From the IMG/VR virus record IMGVR_UViG_3300021256_002629, positions 64,001 through 128,000 of that record: a DNA stretch of 64,000 bases. One strand, given 5' to 3'. Both the position numbers and the translations under genes were made by a program. Positions 1 to 64,000 of this stretch are shown one piece after another. Under the pieces are notes generated by a model, which did no database searches, had not been told where the DNA came from, and saw only the letters and a program-made list of their open reading frames with translations. The stretch's first letter is position 1. Every line of letters begins with the position of its first letter. This DNA is from a virus. Taxonomy: Duplodnaviria > Caudoviricetes.

Positions 1-93
1 AAGCCCATCTAAAAGTAAGTTTCTCGTTTAATAGTCCTTTACGGTTGGTGGTTAAACCGTTTTTTTTTCTCCGCTTGAAGTCATATTAGCGGA

Positions 94-103
94 CTTATAT
101 ATG
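94..103 (+). promoter_or_regulatory. Putative phage promoter CTTATATATG (representative copy)
   Basis: Motif or close variant recurs after terminators and before genes at 1050, 1517, 1705, 2882, 3055, 3195, 3319, 5420, 7389, 8137, 8758, 26305, 26841, 48541, and on the - strand at 11718-11727 and 63520-63529. Confidence 0.75.
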
Positions 104-105
104 AT

Positions 106-333
106 ATGAATAAAAAGTTTGATGGTTATGGTTATGCTTGGTTTAACCAAAACGGTGAAGTAGAAAGATTTTACGATTTCTTATGCTGTTGTCACGGCAA
201 CGGTGAAAGTTATTGTGGGGAATGCTACACCTACGGTTACGAGCACACCAACTGTGTAAATGCAGGAGATATAGAAGGAGGAGTTCCAGTTGTATGGGAT
301 AAAACCTTGAAAAAATTTATCTCTGTAAAATAA
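106..333 (+). CDS. Hypothetical Cys-rich small protein
   Basis: 75-aa ORF directly after the promoter motif. Confidence 0.6.
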   Translation: MNKKFDGYGYAWFNQNGEVERFYDFLCCCHGNGESYCGECYTYGYEHTNCVNAGDIEGGVPVVWDKTLKKFISVK

Positions 334-342
334 AAAACGCAG

Positions 343-461
343 GACTTGAGTTTAAGCAATACTCAAGTTATAAACAAAATTGCTCTATTGAGATCCTAGC
401 ATGACGGATTAAAAAGTTATGCAGTGGACTAGGTCACTTAAAAAAAGGGTTTAAGCCTAGT
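343..461 (+). ncRNA. Three tandem H-type pseudoknots
   Basis: PK1: 343-351/361-369 plus 355-360/379-384. PK2: 392-396/406-410 plus 399-405/416-422. PK3: 423-426/435-438 plus 428-434/455-461. Loop 3 is A-rich in each. Confidence 0.6.
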
Positions 462-466
462 GCGTT

Positions 467-627
467 AGCAGATGAATTGTAACATCTGCTAGGTACCATA
501 AACAGCTAGGGAGGTAGCTGTACCTATTAAAGTAGGTTTGTATGAGTCTTGGCAGCTGGCAACATGTGAACTGCAATTTATCTACTACTGATAATCATAA
601 ATCCCATAGGTAGAGTGGGTAAAATAT
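467..627 (+). ncRNA. Structured leader RNA motif, copy A
   Basis: Homologous to 1062-1214 with compensatory stem changes. Confidence 0.6.
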
Positions 628-945
628 ATGTATAAAAATAATGGTGTTGGCTTCACAATGCATTGTGCTGAAGACGATAAAAATTTTATATGGGTATGTC
701 CCGAAGGTCACAAGAATCGAAGAAAATTCGCCGCTCTTATTAGAGAGGTGGAAAGAAAAAATGGGGTGAAGTTATGCCCAGGGTCTTGGAGTAACCTTCT
801 ATGTGGGCCAGGTTGGCTAAATAAAGAGAAAGGTGAAACTGAGTTTAAATTCCCAGTGGCAACCTTGCCAAATTATACCCTGTATTATTTTAATCTTCCA
901 GTTGATGGGCGAAAGCCTTATCTTAATAGGGAGGATTATTTGTAA
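628..945 (+). CDS. Hypothetical protein
   Basis: 105-aa ORF with A/T-rich initiation region. Confidence 0.65.
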   Translation: MYKNNGVGFTMHCAEDDKNFIWVCPEGHKNRRKFAALIREVERKNGVKLCPGSWSNLLCGPGWLNKEKGETEFKFPVATLPNYTLYYFNLPVDGRKPYLNREDYL

Positions 946-1024
946 AAACTAGTCCTTGCTAGTTTCCCCTGATGGGTTTAAAGCAAGGAAAAATATCCTA
1001 CTTGTAAAAGTAGGTATTTTTTTT
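946..1024 (+). terminator. Pseudoknot plus intrinsic terminator, copy 1
   Basis: aaactag/ctagttt stem whose loop ccttg pairs with caagg at 984-988, then cctact-tgtaaa-agtagg and a T run; repeated at 1424-1506. Confidence 0.65.
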
Positions 1025-1061
1025 CTCCGTTTGAAGTCATATTAACGGACTTATATATGAA

Positions 1062-1214
1062 AGCGGATGAATTACATTTGCTAGATACCGTTAAACAGAT
1101 AGGGAGATATCTGTACCTATAGCCGAATAGGTTTGGTTGACTCTTGACAGTTGGCAATAAGTGAATTGTAATTTTACTGGCACTAGATAAAATCCTGAGC
1201 CAGCAGGTAACTTT
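1062..1214 (+). ncRNA. Structured leader RNA motif, copy B
   Basis: Begins right after the promoter at 1050-1059; homologous to 467-627. Confidence 0.6.
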
Positions 1215-1430
1215 ATGTTTCAAATAAATAAAAGTTACGACTGCGTATGGGACGAAGAAATGTACTTTGTCTCCAGATATTCGGAAGACGGGTATAAAGG
1301 CAGCAGAACAACCGATAATACCTACGAAGACGGTGTATCTTATACCGACTGGTGTGTAGAGTCGGGATTTAATACGAGAGAAGAAGCTCAGGCGAGAGCA
1401 GAATTTCTCTCGTCAAAAAACAAAAACTAG
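1215..1430 (+). CDS. Hypothetical protein
   Basis: 71-aa ORF between leader RNA and terminator. Confidence 0.65.
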   Translation: MFQINKSYDCVWDEEMYFVSRYSEDGYKGSRTTDNTYEDGVSYTDWCVESGFNTREEAQARAEFLSSKNKN

Positions 1431-1506
1431 GTCCTTACTAGTTTCCTGATGGGTTTTAGGGTAAGGAAAAAATATCTACTTGTAAAAAAGTAGGTATTTT
1501 TATTTT
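1424..1506 (+). terminator. Pseudoknot plus intrinsic terminator, copy 2
   Basis: Loop tcctta pairs with taagga at 1462-1467, a compensatory change relative to copy 1. Confidence 0.65.
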
Positions 1507-1545
1507 GCTTAAATCCCTTACATATGAATAAAATAGTAATTTATT

Positions 1546-1677
1546 ATGAAAAAAGAGTTATTGTTATTTATTTTAAAGAGGGCTAGTTATCCAAGAGTAG
1601 TAAAGGTCTTAAAAATAGAAGACGCTACAATTCTACCTCAAGATGGAAAACGTAACAAAAAAGGGGGAAAGGGTTAA
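1546..1677 (+). CDS. Small hypothetical protein (43 aa, MKKELLLFILKR...)
   Basis: Read from sequence; flanked by promoter variant at 1517 and a terminator-like hairpin. Confidence 0.4.
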   Translation: MKKELLLFILKRASYPRVVKVLKIEDATILPQDGKRNKKGGKG

Positions 1678-1734
1678 TCCTTTTCTTCTTTTTTCTCCTT
1701 TTTTCTTATAAATGTAAAACTTAATAACTATAAT

Positions 1735-2334
1735 ATGAAGTGGAATAAATCAACCGGTTACGTCGCTAGAGTAACTGCTGAAACTACACTTAAAAAATTT
1801 CTTAATCTTTCCACACTTGATTATTATGTTGATACAGAAGAAAAGTTTATCCCTTACTATACTTATGTAATGGAGTATATAAATGAAAAGCTTGTTCTTT
1901 TGGGGGAAACTGATATTAAGCTAAAGATAGATGAAATACATAAGATCTTTTCTTATGGAGCTGAAAAAATAGCTGCTGATGCCACGTTAGATTTAGTAAG
2001 AGCAGTAGGTATTGAAACTGACACAATTGAAGAAGATGCAAACAATATAGTTTTTAATAAAGATAGATTTGTTTTTGCATGGACTAATTTTCTAACTTGT
2101 CTTTATATGAGAATCAAGTTTCAATATGCTAACTTATTTGTTGAGGCTTATGATGGAGAATGTTGTAAGTGTGGTGCTAAAGGTCAGACTGTAAGTGACT
2201 ATGAATCTTGGAGTTCTAAAGTATTTCTTCATGATGAACTCTATGATAGAAGTAATTTTGAGGGAGATAGATCAAATTCAGCCTGGGGAACTCGGGCAAA
2301 TAGGTACTGTGATTGTTATAGACGAGAAAAATGA
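1735..2334 (+). CDS. Hypothetical protein with C-terminal Cys motifs
   Basis: 199-aa ORF; CCKC and CDC motifs. Confidence 0.7.
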   Translation: MKWNKSTGYVARVTAETTLKKFLNLSTLDYYVDTEEKFIPYYTYVMEYINEKLVLLGETDIKLKIDEIHKIFSYGAEKIAADATLDLVRAVGIETDTIEEDANNIVFNKDRFVFAWTNFLTCLYMRIKFQYANLFVEAYDGECCKCGAKGQTVSDYESWSSKVFLHDELYDRSNFEGDRSNSAWGTRANRYCDCYRREK

Positions 2335-2723
2335 TTCTATTTAGATTAAAGAGAAAGTTCTATAATGAAAAAGAAGCTAGCGAGGAAGAGAAGTTGGACC
2401 AATTGTATGAGGATTTTAAAAAGAAGGATTTTAAAAGGTCATTAAATAAAAAACTTTCTTCTGCTGGTATTGGAGCTGTTATTGGAGCTCCTGTAGGCTT
2501 TGGAGTTAGTAAGGCTTTGAAAAAGAGTGGCATTATTGGAGGCGGAATTGGAGCATTAAGTGGTTCAGCTGCTCTTTATAAGATTCAATCCAATAAACAG
2601 AATAAATTGTATAGACAGAATAAAGATGAGTTGAGGAGTATTTTGTCTGGTTTTAAAACTAAAGAGGAAAAAGATAAATTCTTAGAAGTTTTAAAGGATG
2701 AATTAAATACTTCTACGACGTAA
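2331..2723 (+). CDS. Glycine-zipper protein with MxxxRxKRKF N-terminus
   Basis: GIGAVIGAPVGFG and GGGIGALSG segments; ATGA overlap with upstream gene. Confidence 0.65.
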   Translation: MILFRLKRKFYNEKEASEEEKLDQLYEDFKKKDFKRSLNKKLSSAGIGAVIGAPVGFGVSKALKKSGIIGGGIGALSGSAALYKIQSNKQNKLYRQNKDELRSILSGFKTKEEKDKFLEVLKDELNTSTT

Positions 2724-2890
2724 TAAACGTGAAAATTGCAGATATATCACAGGTTTAATAGCTGGGATTCAATTGATGAAAATTCTAAAACAGTACTATA
2801 AAATTATATAATAGTACTGTTTTTTTCAAATTAAAGTGGATTCTGCATTAAAAAATTTCCGTCTGTATTCTCCCTACTTGCCTTATATAT

Positions 2891-2997
2891 GATGGATGAT
2901 GGAAAACCGTCACCACCACTATTTTGGTTTTCATGATTTTTATTTAAATTAAATTTCCCGGACTGTCTGTGAAGATCGTCCGGTTTTATTTTTTTTT
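2891..2997 (+). ncRNA. Putative sRNA 1
   Basis: Promoter 2882-2891, 5' hairpin tgatgg-aaaa-ccgtca, U-rich segment, terminator 2958-2983. Confidence 0.6.
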
Positions 2998-3063
2998 CGC
3001 TTGTAATGGGAAATTTTACATTAAAAAATTTCCGTCTGTATTCTCTCTACTTGCCTTATATAT

Positions 3064-3142
3064 GAATAAAATAAATTGATGTTTTTGCATTTTTTATATG
3101 TTTTCCGGACTGTCTGTGAAGATCGTCCGGTTTATTTTTTTT
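3064..3142 (+). ncRNA. Putative sRNA 2
   Basis: Promoter 3055-3064, terminator 3105-3130. Confidence 0.6.
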
Positions 3143-3203
3143 GCTTGTAATGGAAAATTTTACATTAAAAATTCCATCCATATTTCCTACTCCCCTTATG
3201 TAT

Positions 3204-3288
3204 GGGCATTTTTTGATTATAAATTTATATACTTTTGGTTATCATTTCTGGACTTGTCTGTGAAGATCGTTCAGTTTATTTTTTTTTT
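3204..3288 (+). ncRNA. Putative sRNA 3
   Basis: Promoter 3195-3204, terminator 3248-3274 with stem variant ctggac/gttcag. Confidence 0.55.
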
Positions 3289-3363
3289 ATTTTTTCTCTT
3301 TTACTAAGAGACCTTTATCTTATATATGTGTTATATTAATATATTAATAAATTTAAAATTATT

Positions 3364-3630
3364 ATGAAAGCAATTGCATCAAAAATTTTGTTAAAAGTTA
3401 CAAAAAAGTTTGATAATACCTGTATGCAAAAGGTTGGAACACTATTTTCTGTTCCTGTTGACCCTAAATTAGCCTACTGGGAAGCTACAGTAATTAGTGT
3501 TGGTGAAGAGGTTAAGGGAGTTAAAGAGAACGATACAGTGTTTATTTATCCAGATGCTGGTAAAGAGTTTGAGCATGAAGGCGAGAATTATCGTGTTATT
3601 ACTGCATCAGAGATTATTGTTGTTCTTTAA
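3364..3630 (+). CDS. groS: GroES-like co-chaperonin
   Basis: ATVISVGEEV..VKENDTV..EGENYRVITASEIIVVL; adjacent to GroEL. Confidence 0.8.
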   Translation: MKAIASKILLKVTKKFDNTCMQKVGTLFSVPVDPKLAYWEATVISVGEEVKGVKENDTVFIYPDAGKEFEHEGENYRVITASEIIVVL

Positions 3631-3664
3631 AATATATTTATTTATTAATTAAATTAACAAAGTT

Positions 3665-5332
3665 ATGTCAGGAAAGATTATTAAGAAAGGTTCTGTATCA
3701 CAAGAAGAGATCATTAATGGAGTAATTAAGGCTGCAGATGCTATTAAAACTACTCTTGGACCTTCTGGAAGATGTGTAGCTATTAGTAATTCAACTATAG
3801 CACAGGATCCAGAGATTACTAGGGACGGAGCTACTGTTGCTAAGTCAATCTCATTCAATAATCAGGGGTTAAATATGGGTGCTGCACTTTTACGTAAGGC
3901 TGCATCACTGACTGAATCACAAGCAGGAGATGGAACTAGCACTACCTCAGTTCTTATTAAAGAGCTTTGCGAAAGAGGAAGATCTTTAGTAAAAAATGGA
4001 GTTAACGTTAATGAAATCAAGTCTGGAATGTTGAAAGCCTCTTCTTGGGTTAAGTCTTATATCGCAGAGAAGGCTATTCCAATTGAAAATGATTTGGAAA
4101 AGATTCGAAGAGTAGCTACAATTTCTGCTAACAATGATCCAGTAATTGGTGATTTGATTGTTAGTAGTATGGAACAAGTTGGTATTGAGGGAACTATTAC
4201 AGCGGATTTAGGAGCTTCTCTTGATACTACAATTGAAGTGACTGCTGGTATGAAGATTAATCGAGGTTGGTTGAGTCCTAGTTATGTTACTTCTCAGGCT
4301 GATGCTAAATGCGAACTTTCACAGCCAGCCATCCTAGTAATTAATGAAAGACTTTCTTCTATTAAGCAGCTTTTCAAGTTAATTACTCCAGTCGCTGAAC
4401 AAGGAAAAAGCATTCTTATTATTTGTGATGAGATTGATGAGGTAGTTAATGCAGCTCTTGCCTATAATACACAAATGGGAGCTGTTCGTGCTTGTGTAGT
4501 AAAGGGCATTGATTACGGAGACAATAGAAAAAACATTATGAACGACGTAGCTATTGTTGTAGGAGCTAAATTTATCTGTCCTGAAAATAATCTTACTCTC
4601 GCAAATGTATCAGAAGTTGGTGATACTACTGTATTTGGAACGGCTGAAAAGGTAGTTGTTACAAAGGACTCTACTATTATTTACAAGGGTCATGGTAACG
4701 AAGACGAGATTAAGAAACAGGCTAGTATTATTAAAGCCCGTTTGGAAGATCCTACCATTTCTAGTTATGATAAAAATAAATTCACTAATAGACTGGCTTC
4801 TTTGGTTGGTGGTATTAGTGTAATCAGAGCTGGCGGTGCTACTGAAGCTGAGAAAGTAAATCTTAGAGCTACAATTGAAGATGCAATTTTGGCTTCTAAG
4901 AGTGCTATCGAAGAAGGCGTTGTTCCAGGTTCAGGTTATGTATACTTCAAAGCTTCTAAAGAAATCGTAAAGGATAAGAAGTTCTGGAAATCTCTAACAG
5001 GTGATGAAAAGTATGGAGTTGAGATTCTGATATCATCTCTTCCAAGTATCATGAAGACTGTTGCAGATAATTCTCGTGAAGGTTTTGGAGTTAGCGTACT
5101 TGAAACTGTCGGTAAATCAACTGGCTGGGGAAATGGGTACAATGCTAAGACCCATATTTATAGCGATTTGATCAAGGATGGAGTTCTTGATAGTGCTAAA
5201 GTTATTCGAGTTGCCCTAGAGAATGCTGTATCTACTGCGTCTATGATTCTATTAATTGATTGTAGTATTATAGATGAAGAAGAGGAAACAGACGGCGAGG
5301 GCTGTTGTGGATGTCACTGTCATAACAACTAA
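3665..5332 (+). CDS. groL: GroEL-like chaperonin
   Basis: TLGPSGR, ITRDGATVAK, AGDGTST, GVVPGSG motifs. Confidence 0.95.
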   Translation: MSGKIIKKGSVSQEEIINGVIKAADAIKTTLGPSGRCVAISNSTIAQDPEITRDGATVAKSISFNNQGLNMGAALLRKAASLTESQAGDGTSTTSVLIKELCERGRSLVKNGVNVNEIKSGMLKASSWVKSYIAEKAIPIENDLEKIRRVATISANNDPVIGDLIVSSMEQVGIEGTITADLGASLDTTIEVTAGMKINRGWLSPSYVTSQADAKCELSQPAILVINERLSSIKQLFKLITPVAEQGKSILIICDEIDEVVNAALAYNTQMGAVRACVVKGIDYGDNRKNIMNDVAIVVGAKFICPENNLTLANVSEVGDTTVFGTAEKVVVTKDSTIIYKGHGNEDEIKKQASIIKARLEDPTISSYDKNKFTNRLASLVGGISVIRAGGATEAEKVNLRATIEDAILASKSAIEEGVVPGSGYVYFKASKEIVKDKKFWKSLTGDEKYGVEILISSLPSIMKTVADNSREGFGVSVLETVGKSTGWGNGYNAKTHIYSDLIKDGVLDSAKVIRVALENAVSTASMILLIDCSIIDEEEETDGEGCCGCHCHNN

Positions 5333-5449
5333 ATAATTTTAATAAACTCTGATCTATATATAATTTATAGGTCGGAGTTTATTTTTTTTTTGAATTCACT
5401 GATTTCCAGATAATAGCATCTTATAAGTGTAAATGATAATAAATTTTAT

Positions 5450-7285
5450 ATGATGAAATTTAAAACAATCGAAGAGTTTACAGACACTTTGAGATCTTTT
5501 AGTTCAAGTGTAAAACGAGGCAGATGGTTTTTAGAAGATCTTTGTTACAGTGAGTTCGGAGAAGAAAACTGTAATAAATATTTAGTAATTACAGACAAAA
5601 AGGGTGATGATGGGATTGATGCTTATATAGTCCTTAATGAATCTGTAAATAAAACTTTCTATGCTATTCAGGCTAAATCTGGTGAAGATATTACTGAAAA
5701 GGATATAAGGTCAGATCTTACTAATGTCCTTCTTCATTATAAAGAAGCTAATTATGAAGGAACTGGCATTGGAATAAAAGCATTACGAGAAAACAAAGAT
5801 TGTACGAATTTTATATTTATCTATTTTACAACTCATCCATTATCAATCGCAGCTAAAAACGAACTTTTGGCTGTAGAACGAGAATTTAGAAATGACCCTA
5901 AACTTAGTACTAGGTTTGGAGAGAGTATTTCTATTGTTCCAATTTCAAAAGAGGATCAATTTAACCTTCAAGCAGCAAAACGAAGACTAGATTCAATAAA
6001 GTTTAGGATTCCTTCTAGTGGATTGGTTAAAGTCCCGAATAAAAATTATTATTCAGGTTGGATTACTTGTAAGGACTTAATTAACTTATTAAGCGAAGCT
6101 AAAGAGTCTACAGGTTCTCTAGCGGTCATACTTTCCGAGAATATCAGAAGTTGGTTAGAGTGGAAAACGCCTGTTAATAAAATGATAAAAGAAACTTTAG
6201 CTACAGCGCCTTCAGAGTTTGTAGAAAGAAATAATGGTTGTAATATTCTTGCCAAAAATTTACAACAATCAAATGTTCCTGGGTTTATAGAATTTACTGG
6301 ACCATCAATAGCAAATGGTGGTCAAACTGCAATGTGTATATTTCACTTTATACTAGAAAACATGTCATTGCTTGGGATAAAATCTATAGAGGAGTTTTTT
6401 GAAAAGAATATACACAACATTAACGATATTCATATTAATTTTTCAGTAAGTGATGTTACAGAAAAGACTGAAAGTAGCATTAGCACAATAATTAAGGCTA
6501 GAAATTCAACTAATGCTATGAAAGCCAGAGATTTTGCGTCTAAATCTCCATATCTCAGTGAAATTAGAAACTTATTATCCTTGTGTAATGCTAAACAAAT
6601 TGCTGGTATTAGAGGTAAAGTTCTTGATTGTGAGGTTAATAGCAAAGAATTAGATCAAGTTAAATTTCTAAGAACGATTGAGGCAGTGATGGATAAGAAT
6701 GTTGGAGCTGCTTGGAATAGTTCAGAAGAAGTTATTGTAAGTAAGCTCCCTCATTATGCTGAAATATTTATTGGGGCATATAATAAGTATGGAGAGTATT
6801 TTGTTCGATCTTTTTCAGAATTATGTAACGTTGCTTGTAAGAATAAGAAAAAACTTCCTAAATACAATATCTATTTAGGGGAGTTTATGATTAATGAGAT
6901 ATTTTATAACATTTTCAAGAATATTCCAGAAAAGAGATTCCCTAAGAAAAGAGAAGACGATTACTTTAAATATTTGTACAGTTTATTTCAGGATAGTCAT
7001 GGATTAGGAGTTATATTGGAATTGTGTGAGCATGCTTTTATTTCATACAGTGATCCAGATATGAGAGACGATGAGAATAGAACTGGAGTATCATTCTTAA
7101 TGTCTGATGCTTATGGGGATAATGTAACTGATGGAAAAAGTATAGAAAAAGCTATAAAACAGTTGAATGATCGAAATTCTTATCATCTTAAAAGATTATG
7201 TAGATTAACAGCATCTAGAGCAGACTATAGAAATGAAATAGAGGCTATTTTCAATAAGATTTTACAAGATACTGAGAAATTATAG
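5450..7285 (+). CDS. AIPR-family (abortive infection phage resistance) protein
   Basis: N-terminal GDDGIDAY..IQAK nuclease-like segment; ENIRSWL, NNG, IANGGQT and RNSTN motifs typical of AIPR. Confidence 0.75.
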   Translation: MMKFKTIEEFTDTLRSFSSSVKRGRWFLEDLCYSEFGEENCNKYLVITDKKGDDGIDAYIVLNESVNKTFYAIQAKSGEDITEKDIRSDLTNVLLHYKEANYEGTGIGIKALRENKDCTNFIFIYFTTHPLSIAAKNELLAVEREFRNDPKLSTRFGESISIVPISKEDQFNLQAAKRRLDSIKFRIPSSGLVKVPNKNYYSGWITCKDLINLLSEAKESTGSLAVILSENIRSWLEWKTPVNKMIKETLATAPSEFVERNNGCNILAKNLQQSNVPGFIEFTGPSIANGGQTAMCIFHFILENMSLLGIKSIEEFFEKNIHNINDIHINFSVSDVTEKTESSISTIIKARNSTNAMKARDFASKSPYLSEIRNLLSLCNAKQIAGIRGKVLDCEVNSKELDQVKFLRTIEAVMDKNVGAAWNSSEEVIVSKLPHYAEIFIGAYNKYGEYFVRSFSELCNVACKNKKKLPKYNIYLGEFMINEIFYNIFKNIPEKRFPKKREDDYFKYLYSLFQDSHGLGVILELCEHAFISYSDPDMRDDENRTGVSFLMSDAYGDNVTDGKSIEKAIKQLNDRNSYHLKRLCRLTASRADYRNEIEAIFNKILQDTEKL

Positions 7286-7305
7286 GATTTTTATAACAAA
7301 AAAAA

Positions 7306-7344
7306 GGTCAGGCCGTCTATAAAGATTGTCTGGCTTCTTTTTTT
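7306..7344 (+). terminator. Intrinsic terminator
   Basis: gtcaggc..gtctggc stem plus T run; related to the 2958 hairpin. Confidence 0.6.
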
Positions 7345-7431
7345 CTTAATAGAGGATTAAAAAATTTTCGTCCATAATCCCCCCTCGCCTTATATATGAT
7401 ATTAAATTATTAATTAAAAACAAAAACACAA

Positions 7432-7941
7432 ATGAAAAAGGTATTTTCTTTAGATGCAGAGACTAACGGTCTCTGGGGTCAGGCATTTTCAATTGCCGCA
7501 GTAGTTAGAGAAGAAGATGGTTCTATTAAAGAATGGATTGGTCGTTGTCCGATTGAGGGCGAAACCAATTCATGGGTAAAGAACAATGTCCTTCCAGAAA
7601 TGGAGGGCATTAAGGTGTCACACGAATCATATGAAAACCTTCTTAGGGATTTCATGAAGTTTTACATGGAAAATAAAGAAGGGGCTGATATTATTGTCCA
7701 TATGGGCATACCTGTAGAATCCAAGTTATTCATTGATGCCCACGATAAGGGCATTATTGGAGACTGGGATGCTCCATATCCGTTGATTGATATCTGTGCA
7801 TTACCGGAAATTGGAGTATCAGTTGATTCGTTCAATGAAAAGAACGGAATAGTCGTTCCTGATCTAACTGGCAAGACGCATAACCCATTGTACGATTCAT
7901 ATGCAGCACTATTTGCGTATGAAAAAGTTATGAACGGTTAA
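7432..7941 (+). CDS. DEDDh-type 3'-5' exonuclease-like protein
   Basis: LDAETNG ... HNPLYD. Confidence 0.65.
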   Translation: MKKVFSLDAETNGLWGQAFSIAAVVREEDGSIKEWIGRCPIEGETNSWVKNNVLPEMEGIKVSHESYENLLRDFMKFYMENKEGADIIVHMGIPVESKLFIDAHDKGIIGDWDAPYPLIDICALPEIGVSVDSFNEKNGIVVPDLTGKTHNPLYDSYAALFAYEKVMNG

Positions 7942-8145
7942 TTGCATCGGGAAAGAAAAATTGACTAAGATCGGGCCTTTCTAGTAAAAAAATTCACCTC
8001 GCTAGAATAAAGGCTGGCAACAGAAAGTAGGAGGTTAGTTTAAAGCGGAATTAAGTTTCCGCTTTATTTTTTTTTCGAAGCGGACTCTGTATTCCTTTAA
8101 AATTTTACAAAATTGCCGCTAAAATTCTGCAAAATACTTATAAAT

Positions 8146-8217
8146 GGGGATGTAGATCAAAAGTCAGATCGTAACCCTTTCAAGGTTAAGAACTGGGAGC
8201 GTTACCCAGCTTCCCTA
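8146..8217 (+). tRNA. tRNA-Glu(TTC), atypical T- and D-loops
   Basis: Cloverleaf: GGGGATG/CTTCCCT, gatc/gatc D-stem, taacc-ctTTCaa-ggtta, ctggg-agcgtta-cccag. Confidence 0.75.
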
Positions 8218-8386
8218 CAAAAACAGAAAGGGGCGTAGTTTCTCAAGGATTTATTTATATAGGATGTGTTGCCCAATCTGTTAACAAGTAATGGAATTAT
8301 TCTGTTACTTGTTTTTTTATTTTTACACACGAATTTTATCGTTTTATTTAGAGTTTTCTAATATATGTAATAATAAAATTTGAGAA

Positions 8387-8710
8387 ATGTTTAATGTTAT
8401 AAGTACGTTGAAAGATACAATTATAGACTCTTTCTTAAATAATGAAATGACTGCAGAAGAAAGAAATCATTTTTATAAAGTGTTTTCTTTATTAGCAGAT
8501 AAACTTGTTCAATTACCTATAAAAGAAGTTAATGTAGTAGTTAGTAGGGTAGATGATTCTATTGTATTCGAGATTACTCTTGAAAATGAAACCTTTTTAA
8601 GAGTACAAAAACCCGTAGGATCAGAAGATGAAGATATGATTATATATTATACTTCTGAAAAATCTGGACAACTTCATATAGATGACTTGATTGAAAAATT
8701 TAGTAAATAA
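8387..8710 (+). CDS. Hypothetical protein
   Basis: 107-aa ORF after promoter variant at 8358. Confidence 0.65.
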   Translation: MFNVISTLKDTIIDSFLNNEMTAEERNHFYKVFSLLADKLVQLPIKEVNVVVSRVDDSIVFEITLENETFLRVQKPVGSEDEDMIIYYTSEKSGQLHIDDLIEKFSK

Positions 8711-8791
8711 AATTCGTTAGAGATTTTTTAAAAATGCCGTTTTCTTAGTTTTCGCTTCTTATATTTGAAGATATACATAAAATTAAGATTT

Positions 8792-9319
8792 ATGAAAAAG
8801 ACGATAATTGTTAATTTATTTGCAGGACCTGGAGCAGGAAAAAGTACTGGAGCATCCTATGTATTTTCGAAGCTTAAAATGGAAGGATTTGATGCAGAAT
8901 ATGTGTCAGAATTTGCAAAAGATATGGTCTGGGAAAATAATTCAAAGGCATTTAATTGTCAATTTTATATTACCGGTAATCAAGTCTTCAGAATTTATAA
9001 AGTATATGGAGAAGTAGATGTTATAGTAACAGACAGTCCAATTGCTTTAGGAGTCTTTTATTCGGGACAAGATAAACTCAATCTTGTTATTTTGGAGGAA
9101 TTTAAAAAGTATAATAATTTGAATTTCTTTATCAATCGTAAGAAGAAGTTTAATTCAAATGGAAGAAATCAGACCGAACAAGAATCCATTGATATTGATA
9201 AAGATATTCTCAAATTGCTAAACGATAACAATATAGAGTTTACGAAAGTTGATGGAGATTCTGAAGGATATGATCAGATTATTGAAATTGTCAAAAGTCA
9301 TATTGATAATAAGAAATAA
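8792..9319 (+). CDS. P-loop nucleotide kinase-like (NadR/AAA_28-type) protein
   Basis: GPGAGKS Walker A, VTDSP, GRNQ; ATG at 8792 preferred over the TTG at 8765. Confidence 0.75.
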   Translation: MKKTIIVNLFAGPGAGKSTGASYVFSKLKMEGFDAEYVSEFAKDMVWENNSKAFNCQFYITGNQVFRIYKVYGEVDVIVTDSPIALGVFYSGQDKLNLVILEEFKKYNNLNFFINRKKKFNSNGRNQTEQESIDIDKDILKLLNDNNIEFTKVDGDSEGYDQIIEIVKSHIDNKK

Positions 9320-9443
9320 CTTACTAATATCAATTTTGAATTAGTAAGGCCGTTGTTTGTGTTTTTATTTAATAAACGAAGTATCTTCCTTGTGAAAGGC
9401 GGGTACTTCAATTTTTCTTTAAAATAAAAAAAATTTAATTATT

Positions 9444-10949
9444 ATGATAAATATAAGTGTTGATGAGACTTTAGGAAAGATTGTTATAGTTACGGATGAC
9501 TTAAGTGTTGAATGTTTCCTAAAGAAGAAATTGGAAGAGAAAAAATATCTTCCATGGAAAAAAAGCTACGGAATTACGAATAAAGTAGAAAAAATTTATG
9601 ATAGTAAGAAGAAAGAAAAAGGAATAATCACTTTTCGCTTAGGATTAGGATGGGCAGGATATATACTTACTGTTTTAGGAACTTATATTACTAGAGAAGA
9701 GTATGATAATATTCTGTGTAATATATATTCTGAAAATCCTAGAGACATTCCTTTTCCTGAATTGAGGGACTATCAGAACTCAGACATCTTGCACCTTTTG
9801 AAATTTAAAAGGGGATTAGTAAGTGTGTATACCTCTTATGGAAAAACGCAAAGTATCTCAGTGTTAGCTAATTATTTGCATTCTATTGGTAAAAGAGTTT
9901 TAATAGTAGCCCCTGGGAAAAAAGCTATGGAGGAATTGGTAAAAAGATGCAAGTCACTTTACAATCTAGATATTCCTTCACAAGATCTTAGCATTAATTG
10001 TATTATCACTTCTGGATTATTGAATAGAAATGATATCAAGGATCTGAATGAGAGAGCTAAATTTGAAGCTTTGATGAAAACTTATGATGCAGTTTTAGTG
10101 GACGAGGTTGAATACACTATAAATCCTAGTGGTGAGTACCTATTTTCTACGTTATGTTCTGCAGAGAGATTTTATGCATTTAGTGGAACCGCAGATAAAG
10201 TAGGTGGTGAAATGATCTCTTTTGTAAATGGGTTAAGTGAAGTAGTAATGAACAATAAAGATCTAGTAAAATGGTTCGGTCCAAGCTTAATTCATAGAAT
10301 GCCACTTTCTTCAATTAAGGTGGATTATATAGCAGTACGAACCTCTTGTTTAGATCTTGTTAAATTCGAACCAGATGATTTTAAGACAGATAGCAATATA
10401 TATTTAAACATTATGAATAGAATTTGGACTGACCCTTACGTTTGTAGATTAATAGTCCAAATTGCTAAAAAATATCCAAAATTATTTATTCCAATTAATA
10501 ATCTAACTTCTATATTGACAGAATGGATTGATAATTATTTTATTGGAAAGTTTAGGATCCTTTTGGTTTGTGCAGAAGGATTTATCTATTATGACTTGGA
10601 AGGAAATAAAACTAAATTAAATCTTTCAGAAAGTTGTGAAAAGATAAAGAATAATGAAGTTGATATAATTCCATCTACTTCTTCAGGTTATCGTGCATTA
10701 GATTTCCCTAATCTTGAAAATATTCTTTTGATACAAGGAAAAGTTGCTGGTGTTGTTCTTCAATCTGTAGGCCGTGTCGCTAGAGGAAAACACATGAATA
10801 TAATTACATTAGAAAGTAAGTCTGATAAAAATATTCCAGTGTTTACTAAAGGATGTGCTGAAAGAAATGAGATGATTCATGGATATTATAAGTATTGTGA
10901 AGTAGTAGACAGTGTTATATATGAAGAACAGCTAAATAAAGAAGATTAA
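9444..10949 (+). CDS. Superfamily 2 helicase
   Basis: SYGKT, VDEVE, SGT and QSVGRVAR motifs. Confidence 0.8.
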   Translation: MINISVDETLGKIVIVTDDLSVECFLKKKLEEKKYLPWKKSYGITNKVEKIYDSKKKEKGIITFRLGLGWAGYILTVLGTYITREEYDNILCNIYSENPRDIPFPELRDYQNSDILHLLKFKRGLVSVYTSYGKTQSISVLANYLHSIGKRVLIVAPGKKAMEELVKRCKSLYNLDIPSQDLSINCIITSGLLNRNDIKDLNERAKFEALMKTYDAVLVDEVEYTINPSGEYLFSTLCSAERFYAFSGTADKVGGEMISFVNGLSEVVMNNKDLVKWFGPSLIHRMPLSSIKVDYIAVRTSCLDLVKFEPDDFKTDSNIYLNIMNRIWTDPYVCRLIVQIAKKYPKLFIPINNLTSILTEWIDNYFIGKFRILLVCAEGFIYYDLEGNKTKLNLSESCEKIKNNEVDIIPSTSSGYRALDFPNLENILLIQGKVAGVVLQSVGRVARGKHMNIITLESKSDKNIPVFTKGCAERNEMIHGYYKYCEVVDSVIYEEQLNKED

Positions 10950-11004
10950 AAAAAACAAAAATAAATAAAGAGAGTTTTGTATATTCTCTTTATTTATTTT
11001 TTAA

Positions 11005-11685
11005 TCAACTCCAACTATTCAAGACTTCCGTTACCCATTCTTTAATTTCTTCCAAATCTGTCCCTATCATTCGGGGTTCTATAAATTTGTTTTTCATAGA
11101 CTGAGCTTGACGTACGAATATGCAGTCCGGTACAGTAGGGCCCATTGGAGCAAGTTCTATGGATTTTATTTTAGATGGACCATTTATTTCAATATTCCAA
11201 TAGGCTTTTTGAAAATTAGTAACATGATAATTATTAACTTTATTATCAGCTGCTAAACACTCTTCTACAATACTTAACGCTTTAACTCTTTCTTCTTTTC
11301 CTTTATTATAATAATTAATAGCGGATATAAGGAATTCGTTAATCTTATTTCTTACTTTAAGCTTTAGTTTCTCGCTATTTTTAGCTAATTTGTCAGCATC
11401 AACTTCTAATATAGAAAAATCTTCCATAATTTCAGGAATATTACTCTTCATTGAGATTGTTACATGGCCTCCAACTGACGTAGGCATGATTTTTACCTCG
11501 AAGCCTAAATGCTTTAATGATTTTTCTGTAATAGTTATCGTAAAAAAGCAATTATCTAGAAATGTTGCGTTTTGTGTCGTTATATCTATACTATCTCCGA
11601 GAAATGATTTAGTCGATTCAAATTCCTGCTCTATTGGTGAGTAAATTAGTTTCGATATTAAATCAATTAGTTCTTTTGAAGCCAT
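11005..11685 (-). CDS. Hypothetical protein
   Basis: 226-aa ORF with its own promoter motif on the - strand at 11718-11727. Confidence 0.75.
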   Translation of the reverse strand: MASKELIDLISKLIYSPIEQEFESTKSFLGDSIDITTQNATFLDNCFFTITITEKSLKHLGFEVKIMPTSVGGHVTISMKSNIPEIMEDFSILEVDADKLAKNSEKLKLKVRNKINEFLISAINYYNKGKEERVKALSIVEECLAADNKVNNYHVTNFQKAYWNIEINGPSKIKSIELAPMGPTVPDCIFVRQAQSMKNKFIEPRMIGTDLEEIKEWVTEVLNSWS

Positions 11686-11830
11686 TTTGTTATTATATTT
11701 TAAAGTTAATTTAACTACATATATAAGTAAACTAGACCTGACTACATGTGTAAAATGCCGTATTAAAGCACAAAAAACATTATATATGAAAGAAAAGAGA
11801 GAATGATAAATAAATTAACAAAACACGACA

Positions 11831-13255
11831 ATGAATAATTTTGAGTTACTTTATTCACTTTTTAATCAGTATTTGTTTACGGAAGCAAAGAATAATATTT
11901 TAAACATTAAATATTATTTTGATACAAATCCTTCTACTGCTGGTAATCCATTAGTCGAGAATATGTTAGCAGCTATCAGAGATTATGAGTTTGAAGCTAT
12001 AGCATTTCCATTATTTCAGTCTATTATGATGAAGTGTGGTAAATCTGAAGCTGAGAGTTCTAATATTATGGCCGAGATTATGAAATGGAAGGGGTATTCT
12101 AAGGAACAAATGCTTCCCGCAAAAGATTTCTTAGAAAAAGTCTGTGCTAAAGTAATATTAGATAGAATAGGAAAAGCTTGTGAAGGTTCTCCAATAGAAT
12201 ATATAAAGCAAATAAAGAAATTAGATCTTCAATTATCAACTCCAGACATTTTTAGTACTACGGATTTTGATAAGATTGATATTAATTCTTTAGTGGCTGA
12301 GGCTAATAACGGCTTTATTCCTTCTCACTATTCTTGGATTAATGATACTTTTGCTCCTTATCCTGGTTATGAAAAAGGGCAGATCGTTATAGTATGTGCT
12401 GCTCCAGGAACAGGTAAATCTCTTTTCATGATGTCAGAGGCTCTTCATATGGCTGCTGCTGGTAAAAAGGTTTTGTATGTAGGAATGGGCGATAATAAAC
12501 TTAAAGATTTTGTTATACGTCTTGGAGCAATGTATACAGGCCAGACCTTTGGAGATACTATGAGACATATTGGGGATGTTTATAATTCACTAAAAGCTGT
12601 ACTTAGAGGGAATCTAAAGCTTTCTATCAATCCAGCTGGAAAAGTTTCTGCTGATAAAATTGTAGAACATGTAAAAGCTAATCCGGATCTTGAAGTAGTA
12701 ATTGTTGACTATGATTCAAATATGAAGGGAGTTGATGGCGATAATATGTATTCCTCTTTTGGTTCAGTTTATGAAGAATTAACTGAACTTACTCAATTAA
12801 ATAAGCTAGTGTTTATAGGATCTCAGACTAAAACGGATTCTTGGGACAAAGAGGTTATTAATATGCGAGATGTAGGTGAATCAAGTCGTAAGCAGCATTC
12901 AGCAGATATGATTATTGGTATTGGAAAAGTTATAAGCTGTCCTAATCATGTTCATTGTTTTAATATATCTAAGAACCGACGAGGAGAGCTTGATGTTAAG
13001 TCTTATAGTATTCGTCTCGGTAATGGTAGATTTTTTCCTATTTGTAAAGCTTTGTATGACGAGCTTAAAACAAAACAAGAAAAAATAAATTATACAGAAC
13101 AGGAGATTACAATGCTTAATGAACAGTTCCTATCTAGATCACAGAGCATATATAACGCTATTAATAATGCAATTACATCTCCTTCACCCTTAGGTAGTGC
13201 TAATAATATTACTAGACAACAACCAAACGTAAAAAATAATCCGTTTTCTCATTAA
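11831..13255 (+). CDS. dnaB: DnaB-like replicative helicase
   Basis: AAPGTGKS, VIVDY, GSQ, ESSRKQHSAD, KNRRG. Confidence 0.85.
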   Translation: MNNFELLYSLFNQYLFTEAKNNILNIKYYFDTNPSTAGNPLVENMLAAIRDYEFEAIAFPLFQSIMMKCGKSEAESSNIMAEIMKWKGYSKEQMLPAKDFLEKVCAKVILDRIGKACEGSPIEYIKQIKKLDLQLSTPDIFSTTDFDKIDINSLVAEANNGFIPSHYSWINDTFAPYPGYEKGQIVIVCAAPGTGKSLFMMSEALHMAAAGKKVLYVGMGDNKLKDFVIRLGAMYTGQTFGDTMRHIGDVYNSLKAVLRGNLKLSINPAGKVSADKIVEHVKANPDLEVVIVDYDSNMKGVDGDNMYSSFGSVYEELTELTQLNKLVFIGSQTKTDSWDKEVINMRDVGESSRKQHSADMIIGIGKVISCPNHVHCFNISKNRRGELDVKSYSIRLGNGRFFPICKALYDELKTKQEKINYTEQEITMLNEQFLSRSQSIYNAINNAITSPSPLGSANNITRQQPNVKNNPFSH

Positions 13256-13260
13256 GATTT

Positions 13261-14079
13261 ATGAATGAATTAAATATAGTGCTTAGTGCAAAGAAGATTC
13301 TATCAGTGAACTCGTTGTATAGTGCAATGATAGTGAATAAGAATGGCAGAGTTTTTCCAACAATCTATAAATCTAAGGAGGCGAAATCTGTAGAAGCTTG
13401 GATAGGAGAACAAATAAAATCCCTAAATATTCAAGATAATTTTCCTTGGATTAAAAAAGATGCGTTATATTCTTATAGTATTAATGTTATCTTTAAAAGC
13501 GGATATTTGTCTAGAGATTTGGATAATACTCTCAAATTAGTGCAGGATGGTATTTTTAGAGCACTTGAGGTTAATGATTCGAGGGTAGTTCAGATATTTG
13601 CGAAGAAGTCTTATATGCCAGGAATTGAAGAAGAAAAAATCTGTATATCATTACGAGAGTTTAGTAATCCTGATGAACTTAAATTTAACTATATTCCAAC
13701 TCCAACTTTAATTTGGACCAATGATAGTAGAGTTAAAGAGTCATTAGGTTTAAATGAGTTAGGAAAGAGGAAATTGAAGAATACTAAATATACAGTTCCT
13801 TCAAAATCTCAGGCTGATACTAAAATTTATTATATTAAAAGCGATGAGATAACCTACAATACCTTTGGTGAAATTTATCTAGACGTTATGGAAAACCTAG
13901 CATCTTCTACTGGACTGGTTTATATTGCCGTAGATGATGCTGTTAAAGACCAAGAAAAAATACAAGCTTTAGAAAATTTTTGCAAAAGGATAAAAGAGAT
14001 GTCTAGTCAGTATTCTGGGATTAGAATTAGACAAGTAGGATCCATTGCTGATATTAAAACTTGGATTGAAGAAAAATGA
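13261..14079 (+). CDS. RusA-like Holliday junction resolvase with C-terminal extension
   Basis: SVNSLY ... RDLDNTLKLVQDG ... NDSRV. Confidence 0.75.
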   Translation: MNELNIVLSAKKILSVNSLYSAMIVNKNGRVFPTIYKSKEAKSVEAWIGEQIKSLNIQDNFPWIKKDALYSYSINVIFKSGYLSRDLDNTLKLVQDGIFRALEVNDSRVVQIFAKKSYMPGIEEEKICISLREFSNPDELKFNYIPTPTLIWTNDSRVKESLGLNELGKRKLKNTKYTVPSKSQADTKIYYIKSDEITYNTFGEIYLDVMENLASSTGLVYIAVDDAVKDQEKIQALENFCKRIKEMSSQYSGIRIRQVGSIADIKTWIEEK

Positions 14080-14486
14080 AAGAGAATAAGGATGAAGAAA
14101 TATTTAGAATTATAGTTTGTGGAAGTAAAGATTTTTGCAATTATGATTTATTGAAAAAGAAATGTGATTATTATATTTCATCTAGACTAGAGAAAGGGAA
14201 TAAAATAGAAATTATATCAGGCGGAGCTAAAGGAGCAGAATCTTTAGGAGAAAAATATGCAAAAGAGAAAGGATATAGTTTTAAAGTTATTCCAATTCAA
14301 TGGGACAAGTATGGAAAACGTGCTGGTTATCTCAGAAATTCAAAAATGGCTGAAATAAGTAATGCCTGTATAGCTTTTCTATGTAAGAATGAAGAAAGTA
14401 AAGCTAAAGGAATAGAAATGATGATAAATATAGCCAGAGAAAAACATCTTTTGGTTAGAGAGGTAATTAGCAAAAATGATAAATAA
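14076..14486 (+). CDS. SLOG/YspA-like (DUF2493) protein
   Basis: IIVCGSKDF, ISGGAKGAE, AGYLRNSKM. Confidence 0.8.
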   Translation: MKENKDEEIFRIIVCGSKDFCNYDLLKKKCDYYISSRLEKGNKIEIISGGAKGAESLGEKYAKEKGYSFKVIPIQWDKYGKRAGYLRNSKMAEISNACIAFLCKNEESKAKGIEMMINIAREKHLLVREVISKNDK

Positions 14487-14501
14487 TATAAAGTGTTTAT
14501 T

Positions 14502-14660
14502 ATGATTGAAGAATATTTATTGAAATTACTAAAAGTGTTATTAGCAGTAGCATTACCATTTATAATGCTGTTGATAATAATTATTACTCTCCCACTATTA
14601 CTACTAAGTCTACCAATAATAGCAGTAGTAAGAGTGACTGGAGAAGGAGAAGATAGTTGA
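14502..14660 (+). CDS. Small membrane protein (52 aa)
   Basis: Read from sequence; long hydrophobic stretch. Confidence 0.45.
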   Translation: MIEEYLLKLLKVLLAVALPFIMLLIIIITLPLLLLSLPIIAVVRVTGEGEDS

Positions 14661-14814
14661 ATTTTAAAGGCGCAAATTCCTAAGAAGGGGTTTGCGTTTT
14701 CTTTTCTCCTAAAACTCTGATTTAATTCTTCAAAATCCTTATTCAAGATAGATATATACATTATCTATTACCGAATAAATTTAATTATAAAATCTAATAA
14801 AAGTATTATTTATT

Positions 14815-15906
14815 ATGATGATTGATGACGATGATTTCTACATGGATGACGACGATGGTGGTGAAGGAAGTTTGCTCATTGTCCCCACAGAAGACGAAGG
14901 TGAAGGTGGAAGTGGAGAAGGCGAGACCCAGGTAGATGATCTAGGTGGAGTAGTAGGTAAAACAGATAAAAATGCATATTCAGAAGATGGTAAAATCTCT
15001 CCGTATAGTGTGGGTTTGATGATTATTTATGATAATATTAGATCACTCGCATCTAAATCAGTGGATTGGGATCAGACTATTTTCGATATAGTTACTCAGG
15101 TACTTACTGCAGACCCATCAAATACTGAAAAAGCCTATATACAGAAAGAAGTTCGAACTCTTCTTAATAGACAAGGTAAAAGCCGAATCTTATCTACTAA
15201 TTATGACCCATCGGGATTAATGACTAGTGAGGATGTCGATGAGGATTATACAAAAACTGGTGAAGGAGCAACGGCATCAGATTTAAGTGAAGATGCTAGA
15301 AATCAAGTGGCTAGATTTATTGATTATTTAGCTAAACGTGATTTGAGCAGAGATAATTTAAGCAATAAGAAACGAAAAAGAAGACATATTCCTGCTTTTA
15401 TTATTTTCTTATTCAGTGCTGGTATGTATGATCTAATAATAAATTGTCCAACTTTGCCTGAACTATATAAGAAGGAAGTTGACAATGCCTTTAAATCTCT
15501 AACTAAATCGAAACTTGATATGGTTGAACTTTTAGCTAGAAGATATGAAGAGAAAGGTCGACCTGCGGTAGCTGAAAGAGTTCGAAAGATGGGAATTTCT
15601 TGGTTTGAAAGAGAACCTTCTGAAATTAGAACCTTAGCTTCTTATCGTGATTTGGACTTGACTTCAGAGGATGTCATGATTTACAAGGAATATAAGAATA
15701 AGTTTTCAAATATTTCAAGAAACATTACTCAAGAGGTTATGTCTAAGCTGATTGCAGTCTATCAAGAGGACGGCACTTTCGAAACATTGAAAGATAAAAC
15801 AAGGCAAGAGGCTGTGGATGAAGTTAAGAGATTATTTACAGAATGGTCTAAAAGTAATCCGATTGATTCTGAAATGGCACGAAATATTATCTGGAAGAAA
15901 ATTTAA
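14815..15906 (+). CDS. Hypothetical protein with acidic N-terminus, upstream of RNAP
   Basis: 363-aa ORF ending 18 nt before beta'. Confidence 0.75.
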   Translation: MMIDDDDFYMDDDDGGEGSLLIVPTEDEGEGGSGEGETQVDDLGGVVGKTDKNAYSEDGKISPYSVGLMIIYDNIRSLASKSVDWDQTIFDIVTQVLTADPSNTEKAYIQKEVRTLLNRQGKSRILSTNYDPSGLMTSEDVDEDYTKTGEGATASDLSEDARNQVARFIDYLAKRDLSRDNLSNKKRKRRHIPAFIIFLFSAGMYDLIINCPTLPELYKKEVDNAFKSLTKSKLDMVELLARRYEEKGRPAVAERVRKMGISWFEREPSEIRTLASYRDLDLTSEDVMIYKEYKNKFSNISRNITQEVMSKLIAVYQEDGTFETLKDKTRQEAVDEVKRLFTEWSKSNPIDSEMARNIIWKKI

Positions 15907-15924
15907 TAAACAATAAAAATTATT

Positions 15925-18900
15925 ATGGCAGTTTCTCTAGAATTACTAACAGATGATGCTATTCTTGACTACACCAGATCAAATGGTGAAGATCATATTA
16001 TTTATGACTGGCATGATGTCGAGTTGATGAAAACTAGCAGCATCCATTGTACGCAAGGAGGTATTTATGATCCTGTAACATTTGGATCTCCTATTGCCGA
16101 TAGATGCGTTTGTGGTAAAATTCGAACTCCTACCCCTTATCCATGTCCAAACTGCGGAACCCGAGTTTTTTCAAAGGAGGAAGCTCTCAGAAGGTTTGGA
16201 AGAATAGAATTGCCCTTTTATTATTTAAATGAGCTTAGATTTGACGTTTTTAAAAATTTATTTGATGATATTTTTAAAGACAGCGTAATAGATCTAAAGT
16301 TCTCTGGAAATTTAAAGGCAGGCGGATATTCGAGTGATAGGGCTGGTAGAAAGTTGGGTATTAAGGTATTTGATTCTTGTCAGTTTGAATATGACGGAAA
16401 GAAGAAAATCCTTACTATCACAGAATTTATTACTGATCTAGATAAGTGTTCTTATGAAGGATTGTATAGTATTATAAACGAGCATTTTCCTTCTAGATTA
16501 CCAGAATATAGACAGTTAATAAATAAATATTATCTAGTTTTACCATCTATCATGAGACCTCCACGGGTATCAAGAGTTAACGGAAAGGCTAAGATGAATG
16601 TTCCTGGACTAAGCCAATGGTATAGTTTGGTTGTTCGTCTTTGCTGTGGAGATTGTGAAGTTGGTAAAAAGAATTTTAATACAGTACTAGATTCTATAGA
16701 TGATGTTGGCGTTAAGGCTAGATATATTGCAATTTTACGAGCTTTCTTGAATTCAGGAAAGAAAATTGCAACTAACCTTCTTAATTCTTCTAAGGAGAAT
16801 TTCGCCAGAGAGGTTTATGCGGTACGAACAAAGAACTCTGCAAGATGTCCAATTGTTCCATCTACAACACTGCCGATAGATGAACTTGGAGTACCTAGAC
16901 ATATTGCTTATGAGATGTGTCGAGAGGGATTCATGAAATACTTAGTTGATGAATTGAATTTCACTCCAAAACAGGCTGAAACTTCAGTTAAGGAAGAAAG
17001 TGATAATGAAGAACTCCAAAAATTGTTTAAGGAGTATGCAGAGAAACAAATCGTGCTAGGGCTTTATGACGATAGAGGCCTCATGGTACGTTAGGTGAAA
17101 ATCCTACGTTAGAGCTGGCTTGATGCTGGTTAATAATGAATTTCGGGAATTGCTGGAAAGAGTCGAATACACTCAATCAGCAGCTAAGACTAAAAGTGAA
17201 GATTAATTAAAACCACTTCTAATATGATAACAAGCAATAGTAATCAATACTTTAATTGCAATCTCAGTGGTACTTCTTCTCCATTCAACAGATCTGAACA
17301 CATGAAACAACTTCACGCTTCTGGTAGATATCTAGGAACGTCAAAGATTGGAATTTGGAATCAGTCTGATGAAAAAAGAGAAAGAATGAAAGAGATTCGT
17401 GAAAGAAATCTCTTAGATAAATCTTCTCATGGATATGGTAGTGAGTATCATATGAGACTTGCTAATAAAACTTTATTACATAACAAATTTCAGGGGAATG
17501 ATGGTTTTTTATACCTACTTGATTTCCCTGATAGTATTAAAGTAGGATTTTCTAAAGATTGGGAAAGAAGAACATCAAGAGAATTATTCCATACTTATTT
17601 AGGAGGAAAAGTTATTTTGATTATTTCAGGACCAACTAGTGAATTAGCAGATTTGGAATTTGATACTATGATTGAATTTCAGAAATATACTAAACTAGAT
17701 CCTACTAATACTAGGTATACTGAATTCTTAGATAAACGTGAAAAAAGAAAGGTATATGATTTTCTTTTAAAGAGTGTACAACAGAATCCAAATTTAAAAT
17801 TAGAAATAAAGAATTCACTTTAGTTTTAGTTCAACGACTATGTACGAAACTTATAAGAATTATAAGAAGATATAGTCTATGCAAGATGGAAACACCTTGA
17901 AAAACAGAGTAAATCGTCAGCCAACACTCCACGAATATGGTATGTTTGCTATGAAAATGAAATTAGTGGATGATTATGCTATTCACTTCCCAATAGCCGT
18001 ATGTCAACCACTTAACGCTAAACAAAAATTGGTGTTATAAAATTCCGTTAAATGCTGGAAAATCTTGTTAAGTCTATAATAGGAGGTTAATATAGGATTT
18101 AGTCACCTATCCTGAAAATTTATAGAATAGAGACAATCAGCAGGTTAGTAAAAATTATGAAATCAATATCTTTTAAAAGATTACTAGAAATCTCAGAAGG
18201 ATCCGCAATGGATAGCTCTGAGGAAGAAGAATTAACTCGTAAAAATGCAGTTTATATAATATATAATGATTTATTAAATAAGATTTATATAGGAGAGACT
18301 GATGACGTTTATATTAGACTATTTTCATTTTGGAAAGAGGATAAAAGACACGTTACTGGTTCAAATGCTCCGATAAATAGAAAATTTAATAGTGATTATG
18401 AAAATACATATTTTAAAGTAGTAGAATATAATTGTAAGAATACGGAAAGAGAGTATTATTGGCATGATTATTATAGAGATAAGTATAATTATGTAATAAT
18501 AAGTCATCCTGGAAGGCATGCATGTACTGAATCTGGAAATAAAGGGCTAAAAGCTATCAATAAAGACGGTATTCAGACTTATGTAAGTCCAAAAGATATT
18601 CAATTATTTTTAAATGATGGGTGGTCTTTAGGTGGGGAAATTTACAGTCTCCAAGAACGGATGATCAAAAATTAAAAATGTCTATTTCTCATTTAAAAAA
18701 GATTCCTTGGAATAAAGGAATAAGTTTAACTGAGGAACAAAAGTCTCATTATAGAGGGATTAAGAAGAACATTATTAACAAAAGAACTTTTTCAGTAGAG
18801 CAATTAAATGTTTTATCAAAGATAAATATTGGTAGAGTTAAAATACATAAAAATTTAATTGAAAAACAGGTTCTAAAAGGTGAAGTAGACTCCTATTTAT

Positions 18901-21336
18901 CTAATGGTTGGATATTAGGAGTAGTAAAGAAAATGGTAAGAGTTTTAGATGATAATGGACGAAAGATAGAGCTTAGAAAATCATCTTGGTCAAGGTATCA
19001 TAAAAACTGGATATTAATAGAAGAATTTCTATCTGACTAATAGAAATTTACTAACCCCAACGACTATCCCGTAGAAGTCTCTTATAAGAGGCGGAGGGAG
19101 TACACTAGAAGTCTAGTGGAAATGCGGAACCCTAAGTAAGAAATTAGGTGAAGATATAGTCTCAACTATACAGAAATGTATAGCAGTTCATAAGAGAACG
19201 TATATAGAGTAACGACCTATATAGAAGAAATTGGATTTTGACGGCGATACTTGTGCTCTACAGTTAGTTCCAGAGGAGGCAGCTCAGGATACTTATGAAA
19301 AGATGAGCCCAAGATTTGTAAATGTTTATAAGAAAAACAATAAACCAATTTATCCTTTTAATCTTGAAACTTTAAATGGCTTAAACGTAGCTACTGAAGT
19401 TACTCCAGATGATCCTAAAGATATTGAAGAGCCTAGATATTTCTACAATGACTATGCAACCCTTTTGAAGGATGTAGAAGTTGAGAAGAAGATAAAGATA
19501 GGTACTCCAATTGTCTTTACTGGAAAATTAGGGGGAGTTGATTTTAAGGAAAAGAAAACTACTTACGGAAGATTGAGAATAAGCAAAATCCTAGAAACAG
19601 ATTTGGATAAGACTAAGATTCTTGACAGTCCTACAGAAGCTATTAGGGCTAAATCTGCCGGTAAGTTAAGTGAATGGATGAATGGTGATCCTAAGGGTGT
19701 TGAAAAGAGATTAGCACTTCAGAAATTTGCACTTCGAGCTGTAACACTTGCTGGAGTAGTAACCTTTGATTACAAGACCCTATTTGTAGATACTAACACA
19801 GATCTTTATAAAGAAATTTGTAAAATTGCTGATTCTAAGGATTACACAGATCAACAGAAGATTGCTATTCTTACTGAAAAATATGCAGCTTATGAGAAGG
19901 AGATTGAAAGCAAATTCTCAGAAGATCTTAAAGTTGAGTTGGATCGAGCTGGTAAGATTAAGCTGTCTTCTATCTCAGCTTTGAATATGCCACAGTTGAT
20001 TCTATCTGGTGTTGATGAGATTCCTATTATTACTAGAGGTTCACTTCTTCAGGGTTATAGTGAAAAAGATATGATTTACCACTCTGTAGAAAATAGAAGC
20101 CTTCAGTCTATTAAACAATCAGGTACTCCTACGTCAGGTTGGTTAACTCGTCAGATAACCTTCATTTTGAATAGTTTCGTTTATCATGAGGGTGTTGATG
20201 TAAATAATCCTGGTATCTTACTTCCAAGATATAAAGCTGGAGGTAGAACTGCACCAGACGGGACGTTATATCCAGAAAAGAATATAAAGGCTACTGCAGA
20301 GAGTGAGAATGATCTAGTTCCTGTTCGTTCAATTATTTCAAAGAATACTGGGGATTTGAGTACAGTAACTCCAGACCTCATTGGAACAAAATTTAAAGAC
20401 TTAACTGATGGAACTGCAATTGGCTTGTCTTTTGCAACTTCTCTTACCGAGGGTTCTACCCAGAGTGCATTAGGTTTGAAACATGGAGGTCATGAACGAA
20501 TATTGGACAAGAGTTTCTATTTAAAAGCTCCTGAAAAATGTGACTTTAGAGAAGAGGGTACTTGGCTTTACCTAAAATCAAAGAAAGGTGAGCTTAAATA
20601 TCCTAGACCTATAAATTTCGTTAATGTAGGGAAAGATAAATTTGAAAAGGGTGAAAGTGTTGGTGTAGCTTATCAAACAGTTTCTCCAATTTCACAGGTT
20701 AATACATTAATTGACTTTATAGGCGCACGTAGATCTGCTGGTTCACGTTATTATGAAAAGGACACCGTAATTATTTCAGACTGCTATGCATACGAAGATG
20801 GTGTTATCAACTATGTAGAGGAGGGTGGTTCAATAGTAGAAGTAAGGATTGGAAGTAAGTCTTACCAATACAATCCTAAATGTATATACTACTATCCTGA
20901 AGGCTCTCAAGTGAAGAAATTTGATAGAATCTGTTCTGGAGTGGTTAATATGAGCCGCGTGATTTCAGGTTTGGGTAATAATCTATCAGATATCTATCTA
21001 ATTTTTAGAAAGCAGTTTTTAACTATTTCAGATAAAGATTTCCAAAAGACTGGAGTTAGTTCTTTGTCTGGAACTCAGGAAGAACTTATAGAATTGTTAT
21101 TTAGAGGCCTTACTTTAATCGAGTATGACCCTAAGAAATTGGAGATTGAGTCAATTGAATATAAAGGATCTCAGAGAAGTATCACTAGTAGAAACTCATT
21201 CTTTACCGTATTGTCTTATGGTTATGGTAGCCAGGTTGTTAATAGAGCTATAAAAGGCGAAATTGAATTAACGGGTGATATCATGGCAGAAACAGTTCTT
21301 GGATTGCTCCTGAATAATAAGTTGGATGAAAAATAA
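15925..21336 (+). CDS. rpoC: Phage RNA polymerase beta' subunit, spliced: join(15925-17057,17908-18019,19234-21336), 1115 aa
   Basis: Zn ribbon CVCGK..CPNCG; splicing restores VLVNRQPTLH and PLNADFDGD; bridge helix TPTSGWLTRQ; trigger loop EGSTQSALGLKHGG. Confidence 0.9.
17058..17907 (+). mobile_element. Group I intron 1 in beta'
   Basis: Exon end cgtgcT pairs with IGS GGTACG (17085-17090); core motifs ttgctggaa, aatcagcag, tcaacgacta, aagatatagtct; terminal G17907. Confidence 0.9.
17224..17823 (+). CDS. Intron-encoded putative homing endonuclease (T5orf172/GIY-YIG-like)
   Basis: FLYLL..IKVGFSKDWERR; lies inside the intron core. Confidence 0.6.
   Translation: MITSNSNQYFNCNLSGTSSPFNRSEHMKQLHASGRYLGTSKIGIWNQSDEKRERMKEIRERNLLDKSSHGYGSEYHMRLANKTLLHNKFQGNDGFLYLLDFPDSIKVGFSKDWERRTSRELFHTYLGGKVILIISGPTSELADLEFDTMIEFQKYTKLDPTNTRYTEFLDKREKRKVYDFLLKSVQQNPNLKLEIKNSL
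18020..19233 (+). mobile_element. Group I intron 2 in beta', inside NA/DFDGD
   Basis: Exon end taacgcT pairs with GGTGTTA (18031-18037); motifs atgctggaa, aatcagcagg, caacgacta, aagatatagtct; terminal G19233. Confidence 0.9.
18157..19040 (+). pseudogene. GIY-YIG homing endonuclease with NUMOD3-like tail, frameshifted near 18635
   Basis: AVYIIY..KIYIGET in 18157-18675; KLKMSISH..PWNKG in the overlapping frame 18621-19040. Confidence 0.7.
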
Positions 21337-21703
21337 AATATTAAAACAAACAATTAAAACAGTTATGGGAACTATTAAAATTGAACTAGACTTACCAGAG
21401 TTTGATAATAATCTTGATATAAACATTTCTTTGAAAAAGGATAATGATGGGGTTATGAAAGTATGTCCTTCTTGGACTACTACGCCAATTCCTACTACTG
21501 ATCCTTATCCTTACGTTGACCCAAATATTACTGAACCTTATTGTAATAGTAACGAACATGTAACTATATCGGGTCCAGCAAGTGGCAATGTAACGGTTAC
21601 AATGGGAAATTCAGAATCAAATCCAATTGCTGAGTCTAAGAAAGCATCAACTACTGCTAAAAAGAAATCTAGCGGCAATTTGATGGAATCCGATCTGTTT
21701 TGA
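21326..21703 (+). CDS. Hypothetical protein (likely start 21365)
   Basis: ORF between RNAP subunit genes. Confidence 0.65.
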   Translation: MKNKILKQTIKTVMGTIKIELDLPEFDNNLDINISLKKDNDGVMKVCPSWTTTPIPTTDPYPYVDPNITEPYCNSNEHVTISGPASGNVTVTMGNSESNPIAESKKASTTAKKKSSGNLMESDLF

Positions 21704-22080
21704 AAACTTTTTTAAAAATGAAAGGTGTAAACGAAGATTATTATTATAAAATTTCAATATCCTATGAAGTTCCTTACAACATATTGGATAGTGAAGAACC
21801 TGCTGCAGTCCAAGCTAAAGAGACTCTGTATGAAAACTTGAAAACTATCATTCCTGAAAAGTATGAAAAGTTTTCTGCTAAGCTAGTTTTACATCAACTT
21901 AAAGATACTTACAATTATTTGGTTACTTATGATGCTTTTATTCGAGTTTCAGATGAACTTCCTATGGCCAGTTTAGTTGAAGCAAGAGAAGTAAGAGACA
22001 AAATAAAGGCGGAGCTAGAGGAATTCTTTAGCTCTGCTGATTGTGAGTATAAGCAAGTTAATATTAAAGCATTATTATAA
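21700..22080 (+). CDS. Hypothetical protein (likely start 21718)
   Basis: ORF between RNAP subunit genes. Confidence 0.7.
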   Translation: MKTFLKMKGVNEDYYYKISISYEVPYNILDSEEPAAVQAKETLYENLKTIIPEKYEKFSAKLVLHQLKDTYNYLVTYDAFIRVSDELPMASLVEAREVRDKIKAELEEFFSSADCEYKQVNIKALL

Positions 22081-22089
22081 ATTTAAAAG

Positions 22090-25000
22090 ATGAGTAATTT
22101 CAACGAATTCTTTAAATCAAGAGGAGCAAAATTACTGGTAGATAAATTCTTAAGCAATATTGATATTTATAGTAAAAATAAAATTACTTCATATACCTTC
22201 AATATTGAGGAAGAAAATTACCCTTTCTCTTACTATACCGAGAATGCACTTACTGCTACGTTTAAAGTAGTAATAAATTATATCTTGAATGGTGAAGAAG
22301 AAAAGGTAACCGAATTTGAAGTTCCTAGAGAGGTCGATGGAGTATTTATTATTGAAGGAAAATTTAGAATTCCTACCAATACTTTAGGGCCAGATTTTGA
22401 TATCCGCTTTAGAACTGTTGGAGCTGGAGACCACTTAATCATCTTTGATTACAATAGAAAATACCATATCTCTAAGAAGATTTTGCGTATTGAAAGAAGA
22501 GGTGATAGTGAGCTTACTCTAGTAGAACAGAGATTAGAGATAAAGTATGATAATATTGATAAAGTAGAAGGAGAGAAAAAGGAATTACTTAAGCTTACTC
22601 AAAGTCAATCCCAAAAACTTCAGATAAAACTGGATTTGGATTATCAGCCTGAATATATTACGACAGAACTGATAGATAAGTGTATAGAATTTGGCGATGA
22701 CCGAATGAAAGACTTGATTATCGACAAAACTATTGATACGGTTTCTACTAGTTTCGTAAAATTCATGATTAAGGGTGGTGCTGCAGGTCCTAGAAAGTTT
22801 ATTATGGCAAAAAGACAGTTATCCGATTCCATGATAAAACAAGGACAGCTAGCAAATGAATTAACCTGTATTACTAACTTGGCTAATAGATTCTTTAAAG
22901 GTTCTTCCGATAAAGAGGCTAAAGGAAAGCAAGGAGGTGATTCTAATTTGCAGGTTCCTCCAGGCATCAATGCAATAAATTTAGGATCATTAGGTGATAA
23001 AATCTCTATTCCAAAAACTGTTGCATATAATCCTACTTATTCGGATTTGATTGATTTGGCAGATACCCCGATAAATCAGAATACAAATTTACAGAACTCA
23101 CTTACTGTATCTACTCATATAACTGATAGCGGTGTTTTATTTGATGTTTATGATAAGAATTTCCAAAAGATCACTATTAAATATTTAGATTATCTTAATT
23201 TAAAAGTATGTTCTAGTGATTATGTAGATTACGATCATAAAAAGATAAAACCAAATGCTGATGGTCAGGTAGAGGTTAAGTACAGAATGAGGAGAAAAAT
23301 GGTAAATGCGAATGAAATAGATCTAATTGATTTACATCCTGATTATAGATTATCTTCTGTAACTAGAAATATTCCATTCGTCAATTCTACCGACTCTGTT
23401 CGTATTTCAATGGGTACTAGTATGCTTAAGCAGTCAATTCCTCTTGCTAATTCTCAAAGACCTTTAGTTGATACTGGTAGAAATGAGGAGTTGGCTAATA
23501 ACGTCTTGAATGAAAAATATGACGAAGAATCTGGTACAGTAACTTCTATAACTGAAGATAAAATTACTATTAAGAGCAAGTCAGGAAAAATTAGCGAATA
23601 TCTAAGAAAGACGGCAATTAAGTCTCAGAATGATGTGGCTGTATTTACCGAGCCTAAAGTTAAAGTAGGTCAGAAAGTTAAAAGAGGTGACATCATTACT
23701 GGAGAGATTGGTAATACTTTCGAAGCTTATAAATCCGGGGTTAATGCATTAGTCTTATTCCATGCTTATTTTGGTTTAGTTAATGAGGATGCTCTAGTAG
23801 TTTCTGAATCCTTAGCAAATAGGATGACTTCTTACAGTATAATCGATTACTCAATAAATATAACTGATCAAAAGTGTCTTAAATGGATTGCTCCTATAGG
23901 CACTAAAGTTAAGTCTAAAGATGCTATTGTTTCTTTATATCGTGCTGTCAGACTAGATAACGTGATTAAAGCTCTTAATGATAAACTTGGTGGTTTTTAT
24001 GGAGAATCTGATTTAAATACTGCTTGTACTGTTGAAGATCTTACTGTAGGAAATAATATAGATGAGGGTTATGTATCTGATGTAATGATACAATATAATG
24101 CTAATCCAATTATTTCAACAAAAGATAAAAAACCAGACTATACTTTTGCACTTAGCTCTCAAAAAGAGATTGATGATTATATGAGCGATTTCGATAAAAA
24201 GAGAAAGGTAATATATGATCAATTTCCGGAGTATGTAGCAGCAGATAGACTTCGCCCAATTAATATGAACCCAAGCGAGTTTAAGACCGTATATACAGTT
24301 CGTGTTAGGATTATTAAGAAAACTATAGCAATGATTGGTTCTAAAATTACCAATCGTTATGGTGGTAAAGGTGTGGTTTCTGCGGTTAAGCCTGATGAAC
24401 TTATGCCAATTATGGTAGAAAAATCAACTGGCAAACAATATCGTGTAGAAGCTATCATGAATCCTTACTCAACTATTAGCCGTAAAATCGCTGGTGTACT
24501 TTGGGAACAGGATTTAGGTAATATCGCACATAGACTTTACGATCTTGTTGATGAATATAAAAAGACTAAAACTGGACAGAAGAAAATCATGCCTTTGTTG
24601 GAAAAATATTATCCAGGAAGGTTTACTGATTTAACTGTTGAAGAGTTTATACATCTACATGAGACTAAGCCTATTGAAGAGAATTATCACTTTAGTGTAG
24701 GTTGCTATTCAGAATATACTGGAGAAAAAATTGAAAAGATGATGGAGGAATTAGGAGTTGATTCTAAATCCGATATATTAATGCCAGAGATTGAAATAGC
24801 AGACTTAGAAGAGCTGAAGGAAACCTTAAGTCCTGAGGAGTATAAGAAGACAGTAGATAACATGAAGGGTAAGTTTAGGAAAATAGAAAAGCCTCTTCAG
24901 TGTGGTTGGATGACCCTTGAAGAACTTTATCATATTCCAAGTTACTCTAATAAAGTTACTACTAGTTTATATGGTAATGGAATCAGTTTTAGAAAAGATC

Positions 25001-25275
25001 AACCAACCTTAGGAAGAGGTTTGTATCGTGAAACTGGACAGAAGATAGGCGAAATGGAGCTTTGGGCATTATTGTCACGAAATGCTAAACAATATATTCA
25101 AGCTGCTCGTGGTGAAACTGCTAAAGAAGATAACCAAAAATTCCTTAATAATTTGTTAGGCTTAGGTTTAACTATTAAAGATGATAAAGGATATAATCAA
25201 GGTGGTTCTGATTTCAAAGCTCAACTCGCTGGACTTAAAACTAAATTTAGACTTAAAACAACTCCTAAGATATGA
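22090..25275 (+). CDS. rpoB: Phage RNA polymerase beta subunit
   Basis: DSVRISMGTSMLKQS, NEDALVVSE, GSKITNRYGGKGVVS, GQKIGEMELWAL. Confidence 0.9.
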   Translation: MSNFNEFFKSRGAKLLVDKFLSNIDIYSKNKITSYTFNIEEENYPFSYYTENALTATFKVVINYILNGEEEKVTEFEVPREVDGVFIIEGKFRIPTNTLGPDFDIRFRTVGAGDHLIIFDYNRKYHISKKILRIERRGDSELTLVEQRLEIKYDNIDKVEGEKKELLKLTQSQSQKLQIKLDLDYQPEYITTELIDKCIEFGDDRMKDLIIDKTIDTVSTSFVKFMIKGGAAGPRKFIMAKRQLSDSMIKQGQLANELTCITNLANRFFKGSSDKEAKGKQGGDSNLQVPPGINAINLGSLGDKISIPKTVAYNPTYSDLIDLADTPINQNTNLQNSLTVSTHITDSGVLFDVYDKNFQKITIKYLDYLNLKVCSSDYVDYDHKKIKPNADGQVEVKYRMRRKMVNANEIDLIDLHPDYRLSSVTRNIPFVNSTDSVRISMGTSMLKQSIPLANSQRPLVDTGRNEELANNVLNEKYDEESGTVTSITEDKITIKSKSGKISEYLRKTAIKSQNDVAVFTEPKVKVGQKVKRGDIITGEIGNTFEAYKSGVNALVLFHAYFGLVNEDALVVSESLANRMTSYSIIDYSINITDQKCLKWIAPIGTKVKSKDAIVSLYRAVRLDNVIKALNDKLGGFYGESDLNTACTVEDLTVGNNIDEGYVSDVMIQYNANPIISTKDKKPDYTFALSSQKEIDDYMSDFDKKRKVIYDQFPEYVAADRLRPINMNPSEFKTVYTVRVRIIKKTIAMIGSKITNRYGGKGVVSAVKPDELMPIMVEKSTGKQYRVEAIMNPYSTISRKIAGVLWEQDLGNIAHRLYDLVDEYKKTKTGQKKIMPLLEKYYPGRFTDLTVEEFIHLHETKPIEENYHFSVGCYSEYTGEKIEKMMEELGVDSKSDILMPEIEIADLEELKETLSPEEYKKTVDNMKGKFRKIEKPLQCGWMTLEELYHIPSYSNKVTTSLYGNGISFRKDQPTLGRGLYRETGQKIGEMELWALLSRNAKQYIQAARGETAKEDNQKFLNNLLGLGLTIKDDKGYNQGGSDFKAQLAGLKTKFRLKTTPKI

Positions 25276-25919
25276 TGGAAAATAATAGCAGCTGCCTTCT
25301 ATGGGGTGTTGGATTATATACTCCAGTAGACTTAGGCAGTGTGTTTAGTATAAATGATTTGGAGGGAGAGGGTGTTCAACTTGACTCCCATATAACTGTA
25401 TTGTACGCAGGTGATAAACTTCTGCCTAGAGAATCAATGATGGAAGATATCTCAACTATTCTTGGCGAAGAAAAGTTCTCAGAATTTATTAGTTATTGTA
25501 AAGATGAGCAATTTAGAAATGTATTTGATCTTTTTGAATTGGACAAATTTAGCAATGACAGTGATTATGTAATTTTGAAACTTAAAAAGAATAATGAGTT
25601 CTTTGGGATATTAAATCTTTTAAATAAAGGTTTACGAACAAAGTATAGAGTTAGTTCTGATTTCGATGGGTATACTCCACACATCACACTTGCAGAATTG
25701 CGTAAGGGCGAGGCTAATAAATATTTGGCAACTCCAGAATTACATCAAATTCTAGCAGATAGTAAAGTGGATTTTGAAGATTTGATATTTTCAATACCTC
25801 AAGATGATGACTGGAAACAATTCTTTTTAACGAATTTTAAGAATGTCGATAGGTTTTTTAGAATTGAGGAACTGAAAAAGTACAATAAAGAGGTGCTTAA
25901 TTCTGAAGGGTTAATTTAA
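25272..25919 (+). CDS. 2H phosphoesterase, Acb1-like
   Basis: Two HxT motifs: SHITVLY and FDGYTPHITL. Confidence 0.7.
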   Translation: MMENNSSCLLWGVGLYTPVDLGSVFSINDLEGEGVQLDSHITVLYAGDKLLPRESMMEDISTILGEEKFSEFISYCKDEQFRNVFDLFELDKFSNDSDYVILKLKKNNEFFGILNLLNKGLRTKYRVSSDFDGYTPHITLAELRKGEANKYLATPELHQILADSKVDFEDLIFSIPQDDDWKQFFLTNFKNVDRFFRIEELKKYNKEVLNSEGLI

Positions 25920-26030
25920 TTAAACCTAAAAGAGTATAAATAAAATAGAGGGGAATTTAAATCCTCTCTATTTTTTGCTTCGTCTAAATGCTTTATATAT
26001 GATAGAATTAATAATTAAAACACAAATAAC

Positions 26031-26204
26031 ATGAAACAAGATTTAAAAGGAGAAGTAATTGTCAAAGATGAACTCAAAATTACGATAGAGTTGATCAACA
26101 ATGATGACACCAAAGTTGAACAAACAGCAATGGTAGTAAACCCATTCCAAGAGGTTATCGATTCTGATCAATCTTGGAAAGAAGATTTTGCCATAAGGCA
26201 TTAA
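26031..26204 (+). CDS. Small hypothetical protein (57 aa, MKQDLKGEV...)
   Basis: Read from sequence; promoter, leader and N-terminus shared with 33015. Confidence 0.55.
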   Translation: MKQDLKGEVIVKDELKITIELINNDDTKVEQTAMVVNPFQEVIDSDQSWKEDFAIRH

Positions 26205-26349
26205 TCAATCAATTCAATGGAGATATCTCAATTTAGAAAGGTATATAACTTTTAGAAAGTTTTTGCCTTTCTTTTTTGCTATTTTTCTGATTTTGCCTTA
26301 ATTTCTTATATATGATAACCGAATTCTAACAATTAAAAACACAAATAAA

Positions 26350-26781
26350 ATGAAAAAACGGTTCGTATTTGCAGAATTATGCAAAACTAATGATGTCTCT
26401 TTCTTCTTAGTTGATGAAATGCAGACAAAACTTGTAGGAAAATCAAGATGGCATGAAGGCGAGAAAAGAGTTGAAGATGCTAGAAAAGCAGGAATTGAAT
26501 TAAGTCTAGAGTATGTAGTAATACCTGCTGTAGTTATTAATTCTACAGAGTTTCCAGTTGAGGGAATAGTATCGAAAGATTGGGAAAGAGCTATTCTCCA
26601 ATTTGATTTAGAGGACGAAGGGTACGTACTTACTGATAGTTCTAAGTCCTCTTTTATGATCTATTCAAGAGAAGACGGCTTGGACTTATGTGACTCTGAA
26701 GAAAGTTTATCAGAATTTACGCCAGAAGAACTTGATGTTTTCCAAAATGTTTTAAAGGAATGGGTTAAAATTCATTCTTAA
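26350..26781 (+). CDS. Hypothetical protein
   Basis: 143-aa ORF with its own promoter and terminator. Confidence 0.7.
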   Translation: MKKRFVFAELCKTNDVSFFLVDEMQTKLVGKSRWHEGEKRVEDARKAGIELSLEYVVIPAVVINSTEFPVEGIVSKDWERAILQFDLEDEGYVLTDSSKSSFMIYSREDGLDLCDSEESLSEFTPEELDVFQNVLKEWVKIHS

Positions 26782-26908
26782 AATTATTAAAATCTTAGAA
26801 ATAACTTTAATTTCTAAGATTTTTTGTTTCGCCATGATCCCTTATGTATGATAATTAAGTAAAAACGAAAAAGGTGTATGATCTTATTGATAGAGAAAGG
26901 AGGATAGA

Positions 26909-27127
26909 ATGAAAAAGAGACAGATGATTAAACTAGCGAGTGCTGAGCAAAAAGGACCCTTTGGCAGAAGTTACGATGTTAGAATGTATTATAGGCTTAT
27001 CCATACATTAATACATAATAATTTTTTTGGAACAATAAATACTCTTCACCGACTTAGTGATGATAAATCATTTAGGTTGGCGTATAAACTTTATAAACTC
27101 TATCGTAAAAATAAAAAACGATCATGA
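26909..27127 (+). CDS. Hypothetical protein
   Basis: ORF in a coupled operon. Confidence 0.55.
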   Translation: MKKRQMIKLASAEQKGPFGRSYDVRMYYRLIHTLIHNNFFGTINTLHRLSDDKSFRLAYKLYKLYRKNKKRS

Positions 27128-27378
27128 TAGACAAATACGGAAATGATTGGTTTTGGCCTACTTTAATTTATGCGCTTGGTTGTTTGATTAATATTCTATT
27201 TTCAATCCCTAAAATAAAGTCTTTACATAAGGATGAGATGAATGATTTTAAATATTTTGACCCATCGAAATATGTTATTATATGTCTATGGCTTATAATT
27301 TCATCTTGGATTTGTGTAATTTATACTATTGTGGAAATTCTAATAGAATATTATAAATCTAAAAAAGAAAATAGATGA
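27124..27378 (+). CDS. Small two-TM membrane protein
   Basis: Paralog of 27375 (shared SSWI..EY.KSK). Confidence 0.65.
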   Translation: MIDKYGNDWFWPTLIYALGCLINILFSIPKIKSLHKDEMNDFKYFDPSKYVIICLWLIISSWICVIYTIVEILIEYYKSKKENR

Positions 27379-27665
27379 TGGATATTATTTGGTCAGGCTT
27401 GTTTTATATATTTGGCTGTGGATTTAGTACTCTACTTTCAGTGTGCAAATTTAAAGCTAAGATCGATAATAGTGAGGTTGATTTTGGTCAGACAGCAAAA
27501 TTCGCTTTAATATCAACTTTTACGATAATAGTCTATATGGTCTCATCTTGGATTGGTGTAGTTGACATTATTATAGACTCTACCATAGAATATTGTAAGT
27601 CCAAAACTAAAAATAAAAAGAGAAAGATCTCTGACGAGAAGATTTCAGGATGGTTTAAAAAATAA
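27375..27665 (+). CDS. Small two-TM membrane protein
   Basis: Paralog of 27124. Confidence 0.65.
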   Translation: MMDIIWSGLFYIFGCGFSTLLSVCKFKAKIDNSEVDFGQTAKFALISTFTIIVYMVSSWIGVVDIIIDSTIEYCKSKTKNKKRKISDEKISGWFKK

Positions 27666-27675
27666 AAACAAAACA

Positions 27676-27760
27676 ACGGAAAAGAATTATAAAACAGAAA
27701 AAGAAGGCAAGATGTTAAGAATTATCGCTCTTAAAGATTTCTTCGATGTCAAAAAAAAGA
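27676..27760 (+). pseudogene. 5' relic of a hexapeptide-repeat gene
   Basis: acgGAAAAGAATTATAAAACAGAAAAAGAAGGC.. matches the start of 30057 with ATG changed to ACG, then truncates. Confidence 0.7.
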
Positions 27761-27777
27761 AATAAAGAAGAATTAAT

Positions 27778-28026
27778 ATGATTATGACTTTAGGAAGGCT
27801 GATGGAACTTTACCAAGCAGAGCAGCAAGGTAAACAAATAATGGTGAGGGTTTTTGAGCATGGATACTACAAGTCTCGTGAATACATTTCAAAAATCAAT
27901 TTATTGGACGAAGAGCTAAAAAATTTAGTTCTTGAACGTGACGATGATACGACTTATACTTATACATATTTCATCAAGGATGAAGAAGATGAATATGGAA
28001 ATAAATTAAATCATAAAAATGAATAG
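27778..28026 (+). CDS. Hypothetical protein
   Basis: ORF track. Confidence 0.6.
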   Translation: MIMTLGRLMELYQAEQQGKQIMVRVFEHGYYKSREYISKINLLDEELKNLVLERDDDTTYTYTYFIKDEEDEYGNKLNHKNE

Positions 28027-28180
28027 AGAAGAAGTAAAAATCAAGTGTTTGGAGCTCGCTGTTGACTATATGAATCATCTGAAGCAACACCAAGACGCTT
28101 ATCACACAGAAGAGAGTGTAATAATAAAAATAGCCGAAAAATTCGAGAATTATATAACAAAAGAAGAAAAAGAAGATTAA
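28019..28180 (+). CDS. Small hypothetical protein (53 aa)
   Basis: Read from sequence, MNREEVKIKCLELA... Confidence 0.5.
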   Translation: MNREEVKIKCLELAVDYMNHLKQHQDAYHTEESVIIKIAEKFENYITKEEKED

Positions 28181-28192
28181 ATATAAAAAACA

Positions 28193-28405
28193 ATGAAAAA
28201 ATACAGAATTTTAAAACTAGAATACGATAATTATATTCATTATTGCATTCAGAAGAGATTTTTGTTCTTTTGGTGGATTAGCCTTGATTCTATTGGAAAT
28301 TATGTATCATCATATTGTATTCCTACATATTATGATTCTCTTGACGAGGCAATGAATGCAATCAAAAGGTTTAATCCAAAGAAAATAGTAGTTAAAGAAA
28401 TATGA
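28193..28405 (+). CDS. Hypothetical protein
   Basis: ORF track. Confidence 0.6.
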   Translation: MKKYRILKLEYDNYIHYCIQKRFLFFWWISLDSIGNYVSSYCIPTYYDSLDEAMNAIKRFNPKKIVVKEI

Positions 28406-28734
28406 AGAAATTTGAAGACCTTCAAGTTGGAGATGATATATATGTCGGGTTTGAAAAGAAAACTGTCACTAGAGTTAGACTAATAGATGACGACGACTAT
28501 CCTTATTCTGACGATATGTTAGTATACACAAGTAAAGATAAATATTATTTGGTTAAAAGTCACTTATCTTCTGATTTCTATTGTGACTCCCGTAATCCGG
28601 ATGAATGGATTTTTACGGAGAAAGATGCTATAATAGAGCATTTAACAAAAGAGCTAAGAGATTTAAAACTTGATTACGAAGACAATAAAGCTTTTTATGA
28701 AAAATGGCTTGAAAGAGCGAAAAACCTGGAATAA
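28402..28734 (+). CDS. Hypothetical protein (MKKFEDL.VGD family)
   Basis: Related to 32192 and 32506. Confidence 0.65.
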   Translation: MKKFEDLQVGDDIYVGFEKKTVTRVRLIDDDDYPYSDDMLVYTSKDKYYLVKSHLSSDFYCDSRNPDEWIFTEKDAIIEHLTKELRDLKLDYEDNKAFYEKWLERAKNLE

Positions 28735-28757
28735 AATATTAACTAATCTATACAATA

Positions 28758-29381
28758 ATGAAAAAGTATAAAACAGAAAAAGAAGGCAGTATGTTAAGAA
28801 TTATTGCTTTAAAAGATTTTTCTGATGTTATGAAAGGAGATGTCGGAGGATTGATAGAAAAAGAAGAAAATCTCTCACAAGAAGGTAGGTGTTGGGTTTA
28901 TGAGGGTGCTCGAGTCTCCGAAAATGCCCAGGTTTATGGGAGTGTTAAGATTAGTGGAAATGCTCAAGTTTATGGAGATGCCAGAGTTTGTGGGAAAGTT
29001 CAGATTCATAATAATGCCCGTGTTTTTGGAAATGCTCAAGTTTATGGAGAGGCTAAGATTTGTGGAGATGCTGAAGTTTATGACAACGCTACAATTTATG
29101 ATACTGCTAGTGTTGAAGAAAACGCTAAGGTCTATGGAAATGCCAAAGTTTATGGAGATGCTTTGATTAATGGGGAGGCTAAGATCTATGGAAATGCCAG
29201 GATTTACGGGAATGCTCTTGTCTCTGATAATGTTAGCGTTTACGGTAATGCCCAGGTCTATGAGGAGGCTGCGGTCTATGGTAATGTTAGCGTCTGTGAC
29301 AATGCTAAAGTTTATGGGTATGCTGAATTTGCTTACGGTTGCGAAGCTATCATTTCCGGTAACGAAGAAATTGACCTGTAA
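28758..29381 (+). CDS. Hexapeptide-repeat (left-handed beta-helix) protein
   Basis: Tandem GNAxVY repeats after RIIALKDF..GGLIEKEENLSQEG. Confidence 0.85.
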   Translation: MKKYKTEKEGSMLRIIALKDFSDVMKGDVGGLIEKEENLSQEGRCWVYEGARVSENAQVYGSVKISGNAQVYGDARVCGKVQIHNNARVFGNAQVYGEAKICGDAEVYDNATIYDTASVEENAKVYGNAKVYGDALINGEAKIYGNARIYGNALVSDNVSVYGNAQVYEEAAVYGNVSVCDNAKVYGYAEFAYGCEAIISGNEEIDL

Positions 29382-29428
29382 TGATTCAGGTTTACACAAT
29401 TAATTAAATATAAAAACATAAAATAACA

Positions 29429-30004
29429 ATGGAAAAGAAGTATAAAACTGTAAAGGAAGGCAATATGTTGAGAATTATTGCTTTGAAACGTCTTGGCGAG
29501 TTTGACCAGGTTGTAGAAGGTGATAAAGGTGGATTGATAGAAAAAGAAGAAAACCTTTCTCAAGAGGGTGATTGCTGGGTTTTTGAAGATGCCCAGGTTT
29601 CAGGAAATGCTCAGGTTTATGAGGATGCTTTTGTTTTAGAAAGTGCCTGTGTTTCCGGAAATGCTAAGGTTTATGGAAATGCTTGTGTTTCTGAAAAAGC
29701 TCAAATTTCTGGTAATGCTCGGGTTTATGGAGAGGCTTTGATTTGTGATAATGCGATGGTTTATGAGAATGCTCGTGTTTTTGGAGATGCTTATATTTTT
29801 GGAAATGCTCAGGTTTATGGGAAGGCAAGGGTTTATGGAGATTCTAAGGTTTATGAAGATGCCAGAGTATATGACAATGCTAAGGTTTTTGGGAAGGCAG
29901 AAGTTTGTGGGCATACTGAGATTAAGGAAGACGTCAAGGTTTCTGGAAAGGCCTGTATTAGTGGAAAAACCGAGATTAAGGGATATAAAAATACAGAGGG
30001 TTAG
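29429..30004 (+). CDS. Hexapeptide-repeat protein
   Basis: Paralog of 28758. Confidence 0.85.
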   Translation: MEKKYKTVKEGNMLRIIALKRLGEFDQVVEGDKGGLIEKEENLSQEGDCWVFEDAQVSGNAQVYEDAFVLESACVSGNAKVYGNACVSEKAQISGNARVYGEALICDNAMVYENARVFGDAYIFGNAQVYGKARVYGDSKVYEDARVYDNAKVFGKAEVCGHTEIKEDVKVSGKACISGKTEIKGYKNTEG

Positions 30005-30056
30005 CCTGTAGTGATTCGAATTTACACAATTAAATAAACATAAAACTAAAACAACA

Positions 30057-30734
30057 ATGGAAAAGAAGTATAAAACAGAAAAAGAAGGCAATATGTTAAG
30101 AATTATTGCTTTAAAAGATTTTGACGATGTTAAAAAAGGTGACGAAGGCGGTTTAATAGAAAAAGAAGAAAATCTGTCACAAGAAGGAGATTGCTGGGTT
30201 TTTGGGGATGCTAAAGTTTATGAAGATGCCAGGGTTTTAGGAAATGCTTCTATTGGAGGAGATGCCGAAGTTTACGGAAATGCTAGAATCTCTGGAAAGG
30301 CTTTGATTGATGATTCTGCTAAAGTTTATGGAAAGGCTAGGATTTACGGAAATGCTGAAATTTGTATGAATGCTCAGATCTATGACAACGCTAAAGTTTA
30401 TGGAAATGCTGAAATTTACGGAGGCGCTGAGATCTATGGAAATGCTAAGGTTTATGGAGAAGCTAAAGTTTGTGGAAATGCTCAGGTTTGTGATAATGCG
30501 AAGGTTTTTGGACAGGCTTTGGTTGATTGGGAGGCTAAGATTTATGGAGAGGCTAAGGTTTATGAAAATGCTTACGTCTCCGATAATGCTAGTGTTTATG
30601 ATAATGCCTCGGTTTATGGAAGTGCTAAGATCTCCAAGAGGGCCAAGGTTTATGGAAATGCTAAGATTGATGGTAATACTGAGATTAGGGGATGGGCTAA
30701 GGTTTCCGGCAATACAGATGTTAAACAACAGTAG
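30057..30734 (+). CDS. Hexapeptide-repeat protein
   Basis: Paralog of 28758. Confidence 0.85.
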   Translation: MEKKYKTEKEGNMLRIIALKDFDDVKKGDEGGLIEKEENLSQEGDCWVFGDAKVYEDARVLGNASIGGDAEVYGNARISGKALIDDSAKVYGKARIYGNAEICMNAQIYDNAKVYGNAEIYGGAEIYGNAKVYGEAKVCGNAQVCDNAKVFGQALVDWEAKIYGEAKVYENAYVSDNASVYDNASVYGSAKISKRAKVYGNAKIDGNTEIRGWAKVSGNTDVKQQ

Positions 30735-30770
30735 TGATTCGAGTTTACATAATTAAATAAACATAAAAAA

Positions 30771-30980
30771 ATGAAACATACACGATGGATTGGAATATTT
30801 GATTATTGCTCTGGAAAGGCCTATGCAGTCAAAGTGGAAATTGATGATGATTCTTGGGAGTCTTGGGGTAGTGAGGAAATAGAAAATTTTCTTGTAGACC
30901 ATGGAATCGGATTGTCCAATATTGAATGGATGGCTTTTGATCAAAAACCTGAATTTGAAATAATTAATCCGATAAAATAA
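30771..30980 (+). CDS. Hypothetical protein
   Basis: ORF track; upstream spacer shared with the hexapeptide genes. Confidence 0.6.
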   Translation: MKHTRWIGIFDYCSGKAYAVKVEIDDDSWESWGSEEIENFLVDHGIGLSNIEWMAFDQKPEFEIINPIK

Positions 30981-30998
30981 AAACAAAATATTAAAATT

Positions 30999-31415
30999 AT
31001 GACAGAAGTTGAAATTCTAAATTCGCAGCTATCATCGTGCAGATTATTCATTGTTATCTTAATTACAGCATTAGGAGTAATGGTAATATTAACTCTCAGT
31101 GATTGGAGCATGAAGGATGGTATTAGAAAAAGTATTATCAAAAAAGGCTGGTTTTTTAGGAAACATAAATACAAGATAATTGAGAGTGAAGAGGACGGAA
31201 GATATCCTAGTAAGCGATATAATATATATCAGCAGTCTAAGATAGGTGTATGGTTCTTTTTAGATTATTATGGTACCAGAGAACAAGCCACTTCTTTTAT
31301 CCGTAATAGGTATAATAAGTATAGTAGTGTCACCAAAAAACATACTGAATATATAGATCCGACAAAACTTATTGAATCAGATACAGAAGATGAAAAAGAA
31401 AATAGCATCACTTGA
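30999..31415 (+). CDS. Hypothetical protein with N-terminal TM
   Basis: ORF track. Confidence 0.6.
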   Translation: MTEVEILNSQLSSCRLFIVILITALGVMVILTLSDWSMKDGIRKSIIKKGWFFRKHKYKIIESEEDGRYPSKRYNIYQQSKIGVWFFLDYYGTREQATSFIRNRYNKYSSVTKKHTEYIDPTKLIESDTEDEKENSIT

Positions 31416-31605
31416 AGATTTAAAAATTGAAGCTTGGTTGAGGGCAAGAGAGAAAGGTGAAATTGTCTGGAAAACCAAGAATGGGGAGGTTATTCCTATT
31501 AAAGACATGAATGATTCTCATCTTTTAAACACGATAAGAATGCTAGAAAAGCAAGAAGACGTGGATGAGATTTTATTAGATGCTTTAGATGCCAATAATT
31601 ATTGA
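31390..31605 (+). CDS. Hypothetical protein
   Basis: WKTKNG..IPIKDMNDSHLLN, a common phage motif. Confidence 0.6.
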   Translation: MKKKIASLEDLKIEAWLRAREKGEIVWKTKNGEVIPIKDMNDSHLLNTIRMLEKQEDVDEILLDALDANNY

Positions 31606-31906
31606 CAAAAAATTAAAAAGAAGTATGGGAAAAGAGAAAAAAGTAAACAATATGACAATAGAAAAAAGAAGCGAAGCCTACGTAAAGTCTATAGGCAATT
31701 ATCCTGAAGAAATCATCAATATGGTGAAGAAAGCTTATGTTCAGGGAGCAAAAGACCAGAGAAAGCTTGATATTGATGAAGGATGTGAGTGGATTTTAAA
31801 TAACTTTGTGTGTAATGGTTATCAATTCCCACTATATTATCGTAGAGTTCTATACCAGCCGAAATATATTGCAGAAGATTTTCGTGAAGACATGGAAAAA
31901 GAATAA
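31589..31906 (+). CDS. Hypothetical protein
   Basis: ORF track; start uncertain. Confidence 0.55.
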   Translation: MPIIIDKKLKRSMGKEKKVNNMTIEKRSEAYVKSIGNYPEEIINMVKKAYVQGAKDQRKLDIDEGCEWILNNFVCNGYQFPLYYRRVLYQPKYIAEDFREDMEKE

Positions 31907-31928
31907 AAAAGAATCAAATTAAGAGAAT

Positions 31929-32171
31929 TTGTCAAAAAGTACAATGAAAGCAAGACTCTTTAAGAAGTTTATAAAGAAGTTGCTGAAGAAAGGGGCAACT
32001 CTTTGGGCTGACTGTGAAGTTAAAGATAGAAAGGGCTACAGGTACTATGTAGACTTTATAAGATTTCCAACTCCAACCCTAAAAAAGAAACCGAAATGGT
32101 GGATTGAAGAAGAGAAAATAAAGAAAAAGTTAGAAGCTAAAAGAATTGATAATATTAAAACTAACGAATAA
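31929..32171 (+). CDS. Hypothetical basic protein
   Basis: ORF track. Confidence 0.55.
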   Translation: MSKSTMKARLFKKFIKKLLKKGATLWADCEVKDRKGYRYYVDFIRFPTPTLKKKPKWWIEEEKIKKKLEAKRIDNIKTNE

Positions 32172-32191
32172 GAGTTTAAAATACAAGAAAA

Positions 32192-32488
32192 ATGAAACGA
32201 TTTAAAGATTTAAAAGAGGGCGATCCTGTTTATTTCTACAGTAATAAGGATGGATTTTTCGAAGCTACAATTATAAATATTCATGCAGATATGAGTAATC
32301 CTGAAATCATGTATCTTGTAGAGACTAATTCTCCTTATCCAATTATAGTGTACGCAAATAACTACGCAGTAAATAATTGTATTTTTTCTGACAAAGAAGC
32401 GATAGACCTATTTATAGCTGAGAGACAAAGATTCTTCAGCAAAATGAAAAATGACGCTTGTATATTTTTAAAAGAGAATAACAATTAA
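32192..32488 (+). CDS. Hypothetical protein, tandem paralog 1
   Basis: MKRFKDLKEGD; high DNA identity to 32506. Confidence 0.7.
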   Translation: MKRFKDLKEGDPVYFYSNKDGFFEATIINIHADMSNPEIMYLVETNSPYPIIVYANNYAVNNCIFSDKEAIDLFIAERQRFFSKMKNDACIFLKENNN

Positions 32489-32505
32489 TTAAAAACAAAA
32501 AAGAT

Positions 32506-32796
32506 ATGAAACGATTTAGAGATTTAAAAGAGGGTGATCTTGTTTATTTCTACAATAATAATGATAGATTTTTCAAAACTACAGTTGCTACAGTTGTACA
32601 AATATTTGCAGATACAACGGATCCTGAAATCATGTATCTTGTGAATTCCATTATTCCTTATCCAGTTACTGTATACGCAAGTGAATACGCAAAATACGCA
32701 AAAGATTATTGTATTTTTTCTGATAAAGAAGCGGTAGACCTATTTATAGCTGAGAGACAACAATTCCTCAGAAAAATGACGCTTGTATATTTTTAA
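32506..32796 (+). CDS. Hypothetical protein, tandem paralog 2
   Basis: MKRFRDLKEGD. Confidence 0.7.
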   Translation: MKRFRDLKEGDLVYFYNNNDRFFKTTVATVVQIFADTTDPEIMYLVNSIIPYPVTVYASEYAKYAKDYCIFSDKEAVDLFIAERQQFLRKMTLVYF

Positions 32797-32829
32797 AAGA
32801 GAATAACAATTAATTAAAAACAAAAAGAT

Positions 32830-32920
32830 ATGAAACGATTTAAAGATTTGAAAGAAGGGCGATTCTGTTTATCTCTACGATAATAACGAATTTTCAAACC
32901 TATTGTCGCAAATTATAATA
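32830..32920 (+). pseudogene. Truncated, frameshifted third paralog
   Basis: atgaaacgatttaaagatttgaaagaagggc after an identical spacer. Confidence 0.65.
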
Positions 32921-33014
32921 AAAAAAAGAAGAAGGTAAATTATGCCTTTCTTCTTTTTTTGTTTCGCCTAAATGTTTTATATATGATAAAATTAATAATT
33001 AAAATACAAATAAC

Positions 33015-33299
33015 ATGAAACAAGATTTAGAAGGAAAAGTAGTTACCAAAGACAAGCTTAAAATCACAGTTCAGCCTAAAACAAAGAAAGAACTGGAGGA
33101 CATTATTAAGAAAACCATTGAAGAGAAAGGCGATAGTTGCGATTTGAATTTTATCGACACCTCTCTGATAACCGACATGAGTGAGTTGTTTCTGAGGTCT
33201 TCTTTTAATGGGAATATCTCTAAGTGGGACACCTCTACCCAAAAAGCCAAGCAAAGAAGTAGTAGATGTTGTGGATCTTTCAAAAGAACAATAAAATAA
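33015..33299 (+). CDS. Chimeric truncated BspA/DUF285-like protein
   Basis: N-terminus as in 26031, then QPKTKKEL..DLNFIDTSLITDMSELF..FNGNISKW. Confidence 0.55.
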   Translation: MKQDLEGKVVTKDKLKITVQPKTKKELEDIIKKTIEEKGDSCDLNFIDTSLITDMSELFLRSSFNGNISKWDTSTQKAKQRSSRCCGSFKRTIK

Positions 33300-33304
33300 A
33301 TAAT

Positions 33305-33670
33305 ATGAGAACATATAAAATTTGTTTCAAGGAAGAATATGCCAAGAAAGGAGCTGTTGTCGAAACAGAGTGTGGTTATCCTGTAAAAATAGTTGATTAC
33401 AATGCGACATGTAAAAACTACCCAATTCTCGCTCTAATTAATAAAAATGGGAGAGAAATTCCAGTTCAGTATACAAAAGACGGATACACAGATATGCACA
33501 TTGACAATGACAAATTAAACTTAGTAATAATAGCGGAAGTTGTAAGGGAACACCTGGGAACTCATGACATTCTTGATTGGAATAGTGGAGATCATCGTCA
33601 AAAAGAATATGGAATGGGGGCTACAGCTCTCCATTATGAGGCTGAAAACCTGGTCTTAGCGAGATATTAA
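33305..33670 (+). CDS. PFDIEKAK-GAKVVT family protein
   Basis: FKEEYAKKGAVVETECGYPVKI..YPILAL. Confidence 0.65.
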   Translation: MRTYKICFKEEYAKKGAVVETECGYPVKIVDYNATCKNYPILALINKNGREIPVQYTKDGYTDMHIDNDKLNLVIIAEVVREHLGTHDILDWNSGDHRQKEYGMGATALHYEAENLVLARY

Positions 33671-33727
33671 TTGGTTTAGTTACAGAACTGACAGAAAGTA
33701 AAAAAATATAAACTAAAAGAATTAAGT

Positions 33728-35323
33728 ATGAAAACAAAGTTAATTCCATTCGATATAGAGAAAGCAAAAGCTGGTGCTAAGATTGTTACCAGATGTGGCT
33801 ATTCAGCGGAGGTTAAATTTCATAATGTGAAGGTATTTCCTCCAATTATTTGTTTAGTAGAAATGGAGGGTCCTTATGCTTATACACTGGATGGAAAGTA
33901 TACTGAGTCCAATGAAGATAGTGATATGGACCTTTTTATTGAGGAAGAAGTTGAGAATGACTCTAATAATCAAGATGAAACTATTAGAAAAGCTCTTATA
34001 AGTTATTTCCAGTCATTCCCGTATAATAGTCTTGAAGATGCAGGCATAAATGCAAAGGATGCTATTGCTTGGCTCGAAAAGCAAGGCGAACAAGAAACTC
34101 TTTGTGCTAAATGCAAGAAATCACAACCTTCTCATTCTTGCCAGGACATAACAGCATTAGGAAGGTGTGCTGTTGAACATGAACAGAAGCCTGCTGATAA
34201 TAAGCCCAGGTTCCAGGAAGGTGATTGGGTAATAGACGGACTAGGTATTGTTCATCAAATTATTCGTGTTGTAGAGAATCTTGGTAGCCACACCTACGGT
34301 TATGATACTGATGATGGTTTCTATATACATGATAGCGAATCAGGTGTAAGACTTTGGAACATCACTGATGCAAAGGATGGTGATGTTCTTATGAAAGGTG
34401 AAGTTATATTTATTTTCAACAAAATGCTTGGAGAATGGATATATTGTCATAGTAGTATATCGTATAAAGATGGTAGTTCTATTAATCTTAACAATTGCGG
34501 TTTAATCAACAATGAAGTATATCCTGCAACCAAAGAACAACGTGACTTCTTATTCCAAAAAATGAAAGAGGCAGGATATGAATGGGATCCTGTCAAGAAA
34601 GAGTTGAGGAAGATTGAGAGTGAAGAGAAGAAAGAGTTGAAGAAGGTTAAGCCAAAGTTCCAGAAAGGTAATTGGGTGATAGATAAACAAGGCACAGTAC
34701 ATCAAATTGCCAATGTTATCGAAAATGTCACCAACCATACTTATGGCTATGATGTTGTTGGTGGCGGCTATTTTAATGAGAATGTGGAAGGTATAAGATT
34801 TTGGACTATTCAAGATGCAAGGAATGGTATTGTGCTTGCTTGTGACACATGTATTGTGTTATTTAAAGAAATTGATGGTCTTAATATTAAATGTCATTGT
34901 ACATATCATTTCATGGATACTCCAATGTTTTTTGTAGATACGTTACAGAATAAGACTGCTTTTTACCCTGCTACCAAAGAACAGCGTGACCTTCTCTTCC
35001 AAAAAATTAAAGAAGAAGGTTATCAGTGGGATTCCGAAAGAAAGGAGTTGAAGAAGATTAAGTATAAAGATGATATGGCTGAAAAGGAAGTAAAGCAGAA
35101 ATCTTCTTTTAATGAATTTGGATTTCGAAGAATGACTAACCAGGAACTTTCTTGGTGGCTTCGTGATCATCCTGAAGAGTGTAGGGAATTTAAGTATGAG
35201 GGAGGAGGTGACTATGTTTATAGTTCTTACGACTATACAATCAACCAAGCAAATACTCAAGTTTGGGGAAAATTAATCCGTCGAAATGGAGGAGAATGGC
35301 AAGAACCGTTAGTAGAAATTTAA
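33728..35323 (+). CDS. PFDIEKAK family multi-module protein
   Basis: Internally duplicated KPxFQxGxWVID..PATKEQRD modules; C-terminal RRMTNQELSWWLRD module. Confidence 0.8.
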   Translation: MKTKLIPFDIEKAKAGAKIVTRCGYSAEVKFHNVKVFPPIICLVEMEGPYAYTLDGKYTESNEDSDMDLFIEEEVENDSNNQDETIRKALISYFQSFPYNSLEDAGINAKDAIAWLEKQGEQETLCAKCKKSQPSHSCQDITALGRCAVEHEQKPADNKPRFQEGDWVIDGLGIVHQIIRVVENLGSHTYGYDTDDGFYIHDSESGVRLWNITDAKDGDVLMKGEVIFIFNKMLGEWIYCHSSISYKDGSSINLNNCGLINNEVYPATKEQRDFLFQKMKEAGYEWDPVKKELRKIESEEKKELKKVKPKFQKGNWVIDKQGTVHQIANVIENVTNHTYGYDVVGGGYFNENVEGIRFWTIQDARNGIVLACDTCIVLFKEIDGLNIKCHCTYHFMDTPMFFVDTLQNKTAFYPATKEQRDLLFQKIKEEGYQWDSERKELKKIKYKDDMAEKEVKQKSSFNEFGFRRMTNQELSWWLRDHPEECREFKYEGGGDYVYSSYDYTINQANTQVWGKLIRRNGGEWQEPLVEI

Positions 35324-35338
35324 TTAAAAATAAACAAC

Positions 35339-35773
35339 ATGGCAAATAAAACAAAACATGTGCCTTTTGACATTGAAAAGGCAAAACAAGGAGCAAAGGT
35401 TGTTACTAAAGATGGAAACCCCGTTAGAATAGTATCTTACGACAGAAAATCACTATCAGGAGATTTCCCTATATGTGCTCTAATAGATGTTGGGGAATAT
35501 GAAATGGATTTATTCTTCAGAAAAGACGGTACAAGAGACGTTGAAACTTATAACCTCTATATTGAAGAAGAAATCAAAACGCAAAGAATGACCAATAAAG
35601 AATTAGCAAATTGGATTTCGCCAATTCATGGAGTTTATAGGCAAGTACTAGACAATGGATGTGTTTATAGTGATTGGCCATTTATTGCTAAAGAAGAGAA
35701 CGATGAAGTTAAACCAGGTGTAATGATTCGTGAAGAGTATGGAGAATGGCTAGAACCGTTAGTAGAAATTTAA
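35339..35773 (+). CDS. PFDIEKAK family protein
   Basis: N and C modules only. Confidence 0.75.
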   Translation: MANKTKHVPFDIEKAKQGAKVVTKDGNPVRIVSYDRKSLSGDFPICALIDVGEYEMDLFFRKDGTRDVETYNLYIEEEIKTQRMTNKELANWISPIHGVYRQVLDNGCVYSDWPFIAKEENDEVKPGVMIREEYGEWLEPLVEI

Positions 35774-35784
35774 TTAAAAACAGT

Positions 35785-36198
35785 ATGGCAAAAACAATAG
35801 CAATCCCTTTTGACATAGAAAGAGCCAAACAAGGAGCTAAGATTATTACCAGGAATGGACTTAATGTGAAAATTGTTGCGTATGACAAAAAGAATAAGTC
35901 TTATCCAATTATTGCTCTCGTTGAAAGAACAGACGGGGTTGAGTTACTCATAGAGTATGCGGAAAACGGTTGTTATAATGAAAGTGGTTTAAGTAATAAT
36001 TATGACCTCTTTATCGAAGAAGAGAATCCCTCTTCCCCTTCAATTATTCAAGCATGGTGGAGGGAGATGCGTTTTGAGGTTTATGCTCAGGCAAGTGGTA
36101 ATATGCATAAACCTAATTGTTCTGATGAATGTACAAAGATGTTTTCACTTAGTGATATTGATGAATTAATTGAAAAACTAAGTGAACGGGGATATTAA
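35785..36198 (+). CDS. PFDIEKAK family protein
   Basis: N module plus unrelated tail. Confidence 0.7.
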   Translation: MAKTIAIPFDIERAKQGAKIITRNGLNVKIVAYDKKNKSYPIIALVERTDGVELLIEYAENGCYNESGLSNNYDLFIEEENPSSPSIIQAWWREMRFEVYAQASGNMHKPNCSDECTKMFSLSDIDELIEKLSERGY

Positions 36199-36232
36199 CA
36201 AGATTAATCCTAAATTTAAATAGATAAACAAC

Positions 36233-37342
36233 ATGACAAAAACAAGATTAGTGCCTTTTGATATTGAGAAGGCTAAAAATGGTGCAAAGGTTGTTACCCG
36301 AAACGGACTGCCTGTGAAAATAGTGGATTATCCTATAAAAAACGAGGATTGCCCAATTTTAGGTCTTGTACTAATTGAAGGGGAAGAATTTCCCTTGATT
36401 TTCACAAAGACTGGAAATCAGTATAATAATACAGAAAGCTGTTATGATCTCTTTATCGAAAAAGAAGTCGAGGAGGATGATTCGGATTACAACCCATATA
36501 AAGCAACAGTGGAATCTATTGCTGATATGGTTGAAAGATACTCTGAATTGCAATCCATCGAAGAATTGAAAGACTTCTATAACAACGTCAGAGTCAAATG
36601 CCAAGATGCTTTTGATTACGGGAAAGTTTGTATGATAAATCTAGATGAGGAGCCTGATGATAATAAACCAAAGTTCAAGGTAGGAGATTGGATAGTACAA
36701 GAAAATGCTGGAGTTTACAAGGTCACAGAAATATGTAAATCTTGGTATGAGGTAATAGATTCTCATGAATTACATTATTCAATCGGTTTCGACCAAGAGT
36801 CTATGTGCTATCTTTGGACTATCCAGGATGCAAAACATGGAGATGTACTACATGCAGTCGGACAGCATAATGATTGTATTTTTATCTTCAATAAACTCAA
36901 CAATGATGTGTCAGACAGAGATATAGTATTTGCAACAGGATATTGTTGTCTGGATATAACTGCAGATAAAATGGAGTTCTGCGTACAAGGTCCAGATAGC
37001 ATAGAAGTCAGTGATGTTAATGTTAAGCCTGCTACTAAAATTCAGTGTGACCTTCTATTTCTAAAAATGAAAGAGACTGGATATGAATGGAACTTCGATA
37101 AGAAGGAGCTAAAGAAGATTGAAAAAGTCAAAACTCGTAGAATGACTCACCGAGAACTTGCTTGGTGGTTGCGTGACAAACCCGAGGAACATCGAGAACT
37201 TAAGATGTCAGTCGATGACCCAATTATTGACAGCCTTTATTACTATGACAATGAAACGAATGAAACAGTTAACAAAGACATTATCATTCGCAGAAATGGA
37301 GGAGAATGGATAGAGCCTCTAATTGAAGAAATGGAGGACTAG
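36233..37342 (+). CDS. PFDIEKAK family multi-module protein
   Basis: N, middle and C modules. Confidence 0.8.
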   Translation: MTKTRLVPFDIEKAKNGAKVVTRNGLPVKIVDYPIKNEDCPILGLVLIEGEEFPLIFTKTGNQYNNTESCYDLFIEKEVEEDDSDYNPYKATVESIADMVERYSELQSIEELKDFYNNVRVKCQDAFDYGKVCMINLDEEPDDNKPKFKVGDWIVQENAGVYKVTEICKSWYEVIDSHELHYSIGFDQESMCYLWTIQDAKHGDVLHAVGQHNDCIFIFNKLNNDVSDRDIVFATGYCCLDITADKMEFCVQGPDSIEVSDVNVKPATKIQCDLLFLKMKETGYEWNFDKKELKKIEKVKTRRMTHRELAWWLRDKPEEHRELKMSVDDPIIDSLYYYDNETNETVNKDIIIRRNGGEWIEPLIEEMED

Positions 37343-37343
37343 T

Positions 37344-37703
37344 ATGATGGGACTTGTAATATTTTTTACCAGTCTATTAGTAGCAATCCTCATCTTAGTT
37401 ATATACCTTTTTTATATAATTATAAAATGGGGAGAGAATCCGCCAATAAAAGTAATTATAAAAAAGACAGAATTAATCCCATTCGACATTAAAAAGGCAA
37501 AAGCTGGAGCGAATGTAGTTACTCGTGAAGGGAGACCTGTAAGTATAGAGACTTATGATGGCATGGATAATTACTATCCAATTCTTGGTTGGGTGACAGT
37601 TAATGACATGAAACTTCTCTATTCTTTCTCGAAAGATGGAAAAGCTTCTATGGGTTTTGGTAAAGATTGTAAACTTGACCTTTTTATTAAAGAGCTAGTA
37701 TGA
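37344..37703 (+). CDS. PFDIEKAK family protein with N-terminal TM
   Basis: Hydrophobic N-terminus plus N module. Confidence 0.7.
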   Translation: MMGLVIFFTSLLVAILILVIYLFYIIIKWGENPPIKVIIKKTELIPFDIKKAKAGANVVTREGRPVSIETYDGMDNYYPILGWVTVNDMKLLYSFSKDGKASMGFGKDCKLDLFIKELV

Positions 37704-38254
37704 TTGAATTTCTTAAACTTCTTGGTATTTGTATTATACCTGCTATAGTATATTATTTACTTTGTTCTATTTTAGGATGTAGAAAAATTAAGAAAAAGAC
37801 AAAATTGATTCCATTTGATGTTAATAAAGCCAAAGCTGGAGCAAAAGTAGTTACTAAAAATGGATTTGACGTGAGAATTGTTGCGTATGACAGAGAGGAC
37901 AAGTCTTATCCAATTATCGCTCTTGTTAAGAAATCAGATGGTTTTGAAAAAGTCATGAAGTATACAGAGTGTGGGTATTGTAATTGGCCAACTTGTAATG
38001 GTGAGCTTGATCTTTTTATTAAGGAAGAAATAAAGACTAGACGCATGACTAACCAGGAACTTTCTTGGTGGTTAAGGGATCATCTGGAAGAACACAGAGA
38101 GTACTATTTTGACGGCAAATATTATCGAGGCGTTGTTCGTTCACAGTTCGATTATAATAAAGGCTCAGAAGATAAAGAAGTTCGTGCTGGTTATTATATT
38201 CGTAAAAATGGTGGAGAATGGCAAGAACCCGAATTGGAGTTAGACGACCGTTAA
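37700..38254 (+). CDS. PFDIEKAK family protein with N-terminal TM
   Basis: TM plus N and C modules. Confidence 0.75.
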   Translation: MIEFLKLLGICIIPAIVYYLLCSILGCRKIKKKTKLIPFDVNKAKAGAKVVTKNGFDVRIVAYDREDKSYPIIALVKKSDGFEKVMKYTECGYCNWPTCNGELDLFIKEEIKTRRMTNQELSWWLRDHLEEHREYYFDGKYYRGVVRSQFDYNKGSEDKEVRAGYYIRKNGGEWQEPELELDDR

Positions 38255-38370
38255 TTGAAATTAGAAAGGCGTAATAACTTTATTTAAAAAGAGTTTTATG
38301 TCTTTCTTTTTTTCAAAATTATCTTTAGTCTGACCTAATTCTCTTTTATATGAGAATAAAAACAATTTAT

Positions 38371-39870
38371 ATGACAGAGGAACTTTTATTAAAAAAGTGG
38401 GAAACTTTAATTACGGCTTGTAAAAATTATTATGTAGATTCTATTCCTACTGGGATGTTAGATTCCCAATATGATGAATTAGAAAGACGGGCTGCTATTG
38501 AAGATAAATTTTACGTTAGGGATTATGTTTTCAGAACTTTCTTAATGGGTACAAAAACTAAAAACCATTATATAGAAGAGATATCTAAAACAAAGGTCTC
38601 TAGTGGTACAATGATCGATGCTATAAGTAAGGTTGAAGCTAATTTAGGCAAAAAATTATACTGTGACCTTAAATATGATGGCACCAGTTTAGCAATATAT
38701 GTTGACCCAGATACCGGAGTTCCTAGACGAATTGTAACTGTTGGAAATTTGAACTTAAAAGATTTTGGTGTAGATCAAACATGGAAACTAATCAATTTCT
38801 TACCAGCTAGATTTCCAAAAGGTATTGTAGCAATTCAAGCTGAGGGATTAGTAGATATCAACAGATTTAGTGATGGAAATCCTGAAAGAGCTAGACAGAA
38901 AGCTAATGGCCTAATAAATTCGAAATATTGCGAGCGTGAAGTTAGTAATCTACTCACAATCAGAGCTTATAGATATTATACAGCCGAGACAGTAGAAGGA
39001 CTAGCTTTGAGAAATTCGGACTATAGAGAAGTATTAAAAACATTTCCTGTAGTTCAATCTCCAATTGACGGACATATCTTATTTGCTCCGGCACAAACGT
39101 GGACAGTTGAAGAATTGAAAAAGATGCCTGGATTTTGTGAGATTGATAGAACATCTACAAATACCGGAACTTTCTTGAATGATGGTTGGGTTTTGTATGA
39201 TGAAAACGGCATTTGTCAAGGAGCTTTGAAATATTCTGGAGCTGGAAGCGGTGAAGTAATTAAAACCACAGTAAGAAGCATACAGTGGAATAATCAAGTA
39301 ACTAAGGGCAAAGATAGCTGGTCTGCAAATGTAATAATTGATCCAGTTGAAATTAAAGGCTCAGTTATTAAAAAACCCAGTGCTGGTTCAGTAAGTAAAA
39401 TGGTAAAGAATAAAATTACTCCAGGAGCGGAAGTTAGTATTATTCTAGCCAATAGTACAATTCCTATGGTTGGAGAATCATTTACTTCAGGCAATGGAGA
39501 TTTTATGTGGCCTACTTGTAGTTGTGGGTATTCCATGACTGATAAAGATGTCTATGGCTCTAATTTGAAATGTGGAAATCCTATGTGTTCTGAAAGAATT
39601 TCACGAATGAGAGGAGTTATTTCAAAGTATAAAGACATTCACAAAGAACTAAATTTATCAGAATTATTAGTAATTGATAGATTTAAGAATTGGGAAAATA
39701 TAGATGTAGATACTTTATTAGAATTCGTGGAAAATAATAATAAAGAGGAATTTTCTAAATATTTAATGAAGTACATGACAACGGATCTTCAAAAGAAAAA
39801 TATGGAATTAGTTTGGAGACCTGCCTTCCTAGTATTAAAAGAAGTATATGATCAAAACAAAAAAATCTAA
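38371..39870 (+). CDS. ligA: NAD-dependent DNA ligase (divergent)
   Basis: YYVD..DSQYD domain Ia, KYDG adenylation motif, OB region, C-x-C...C-x-N-P-x-C Zn finger. Confidence 0.8.
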   Translation: MTEELLLKKWETLITACKNYYVDSIPTGMLDSQYDELERRAAIEDKFYVRDYVFRTFLMGTKTKNHYIEEISKTKVSSGTMIDAISKVEANLGKKLYCDLKYDGTSLAIYVDPDTGVPRRIVTVGNLNLKDFGVDQTWKLINFLPARFPKGIVAIQAEGLVDINRFSDGNPERARQKANGLINSKYCEREVSNLLTIRAYRYYTAETVEGLALRNSDYREVLKTFPVVQSPIDGHILFAPAQTWTVEELKKMPGFCEIDRTSTNTGTFLNDGWVLYDENGICQGALKYSGAGSGEVIKTTVRSIQWNNQVTKGKDSWSANVIIDPVEIKGSVIKKPSAGSVSKMVKNKITPGAEVSIILANSTIPMVGESFTSGNGDFMWPTCSCGYSMTDKDVYGSNLKCGNPMCSERISRMRGVISKYKDIHKELNLSELLVIDRFKNWENIDVDTLLEFVENNNKEEFSKYLMKYMTTDLQKKNMELVWRPAFLVLKEVYDQNKKI

Positions 39871-40234
39871 AGACTTTACAGAGACAACTCTATTAGTATA
39901 TAATAATCTAACTAAAAAGTATGGATTTTCAGCTAGATTATCAGATATTTGGGATCTACTGAGAGATGCATTTTCGATTGATGATTTTGATATTTTAGAC
40001 ACAAGATTTATTGATGTCGTAAAACTTCAAAATTATCTTATCAAAGTACAGAGAGATTGGCAAGCAGGATTGGACGTTGATTTTGGTGAATTTGCTAAAA
40101 CTTTGCTAGAAATAGGCGACTTTTCTAGAGGTGAGAAAACAATGTTCACAGATGGAGCAATCGAAGAAAGACTTTGGGGAATTTTGCTTGCTGTAACTAG
40201 ACCCAGAGAAGATTTAAAAGTAGAAAACTTATAA
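39848..40234 (+). CDS. Hypothetical protein
   Basis: ORF track. Confidence 0.65.
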   Translation: MIKTKKSKDFTETTLLVYNNLTKKYGFSARLSDIWDLLRDAFSIDDFDILDTRFIDVVKLQNYLIKVQRDWQAGLDVDFGEFAKTLLEIGDFSRGEKTMFTDGAIEERLWGILLAVTRPREDLKVENL

Positions 40235-40257
40235 TTATAAAATAAACATTATTAATA

Positions 40258-40884
40258 ATGATCGAAGTTAATTTGTATTCAATTCCAGCTGGTGAAGTTA
40301 CAGCTAGAGTTGGTAAATGTATTGCACGTAACAGATTTGATAGAGATGCAATGGGAACTACTCCAGAAGAATTTTTGAAAGGATTCTTGAGAAATAATTT
40401 TGATAAGATTGAAGGCGGTCTTAATGCTGTAAATGATCAGTTAATAGATGCTATCAATTCTAATAAAGTCTTGTCTCGTCGTGATTTGGCTTGCATTAAT
40501 CACTATTTGATTCAGTCTGGATATATGTTTCAGATTATTAATGTAGCAGATGACGAAGAGAATCCTGTTGGTGTACCTAGTGGAGAAGTTAGTGAATGGA
40601 ATGTAATCGACAAAAATTTTATACAGAACGATTACCCTACCGCTACTAAAATTATCCCTGGAAATAAAGACCATGCACAAATTCTCAAACAAGTCGTAGA
40701 GCAGTCTGGTTTATTTGATAAAGATAAATTTAGTGGCTTGAAAAATCCATTTACAGAACTCCTTAACAATCTAGAAATGATTAAGAAAGAGTCTGGCCAG
40801 ATTAACGCAAATATCGTAACTAAGATTTATGCTTTGTTAGATGAATGCGGGATTGAAATATTCTGTGCTGTAAGTGAGGATTAA
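40258..40884 (+). CDS. Hypothetical protein
   Basis: ORF track. Confidence 0.75.
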   Translation: MIEVNLYSIPAGEVTARVGKCIARNRFDRDAMGTTPEEFLKGFLRNNFDKIEGGLNAVNDQLIDAINSNKVLSRRDLACINHYLIQSGYMFQIINVADDEENPVGVPSGEVSEWNVIDKNFIQNDYPTATKIIPGNKDHAQILKQVVEQSGLFDKDKFSGLKNPFTELLNNLEMIKKESGQINANIVTKIYALLDECGIEIFCAVSED

Positions 40885-41171
40885 TGAGAACCATATTTTC
40901 GATTAAAAGGCTGTTGTTTTTATTGACAGCCTTTCTTTTTAGCAAGATATTAGTCGTAGCTAGCGAACCTAATACATCTATTCTTATTTTAGATGATTGT
41001 GGTGCTGAACTTTCTGTAGTAAAGGATGATAGTTATGTGGTTTATCATTCAGACAGCGCTTGTATGATAGATTGTAGTACTTGGGCTGACGGTACTTATT
41101 CTGCAAAAATTTGTGAAAAAGAAATTATTTTTGAAATAAAAGATGGCATCATTACAAACAGACATAATTGA
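40884..41171 (+). CDS. Hypothetical protein, possible signal peptide
   Basis: ORF track. Confidence 0.5.
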   Translation: MRTIFSIKRLLFLLTAFLFSKILVVASEPNTSILILDDCGAELSVVKDDSYVVYHSDSACMIDCSTWADGTYSAKICEKEIIFEIKDGIITNRHN

Positions 41172-41592
41172 AATCTATAATGCGTTATCGGTATTTAGTA
41201 AACAAGTAATAGAAAGTGAAGAGCCAAGACCAATAAATGTTTGGTTTGATGAAGAATTTAACTCATTTGCTTTCGAACTAGAGGGTAAATCTGTTCGAAT
41301 TCGGAGTTTAAGCTATTATTGTCTTGATCTTCCTAAATTAAAGAACAAAACTTTCTTACTTCCAGAAGATTATGATGTTTTAATGTCTTCCCTTCTGAAA
41401 TTAATTAAATCCGGTAAATTAATAGAGGATAGACTTTGTGTCAGTCCTGAGAATTTGGGATTTAAGGTCTTTTTGGCGAATCCTAACATTATTAAAGGAG
41501 GTCCACGTATCATTGGAAGTTTCAAATTCGTATCAGGAAAATCTTGGTTGTTTAAAGCTCTAACTAAATTTAAATACGGTTTATGGGATTAA
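41143..41592 (+). CDS. Hypothetical protein
   Basis: ORF track. Confidence 0.7.
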   Translation: MASLQTDIIEIYNALSVFSKQVIESEEPRPINVWFDEEFNSFAFELEGKSVRIRSLSYYCLDLPKLKNKTFLLPEDYDVLMSSLLKLIKSGKLIEDRLCVSPENLGFKVFLANPNIIKGGPRIIGSFKFVSGKSWLFKALTKFKYGLWD

Positions 41593-42032
41593 TAATCAAA
41601 TTTAAAAAACTAGCGGACTCTGCAACATTGCCTCAGTATGTACATAAAGGTGATGCTGGAATGGACGTTAGTACTACAATCAAAGAACCAATTACGTTAC
41701 AACCCCTTCAACGTTACTTATTTTCTACTGGCCTTTGTGCAGATATACCTTTAGGAGCAGAAATTCAAGTAAGACCGAGAAGTGGTTTAGCAGCTAAGCA
41801 CGGAATCACTGTTTTAAATTCTCCTGGAACAATAGATAGTGGGTATAAAGATGAAATTAAAATAATATTAATAAATCTTTCAAATGAACCCTTTACTATT
41901 AATCCAGGTGATCGTATTGCGCAATTCGTTATTAGTGAAATCAAAGATGTTACTGTTTTAGAAGCGACAGAAATTGATGAAACTGATAATCGTGGTGGAG
42001 GATTCGGACATTCTGGTATTGAAAAATTATGA
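41583..42032 (+). CDS. dut: dUTPase (trimeric type)
   Basis: AGMD, RPRSGLA, GTIDSGY, GDRIAQ, RGGGFGHSG. Confidence 0.95.
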   Translation: MGLIIKFKKLADSATLPQYVHKGDAGMDVSTTIKEPITLQPLQRYLFSTGLCADIPLGAEIQVRPRSGLAAKHGITVLNSPGTIDSGYKDEIKIILINLSNEPFTINPGDRIAQFVISEIKDVTVLEATEIDETDNRGGGFGHSGIEKL

Positions 42033-42343
42033 AACTATTTGGCTGGTTAAATCCAAATCAAGCGGCAGAAGAAGTATGGTGTTCTATTCACAGTTCACTT
42101 CTCTCTGGTGAATTGTTACTTGGATATAAAAATACTAGTAGTGGTGATATTTCCAGATTAGTAATAGTATTAAACAAGGACAATAGTTATGGAATTGGAT
42201 TAATTACTTCTGGTTATACTGAGTTACTACCTAGTGTTCCATTAGAGTTTCTTTCAATCCTACATGAAGATCTGAAAGCGCAAAAATTAGATAAAAAAGT
42301 TTTAGAGGATATTAAATACATTATTGATAATAAAAGAATATGA
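42029..42343 (+). CDS. Hypothetical protein
   Basis: ORF track. Confidence 0.65.
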   Translation: MKLFGWLNPNQAAEEVWCSIHSSLLSGELLLGYKNTSSGDISRLVIVLNKDNSYGIGLITSGYTELLPSVPLEFLSILHEDLKAQKLDKKVLEDIKYIIDNKRI

Positions 42344-43362
42344 GATTTTTAGCAATTGATTTAGGTTACTCAAATGTAAAAGTGGCTTATTATAATGAGT
42401 CGGGAATTCTGCAGTTTGATAAATATATTTCTGCAGTAGCGAAAGTAGATCAACCTATGGAAGCAGATGATGATGTTATGTTTCGATTAGGACCAAACTA
42501 CTATATTATTGGACCAGCAGCATTGAAAACATCTAGATCTAATATAATTAAGTTGGAAACTTTTGAAGATCTTAAGAATGTTTATCCTGTTTGGGTTTCA
42601 TATCTATTGAAAAAGTATGGTGGAATGGAGAAATTTGATAAGGTAGTAATAGGTTTGTCAATGGCATTCTCAGAAAAAGCAGAAGAATTGTTAACCTACC
42701 TATGCGACTCCCTTATGATACGTGATGATAGTTATTTCATGTGTCTTCCACAAGGATTAAGCTGTAAATTGGCTTATTATGAAAAAGGTCTTGATATTAA
42801 AGATCCTAAAAATGAGCCAAAACTTAAGAACTTTATTATAGTAGATGGTGGATTCTTGACTGTGGATTGCTGTGCAGTTATTTCATCTAAATCTAGTTCT
42901 GGCTCTGCGACTGGTATAGCAAATACTGGGGTTATTAGAATCGTATATAATATTGTAGATTATATCTTTAAAGAGTACGAATTAAAGATTTCAGTAAAAG
43001 AAGGTCAGAAAATACTAGATCAAGGAGGAATATTTAACAGAAGAGGCGTTAAATATGATATTTCAGAACAAGTAAAGCAATTTACTAAAGAATATCTTAA
43101 CTCAGTCTTGGATTTACTTGAGAAAAATTATAGTGAACAGCTTGATGTAGTAGATGGAGTTCTTATTCTTGGGGGATTGGCCTATTTCTTTCAAAAATAT
43201 ATATCTGAAAACGATAGTGATGTGATAAAAATGATAAGCAAGCATTTCCCTGTTGATTTTATCCACTATCCATTGTATGACAGCGAGTTCTTCAATGCGT
43301 ATTCATATTTAATAGCCGCTGAGAAGGTTACTGCTAACGCTGCTAATGAAAATTCAAAATAA
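42340..43362 (+). CDS. ParM/StbA-like actin-fold ATPase
   Basis: AIDLGYSNVK, PQG, IVDGGFLTVD, LGGLA. Confidence 0.8.
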   Translation: MRFLAIDLGYSNVKVAYYNESGILQFDKYISAVAKVDQPMEADDDVMFRLGPNYYIIGPAALKTSRSNIIKLETFEDLKNVYPVWVSYLLKKYGGMEKFDKVVIGLSMAFSEKAEELLTYLCDSLMIRDDSYFMCLPQGLSCKLAYYEKGLDIKDPKNEPKLKNFIIVDGGFLTVDCCAVISSKSSSGSATGIANTGVIRIVYNIVDYIFKEYELKISVKEGQKILDQGGIFNRRGVKYDISEQVKQFTKEYLNSVLDLLEKNYSEQLDVVDGVLILGGLAYFFQKYISENDSDVIKMISKHFPVDFIHYPLYDSEFFNAYSYLIAAEKVTANAANENSK

Positions 43363-43426
43363 GAAAATAATAAAAAGGTATGATAGATAATATATTCTAA
43401 TATTATTTATTATACCTTTTATTTAA

Positions 43427-43885
43427 ATGATATATATGAGTGATTATTCAACAATAAAGGGGCAGGCATGGATTTATAAGGATACTTCACTTGTTCAAGA
43501 TGAGATCAGGATTTATGACAATTCTATAACTTCAAATGTAATAGTAACTTTAATTGATAATATTTGGAACGATCTCCTAAGTTCTGCAGGCCAATGGAAA
43601 AAATCCGGTGAAAAGTTTTTTTATTGGGAGTACGAACAAACGGCTATTTCAGATGGAGTCAATTTTTTTACGAAGGTGAAAATAGAGTGTCCACATCCTA
43701 AACCAGGGCTTATAAAATCGTTGTTTCCCTCAGATATAGATCCTAAAGACTGGGATTTATCTACGTTAGAGTCAGATTGGGCTAAATATTGGGCTGAAGT
43801 AGAGAAAAGAAGCTCAAGTATAAATCAAGAGGTAATTAAGAATCGTAACATTACTGAAGAAAATATTAACTTATTATTACTATGA
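43427..43885 (+). CDS. Hypothetical protein, paralog of 43882
   Basis: Shared IKGQAWI..TSLVQD and IDPKDWDLSTL.SDWAKYWA. Confidence 0.7.
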   Translation: MIYMSDYSTIKGQAWIYKDTSLVQDEIRIYDNSITSNVIVTLIDNIWNDLLSSAGQWKKSGEKFFYWEYEQTAISDGVNFFTKVKIECPHPKPGLIKSLFPSDIDPKDWDLSTLESDWAKYWAEVEKRSSSINQEVIKNRNITEENINLLLL

Positions 43886-44490
43886 GTAGAATTATAAAAG
43901 GACAAGCTTGGATTCATGAAAATACTTCGCTTGTTCAAGACATGACTATTGTATATGATAATGGAAGAAGGGTATCTTGTCCAGCGCAAATATTAATTTC
44001 TGATATTTGGAGTGATCTAGATAAGGCCACTGGAAATGAGTGGAAACGATTAGATGTGGACAGTAGCTTTTTCTATTGGGAGTATGAATACACAAATCTA
44101 GAGACTTTTGTAGATGAAGTAACTAAATTTGAATGTCCTAAGCCTACAAAAGAGTACTATGATGAAAAATTTCCAAATATAGACCCTAAAGACTGGGATT
44201 TATCTACATTAGATTCAGACTGGGCTAAATATTGGGCTGGATTGGTGAAGATTTCAAATATAAATTACTCAAATCTCTCTGTTTGGAAAGATACAAGTAC
44301 TTCTTTAGGTGGAGTTCCAAACGTAAATGACTGGAGTGGTGTAGGAAGATTAAAATTTGGAACTACACAAGATAGGCCTGATTTCCCAATTGGATCTGGA
44401 CAAGGTTTTCAATATTTTGATACAACTATAGATAAACCTATATGGTGGACTGGATCTAAATGGGTTAATGCAACGGGGTCTACTGTTTAA
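43882..44490 (+). CDS. Hypothetical protein with tail-fibre-type C-terminal module
   Basis: GTTQDRP..GFQYFDTTIDKPIWWTGSKWVNATG. Confidence 0.65.
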   Translation: MSRIIKGQAWIHENTSLVQDMTIVYDNGRRVSCPAQILISDIWSDLDKATGNEWKRLDVDSSFFYWEYEYTNLETFVDEVTKFECPKPTKEYYDEKFPNIDPKDWDLSTLDSDWAKYWAGLVKISNINYSNLSVWKDTSTSLGGVPNVNDWSGVGRLKFGTTQDRPDFPIGSGQGFQYFDTTIDKPIWWTGSKWVNATGSTV

Positions 44491-44603
44491 TAGACTTCTA
44501 CATAAAGGTGTGGTTTATATAGCCACACTTTTTATTTATCATTTAGCCTAGATTTTTATTTTCTCCTCAAAATCTTATTTATGAAACCTTTAATGATTTT
44601 ATT

Positions 44604-45212
44604 ATGACAGAAAAAGAAGCTGAAGATTTGTGTAGAATGATAAGAGTAGGAGTAGATTTAAGTAAGCCCAAGTACAATTATCATCCAAAAACAAAAGATG
44701 AATTAAAATATTTAGTTGAAAAACTAATTGAAGAAAGGGGAAATGAGGCAGATTTGAATGATGTTGACGTTTCCCAAATTAAAGATATGAGTTTGATATT
44801 TTATCAATCTAAATTTAACGGCGATATTTCTAATTGGGACGTTAGTAGAGTTGAGAATATGTGGTCGATGTTTAATAGTTCTCAATTTAATGGGGATATC
44901 TCAAAATGGAATGTTAGTAAAGTGAAGTGGATGAATGGAATGTTTTCTTGCTCTAAATTTAATGGTGATATTTCAAATTGGGATGTTAGTGGAGTGTGGA
45001 GGATGAGTGGGATGTTCTACAAGTCTCAATTTAATAGTGATATTTCAAAGTGGGATGTTAGTGGAGTGAAGGATATGGAAGTGATGTTTTACGGTTCTAA
45101 ATTTAATGGGGATATTTCAAATTGGGATGTTAGTGGAGTTGAGAATATGGGTGGAATGTTTTGGGAATCTAAATTTAACGGCGATATCTCTAAATGGACT
45201 AAGAAACCATAA
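44604..45212 (+). CDS. BspA/DUF285-like repeat protein (6 repeats)
   Basis: FNGDISxWxVSxVxxMxxMF repeats. Confidence 0.9.
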   Translation: MTEKEAEDLCRMIRVGVDLSKPKYNYHPKTKDELKYLVEKLIEERGNEADLNDVDVSQIKDMSLIFYQSKFNGDISNWDVSRVENMWSMFNSSQFNGDISKWNVSKVKWMNGMFSCSKFNGDISNWDVSGVWRMSGMFYKSQFNSDISKWDVSGVKDMEVMFYGSKFNGDISNWDVSGVENMGGMFWESKFNGDISKWTKKP

Positions 45213-45289
45213 TAAAAAGAAACCCGGATTAATCTGGGTTTTTATTTTCTCCTCAAAATCTTATTTATGAAACCTTTAATAATTTTATC

Positions 45290-45829
45290 ATGACGGAAAA
45301 AGAAGCTGAAGAGTTGTGTAAGATGGTAAGAATAGGTGTAGATTTAAGCAAACCTAAATATAATTATCAACCAAAGACAAAAGAGGAATTAGAAGATCTT
45401 ATTAAGAAATTAATTAAGGAAAGGGGAAATGAGGCAGATTTGAATGATATAGACGTTTCCCAAATTACGGATATGGGTTTGGTATTTTATGATTCTCAAT
45501 TTAATGGCGATATTTCTAATTGGAATGTTAGTGGGGTTGAGGATATGTGGTCGATGTTTAATAGTTCTCAATTTAATGGGGATATCTCAAATTGGGACGT
45601 TAGTAGAGTTAAGGATATGAGTGGAATGTTTTCTTGCTCTAAATTTAATGGCGATATTTCTAAATGGAATGTTAGTGGAGTGAAGAATATGGGGCGTATG
45701 TTCTACAAGTCTCAATTTAATGGGGACATTTCAAATTGGGATGTTAGGAAGGTGAGGGATATGAGCTGGATGTTTGAAAGTTCTCAATTTAAAGGCGATA
45801 TTTCTAAATGGACCAAGAAACCGGAATAA
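45290..45829 (+). CDS. BspA/DUF285-like repeat protein (5 repeats)
   Basis: Same repeat. Confidence 0.9.
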   Translation: MTEKEAEELCKMVRIGVDLSKPKYNYQPKTKEELEDLIKKLIKERGNEADLNDIDVSQITDMGLVFYDSQFNGDISNWNVSGVEDMWSMFNSSQFNGDISNWDVSRVKDMSGMFSCSKFNGDISKWNVSGVKNMGRMFYKSQFNGDISNWDVRKVRDMSWMFESSQFKGDISKWTKKPE

Positions 45830-45835
45830 AAGAAA

Positions 45836-45907
45836 GACCTGGATAAATTTATCTGGGTTTTATTTTCTCCTCAAAATCTTATTATTGAAACCTTTAATAA
45901 TTTTATT
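45836..45907 (+). promoter_or_regulatory. Cassette boundary: terminator hairpin, promoter and leader (representative copy)
   Basis: acctggataaatttatctgggttttattttctcctcaaaatcttattattgaaacctttaataattttatt; copies near 45221, 48960, 51524, 52823, 53556, 55181, 57021, 57926, 59307, 60206, 61043, 63570. Confidence 0.8.
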
Positions 45908-46882
45908 ATGACGGAAAAAGAAGCCGAAGATTTGTGCAGAATGGTAAGAGTAGGAGTAGATTTAAGTAAACCCAATTATAAATATTATCCAGAAACAAGA
46001 GATGAATTAAAAGATCTAATCAACAAACTACTTGAAGAAAGAGGAATTGAGGCGGATTTGAATGATGTTGATGTTTCCAAAATTACGGATATGAGAGAAG
46101 TGTTTGCTTGGTCTCTGTTCAATGGAAATATTTCAAAATGGGATGTGAGTAAAGTGAGGAATATGTGGGGAATGTTTAGAAATTCTCAATTCAATGGAGA
46201 TATATCTAATTGGGATGTTAGTGGGGTTGAGGAGATGAGAGGAATGTTTTGGTATTCTCAATTTAATGGTGATATTTCAAATTGGGATGTTAGTGGGGTT
46301 GAGAGTATGAGTTGTATGTTTGCTTCTTCTGAATTTAATGGCGATATCTCAAATTGGAATGTTAGTAATGTGAATAGTATGTGGGAGATGTTCCGTAATT
46401 CTCAATTTAATGGAGATATTTCAAAATGGAATGTTAGTAGGGTTGAGAATATGTGTGAAATGTTTTCTCGTTCTCAATTTAATGGCGATATCTCAAAATG
46501 GAATGTTAGTAAAGTGAAGTGGATGAATGGAATGTTTTCTCGTTCTCAATTTAATGGGGATATCTCAAATTGGAATGTTAGTAGTGTGGAGGATATGGAA
46601 GGAATGTTTGAATGTTCTGAATTTAATGGAGATATCTCAAAATGGAATGTTAAGGAGGTTGTAAATATGAAAAAAATGTTCGCTAATAATAAATCTGCTA
46701 ATATTCCTGACTGGTGTCCTAATGAAAGTTTACTACGCAGAGTACTATCATTCTTAATGTGTAGGTATCCCGATCCTGAAAAAAGTTTTTGGAGGCCACT
46801 ATATACAGTATTACTGTTCTTAATAGGTATAGTAATGCTAGCGTTATTAGAATATTATGATCCAATGGGTAAGTATAAATAA
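45908..46882 (+). CDS. BspA/DUF285-like repeat protein (8 repeats) with C-terminal TM
   Basis: Repeats plus LYTVLLFLIGIVMLALL. Confidence 0.9.
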   Translation: MTEKEAEDLCRMVRVGVDLSKPNYKYYPETRDELKDLINKLLEERGIEADLNDVDVSKITDMREVFAWSLFNGNISKWDVSKVRNMWGMFRNSQFNGDISNWDVSGVEEMRGMFWYSQFNGDISNWDVSGVESMSCMFASSEFNGDISNWNVSNVNSMWEMFRNSQFNGDISKWNVSRVENMCEMFSRSQFNGDISKWNVSKVKWMNGMFSRSQFNGDISNWNVSSVEDMEGMFECSEFNGDISKWNVKEVVNMKKMFANNKSANIPDWCPNESLLRRVLSFLMCRYPDPEKSFWRPLYTVLLFLIGIVMLALLEYYDPMGKYK

Positions 46883-46906
46883 TTATTAATTTAATTAATT
46901 TTTATT

Positions 46907-48160
46907 ATGACGGAAAAAGAAGCTGAAGATTTATGCAAAATGATAAGAATAGGAGTAGATCTAAGCAAACCTAAATATAATTATCAACCAAAGACAAAAG
47001 AGGAATTAGAAGATCTTATTAAGAAATTAATTGAAGAAAGGGGAAATGAGGCAGATTTGAATGATGTTGATGTTTCCCGAATTACGGACATGAGAGAATT
47101 GTTTGCTAATTTTCCTCAATTCAACGGAGATATATCTAATTGGGATGTTAGTGGAGTTGAGGATATGAGTTTTATGTTTAATGGTTCTGATTTTAATGGT
47201 GATATTTCAAAATGGGACGTGAGTAAAGTTGAGGATATGCATTTTATGTTTGCTTATTCTGAATTCAATGGAGATATTTCTAGTTGGAATGTTAGTAGAG
47301 TGTGGAATATGAGTGGAATGTTTAAAGATTCTAAATTTAATGAGGATATTTCAAATTGGAGTGTTAGTAAGGTGGAGAATATGAGTTATATGTTTTATGA
47401 GTCTCAATTTAATGAAAATATTTCAAATTGGGATGTTAGTGGGGTGGAGAATATGAGTTATATGTTTTCCTATTCTCAATTCAATGGAAATATTTCAAAT
47501 TGGGATGTTAGGAGAGTTGGAGAGATGAGTAATATGTTTTCCTGTTCTCAATTCAATGGAGATATTTCTAATTGGGACGTTAGTGGAGTTGAGGATATGA
47601 GCTGGATGTTTGCCTCTTCTCAATTTAATAGGGATATTTCAAAATGGAATGTTAGTAAAGTATGGGATATGAGGGGAATGTTTAATAGTTCTCAATTTAA
47701 CAGCGATATCTCTGAATGGAATGTTAGTAATGTTGAGGATATGGGTTGGATGTTTCAGTATTCTAAATTTAATGGAGATATCTCAAATTGGGACGTTAGT
47801 AGAGTTAAGGATATGAGTGGGATGTTTGCTGGCTCTCAATTTAATGGAGATATATCTAATTGGGACGTTAGTAGAGTTGAGAATATGAGTAAAACGTTTT
47901 ATCTATCATTTAAATTTGATGGAGATATTTCTAAATGGGATGTTAGTGGTGTTAAGTGTATGGATGAAATGTTTGATAACTATAAACCTACTGATGGTAT
48001 CCCAAAATGGTATCTTAGTAAAAAAGATAATAAAGAATGTGTAGTAAAGAGTGTAACAACCACTCCTGCTAACGACTCCTATAATAGTATTCTTAGTGCT
48101 ATTATAAAGCAGCTACTATTTATTGTAATAATGTTAGCAATATTTTATTTCATTAAATAA
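46907..48160 (+). CDS. BspA/DUF285-like repeat protein (12 repeats) with C-terminal TM
   Basis: Repeats plus LLFIVIMLAIFYFI. Confidence 0.9.
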   Translation: MTEKEAEDLCKMIRIGVDLSKPKYNYQPKTKEELEDLIKKLIEERGNEADLNDVDVSRITDMRELFANFPQFNGDISNWDVSGVEDMSFMFNGSDFNGDISKWDVSKVEDMHFMFAYSEFNGDISSWNVSRVWNMSGMFKDSKFNEDISNWSVSKVENMSYMFYESQFNENISNWDVSGVENMSYMFSYSQFNGNISNWDVRRVGEMSNMFSCSQFNGDISNWDVSGVEDMSWMFASSQFNRDISKWNVSKVWDMRGMFNSSQFNSDISEWNVSNVEDMGWMFQYSKFNGDISNWDVSRVKDMSGMFAGSQFNGDISNWDVSRVENMSKTFYLSFKFDGDISKWDVSGVKCMDEMFDNYKPTDGIPKWYLSKKDNKECVVKSVTTTPANDSYNSILSAIIKQLLFIVIMLAIFYFIK

Positions 48161-48202
48161 TATGACGTTTTTAAATTATTAACTTAAAATTATCTATTAA
48201 TT

Positions 48203-48481
48203 ATGAAGTATATCATGTCAACAGTTGTTATTTGTTTAGCAATTTTTTGTGGGATTTTCTGCTATAATAAAATCAGAGAATCTAAAATTATGTCAGATGT
48301 TATTGAAAACGACATAGTAATTTATAAAGAAATCTCTCCCAACCTTTTAGGAAGCCCAACTTTTTACATACAAACGCTCAATGGGGGAGGAGAAGTTGAT
48401 GAAAAATCCTATCAATCCATCAATATTGGAGATAGAATTAATTATCGAAACGTCGGTAATAAAATTTTAATAGTCTATTAA
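48203..48481 (+). CDS. Small membrane-anchored protein
   Basis: N-terminal TM; VDEKSYQSINIGD. Confidence 0.65.
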   Translation: MKYIMSTVVICLAIFCGIFCYNKIRESKIMSDVIENDIVIYKEISPNLLGSPTFYIQTLNGGGEVDEKSYQSINIGDRINYRNVGNKILIVY

Positions 48482-48588
48482 ATACAATTAAGCCTAGAAG
48501 ATCAAATTCTAGGTTTATTTTTCTTTTTCCACCTAATTAACTTATATATGAAAGAAAAATATATTTAAACCCTATTTTAGATAAATTT

Positions 48589-48942
48589 ATGAATAATCTC
48601 AATAGTATTTTATTAATTTTAGTAATGATAGTGACTTCTGCTTGTTGTAATTGTCCAGTAGAAGAAGTGAGATCCCCAATTGGTGTAGTGAAAGATAAAT
48701 ATGAACAAACTATCCGCCACCGTAGAACTGTTTATAATCATTACAGTCATAGCCACACTTTTTATATAGCACCAATTACTCATTATAAAATAGTAATAGA
48801 AGAAGATAGTAGTAACACGAAAATAATAACAGTTGATGTTTCAGAAAAAGAGTATAAATCAATCCGTATTAAAGATACTATTTATAAAAACACGTTTATA
48901 AAAAAACATACTAATAAATGTAAATACAACAAAAATAAATAA
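48589..48942 (+). CDS. Putative lipoprotein
   Basis: Hydrophobic N-terminus ending TSAC; VSEKEYKSIRIKD similar to 48203. Confidence 0.6.
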   Translation: MNNLNSILLILVMIVTSACCNCPVEEVRSPIGVVKDKYEQTIRHRRTVYNHYSHSHTFYIAPITHYKIVIEEDSSNTKIITVDVSEKEYKSIRIKDTIYKNTFIKKHTNKCKYNKNK

Positions 48943-49035
48943 ATAAAGTATGTTATCAACCTAGATTAATTAATTTTAATCTGGGTTTTATTTTCTCCTC
49001 AAACTCTTATTTATGAAACCTTTAATAATTTTATT

Positions 49036-49932
49036 ATGACAGAAAAAGAAGCTGAAGATTTGTGTAGAATGATAAGAATAGGAGTAGATTTAAGTCCTAA
49101 ATATCAACCAAGAACGAAAGAAAAGTTAAAAGATCTCATCGAAGATTTAATTGAAGAAAGGGGAAATGAGGCAGACTTGAATGATGTTGATGTTTCTCAA
49201 ATTACGAATATGGAGTTGTTATTTGCCCATTCTAAATTCAATGGCGATATCTCTAAGTGGGATATTAGGAAGGTTGAAAGTATGGAAGGAATGTTTTATG
49301 ATTCCGAATTTAATGGAGATATTTCGGGTTGGAATGTTAGTAATGTAAAGAATATGAATAGTACGTTCTATGAATCTCGATTTAATGGTGATATCTCTAA
49401 GTGGAATGTTAGTGAAGTGAGGGACATGAAGGGAATGTTTGATTGCTCTCAATTCAATGGAGATATTTCTAATTGGGATGTTAGTAAGGTAGAAGATATG
49501 AGTTGGATATTTTCCGGTTCTCAATTCAATGGAAATATCTCAAAATGGAATGTTAGGGGAGTATGGAATATGTTTAGAATGTTTGCTTCTTCTAAATTTA
49601 ATGGAAATATATCTAATTGGGATGTTAGTAATGTTGAGTGTATGAGTGAGATGTTTTACTATTCTCAATTCAATAGTGATATCTCTAATTGGAATGTTAG
49701 TGGGGTGAAGGATATGAGCGGGATGTTTTATGGATCTCAATTTAACGGTGATATTTCAAAATGGGATGTTAGTAATGTTGAGAATATGAGTCGCATGTTT
49801 GAAAGCTCTCAATTCAATGGAGATATTTCTGATTGGGATGTTAGTGGGGTTGAGAGTATGGATGATATGTTTTGGAATTCTCAATTCAAAGGAGATATTT
49901 CAAAATGGGCTAAGAAACCAGATTTATTTTAA
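49036..49932 (+). CDS. BspA/DUF285-like repeat protein (10 repeats)
   Basis: Same repeat. Confidence 0.9.
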   Translation: MTEKEAEDLCRMIRIGVDLSPKYQPRTKEKLKDLIEDLIEERGNEADLNDVDVSQITNMELLFAHSKFNGDISKWDIRKVESMEGMFYDSEFNGDISGWNVSNVKNMNSTFYESRFNGDISKWNVSEVRDMKGMFDCSQFNGDISNWDVSKVEDMSWIFSGSQFNGNISKWNVRGVWNMFRMFASSKFNGNISNWDVSNVECMSEMFYYSQFNSDISNWNVSGVKDMSGMFYGSQFNGDISKWDVSNVENMSRMFESSQFNGDISDWDVSGVESMDDMFWNSQFKGDISKWAKKPDLF

Positions 49933-50019
49933 AAGAAAAGACCTAGATTATTAATTTTAGTCTAGGTTTTCTTTTCCCCAAAATGCCTTGTACATGAAAA
50001 TAATTAAAATTTATATATT

Positions 50020-51507
50020 ATGACAAAGTACGATTATCAACCAAAAACAAAAGAAGAATTAAAAAATCTTATTAAGAAGTTGATTAAAGAGAGGGGAAAC
50101 GAGGCGGATTTGAATGATGTTGATGTCTCTCTGATCACGGATATGAGCAGTCTATTTGCTAAATCCAAATTTAATGGAAATATATCTAATTGGGATGTTA
50201 GCAGGGTTGTGGATATGAGTAGAATGTTCACTAATTCTCAATTCAATAATGATATCTCAAAATGGAACGTTAGCAGGGTTGTGAATATGGGTTTTATGTT
50301 TGCTAACTCTCAATTTAACGGAGATATATCTAATTGGGATGTGAGTAAGGTTGAAAGTATGAGTTTTATGTTTAATGGTTCTGAATTTAATGGAGATATT
50401 TCAAATTGGAATGTTAGTGGGGTTGAGAGTATGAGCTGGATGTTCGCTAATTCTCAATTCAACAGTGACATCTCAAAATGGAATGTTAGTAAGGTGAAAG
50501 ATATGTATGGGATGTTTATGGGTTCTAAATTCAACAGCGACATCTCAAAATGGAATGTTGGTAAGGTGAAGGATATGAGTTATATGTTTCAGGAATCTCA
50601 ATTTAATGGGGATATTTCGAATTGGAATGTTAGTAAGGTTAATAATATGGAAGGAATGTTCGAAAAATCTCAATTTAATGGAGTTATTTCTAACTGGGAT
50701 GTTAGTAGAGTAAGGAATATGCGTGATATGTTTTCTTACACTCAATTCAATAATGATATCTCAAAATGGGATGTTGGTAGTGTTGAGAATATGATGGGTA
50801 TGTTTTCTCATTCCCAATTCAATAGCGATATCTCTAATTGGGATGTTAGTGAAGTTAAGGATATGGGCTGGATGTTTGATGGTTCTGAATTTAATGGGGA
50901 TATTTCGAAATGGGATGTTAGTGATGTGAGGTATACGCGTGATATGTTTTGTGATTCTAAATTCAATGGAGATATTTCAAATTGGAATGTTAGTGGAGTG
51001 AAGGATATGCAATGTATGTTTGAACGTTCTCAATTCAATAACGATATTTCAAAATGGGATGTTAGTGGGGTGAAGGACATGTTGGGAATGTTTTGTGATT
51101 CTAAATTCAATGGAGATATTTCAAAATGGAATGTTAGTAAAGTGAAGTTGATGAGTGGGATGTTCGAAAATTCTATATTTAACGGAGACATTTCTAAATG
51201 GGATGTTAGTAATGTTGAGAATATGCAAAACATGTTTATGGGTTCTCAATTCAATAATGATATCTCAAACTGGAATGTTAATAAGGTAGAGGATATGAGG
51301 TGGATGTTTCAAAACTCCCAATTCAATAACGATATCTCTAATTGGGACGTTAGCAAGGTGGAAAATATGACTAGTATGTTTCAAAATTCTCAATTCAATG
51401 GGAATATCTCAGAGTGGAACGTTAATAGTGTGAAGTATATGAGCTGTATGTTTAAAAATTCCAAATTTAATGGAGATATTTCAAAATGGGCTAAGAAACC
51501 GAAATAA
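50020..51507 (+). CDS. BspA/DUF285-like repeat protein (19 repeats), no MTEKEAE leader
   Basis: Same repeat. Confidence 0.9.
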   Translation: MTKYDYQPKTKEELKNLIKKLIKERGNEADLNDVDVSLITDMSSLFAKSKFNGNISNWDVSRVVDMSRMFTNSQFNNDISKWNVSRVVNMGFMFANSQFNGDISNWDVSKVESMSFMFNGSEFNGDISNWNVSGVESMSWMFANSQFNSDISKWNVSKVKDMYGMFMGSKFNSDISKWNVGKVKDMSYMFQESQFNGDISNWNVSKVNNMEGMFEKSQFNGVISNWDVSRVRNMRDMFSYTQFNNDISKWDVGSVENMMGMFSHSQFNSDISNWDVSEVKDMGWMFDGSEFNGDISKWDVSDVRYTRDMFCDSKFNGDISNWNVSGVKDMQCMFERSQFNNDISKWDVSGVKDMLGMFCDSKFNGDISKWNVSKVKLMSGMFENSIFNGDISKWDVSNVENMQNMFMGSQFNNDISNWNVNKVEDMRWMFQNSQFNNDISNWDVSKVENMTSMFQNSQFNGNISEWNVNSVKYMSCMFKNSKFNGDISKWAKKPK

Positions 51508-51610
51508 AAAAAAATAAAAAGAAGCCTGGATTAATTAATTTTAGTCTAGGTTTTTATTTTCTCCTCAAAATCTTATTACTGAATGTTATAAACCTTTAAA
51601 TTAAATTCAT

Positions 51611-52807
51611 ATGAAGTACAATTATCAACCAAAAACGAAAAAGGAATTAAAAAGTCTTATCAAAAAATTAATTAAAAAAAGAGGAAATAAGGCAGATTTG
51701 AATGATGTTGATGTTTCTCAGATCACAGATATGAGTGGGTTGTTTACTAATTTTCAGTTTAATGGAAACATCTCAAATTGGAATGTTAGTAATGTTGAGG
51801 ATATGAGTAATATGTTTGAAGAGTCTAGATTTAATGGAGATATTTCAAAATGGGATGTTAGTAAGGTAAAGGATATGGGTGGAATGTTTAACTATTCTGA
51901 ATTTAATGGAGATATTTCAAATTGGAATGTTATGAGGGTGGAGAATATGTCGATGATGTTCTATAATTCTGAATTTAATGGTGACATCTCAAATTGGAAT
52001 GTGAGTAAGGTGGAAGATATGGGAGGAATGTTTTACGGTTCTCGATTTGACGGGGATATTTCTAACTGGGATGTTAGGAATGTGAAGAATATGTATGAGA
52101 TGTTTATGGCATCTCGATTTAACGGAGATATTTCGAAATGGAACGTTAGTAATGTTGAGGATATGGGAGGAATGTTTGATAATTCTGAATTTAGTGGAGA
52201 TATTTCAAATTGGGATGTTAGTAGAGTTGAGAATATGTGGAGGATGTTTAATTGGTCTAAATTTAATGGAGATATCTCTAATTGGAATGTTAGTAAAGTT
52301 GAGGAGATGAATGAGATGTTTGCTTATTCTAAATTTAATGGAGATATTTCTAAGTGGAACGTTAGTAAGGTGGAGAACATGTGGGAAATGTTTGCTGGTT
52401 CTAAATTTAACAAAGATATTTCAAAGTGGAATGTTAGTAATGTAAAGAATATGGGTGGGATGTTTCGAGAATCTAAATTCAACAAAGATATCTCAAAATG
52501 GGATGTTAGTAATGTTGAGAATATGGATGAGATGTTTATGACATCTCAATTCAATGGAAATATCTCTAATTGGAATGTTAGTAGAGTTGAAGATATGGAG
52601 GATATGTTTTGTGAGTCTAAATTTAACGGGGATATTTCAAAATGGGATGTTAGTAGGGTGAAGAATATGAGTTGTATGTTTCAGAGTTCTAAATTTAATG
52701 GAGACATTTCAAATTGGAATGTAAGTAAGGTTGAGGATATGGAGGATATGTTTGAAGATTCTCAATTTAATGGGGATATCTCTAGATGGACTAAGAAACC
52801 AGAATAA
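51611..52807 (+). CDS. BspA/DUF285-like repeat protein (15 repeats), no MTEKEAE leader
   Basis: Same repeat. Confidence 0.9.
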   Translation: MKYNYQPKTKKELKSLIKKLIKKRGNKADLNDVDVSQITDMSGLFTNFQFNGNISNWNVSNVEDMSNMFEESRFNGDISKWDVSKVKDMGGMFNYSEFNGDISNWNVMRVENMSMMFYNSEFNGDISNWNVSKVEDMGGMFYGSRFDGDISNWDVRNVKNMYEMFMASRFNGDISKWNVSNVEDMGGMFDNSEFSGDISNWDVSRVENMWRMFNWSKFNGDISNWNVSKVEEMNEMFAYSKFNGDISKWNVSKVENMWEMFAGSKFNKDISKWNVSNVKNMGGMFRESKFNKDISKWDVSNVENMDEMFMTSQFNGNISNWNVSRVEDMEDMFCESKFNGDISKWDVSRVKNMSCMFQSSKFNGDISNWNVSKVEDMEDMFEDSQFNGDISRWTKKPE

Positions 52808-52904
52808 AAAAAATAAAAAGAAGCCTGAATTAATTAATTTTAGTCCAGGTTTTATTTTCTTCTCAAAATCTTATTATTGAATATAAACTTTAAATTAAAT
52901 TTAT

Positions 52905-53550
52905 ATGAAGTACAATTATCAACCAAAAGCGAAAAAGGAATTAAAGGATATTATTAAAAAACAGAACAAGTATGGTTATTTCTCTTATAGTTGCCGTTGC
53001 CGATAACGGAATCATCGGCAAGGAAAACGGGTTGCCATGGCATATTGGCGCCGACCTGAAGCGCTTTAAGGCCATTACAACGGGCCACACCATTCTGATG
53101 GGTAAGAATACCTATCTTTCTATAGGACGCCCGTTGCCTAACCGCCGCAATGTGGTGCTGAGCAGAAGCCTGACCGCTGCCGATGTGCCCGGCTGTGAGC
53201 TGATTGCCAGTTTGGACGAACTCGATAAACTGGGGTTGGAACCCGACGAAGAACTGTTCGTTATAGGCGGTGCCCGTGTGTATGAGCAGTTGATGCCCAA
53301 GGCCGACAAACTGTATCTGACCAGGGTCCGTACACAGGCCGATGGGGACGTGAAATTCCCTGAAGTGGACTGGGACGAGTGGCAGCTTTGTAGCGAGACA
53401 CACGGATTTGCAGACGAAAAAAACGATTTCGACTACTGCTTCCAAAACTATGAACGGAAGAAATGATAATGTCAAAAATGCCACTGTATGTGTTGGGAAT
53501 CTAAATTTAATGGAGACATTTCAAAATGGGCTAAGAAATCGACAGAATAA
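52905..53550 (+). pseudogene. Repeat-gene cassette shell whose interior is replaced by DHFR
   Basis: 5' remnant MKYNYQPKAKKELKDIIKK (52905-52961) and 3' remnant ..WESKFNGDISKWAKK (53493-53550). Confidence 0.85.
52972..53466 (+). CDS. folA: Dihydrofolate reductase, host-derived
   Basis: IVAVADNGIIG..LPW, MGKNTY, RPLPNRRN, VIGGA; visibly GC-rich relative to flanks. Confidence 0.95.
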   Translation: MVISLIVAVADNGIIGKENGLPWHIGADLKRFKAITTGHTILMGKNTYLSIGRPLPNRRNVVLSRSLTAADVPGCELIASLDELDKLGLEPDEELFVIGGARVYEQLMPKADKLYLTRVRTQADGDVKFPEVDWDEWQLCSETHGFADEKNDFDYCFQNYERKK

Positions 53551-53632
53551 GATAAACCTAGATTAATTAATTTTAATCTGGGTTTTATTTTCTCCTCAAA
53601 CTCTTATTTATGAAACCTTTAATAATTTTATT

Positions 53633-55171
53633 ATGACAGAAAAAGAAGCAGAAGATTTGTGTAAAATGATAAGAGTAGGAGTAGATTTAAGTCCTAAAAA
53701 ATATCAACCAAGAACAAAAGAAAAGTTAAAAGATCTCATTGAGAAACTAATTGAAGAAAGGGGAAATGAAGCAGACTTGAATGATATAGACGTTTCCCAA
53801 ATTGAAGACATGAGTGAGGTGTTTGCTCATTCTCAATTTAATGGGGATATTTCTAATTGGGATGTTAGTGGAGTTGAGAAGATGAATTATATGTTTGCTG
53901 ATTCTCAATTCAAGGGAGATATTTCAAAATGGAACGTTAGTAAGGTGAAGGAAATGGGCGGAATGTTTTATAGTTCTGAATTTAATAGGGATATTTCAAG
54001 TTGGGATGTGAGTAATGTTGAGTATATGTTTGGAATGTTTTGCGGATCTAAATTTAATGGCGATATCTCTAATTGGAATGTAAGTAAAGTGAAGGATATG
54101 AATAGGATGTTTGAAGGTTCTGAATTTAATAGAGATATTCCTAGTTGGGACGTTAGTGGGGTTGAGTTTATGAATGAAATGTTTTCCAGTTCTCAATTCA
54201 ATGGAGACATTTCAAATTGGAATGTGAGTAGGGTGAAGGACATGAGTTATATGTTTAAAAAATCTCAATTTAATGGGGATATCTCAAAATGGAATGTTAG
54301 TGGAGTTGAGGATATGAGAGGGATGTTTACCTTTTCTCAATTTAATGGGGATATCTCAAAATGGAATGTTAGTGGAGTTGAGGATATGGGAAGAATGTTT
54401 TATAGTTCTCAATTTAATGGTGATATTTCTAGTTGGGATGTTAGTAATGTTAAGTATATGGGCGAGATGTTCGATAGTTCTCAATTCAATGGAAACATTT
54501 CGAATTGGGATGTTAGTAATGTGAAGAGTATGATGGGCATGTTCCGAGATTCTCAGTTCAATGGAAATATTTCTAATTGGAACATTAGTAGCGTTGAGAA
54601 TATGGATGAAATGTTTTATAGTTCTCAATTTAATGGTGATATTTCTAGTTGGGACGTTAGTGGAGTAAAGAGGATGAGTTATATGTTTGGTTTTTCTAAC
54701 TTTAATGGAGATATCTCTAAATGGAATGTTAGTGGAGTTGAGGATATGTACAAAATGTTTTGCGGTTCTAAATTCAATGAGGATATTTCTAATTGGGATG
54801 TTAGAAAAGTGAAGAGTATGGTTGGAATGTTTTCCTACACTAAATTTAATGGAGATATCTCTAAATGGGATGTTAGTGGAGTTGAAGATATGGAGGAGAT
54901 GTTTGCTAATTCCGAATTCAATGGAGATATTTCAAATTGGAATGTTAGTAGGGTGAAGAAGATGGAAAGAATGTTTTATAAGTCTAAATTCAACGGTGAT
55001 ATCTCAAAATGGGATGTTAGTAATGTTGAGAATATGTATGGAATGTTTGAAAGCTCTAAATTTAATGGGGATATTTCTAATTGGAATGTTAGTAGGGTGA
55101 AGTACATATTTGGGATATTTGATAATTCTCAATTCAAAGGAGATATTTCAAAATGGGCTAAGAAACCATAA
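53633..55171 (+). CDS. BspA/DUF285-like repeat protein (19 repeats)
   Basis: Same repeat. Confidence 0.9.
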   Translation: MTEKEAEDLCKMIRVGVDLSPKKYQPRTKEKLKDLIEKLIEERGNEADLNDIDVSQIEDMSEVFAHSQFNGDISNWDVSGVEKMNYMFADSQFKGDISKWNVSKVKEMGGMFYSSEFNRDISSWDVSNVEYMFGMFCGSKFNGDISNWNVSKVKDMNRMFEGSEFNRDIPSWDVSGVEFMNEMFSSSQFNGDISNWNVSRVKDMSYMFKKSQFNGDISKWNVSGVEDMRGMFTFSQFNGDISKWNVSGVEDMGRMFYSSQFNGDISSWDVSNVKYMGEMFDSSQFNGNISNWDVSNVKSMMGMFRDSQFNGNISNWNISSVENMDEMFYSSQFNGDISSWDVSGVKRMSYMFGFSNFNGDISKWNVSGVEDMYKMFCGSKFNEDISNWDVRKVKSMVGMFSYTKFNGDISKWDVSGVEDMEEMFANSEFNGDISNWNVSRVKKMERMFYKSKFNGDISKWDVSNVENMYGMFESSKFNGDISNWNVSRVKYIFGIFDNSQFKGDISKWAKKP

Positions 55172-55253
55172 TAAAAAGAAACCTGGATTAATTTTATCTG
55201 GGTTTTATTTTCTCCTCGAAATCTTATTATTGAAAACTTTTAATAATTTTATT

Positions 55254-57008
55254 ATGACAGAAAAAGAAGCAGAAGATCTATGTAGAATGATAAGAATAGG
55301 AGTAGATTTAAGTCCTAAATATCAACCAAGAACGAAAGAAAAGTTAAAAGATCTCATCGAAGATTTAATTAAAGAAAGGGGAAATGAGGCAGATTTGAAT
55401 GATGTTGATGTTTCCCAAATTGAGGACATGAGTTACGTGTTTCATAGATCTAAATTTAACGGGAATATTTCTAAATGGAATGTTAGTAGGGTGAAGAGTA
55501 TGGAAGGAATGTTCGCCTATTCTGACTTTAATGGGGATATTTCTAAATGGAATGTTAGTAATGCGGAGAATATGAATTGTATGTTTGATAGTTCTCAATT
55601 TAGTGGGGATATCTCAAAATGGAATGTTAATGGAGTTAAGGATATGAGTTATATGTTTTTTAATTCTAAATTTAATGGGGATATTTCTAATTGGGACGTT
55701 AGTAAGGTGGAGTGTATGGGAGGAATATTCCGGGAATCTCAATTTAATGGAGATATCTCAAGCTGGAATGTTAGTAGGGTAAAGGGCATGGATTGTATGT
55801 TTGCTGATTCTCAATTTAATGGAGATATTTCTAGTTGGGATGTTAGTGGAGTTGAGGATATGAGTCATATGTTTTCTAGCTCTCAATTTAATGGGGATAT
55901 CTCAAAATGGAATGTGAGTAAGGTGAAGGATATGGCTTGGATGTTTAAAGAATCTAAATTTGATGGAGATATTTCAAAATGGGACGTTAGTAAGGTCGAA
56001 GATATGATGGGGATGTTTGCTGATTCTCAATTTAACGGAGATATATTAAATTGGGATGTTAGTAAGGTAAAGAACATGAACTGGATGTTTGCTGATTCTA
56101 AGTTTAATGGGGATATCTCTAAATGGGATGTTAGTAATGTTGAGGGTATGTGTGGGATGTTTAATACGTCTCAATTCAACAAAGACATTTCTAAATGGAA
56201 TGTTGGTAAGGTTGAGAATATGTGTAAAATGTTCCGAGGTTCTCAATTTAATGGCGATATTTCTAATTGGAACATTAGTAGTAGTGTTGAGAGTATGGAT
56301 GAAATGTTTTATAGTTCTCAATTTAATGGTAATATCTCAAACTGGGATGTTAGTAATGTTAAAGAGATGAATTATATGTTTGCTTATTCTCAATTCAACG
56401 GTGATATTTCGAAATGGGATGTTAGTGGAGTTAAGAGTATGTATAAAATGTTTTGGTATTCTCAATTCAATGAGGATATTTCTAATTGGGATGTTAGTAG
56501 TGTTGGGGATATGAGTGGGATGTTTGCCCATTCTAAATTTAATGGAGATATCTCGAAATGGAATGTGAGTAAGGTGGAGAACATGGGTTGGATGTTTTCT
56601 GAATCTCAATTTAACGGGGATATCTCAAATTGGGATGTTAGTAATGTTGAGAATATGTGTGAAATGTTTTCTCGTTCTCAATTTAATGGCGATATCTCAA
56701 ATTGGGATGTTAGTGGAGTGAAGGATATGAGAGGAATGTTTTATGGATCTCAATTTAACAGTAATATCTCAAAATGGGATGTTAGTAAGGTGGAGAATAT
56801 GAGTGAGATGTTTGAAGAGTCTCAATTCAATGGTGATATCTCAAAATGGGATGTTAGTAAGGTGTGGGATATGCAGAATATGTTTTATGGTTCTCAATTT
56901 AACGGTGATATATCAAAATGGGATGTTAGTGGAGTTGTGAATATGGGAGGAATGTTTGTTCGTTCTCAATTCAATGGTGATATTTCAAAATGGGCTAAGA
57001 AACCGTAA
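55254..57008 (+). CDS. BspA/DUF285-like repeat protein (22 repeats)
   Basis: Start corrected to MTEKEAED at 55254. Confidence 0.9.
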   Translation: MTEKEAEDLCRMIRIGVDLSPKYQPRTKEKLKDLIEDLIKERGNEADLNDVDVSQIEDMSYVFHRSKFNGNISKWNVSRVKSMEGMFAYSDFNGDISKWNVSNAENMNCMFDSSQFSGDISKWNVNGVKDMSYMFFNSKFNGDISNWDVSKVECMGGIFRESQFNGDISSWNVSRVKGMDCMFADSQFNGDISSWDVSGVEDMSHMFSSSQFNGDISKWNVSKVKDMAWMFKESKFDGDISKWDVSKVEDMMGMFADSQFNGDILNWDVSKVKNMNWMFADSKFNGDISKWDVSNVEGMCGMFNTSQFNKDISKWNVGKVENMCKMFRGSQFNGDISNWNISSSVESMDEMFYSSQFNGNISNWDVSNVKEMNYMFAYSQFNGDISKWDVSGVKSMYKMFWYSQFNEDISNWDVSSVGDMSGMFAHSKFNGDISKWNVSKVENMGWMFSESQFNGDISNWDVSNVENMCEMFSRSQFNGDISNWDVSGVKDMRGMFYGSQFNSNISKWDVSKVENMSEMFEESQFNGDISKWDVSKVWDMQNMFYGSQFNGDISKWDVSGVVNMGGMFVRSQFNGDISKWAKKP

Positions 57009-57092
57009 TAAAAAAGAAAGACCTGGATAAATTTATCTGGGTTTTTATTTTCTCCTCAAAATCTTATTTATGAAACCTTTAATAATTTTATT

Positions 57093-57917
57093 ATGACAGA
57101 AAAAGAAGCAGAAGAGTTATGTAGAATGATAAGAGTAGGGGTAGATTTAAGTTCTAAGAAATACCGACCAAAAACAAAAGAAAAGTTAAAAGATCTCATT
57201 GAAGATTTAATTGAAATAAGAGGAAATGAGGCGGATTTGAATGATATAGACGTTTCCCAAATTACAGATATGAGTTGGTTATTTCACATATCTCAATTTA
57301 ATGGAGACATTTCAAAATGGGACGTGAGTAAAGTTGAGAATATGCATGCTATGTTTTATGGGTCTCAATTCAACAAAGACATTTCTAAATGGAATGTTAG
57401 TAATGTTAGGGAGATGAGTTTTATGTTTTATAATTCTAAATTTAATGGTGATATCTCAAACTGGGATGTTAGTAAGGTTGAGGATATGTGGACGATGTTT
57501 TCTGATTCTCAATTTAATGGGGATATTTCAAACTGGGATGTTAGGAAGGTGGAGTGTATGAATAATATGTTTGGGGGTTCTCAATTCAATGGGAATATTT
57601 CAAAATGGGATGTTAGTGGGGTGAAGAATATGGGTTACATGTTTACTGATTCTCAATTTAATGGGGATATTTCTAAATGGGATGTTAGTAGGGTGGAGAG
57701 TATGTATGGGATGTTTTGGGGTTCTCAGTTCAATGGGGATATCTCAAACTGGGATGTTAGTAAGGTAAAGGATATGAGTTACATGTTTACTGATTCTCAA
57801 TTTAATGGGAATATTTCAAAATGGGATGTTAGTGGGGTTGAGAATATGGAGAATATGTTTTATGGCTCTCAATTTAATGGGAATATCTCAGAATGGGCTA
57901 AGAAACCGACAATATAA
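57093..57917 (+). CDS. BspA/DUF285-like repeat protein (9 repeats)
   Basis: Same repeat. Confidence 0.9.
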   Translation: MTEKEAEELCRMIRVGVDLSSKKYRPKTKEKLKDLIEDLIEIRGNEADLNDIDVSQITDMSWLFHISQFNGDISKWDVSKVENMHAMFYGSQFNKDISKWNVSNVREMSFMFYNSKFNGDISNWDVSKVEDMWTMFSDSQFNGDISNWDVRKVECMNNMFGGSQFNGNISKWDVSGVKNMGYMFTDSQFNGDISKWDVSRVESMYGMFWGSQFNGDISNWDVSKVKDMSYMFTDSQFNGNISKWDVSGVENMENMFYGSQFNGNISEWAKKPTI

Positions 57918-58003
57918 AAAGAAAGACCTAGATTAATTTTAGTCTGGGTTTTATTTTCTCCTCAAGATCTTATTATTGAATATAAATCTTAAATTAAATT
58001 TAT

Positions 58004-58783
58004 ATGACGTACAATTATCAACCAAAAACGAAAGAGGAATTAAAAGATCTTATTAAAAAACTAATTGAAGAGAGGGGAAATTGGGCAAGTTTAAATGATA
58101 TAGACGTTTCCCAAATTACGGATATGAGTGAATTATTTTATAAGTCTCAATTTAAAGGGACTATCTCTGATTGGAATGTTAGTAATGTGAAGGATATGCA
58201 TAGTATGTTTGAAGATTCTCAATTTAACGATGACCTCTCTAAATGGGACGTTAGTAAGGTTGAGGATATGAGTAGAATGTTTTGGAATTCTAAATTTGAT
58301 GGAGATATTTCTAATTGGAATACAAGTAAGGCGTTAAACTTATCTGGCAGTACTGCAATGAGATTAAATTGTGGACGTTTAAAAGCTGAAAAAATTGCAC
58401 AATTGCCAAAAATTATTGAAAATAATTTTATTGAATCCACTAATAAAATTGATTTTAATAAACTTTTCACAATTCTTGAAATACCACTATGTGATCATTT
58501 TGAATTTCTTGCTACTCTCGAGGATTTTTCAACAGACACTGCTTTGCTGAAAAAGAAGTCAATCTATAAAGAAATAGTGAATATAGCAATGTTTAATGTG
58601 AGGTGCTACACTATTTATGACCTAATAAAAGAGGTGATAAGAGAGGATAAGTTGAGAGATGTATGGTGGCAGGATTTTAAGTTTGAACGCAGTAGTGCTT
58701 ACAATTATACATATAGGAAAGCTGCAATTACGATAATAAGTATGATAGTTACTATTGAATGCGTTATTAAAATGCCACTATAA
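58004..58783 (+). CDS. BspA/DUF285-like protein (3 repeats) fused to an unrelated C-terminal domain
   Basis: Repeat pattern stops near 58330. Confidence 0.8.
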   Translation: MTYNYQPKTKEELKDLIKKLIEERGNWASLNDIDVSQITDMSELFYKSQFKGTISDWNVSNVKDMHSMFEDSQFNDDLSKWDVSKVEDMSRMFWNSKFDGDISNWNTSKALNLSGSTAMRLNCGRLKAEKIAQLPKIIENNFIESTNKIDFNKLFTILEIPLCDHFEFLATLEDFSTDTALLKKKSIYKEIVNIAMFNVRCYTIYDLIKEVIREDKLRDVWWQDFKFERSSAYNYTYRKAAITIISMIVTIECVIKMPL

Positions 58784-58785
58784 TC

Positions 58786-59295
58786 ATGGAAAGCGAAGAA
58801 ATCTGTGCAAAATATCTACAATTAAACGATATTATATTGTATAATGGAAATAAATATAGAGTAAGTGAGCTGGACTTTTCTGCAATTGTTTTAGAAAGTA
58901 TTGATCATTCACAAAAGATAACCGTTCCTGGAATTATTAATGGAACAGTTATAGAAGCCCCTAAAGAAGATACAGCAATAATCTCAGCAGAACAACTTAT
59001 GCTTGATGATTTAGTTTATCTTCCTGGAAACAATCTAAGACAATATAGGGTAAAGAAATTAAAAACTAACTCAATTACGCTAAAAGATGGTGACAGTGAA
59101 TTTATAATAAGTAAGGTAAACGGAATTCCACTAAGAGAGGATATTATACGAGATTATGAATACCCTTTTATAGAAATTGAAGGCAATAACTTTTTTATCT
59201 TTAGCAAAAATAATGAGTTCCCTTCACCAAAAAATATACGCTACCTTCATGAATTTCAGCATATACTCAATGAATTCGATGTAAATAGTCTATAA
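58786..59295 (+). CDS. Hypothetical protein
   Basis: Two L.L.D(I/L)(I/V)..Y(R)V modules; IRYLHEFQHI tail. Confidence 0.7.
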   Translation: MESEEICAKYLQLNDIILYNGNKYRVSELDFSAIVLESIDHSQKITVPGIINGTVIEAPKEDTAIISAEQLMLDDLVYLPGNNLRQYRVKKLKTNSITLKDGDSEFIISKVNGIPLREDIIRDYEYPFIEIEGNNFFIFSKNNEFPSPKNIRYLHEFQHILNEFDVNSL

Positions 59296-59378
59296 TCATT
59301 AACAAAACCTGGATAAATTTATCTAGGTTTTTATTTTCTCCTCAAAATCTTATTCATGAAACCTTTAATAATTTTATT

Positions 59379-60197
59379 ATGACAGAAAAAGAAGTCGAAG
59401 ATTTGTGTAGAATGATAAGGGTAGGAGTAGATTTAAGCAAAAAATATCAACCAAGAACAAAAGAAAAGTTAGAAGATCTAATCAAAGAACTAGTTAAAAA
59501 AAGGGGAAATGAAGCAAATTTGAATGATATTGATGTTTCCCAAATTGAAGATATGAGTTATTTGTTTTTTGATTCTAAATTTAATGGAAATATATCTAAA
59601 TGGAATGTTAGTAATGTGAAGAATATGACAGGAATGTTCGATAATTCCCAATTCAATGGGGATATTTCTAATTGGGACGTTAGTGGAGTTGAGGATATGT
59701 GGGGGATGTTTAATGACTCTGAATTTAATGGAGATATCTCAAATTGGAATGTTAGTAGTGTGAAGAATATGGGTATGATGTTTGATAATTCCCAATTCAA
59801 TGGTGATATTTCAAAATGGGATGTTAGTAGTGTAAAAGATATGAAGTGGATGTTTAAAGCTTCTAAATTCAACGGGGATATTTCTAAATGGAACGTTAGT
59901 GAGGTGAGGAGTATGTTGGGGATGTTTGACAGTTCTCAATTTAGTGGAGATATTTCTAATTGGAATGTTAGTAATGTTGAGAATATGAGTTGGATGTTTG
60001 CTCATTCCATATTTAGTGGAGATATTTCTAATTGGAATGTTAGTAATGTTGAGAATATGAGTTGGATGTTTACTTCTTCTGAATTTAATGGCGATATCTC
60101 AAATTGGAATGTTAGTAATGTGAATAGTATGTGGGAGATGTTCTGTAATTCTGAATTTAAAGGCGATATCTCAAAATGGGCTAAGAAACCAAAATAA
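59379..60197 (+). CDS. BspA/DUF285-like repeat protein (9 repeats)
   Basis: Same repeat. Confidence 0.9.
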   Translation: MTEKEVEDLCRMIRVGVDLSKKYQPRTKEKLEDLIKELVKKRGNEANLNDIDVSQIEDMSYLFFDSKFNGNISKWNVSNVKNMTGMFDNSQFNGDISNWDVSGVEDMWGMFNDSEFNGDISNWNVSSVKNMGMMFDNSQFNGDISKWDVSSVKDMKWMFKASKFNGDISKWNVSEVRSMLGMFDSSQFSGDISNWNVSNVENMSWMFAHSIFSGDISNWNVSNVENMSWMFTSSEFNGDISNWNVSNVNSMWEMFCNSEFKGDISKWAKKPK

Positions 60198-60278
60198 AAA
60201 AAAAGACCTGGATAAAATTTATCTGGGTTTTTATTTTCTCCTCAAAATCTTATTCATGAAACCTTTAATAATTTTATT

Positions 60279-61034
60279 ATGACAAAAAAAGAAGCCGAAG
60301 ATTTGTGTAGAATGATAAGGATAGGAGTAGATCTAAGCAAGCCTAAATACCAACCAAAAACAAAAAAGGAATTAAAAAATCTAGTCAAAGAACTGATTAA
60401 AGAAAGAGGAAATAAAGCAGATTTGAATGATATAGACGTTTCTCAAATTACGAGTATGAGCGAACTATTTTATAAATCTGAATTTAATGGGGATATCTCA
60501 AAATGGAATGTTAGTAAAGTGAAGTGGATGAATGGAATGTTCTATAAGTCTCAATTCAATGGAGACATATCTAATTGGGATGTTAGTGGAGTTGAGGATA
60601 TGGCAGTGATGTTTTCTGGGTCTCAATTCAATGGGAATATCTCAAAATGGAATGTTGGTAGAGTGAAAAGTATGAGTTGGATGTTTGAAAGTTCTCTATT
60701 TAATGGGGATATCTCAAAATGGGATGTTAGTGGGGTTGAGTGGATGCACAAGATGTTTGCTTATTCTAAATTTAATGGAGACATTTCAAATTGGAATGTT
60801 AGTAATGTGGAGGATATGAAAGGAATGTTTTTTTGTTCTAAATTTAATGGTGATATCTCTAGTTGGGATGTCAGTAAGGTTGAGAAGATGGATTGGATGT
60901 TTTATTGTTCTAAATTCAATGGGGATATCTCAAAATGGAATGTTAGTAATGTTGAGAGTATGGAAGATATGTTTTATTGTTCTAAATTCAATGGGGATAT
61001 CTCAAAATGGACTAAGAAACCAGCCCCATTTTAA
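60279..61034 (+). CDS. BspA/DUF285-like repeat protein (8 repeats)
   Basis: Same repeat. Confidence 0.9.
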   Translation: MTKKEAEDLCRMIRIGVDLSKPKYQPKTKKELKNLVKELIKERGNKADLNDIDVSQITSMSELFYKSEFNGDISKWNVSKVKWMNGMFYKSQFNGDISNWDVSGVEDMAVMFSGSQFNGNISKWNVGRVKSMSWMFESSLFNGDISKWDVSGVEWMHKMFAYSKFNGDISNWNVSNVEDMKGMFFCSKFNGDISSWDVSKVEKMDWMFYCSKFNGDISKWNVSNVESMEDMFYCSKFNGDISKWTKKPAPF

Positions 61035-61119
61035 AAGAATAAACCTGGATTAATTAATCTTAATCTGGGTCTATTTTCTCCTCAAAATCCTTATTATTGA
61101 AACCTTTAATAATTTTATT

Positions 61120-62013
61120 ATGACGGAAAAAGAAGCGGAAGACCTATGTAGGATGGTAAGAATAGGAGTAGATTTAAGTAAGCCTAAGTTCAGACCAAAA
61201 ACAAAAGAGGAGTTAAAAGATCTCATTGAGAAACTAATTGAAGAAAGGGGAAATGAAGCAGATTTGAATGATGTTGATGTTTCCCGAATTACAAGCATGA
61301 GCGAACTGTTTGCCTACACTAACTTTAATGGGGATATCTCAAAATGGAATGTTAGTAGAGTGAAGTGGATGAAAGATATGTTTCGTAGTTCTAAATTCAA
61401 CGGTAATATTTCTAATTGGAATGTTAGTAAGGTTGAAGATATGGAAGGAATGTTTGCCTACACTAACTTTAATGGAGATATTTCTAAATGGAATGTTAGT
61501 AGGGTTAAGAATATGAATCATTTGTTTACTGGTTCTCAATTCAATGGCAATATTTCAAATTGGAATGTTAGTGGAGTTGAGGATATGAGAGGATTGTTTT
61601 ATTATTCTCAATTTAATGGAGATATCTCAGGTTGGGATGTTGGGGGAGTGAAGAATATGATCGGGATGTTCCGAAATTCTCAATTTAATGGCGATATCTC
61701 AAGTTGGAATGTTAGTAAAGTTAAGTGGATGGAAGTTATGTTTGAAGGTTCTAAATTTAACGGTAATATCTCAAATTGGAATGTTAGTGGAGTGAAGAAT
61801 ATGAGAAGTATGTTTGAAAACTCCCAATTTAATAATGATATTTCAAATTGGGATGTGAGTAAGGTTGAGAATATGTGGTGTATGTTTAGAAATTCCCAAT
61901 TTAATGGAGACGTCTCTAAGTGGAATGTTAGTAAGGTGGGGAATATGTGGGGGATGTTTCGGGGTTCTAAATTTAATGGGGATATTTCAAAATGGACTAA
62001 TAAACCAACATAA
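61120..62013 (+). CDS. BspA/DUF285-like repeat protein (10 repeats)
   Basis: Same repeat. Confidence 0.9.
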   Translation: MTEKEAEDLCRMVRIGVDLSKPKFRPKTKEELKDLIEKLIEERGNEADLNDVDVSRITSMSELFAYTNFNGDISKWNVSRVKWMKDMFRSSKFNGNISNWNVSKVEDMEGMFAYTNFNGDISKWNVSRVKNMNHLFTGSQFNGNISNWNVSGVEDMRGLFYYSQFNGDISGWDVGGVKNMIGMFRNSQFNGDISSWNVSKVKWMEVMFEGSKFNGNISNWNVSGVKNMRSMFENSQFNNDISNWDVSKVENMWCMFRNSQFNGDVSKWNVSKVGNMWGMFRGSKFNGDISKWTNKPT

Positions 62014-62067
62014 TAAAAAGAAAATAAAGAGAATAATATAGTAATAAACTATTATTCTCTCTATTTT

Positions 62068-62580
62068 TTAGTCTTCTTTATCTTTTCTTCGACCTTTTAA
62101 ATACATACCACCTCCTGCGGCAGCTGAAGCGGCTGAGATACCCATTCCCCAGCGTGCTTTTCGTAATGCTTTATCAATCTTTTTATTCTCAGCAAGCACC
62201 TTCTCTACTGGCACACGATTCTCGTCCATAATCTTATGATAAGATTCCTCATAGAGTCTACCAAGTTGATCTTTCTTTATATTAAACCATGCAGGTGACT
62301 TTCTTCCCCTTTTGGCTCCTTCCCGTGCCAGCCATTTTAATCTCTGAATTTCTTCTTTTTCTTTAGCAGCGAGTTCTTTTTTAGCTAGCGAATTTTTAAT
62401 GTCCGCCTCGGCAGCTGCTACATCAAGCTCTTTCTTACCTTTTTTTTGTGCTTCTTTCAGGTCTTTAGCCAACATAGAACTTGAATAAACCCCTACTCCG
62501 CCAAGTAGAGCGAGTCCTTCTCCGACATTAGAAAGATTGTTATTTTCTTCACTGAAGAATCTTTGTCTTATAATTCTCAT
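62068..62580 (-). CDS. MRIxRQxxF family protein
   Basis: MRIIRQRFFS; Gly/Ala-rich hydrophobic segments. Confidence 0.7.
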   Translation of the reverse strand: MRIIRQRFFSEENNNLSNVGEGLALLGGVGVYSSSMLAKDLKEAQKKGKKELDVAAAEADIKNSLAKKELAAKEKEEIQRLKWLAREGAKRGRKSPAWFNIKKDQLGRLYEESYHKIMDENRVPVEKVLAENKKIDKALRKARWGMGISAASAAAGGGMYLKGRRKDKED

Positions 62581-62594
62581 AAACTACACTTTTT

Positions 62595-62960
62595 TTATCT
62601 ACACCGTCTGTATATCATACCTCCGGATTCTTTAGGATTTTTCATTGCTGCTAAGACTGCCTGTTCCTTAGTAAGATAACGTTCTACTTCTCCAAGCTCT
62701 TTATCGTTTATAAAAAATGGTTTAACATTTCCTTGAATTCGATGTTCTATCATAGCAGCTTCCCCTGGACTACCAAATACAGAAGCGATACCTTTCTTTA
62801 CTTTATGTTTGAATTTATTAAAGCCAGTCATAGGAACTCCCCAAGGCCTACTAACAACGTCAAGAGCTGTTCCTGATATTTTAGATCCAGACGCAGACTT
62901 CCATGCATTAAAAAGAGCATCCGTCTTAGCATTAAATACCTTCTGTCTAACTATTCTCAT
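62595..62960 (-). CDS. MRIxRQxxF family protein
   Basis: MRIVRQKVFN. Confidence 0.7.
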   Translation of the reverse strand: MRIVRQKVFNAKTDALFNAWKSASGSKISGTALDVVSRPWGVPMTGFNKFKHKVKKGIASVFGSPGEAAMIEHRIQGNVKPFFINDKELGEVERYLTKEQAVLAAMKNPKESGGMIYRRCR

Positions 62961-62964
62961 ATTA

Positions 62965-63294
62965 TTAAAAAATTCCCACTCCTAAAGAGACAGCTTTGTT
63001 TTTCTTTTCTTTTATCTCTTTTAAAAGTTGTTTTTTAGCCTGCTTATCATGTAAAGGGTCTCTATATCCTATATGTTCCTTAGCAAAAGTATTATTCAAG
63101 CGCAAATTACCTCTTCTTATTTGTCTTAGGGCTATCTGCTCTTTTGTTAGCTCTCTACCAAGCTTATCTATACCAGTTCCTGAATTTTTGACTGCTTTAG
63201 ATATTTTAAGTTTATCTCGTAATCCTGCATTTTTAATAGCCTTCAAATTTAACTCAGTAGCTAAAGTAAAAGTTCTTTGTCGTAATATTCTCAT
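62965..63294 (-). CDS. MRIxRQxxF family protein
   Basis: MRILRQRTFT. Confidence 0.7.
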   Translation of the reverse strand: MRILRQRTFTLATELNLKAIKNAGLRDKLKISKAVKNSGTGIDKLGRELTKEQIALRQIRRGNLRLNNTFAKEHIGYRDPLHDKQAKKQLLKEIKEKKNKAVSLGVGIF

Positions 63295-63310
63295 AGTCTA
63301 TAAAATTTAG

Positions 63311-63383
63311 TGGACCGTGTCGGATTTGAACCGCTTCTTCTCGGTGCAAACGAGATGTAATAAGCCATTATACTACACAGCCC
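63311..63383 (-). tRNA. tRNA-Ala(TGC)
   Basis: GGGCTGT/ACGGTCC with G3:U70; tctcg-ttTGCac-cgaga; GGTTCAAATCC. Confidence 0.9.
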
Positions 63384-63406
63384 TGTATTTACAAATCAAT
63401 AAAAAG

Positions 63407-63479
63407 AGGCCTCACCCAGATTCGAACTGAGGTTTCAAGATTACAAATCTAGTGCTCTAACCAACTAAACTATAAGGCC
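63407..63479 (-). tRNA. tRNA-Thr(TGT)
   Basis: GGCCTTA/TGAGGCC; ctaga-ttTGTaa-tcttg; CTCAG-TTCGAAT-CTGGG. Confidence 0.8.
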
Positions 63480-63519
63480 TAAAATTTAATAAAAGCTAAC
63501 TCCTTAATGTTAACCAATA

Positions 63520-63529
63520 CATACATAAG
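63520..63529 (-). promoter_or_regulatory. Promoter motif CTTATGTATG for the tRNA and MRIxRQ operon
   Basis: Reverse complement of catacataag, 40 nt upstream of tRNA-Thr. Confidence 0.65.
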
Positions 63530-63637
63530 AAGTTTGTTAAAAAATAATAAGAATAGTGGTAGTGGTGTGTTTAATTTTAATCTAGGTTTTTATTTTCTCC
63601 TCAAACTCTTATTTATGAAACTTTTAGTAATTTTATT

Positions 63638-64000
63638 ATGACGGAAAAAGAAGCAGAGGATTTATGTAGAATGGTGAGAATAGGGGTAGATTTAAGTAAG
63701 AATAAGTATAATTATCATCCAAAAACAAGAGAGGAATTAAAAGATCTAATTGGAAAACTAATTAAAGAAAGGGGAAATGAGGCAGATTTGAATGATATAG
63801 ACGTTTCCGGAATTACAGATATGACTCATATGTTTTATGGGTCTGAATTTAATGGAGATATTTCAGAATGGGACGTTAGAGGAGTAAAGAATATGCAAGG
63901 AATGTTTTATGGGTCTGAATTTAATGGCGATATCTCTGGCTGGAATGTTAGGAAGGTTGAGGATATGGACGGAATGTTTGAGAGTTCTAAATTTAATGGT
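63638..64000 (+). CDS. BspA/DUF285-like repeat protein, runs off the window
   Basis: MTEKEAEDLCRMVRIGVDLSK after a cassette boundary. Confidence 0.85.
   Translation, partial: MTEKEAEDLCRMVRIGVDLSKNKYNYHPKTREELKDLIGKLIKERGNEADLNDIDVSGITDMTHMFYGSEFNGDISEWDVRGVKNMQGMFYGSEFNGDISGWNVRKVEDMDGMFESSKFNG

Follow-up and report, generated by a model that had tools for sequence, protein, structure and literature searches.

A tandem array of candidate small-RNA genes or terminator-promoter cassettes upstream of groES-groEL in a phage from cattle gut and rumen metagenomes

The locus studied here raises the question of whether a row of short units, each with its own promoter-like box and hairpin terminator, represents a set of phage genes for small RNAs, and whether such RNAs would act on the translation start regions of messages as a sequence-only reading of this DNA had proposed, or whether the promoter and terminator themselves are the functional parts of recombining cassettes. 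The DNA belongs to IMG/VR record IMGVR_UViG_3300021256_002629, and its positions 64001-128000 are called the window (the whole stretch analysed, 64,000 nucleotides), to which all coordinates refer unless a contig is named. The record is 138.5 kb long with a completeness of ~40% by CheckV, and the phage searches covered these 138 kb. The phage DNA is AT-rich (29-36% G+C), 144 of 163 crude gene calls are on the + strand, and the regions around the 163 called starts hold 45% A and 13% G with no Shine-Dalgarno signal.

The same DNA was present in cattle gut and rumen metagenomes from ~12 studies, and the phage also turned up in six metatranscriptome runs of this origin. The window carries a captured folA gene for dihydrofolate reductase (52972-53466, +) whose closest named homologues come from Bacteroidales and Paludibacteraceae MAGs (61-63% identity), and several metagenomic variants of it show 84-99% identity. 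Based on this occurrence and on the folA homologues, a weak hint in themselves, the host is probably a rumen Bacteroidales bacterium. The chaperonin genes 3' of the array were recognised by Pfam (Cpn10, E 2.4e-5; Cpn60, E 2.3e-55). The gene directly after groEL (5450-7285, +), a defence-type gene borne by the phage, has a 611-aa product in which an AIPR (abortive-infection phage resistance) domain was recognised (E 2.6e-25). Apart from these, a Rfam match to the Pistol ribozyme (50.8 bits against a gathering score of 34.5) was located at 423-498 (+) inside a 'twin cassette' region.

Anatomy of the array

The array (2846-3290) follows the terminator of an upstream operon and precedes the phage groES and groEL genes, which share its orientation. 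Each of its three tandem units combines a promoter-like box with an AU-rich segment of 40-66 nt free of open reading frames (ORFs), here called the cargo, and a common GUGA-loop hairpin followed by a T-run. The sequence-only reading had described three tandem units of promoter, unique segment and GUGA hairpin at this place, and sequence and repeat analysis confirmed them. The features of the region are as follows.

2331-2723, + strand: gene of the upstream operon, encoding a 130-aa Gly-zipper-like protein (Pfam hint)
2787..2828, + strand: terminator-like inverted repeat (18-nt arms, 89% complementary) and T-run closing the upstream operon
2846..2891, + strand: unit A promoter, with an A-rich/CCGT element at ~2848-2863 and a -7-type box at 2882-2891
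2892..2957, + strand: cargo A, 66 nt, defined by its fold and five variants
2958..2997, + strand: unit A terminator, a 26-nt GUGA-loop hairpin (2958-2983) followed by a T-run
3019..3064, + strand: unit B promoter, with a -7-type box at 3055-3064
3065..3104, + strand: cargo B, 40 nt, identical in four strains
3105..3142, + strand: unit B terminator, hairpin (3105-3130) followed by a T-run
3160..3204, + strand: unit C promoter, more diverged, with a -7-type box at 3195-3204
3205..3247, + strand: cargo C, 43 nt, nearly invariant between strains
3248..3296, + strand: unit C terminator, hairpin (3248-3274) with compensatory stem changes, followed by a T-run
3319..5332, + strand: neighbouring genes outside the array, with a promoter box (3319-3328), a groES-like gene (3364-3630) and a groEL-like gene (3665-5332), from Pfam and the promoter box

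The units are 144-173 nt long and each has its own promoter and terminator, so that the array is predicted to consist of self-contained mini transcription units. The block of hairpin, T-run and promoter is repeated three times with 81-100% identity; the promoters of units A and B are 94% identical and that of unit C differs from both by ~20%. None of the units carries an ORF. A scan of the 138-kb record for the box followed within 100 nt by the hairpin and a T-run retrieved only these three units and one further match that apparently lies inside a gene. The predicted features thus reproduce the canonical plan of Bacteroidota intergenic small RNAs (sRNAs), with an own promoter, an own intrinsic terminator and no ORF.

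The 10-nt promoter box occurred 30 times against 10.3 expected, was on the + strand in 27 of these cases and typically stood 20-36 nt 5' of start codons; on the - strand of the array region none was found. It resembles the Bacteroidota -7 consensus TAnnTTTG (PMC7366714), and each -7-type box of the array is preceded at 17-19 nt by an A-rich/CCGT element. Promoters with this element at the same distance form a subclass seen throughout the window (e.g. 7389, 8137, 8758, 11779), common to the array units, several genes, a tRNA-like gene and the groES promoter of a distant relative (L011:3060-3100), and the subclass may be a temporal class. One of its members directly precedes the tRNA-like sequence (8146-8217; Rfam tRNA 49.8 bits, not called by ARAGORN), beyond which a terminator follows after ~90 nt, and this stretch (8137-8310, +) may be a second non-coding transcription unit. 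Besides, six near-identical modules of terminator, promoter and 5'-coding sequence head paralogous genes in the window (44574, 45260, 49006, 53603, 57063 and 63608), evidence that this phage routinely duplicates regulatory cassettes.

The 17-nt core of the hairpin occurred three times against 0.07 expected and nowhere outside the array in the 138.5-kb record. In the hairpin, outer and inner stems of 6 and 4 bp are separated by a 1x1 internal mismatch and capped by the GUGA loop, and the predicted energy is -8 to -14.5 kcal/mol; because of the mismatch the array hairpins were missed by a simple terminator scan. The stem of unit C differs from the others by one compensatory change from C-G to U-A, one G-U wobble and one extra loop base. 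Across the five natural variants of units and strains all ten pairs are kept (one compensatory and three wobble changes), giving 100% pairing against 15-51% in slid controls. No change was seen in the inner 15 nt in any unit or strain, despite the promoter divergence of unit C. This conservation is consistent with a selected terminator and perhaps a sequence-specific handle, given small numbers and the homogenisation of tandem copies. An exact scan for the hairpin pattern gave no match in IMG/VR or JGI metagenome contigs; its one match in GTDB genomes, in Streptomyces, was treated as chance.

Strain variation in units and cargos

Relatives were obtained by searching public assemblies for exact copies of GroES and of the 130-aa protein encoded upstream. 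The strains retrieved from cattle gut and rumen are ~99% identical to the window in the flanking genes, while the spacer between the 130-aa gene and groES measures 482, 640, 803 or 1011 nt and the arrays hold 2, 3, 4 or 5 units. The order of units was as follows, primes denoting versions of unit A.

Window: A-B-C
L004: A'-A''-B-C
L005: A'-(gap of N)-A'''-B-C
L007: A-C

Loss of unit B was seen directly in the contigs of run X2 as a clean 158-nt skip from 2997 to 3156. Overall, unit A is duplicated one to three times, unit B is missing from some strains, and the ~nine strain variants fall into three cargo families only (A, B and C). Cargo A has five variants (v1, v4-v7) with a constant 5' half, made of a small hairpin and a C-rich single-stranded run, and its copies differ by indels in the U-rich 3' half; a G/A polymorphism in the 5' hairpin leaves its pairing intact. 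Cargo C has three near-identical variants (v3, v8, v9), and cargos B and C are nearly unchanged in strains that differ in T-run length and promoter spacers. Between strains, divergence in the cargo is not lower than in the promoter spacers, with very small counts.

The cargos A, B and C are mutually non-homologous, their alignments being no better than those of shuffled sequence (P 0.59-0.87), whereas A and B have flanks of 94-100% identity, including the promoter spacer that varies freely in other promoters of this class. Near-identical flanks around non-homologous cargo mean that the cargo was swapped or inserted rather than drifted. Replacement rather than mutation is the single sense in which the segments are 'exchangeable', as the sequence-only reading had called them. 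Comparison across relatives therefore upheld this much of the idea, with cargo replaced inside near-identical flanks, and went against the rest of it, as only three families recur and the A copies differ by indels of the U-rich tract.

A phage with a 69% identical GroES has no array at the same position, just a 107-nt spacer of terminator plus promoter, which points to a young, lineage-specific array. No other relatives were found by GroES/GroEL back-translation in IMG/VR, and BLAST against a phage collection gave no match. The constant 5' part of unit A had no match in metagenome contigs. A 22-nt perfect complement to it, within an ORF on the mRNA-sense strand of a 9.3-kb IMG/VR contig (L033:8874-8895), was treated as chance because ~0.1 matches of this kind are predicted by chance and the contig is otherwise unlike the phage.

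Candidate small RNA genes or recombining cassettes

The units probably make short non-coding RNAs, as predicted from their layout. Through the canonical Bacteroidota intergenic sRNA anatomy and the precedent of the FopS family, the reading that we rate as most likely, if tentatively, is that the array, itself prone to recombination, encodes three families of phage small non-coding RNAs that act in trans; transcription, RNA ends and function are all deduced here from predicted features. In each unit a promoter of the phage's general Bacteroidota-like class would drive a short ORF-less AU-rich body closed by a strong intrinsic terminator, and the released RNAs would be ~95 nt (A), ~65 nt (B) and ~70 nt (C), with putative 5' ends ~4-7 nt past each box (near 2896, 3069 and 3209) and putative 3' ends within the T-runs (near 2990, 3136 and 3280). 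They would be produced from the + strand, early or constitutively, would share the plan of GibS and FopS (own promoter, single-stranded pairing region, terminator hairpin) and would act in trans on targets beyond the available 138 kb. The change of array size between 2 and 5 units would come from unequal recombination between the repeated terminator-promoter blocks.

Canonical intergenic sRNAs of Bacteroides are AU-rich RNAs with a transcription start site and an intrinsic terminator of their own, and their pairing takes place at translation initiation regions (PMC7366714, PMC11697453). FopS, the best-studied family, is multicopy, blocks translation at start regions that lack a Shine-Dalgarno sequence and is reported to have a copy on a Bacteroides phage (PMC11697453). 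Like the units described here, the FopS and GibS genes of Bacteroides thetaiotaomicron are stand-alone, multicopy and ~65-100 nt long, and their AU-rich, mostly single-stranded body stands between a sigma-ABfr-type promoter and an intrinsic terminator. They differ in having no sequence or structure match with the array, in being dispersed whereas the array copies are tandem, and in the part held in common, which is the 5' seed in FopS and GibS and the terminator plus promoter in the array. The conserved 5' seed of FopS (R1') pairs next to the start codons of susC-type mRNAs. Phage sRNAs such as PreS of lambda are short transcripts proposed or shown to reprogram host expression by pairing (bioRxiv 10.1101/2024.10.31.621285; PMC12197685). 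These are single genes of enterobacterial or Pseudomonas phages with demonstrated transcripts, often Hfq-dependent, while the array holds candidate genes in the phage of an Hfq-less phylum.

In favour of the sRNA reading, the promoter box is enriched, strand-biased and well placed, the hairpin is stable and fully paired in its five variants, cargos B and C are retained, and the 5' hairpin of unit A is kept by a pairing-preserving change. Against it, no target was found in the 138 kb, no RNA family matched, the array is absent from the relative with 69% identical GroES, and unit B is dispensable in some strains. Rfam gave no family match to the array, the best being BTnc201 with 25.8 bits against a gathering score of 105 bits, and no match to GibS (RF04182). 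The covariance model of FopS (RF04319, cut-off 56 bits) had no match in 2750-3360 at E up to 5; in the whole 138-kb record it gave matches of 10-18 bits elsewhere and none in the array, and the B. thetaiotaomicron control passed. Searches for tRNA and tmRNA retrieved none in the array. Metatranscriptome contigs (runs X15 and X17) extend over groES/groEL and not over the array, and such contigs cannot show RNAs shorter than 100 nt.

Other known arrays and regulators were also compared with the locus. CRISPR-like and ToxI-like arrays, with direct repeats of ~28-37 and 34-45 nt, respectively, one precursor and cas or toxin neighbours, were ruled out by units of 144-173 nt with own promoters and terminators and by the chaperonin neighbours. 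Readings of the units as boxB-like elements or as leader-peptide attenuators were rejected on unit size, own promoters and a geometry that is not conserved.

The close rival of the sRNA reading, possible and somewhat less likely in our estimate, is that the conserved terminator-promoter block is itself the functional part, shielding groES/groEL from read-through and serving as a recombination substrate, with the cargos as empty slots or remnants and any RNAs as by-products. The model for this is the PeSL (promoter-early stem-loop) of T4-type phages, a small repeated cassette of strong host-type promoter and terminator stem-loop that drives modular shuffling, and whose recombination leads to gain, loss and replacement of the intervening DNA and explains differences between near-identical phages (PMC2839356). 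The array behaves in the same manner, as it repeats a host-type promoter with a terminator stem-loop, its indels and replacements between close relatives are bounded by the cassettes, and its size ranges from 2 to 5 units among ~99% identical strains, with whole units gained or lost exactly at the repeated blocks. The non-homologous cargo within near-identical flanks fits as well. So do the single terminator-promoter spacer of the distant relative at this position and the resemblance of the start of cargo B to an ordinary mRNA leader at 1517 and to a contig of run X2 that has the same promoter and bears a gene. Terminator-promoter modules are also repeated around paralogous genes elsewhere in this phage, which indicates that such cassettes can arise without an RNA function. 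However, PeSLs enclose ORFs and lie dispersed over hyperplastic regions, whereas the array is strictly tandem at one locus of a Bacteroidota-type phage, its slots are 40-66 nt long with no ORF, and its hairpin is confined to the array. The persistence of the same three cargos across strains and the structured, invariant 5' half of unit A also argue against empty slots.

Proposed pairing at start regions and the weaker readings

The sequence-only reading had gone beyond sRNA genes and held that the unique segments are seeds antisense to translation start regions. As a sub-case of the sRNA reading, this would be a constant hairpin scaffold with interchangeable guides that pair with the A-rich starts of host genes (e.g. 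defence genes) or of distant phage genes and block translation initiation. We consider it unlikely, and it gained no positive evidence from the searches made. Its observation that no matching gene start occurs in the window holds, also over the whole 138-kb record, and when the three cargos were compared with the 138 kb by short-word BLAST, no complementary match exceeded 12 nt. The complement of the C-rich run of cargo A occurs nowhere on an mRNA-sense strand of the record, and the start contexts implied by the reverse complements of the cargos were seen in 0-1 of the 163 called phage starts.

Duplex energies were computed between each seed and the 163 phage start regions (-30 to +21), with 100 shuffles per seed and mid-gene controls. 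The best energies were -22.2 (A), -17.2 (B) and -16.6 (C) kcal/mol and the shuffled-seed means were -23.0, -16.9 and -17.9 kcal/mol, the fraction of shuffles at or below the observed energy being 0.58, 0.44 and 0.76, respectively. Pairing with the start regions was also no better than with the mid-gene controls at these 163 starts. Antisense seeds are thus unsupported, since no target was found in the 138 kb, pairing stays at the shuffled level and seed matches show no enrichment at start codons over shuffles within the searchable ~40% of the phage.

What speaks for guides is that all three cargos contain CAU followed by a U-run, a pattern found in 13% of T-rich 45-nt windows of the genome, that FopS and GibS act at start regions in Bacteroidota lacking Shine-Dalgarno sequences (PMC11697453, PMC7366714), that the cargo was replaced rather than drifted, and that the target search was confined to the ~40% of the phage in the record. 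The same pattern is, however, frequent in dinucleotide shuffles (41% for A, 22% for B and 60% for C; joint 0.055), so that the start-like look of the cargos is mildly unusual for a pattern defined after the fact. Individual units also fit poorly, as the supposed anti-start codon of unit C lies at or before the predicted 5' end, the second or first CAU is lost or moved in one C and one A variant, and the motif of unit B lies inside a predicted weak hairpin; in addition, the strains hold just three cargo families.

Less probable again is that the inner hairpin, a 4-bp stem with a GNRA-type GUGA loop, acts as a protein handle, the RNAs being decoys or sponges, or that the hairpins are conditional terminators read through with a phage antiterminator, adding promoters to groES/groEL. 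The outer stem and the unit C promoter vary, the former with its pairing kept, yet none of the units or strains shows a change in the inner 15 nt, an absence whose chance is estimated at ~0.03-0.04, and the array stands directly upstream of groES/groEL in the same orientation. This invariance is nevertheless weak evidence in strains so closely related and in tandem copies that homogenise; moreover, a separate promoter serves groES, the analysis identified no candidate binding protein, and the long T-runs suit plain efficient terminators. It is very doubtful that both ideas hold together, with a dedicated protein of phage or host using the GUGA hairpin as its handle and the replaceable 40-66 nt bodies serving as guides, which would make the array a programmable phage-borne silencing system in an Hfq-less phylum, its units gained, lost and swapped in an arms race with the host.

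Micro-peptides from leaderless + strand mini-ORFs (in unit A, Met-Met-Glu-Asn and a His run) or from - strand mini-ORFs are highly improbable: one + strand frame is kept by 9-nt and 3-nt indels in three A variants and one - strand frame in four of the five, but the frames break in other variants and stop at differing places or past the terminator, so that the A variants share no frame on either strand. Nothing comparable to these ORFs occurs in units B and C, the - strand has no promoter box here and nearly all genes are on the + strand, and conservation as promoter or hairpin DNA already accounts for the conserved parts. Three ORFs called across the array, of 69 and 36 aa on the + strand and of 41 aa on the - strand, were set aside as artefacts of T-rich sequence, because differences in T-run length between strains shift their frames.

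The feature itself is real, as candidates for phage sRNA genes or as terminator-promoter cassettes, and a silencing mechanism is putative. Post-transcriptional control in Bacteroidota operates without Hfq or Shine-Dalgarno sequences, and its mapping is only beginning. Without transcript data either outcome is modest. Should the RNAs exist and work in trans, they would be among the first small-RNA gene arrays from a large gut or rumen Bacteroidota phage. If the units are mere terminator-promoter cassettes, modular shuffling of the PeSL type would extend from T4-type coliphages to Bacteroidota-type phages. The variation in unit number and the non-homologous cargo within identical flanks offer a ready comparative handle on this locus.

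Follow-up and report, generated by a model that had tools for sequence, protein, structure and literature searches.

Two arrays of DUF285 repeat-protein genes in an uncultivated tailed jumbo phage, probably a lineage-specific expansion shaped by unit slippage and ectopic conversion

Repeat proteins of the PARCEL type consist of tandem units of about 25 residues with conserved hydrophobic and highly variable hydrophilic positions, nearly every unit being unique; intragenomic shuffling was proposed for them, and 'untargeted' ORFs on mobile elements were proposed as variant reservoirs (Roske et al.). The giant virus AaV (Kratosvirus quantuckense) encodes 38 DUF285 proteins in repetitive regions (PMC10720644, PMC5917014). 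Among phages, Bacillus phage G carries about 35 zinc-ribbon copies, a lineage-specific expansion in a jumbo phage (PMC7824862), Vibrio phage pir03 carries a single giant PARCEL ORF of 19 kb (PMC7765460), and in phage Goslar proteins whose ends are LRR or carbohydrate-binding have an N-terminal module in common (bioRxiv 10.64898/2026.04.21.720040). The parts of the locus described here have known precedents in the multigene families of repeat proteins of giant viruses and in the bacterial PARCEL repeats; the searchable literature yielded no published array in which dozens of small DUF285 genes carry a leader.

The locus lies in record IMGVR_UViG_3300021256_002629 (138.5 kb); the window is the whole stretch of 64,000 nt that was analysed (positions 64,001 to 128,000 of the record), and its region 44604-64000 is the subject of this report. 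The record encodes phage-type proteins, i.e. a DnaB-like helicase, GroEL, an RNAP beta-like protein, an actin-like protein and phage-tail-repeat proteins, in addition to a weak, sub-threshold match to RusA, and an ENA contig of 312 kb shows 100% identity across 17.1 kb. The virus is an uncultivated tailed jumbo phage of at least about 334 kb. A captured folA (DHFR) gene within the array (52% GC; DNA 98.4% identical to Bacteroidales bacterium UBA3297) points to a rumen Bacteroidales host.

The region comprises 15 plus-strand DUF285 ORFs, with 157 units wholly within it and the final ORF crossing the window edge (Table 1). This recount agrees with the preliminary description, which reported at least 15 genes, each containing between 3 and 22 copies of a 24-aa unit, and about 157 copies in total; in the whole record the family is larger, with 38 genes (products of 179-637 aa) and 370 units in two arrays, which occupy about 35 kb or 25% of its length. 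The region represents the larger part of the second array, which extends beyond the window with four further genes after g33, as far as record position 132927; its neighbours are nucleotide-metabolism and cytoskeletal genes (dUTPase/DCD, an actin-like gene, DHFR, NrdD). The first array is located upstream in the record and begins about 6 kb downstream of the tail-repeat genes.

Table 1. Features of region 44604-64000 of the window, with the unit count of each DUF285 gene in order of position
Feature	Position	Strand	Basis
DUF285/PARCEL gene g19: 202 aa, 6 units, leader and WTKKP tail	44604..45212	+	profile match, unit count
Intergenic cassette, example: GC-rich hairpin and T-run (terminator-like), then element TTTTCTCCTCAAAATCTTATT, about 27 nt to ATG	45213..45289	+	
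DUF285 gene g20: 179 aa, 5 units	45290..45829	+	
DUF285 gene g21: 324 aa, 8 units, C-terminal hydrophobic anchor-like segment	45908..46882	+	
g21: three exact blocks common to distant paralogs	46323-46393, 46442-46497, 46487-46540	+	
DUF285 gene g22: 417 aa, 12 units, C-terminal hydrophobic anchor-like segment	46907..48160	+	
Two small non-DUF285 genes within the array: 92 aa (N-terminal hydrophobic segment) and 117 aa (lipoprotein-like N-terminus)	48203..48942	+	N-termini read directly; no family match
DUF285 gene g23: 298 aa, 10 units; protein used for structure model	49036..49932	+	
DUF285 gene g24: 495 aa, 19 units, short leader; mosaic relative to strains L007-L009	50020..51507	+	
DUF285 gene g25: 398 aa, 15 units, short leader	51611..52807	+	
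DUF285 cassette with repeat body replaced by dihydrofolate reductase gene (insert 52972-53466)	52820..53632	+	
DUF285 gene g26: 512 aa, 19 units	53633..55171	+	
DUF285 gene g27: 584 aa, 22 units; contains strain-polymorphic conversion tract	55254..57008	+	
g27 conversion tract: 52 differences, window vs strain L007	56624..56866	+	
DUF285 gene g28: 274 aa, 9 units; donor or partner of g27 tract	57093..57917	+	
DUF285 gene g29: 259 aa, 3 units only, and unique C-terminal region of about 150 aa	58004..58783	+	
Non-DUF285 ORF inside the array: 169 aa, no family match; conserved in strains L006 and L007	58786..59295	+	
DUF285 gene g30: 272 aa, 9 units; adjacent-unit duplication (61-bp exact block, 59939/60011)	59379..60197	+	
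DUF285 gene g31: 251 aa, 8 units	60279..61034	+	
DUF285 gene g32: 297 aa, 10 units	61120..62013	+	
Three small paralogous genes interrupting the array: 170, 121 and 109 aa, all starting MRI.RQ; no family match	62068..63294	-	
DUF285 gene g33: cut at window edge; in full record 205 aa, 6 units	63638..64000	+	

Every tested member matches Pfam DUF285 (PF03382; E 1e-27 to 1e-288; 93-938 bits, cut-off 25; 119 matches in the record), and scores for TIGR02167 (PARCEL) were 39-93 bits (cut-off 30). The unit-to-unit spacing is exactly 24 aa in 327 of 332 intervals. An AF2 model of g23 (pLDDT 96.4) has LRR solenoids as its closest solved structures, i.e. BRI1 (TMq 0.52), internalins and Bacteroides BspA-like proteins, and, among predicted structures, strongly matches DUF285 proteins from AaV, from Megaviridae and from several large phages; profile matches and model both bear out the assignment to BspA/DUF285-type LRR-like repeats that had been made from the letters alone.

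Across the 370 units, entropy is below 0.9 bits at W1, V3, S4, V6, M9, M12, F13, S16, F18, N19, G20, D21, I22 and S23, and 3.4-3.7 bits at unit positions 10, 11, 14 and 15, a profile that separates the near-invariant scaffold from the hypervariable positions noted earlier. Of these units, 368 are unique (mean unit identity 0.71), and 343 distinct four-residue combinations occur at the variable positions with little linkage between them; four positions per coil vary almost freely, and the 24-residue period implies that each unit position forms a stripe along the solenoid. The variable sites are enriched, relative to the phage proteome, in W (4.9-fold), C (2.8-fold), Y (2.1-fold) and G (2.1-fold). 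The composition first suggested (rich in W, Y, C, M and charged residues) therefore holds for W, Y and C, with G in addition, but M is depleted (0.8% versus 2.0% in the phage proteome) and charged residues are not enriched.

The DUF285 cassettes have a common layout. A terminator-like hairpin comes first, followed by a family-specific upstream element and then by the coding part, which specifies a cap (about 50 aa), between 3 and 22 coils of 24 aa each, and a W-A/T-K-K-P tail. The cap consists of a 20-aa N-terminal helix (MTEKEAEDLCRM...), which is absent in three family members, and a second helix; the conserved N-terminal leader is common to at least 30 paralogs and to a second phage record. 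The terminator and the conserved upstream element TTTTCTCCTCAAAATCTTATT precede 34 of the 38 genes and the DHFR cassette, and are essentially absent elsewhere in the record. All 38 genes are complete ORFs, and each is predicted, from its sequence, to be a self-contained promoter-to-terminator cassette. No N-terminal signal peptide or lipobox was found in any of the 38, in line with what had been stated for signal peptides, but g21 and g22 (45908 and 46907) carry membrane-anchor-like hydrophobic segments at the C-terminus.

By HMM, these genes belong to the same repeat family as PARCEL, with which they also have the unit pattern and the near-universal unit uniqueness in common. Targeting to membrane or surface is frequent in that family but not obligatory. 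They differ from PARCEL in a unit of 24 residues, in their organization as 38 tandem small bacteriophage genes with a private leader and a private promoter/terminator cassette, and in the lack of signal peptide and lipobox; furthermore, recombination is documented between strains in the phage array, whereas in PARCEL it was only proposed. Whole-unit dyad symmetry was undetected in the phage array by a crude ungapped test that differs from the method of the PARCEL paper (consensus unit against its own reverse complement, 28 of 72 positions; shuffled mean, 31). Long antisense ORFs do occur. The AaV family shares with the phage array the dozens of clustered paralogs, a conserved upstream motif, an origin by duplication, and matching folds (PMC10720644, PMC5917014); in contrast, AaV is a eukaryote-infecting nucleocytovirus, sequence identity is only about 30-40%, and some AaV members are fused to other domains. 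The present record does not fit a nucleocytovirus genome, given its phage-type neighbours (DnaB-like helicase, phage tail repeat proteins) and the bacterial host-derived folA. Phage G and pir03 are likewise large phages that amplify one small domain family or carry DUF285 repeats, but with a different domain (zinc ribbon) or as one huge gene (PARCEL ORF).

Gene g21 had been described as a mosaic of blocks identical to distant genes, and these identities were recovered (46323=60073, 71 bp; 46442=56646, 56 bp; 46487=44895, 54 bp; 46487=60492, 50 bp); another exact block is shared by 44884 and 60481 (61 bp). In total, 15 in-register exact matches of at least 50 bp were observed, compared with none in ten codon-column shuffles, and the longest shared block is 83 bp, compared with 41-47 bp in the shuffles; the flanks of the shared blocks are at background identity.

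Strain variants were located via the embedded host-derived DHFR gene, and the array variants were observed between samples only. Across the 243-bp tract in g27, the allele of strain L007 matches the window's g28 (from 57527) at 239 bases and is identical to L007's own g28 across about 220 bp within the tract; the crossover zones are only about 20-30 bp. This tract is an ectopic gene conversion of g28 into g27. A patch in g28 (57763-57842) also differs between strains, with 77 of its 80 bases in the L007 allele matching g27 at 55633. Relative to strains L007-L009, gene g24 combines their genes A and B in a mosaic with a stretch that has no close match. Gene A has 0 mismatches between L008 and L009 but exact in-frame deletions of whole units (144 nt and 72 nt) at direct repeats of 20 nt and 79 nt. 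The g27/g28 tract and the g24 mosaic substantiate the exchange of blocks in 72-bp register between paralogs that had been deduced from one genome, and the objection that the array might be static across strains fails, because its content differs between them.

All compared sequences are short-read metagenome assemblies of a highly repetitive region, the identical G000, L005 and L006 may not be independent, and scaffold L006 is visibly chimeric, with phage and bacterial DNA joined at the DHFR gene that both contain; in principle, the mosaics and the differences between strains might be short-read assembly artefacts across repeats. We regard this as scarcely credible. Identity between units is only about 71%, and exact matches seldom extend beyond 50 bp, which is too short to mislead assemblers at final k-mer sizes. 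The crossover zones of the g27 tract span only about 20-30 bp, two records that were assembled differently contain the same g21 (with an identical copy in ENA contig L005) and the same g24 mosaic, and genes A and B agree across three samples.

Lamprey variable lymphocyte receptors (VLRs) arise by somatic assembly, in which silent cassettes complete an unfinished gene in a process that involves AID-like deaminases; the variable residues of the receptors sit on the concave sheet. The phage array had been likened to this system, and the likeness extends to LRR-type solenoid modules and to repeat-sized blocks copied between loci via short homologies. It does not extend to the apparatus: the phage genes are all complete and separately equipped, with neither an incomplete recipient gene nor silent donor cassettes among the 38, exchange events are seen only between strains, and no cytidine deaminase (PF00383) match was found in the 138.5-kb record, which covers all but about 195 kb of the phage. 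No reverse transcriptase (RVT_1) match was found in G000 or the related record G001, as the preliminary description had also noted; this, and the lack of a near-identical template/variable pair (0 of 68,265 unit pairs identical), rules against a diversity-generating retroelement (DGR).

We therefore give little chance to a VLR-like combinatorial system, in which frequent copying of 72-bp modules would continually make intracellular binders against host defence proteins under diversifying selection. It would agree with the module exchange between paralogs, which is real and polymorphic between strains, with a unit number in gene A that changes faster than point mutation, with the binding-site-like make-up of the variable sites (W, Y, G, S, C) and with the nearly free combination of residues at them. 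It is at odds with the shared terminator and upstream element in place of a recipient/donor architecture, with the few exact shared blocks and the absence of long near-identical stretches, with identical arrays in records that have 0 or 1 mismatch over 17 kb, and with the selection pattern. At strain level, pN/pS is 0.04 for the scaffold, which is under strong purifying selection, 0.10 for semi-variable sites and 0.36 for hypervariable sites, the last value resting on 3 synonymous and 5 non-synonymous changes (8 only) and becoming 0.16 against pooled pS; the diversifying selection postulated earlier for the variable sites is not borne out by these values (about 0.2-0.4, below 1, on only 8 changes). 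The paralogs themselves are old and saturated, with no recent duplicates: only one stretch of at least 100 bp reaches at least 88% identity between paralog pairs, pS in the leader is 0.42, and leader identity is equal within and between two phage records.

Conversion looks sporadic, since only 15 exact blocks of at least 50 bp are found in about 26.6 kb of repeats together with that single near-identical stretch, and we infer that recombination in the array is sporadic and evolutionary, with no programmed diversity generator. Probably, then, the array is a lineage-specific expansion of non-secreted, presumed solenoid binders, shaped by ordinary slippage and by ectopic conversion and not by VLR-like programmed assembly. 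The processes by which the family changes are, first, gain or loss of whole 72-bp units at short direct repeats, second, ectopic gene conversion over short tracts (about 50-250 bp) from one paralog to another, and third, gene fusion or loss.

The infected cell would produce these proteins as non-secreted binders, every one with a surface of its own; a few might be membrane-tethered through the C-terminal anchor. The most likely job of the proteins would be the binding of variable host or competitor molecules. An intracellular anti-defence role may be envisaged, and a role as intracellular binding module has precedent, because in giant viruses DUF285 is found in fusions with a putative E3 ligase and with a kinase (UniProt names).

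The bacterial relatives are mostly annotated as surface proteins, the family being named for surface proteins and adhesins in bacteria, and the phage relatives are mostly very large proteins (Vibrio phage pir03, Aeromonas D3, Klebsiella N1M2) that could be fibres. Array 1 also has tail-repeat genes about 6 kb upstream of it, so that a role in the virion or as an adhesin stays as a rival. The products would then be virion-associated adhesins or alternative receptor-binding modules, docked to tail or head by the N-terminal helix and providing many binding specificities in the rumen, for which the shared N-terminal module of phage Goslar would be a precedent (bioRxiv 10.64898/2026.04.21.720040). 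We consider this rather unlikely: the genes are small and have no known virion-attachment domain, the first helix is missing in three members and two have membrane-anchor-like tails, array 2 lies amid metabolic and cytoskeletal genes, and the upstream element is private to the DUF285 family.

The leader conserved in paralogs and in the second phage record might also be read as a capsid-targeting tag, on proteins packaged in the capsid and injected with the DNA like the internal proteins of T4. This is very improbable, as no T4-protease-type (L/I)-x-E site occurs in the first 25 residues of the consensus leader, the leader is modelled as a confidently folded helix beside the cap and not as a free tag, and products of up to 637 aa are large for internal proteins; a T4-type prohead protease was not found in the record, in a search that was uninformative.

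In the searchable literature, no description was found of a tailed phage in which 38 DUF285 genes, each equipped separately, take up about 35 kb. The strain contigs provide direct, dated examples of how such a family changes, by unit slippage, conversion tracts of 80-250 bp and gene fusion, and the embedded folA links the uncultivated jumbo phage with one specific lineage of rumen Bacteroidales, itself uncultivated. A wider proposal, which we put forward as a doubtful possibility, is that large phages of several lineages, this one included, maintain dozens of cytoplasmic LRR-like binders as a standing repertoire that recombination shuffles. Each binder would be adapted to another variable component of host defence or host surface, and short-tract conversion and unit slippage would renew the set; if true, the virus would thereby possess, for its side of the arms race, a recognition library encoded in the germline. 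If the products bind host factors, the arrays would represent a new and large class of phage genes for interaction with the host, and at the same time a natural collection of compact solenoid binders.

The DUF285 array in the window consists of 15 genes of one common plan, i.e. a conserved N-terminal region (leader) of about 50 aa, 3-22 copies of a 24-aa (72-bp) unit, and a short W-A/T-K-K-P tail; the 157 units counted in the preliminary description were recovered exactly, as units located fully inside the region. Every member tested scored very strongly against Pfam DUF285 (PF03382) and the NCBIfam PARCEL repeat (TIGR02167). The window corresponds to positions 64001-128000 of an IMG/VR virus record of 138.5 kb. 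The record as a whole encodes 38 DUF285 genes, all of them complete, in two arrays (record positions 39897-59098 and 108604-132927) that sum to 34.8 kb, or 25% of the record. A total of 370 units were identified in the record using a simple position score, and the spacing from unit to unit is 24 aa in 327 of 332 intervals. A highly conserved intergenic cassette, comprising a terminator-like hairpin with a T-run and then the element TTTTCTCCTCAAAATCTTATT, precedes 34 of the 38 genes, as well as one cassette of array 2 in which the repeat body was replaced by folA (DHFR); it is essentially absent elsewhere in the record. A crude, ungapped comparison detected no dyad symmetry across whole units. 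A 94-aa mini-gene with a DUF285 cap and a single unit lies distant from both arrays, and three small paralogs, each starting MRI.RQ and without a family match, break up the array in the window. The features are summarized in the table.

Features in the window discussed in the text
Position	Strand	Feature	Remarks
3665-5332		GroEL	adjoins AIPR gene
5450-7285		AIPR protein	abortive-infection-type
28758-30734		two neighbouring bactofilin/hexapeptide beta-solenoid genes
33015-33299		mini-gene
33728-38254		second paralogous family	531, 144, 150, 369, 126, 184 aa; weak Phage_HP1_YO09 matches
42340-43362		actin-like gene	ParM/MreB-type
44604-64000	+	DUF285 genes of array 2
48203-48942		two small genes
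50020		mosaic DUF285 gene
52820-53632		DHFR gene (folA) inside DUF285 cassette	host-type; 52% GC
55254-57008	+	DUF285 gene g27	584 aa
57093-57917	+	DUF285 gene g28	274 aa
62068-63294	-	three small paralogs

Across the 370 units, the entropy is 3.4-3.7 bits at the hypervariable positions 10, 11, 14 and 15, 2.3-2.6 bits at positions 5, 7 and 8, and below 0.9 bits at 14 scaffold positions. The protein sequence is unique in 368 of the units, and 343 distinct four-residue combinations occur at the hypervariable sites, with neighbouring positions weakly coupled. Compared with the rest of the phage proteome, these sites show an excess of W (4.9x), C (2.8x), Y (2.1x), G (2.1x) and S (1.7x), whereas M, L, I, V and K are under-represented; hence, the enrichment in W, Y and C that had been described stands, whereas 'rich in M and charged residues' is incorrect by this comparison with the phage's other proteins.

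The very confident AlphaFold2 model of a 298-aa member (pLDDT 96.4, pTM 0.88) starts with two N-terminal helices, which lead into a regular coil of 24 residues. A sequence search of the PDB revealed no detectably similar solved structure, and a Foldseek search against the PDB gave weak LRR matches (E 6e-3 or worse), namely BRI1 (TMq 0.52), then internalins and Bacteroides BspA-like proteins; the best matches among predicted viral structures were DUF285 proteins of the giant virus AaV and of environmental Megaviridae, and large proteins of several phages. The proposed BspA/DUF285-type LRR-like solenoid agrees with the family matches and with the model, whose nearest solved folds, though at weak similarity, are LRR solenoids.

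The exact blocks shared between genes that were named in the preliminary description are all real. When each codon column was shuffled among units as a null, no in-register exact matches of at least 50 bp were obtained, compared to 15 observed, and the longest in-register match was 41-47 bp compared to 83 bp observed. The exact blocks are flanked by ordinary identity (0.6-0.85), and in three cases the block duplicates the unit next to it.

Stronger evidence for module exchange is provided by strain variants, which were retrieved by look-up of the exact DHFR protein. The genes g25-g29 differ by 1-2% between the window and one such contig (L007), and the differences are clustered: in g27, 52 are found within one 243-bp stretch, for which the L007 allele matches g28 of the window at 239 of 243 bases, with about 220 bp identical to L007's own g28 and crossover zones of merely 20-30 bp or so; a smaller patch in g28 matches g27. 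A DUF285 gene of other strains (gene A) is free of mismatches between contigs L008 and L009, and the two copies differ by exact deletions of 144 nt and 72 nt, which keep the reading frame and have direct repeats of 20 and 79 nt at their borders. In the mosaic gene of the window, gene A is combined with a block of some 140 bp from a second such gene (gene B), with the 3' end of gene B, and with a stretch without close match; a separate gene B is absent from the window. In another sample, a 466-aa gene stands, at the protein level, in the place of g27 and g28. Given the clustered differences, the unit deletions and the mosaic between strains, the array is therefore not static across strains. Ectopic conversion over short tracts, slippage of units and gene fusion have all taken place; the gene conversion postulated beforehand is supported by these strain data.

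Judged from their divergence, the units are old. The mean pairwise DNA identity among units is 0.71, and a unit's nearest neighbour, which is located in the other array as often as in its own, matches at a median of 61 of 72 positions; there are no identical unit pairs. Whole-gene comparisons yielded only one stretch of at least 100 bp reaching 88% identity. Among paralogs, the leader has a pS of 0.42 and a pN of 0.045, and its identity is 0.886 within the record, 0.876 within G001, i.e. the sole related viral record found with the same leader, and 0.879 between both. Unit divergence and leader identities therefore indicate neither recent gene duplicates nor whole-gene homogenisation. G001 and the available part of the phage share no core genes and no blocks of at least 45 bp at 94% identity or higher. 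A second large phage fragment (IMGVR_UViG_3300021256_000072, positions 1-24000) encodes 17 DUF285 genes that share this leader and tail, one of them with an N-terminal hydrophobic segment, and has no near-identical blocks in common with the record.

A reverse transcriptase was found neither in the 138.5-kb record, as had been noticed before, nor in G001, and no cytidine deaminase was found in the 138.5 kb available of this phage of at least about 334 kb. Arrays are identical in those records that differ by 0 or 1 mismatch along 17 kb. Paralog-level pN/pS is saturated and uninformative; at the strain level, with conversion-like clusters masked, pN/pS is 0.04 for scaffold, 0.10 for semi-variable and 0.36 for hypervariable sites, the latter from 3 synonymous and 5 non-synonymous changes (0.16 with pooled pS). 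These small counts point to relaxed constraint at the hypervariable sites rather than to demonstrated diversifying selection, and the diversifying selection predicted in the preliminary description was not borne out by this site-class comparison (8 changes). There is no support for a programmed or positively selected system, because the genes are all complete and 34 of the 38 have the common terminator and upstream element, reverse transcriptase and deaminase were not found in the sequence searched, arrays in near-identical records are identical, and pN/pS is low. The analogy to lamprey VLRs holds only for the copying of LRR-like modules between genes, but not for programmed assembly.

The gene neighbourhood is of phage type, with a DnaB-like helicase, GroEL, a divergent protein resembling RNA polymerase beta, an actin-like protein, and solenoids of the bactofilin type, and a giant-virus origin of the record, prompted by the AaV DUF285 family, was rejected on this ground. 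A CCA-adding enzyme and two proteins with phage tail repeats are encoded upstream of array 1, and array 2 is flanked by dUTPase/DCD (upstream) and NrdD (downstream). Contig L005 (ENA ERZ12302812 NODE_13, 312 kb) is 100% identical to window positions 35908-53017, stops 46 bp inside the DHFR gene, and extends the IMG/VR record upstream by about 195 kb; this overlap and extension, with collinearity assumed, give the phage size of at least about 334 kb, in agreement with the CheckV completeness estimate of 40% for the record. Megablast of window positions 30000-44600 against the phage collection gave no matches, and no related loci were found with two unique flanking or embedded genes. Other genes of the window include an AIPR gene, a second paralogous family with relatives in G001 (31-45% identical), and the bactofilin and actin-like genes, i.e. 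cytoskeleton-like proteins in a jumbo phage.

The folA insert is preceded by the first 20 or so codons of the old DUF285 gene and followed by the last codons and the terminator of that gene; folA is present in at least 7 sample contigs. Compared with Bacteroidales MAG UBA3297, folA is 98.4% identical over 509 bp of DNA and 100% identical as protein. On this sequence evidence, folA is a recent host-to-phage capture, and its origin provides a strong lead to the host; the sample names suggest the rumen as habitat. In contig L006 (ENA ERZ28612970 scaffold_163, positions 1-946), the DHFR sequence common to both connects a bacterial RseP/M50-peptidase-like gene with the phage; the junction is probably an assembly chimera, since folA is near-identical in phage and bacterium of the same sample.

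PARCELs were described in 2010 as a repeat family with variable polar positions, found as 'untargeted' reservoir ORFs on mobile elements with intragenomic shuffling (PMC2996958). AaV encodes 38 DUF285 proteins located in repetitive regions (PMC10720644), and the AaV and phage arrays are alike in having a conserved motif upstream of the DUF285 genes (PMC5917014). Jumbo phages are known that encode one giant PARCEL ORF (PMC7765460) or in which other domains have undergone lineage-specific expansion (PMC7824862); the 'Jug' phages of Bacteroides (360-402 kb) have group I introns, as does the present phage, and their source paper makes no mention of DUF285-type repeats. No published account of a phage array with dozens of small leader-tagged DUF285 genes was found in the literature searched. 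The array is a variant within viral repeat-protein multigene families and PARCEL, both already known.

The DUF285 ORFs are intact and their scaffold is strongly constrained, and each gene is equipped for separate expression. None of the 38 genes encodes a secretion signal, as had been claimed for those of the window; two members have a C-terminal hydrophobic tail, with which the solenoid would stay in the cytoplasm. The anti-defence function put forward in the preliminary description is hypothetical. Directly 3' of the two DUF285 genes with C-terminal anchor-like tails lie two small genes, the N-termini of which are hydrophobic or lipoprotein-like; these may form a membrane-associated subgroup. 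A serious rival is a role of the array proteins as virion adhesins or in receptor binding, as the relatives in bacteria are surface proteins, those in phages are huge and fibre-sized, and phage Goslar has an N-terminal docking module common to its host-recognition proteins (bioRxiv 10.64898/2026.04.21.720040). The leader might also represent a capsid-targeting tag, but it lacks a T4-type cleavage site; a search of the record for the T4 prohead protease, uninformative by nature, gave no matches. Giant viruses encode DUF285 fused with a putative E3 ligase and with a kinase, and the module can therefore be an intracellular recognition domain. Within the infected cell, the array products would together act as a set of non-secreted binders that differ in their surfaces.
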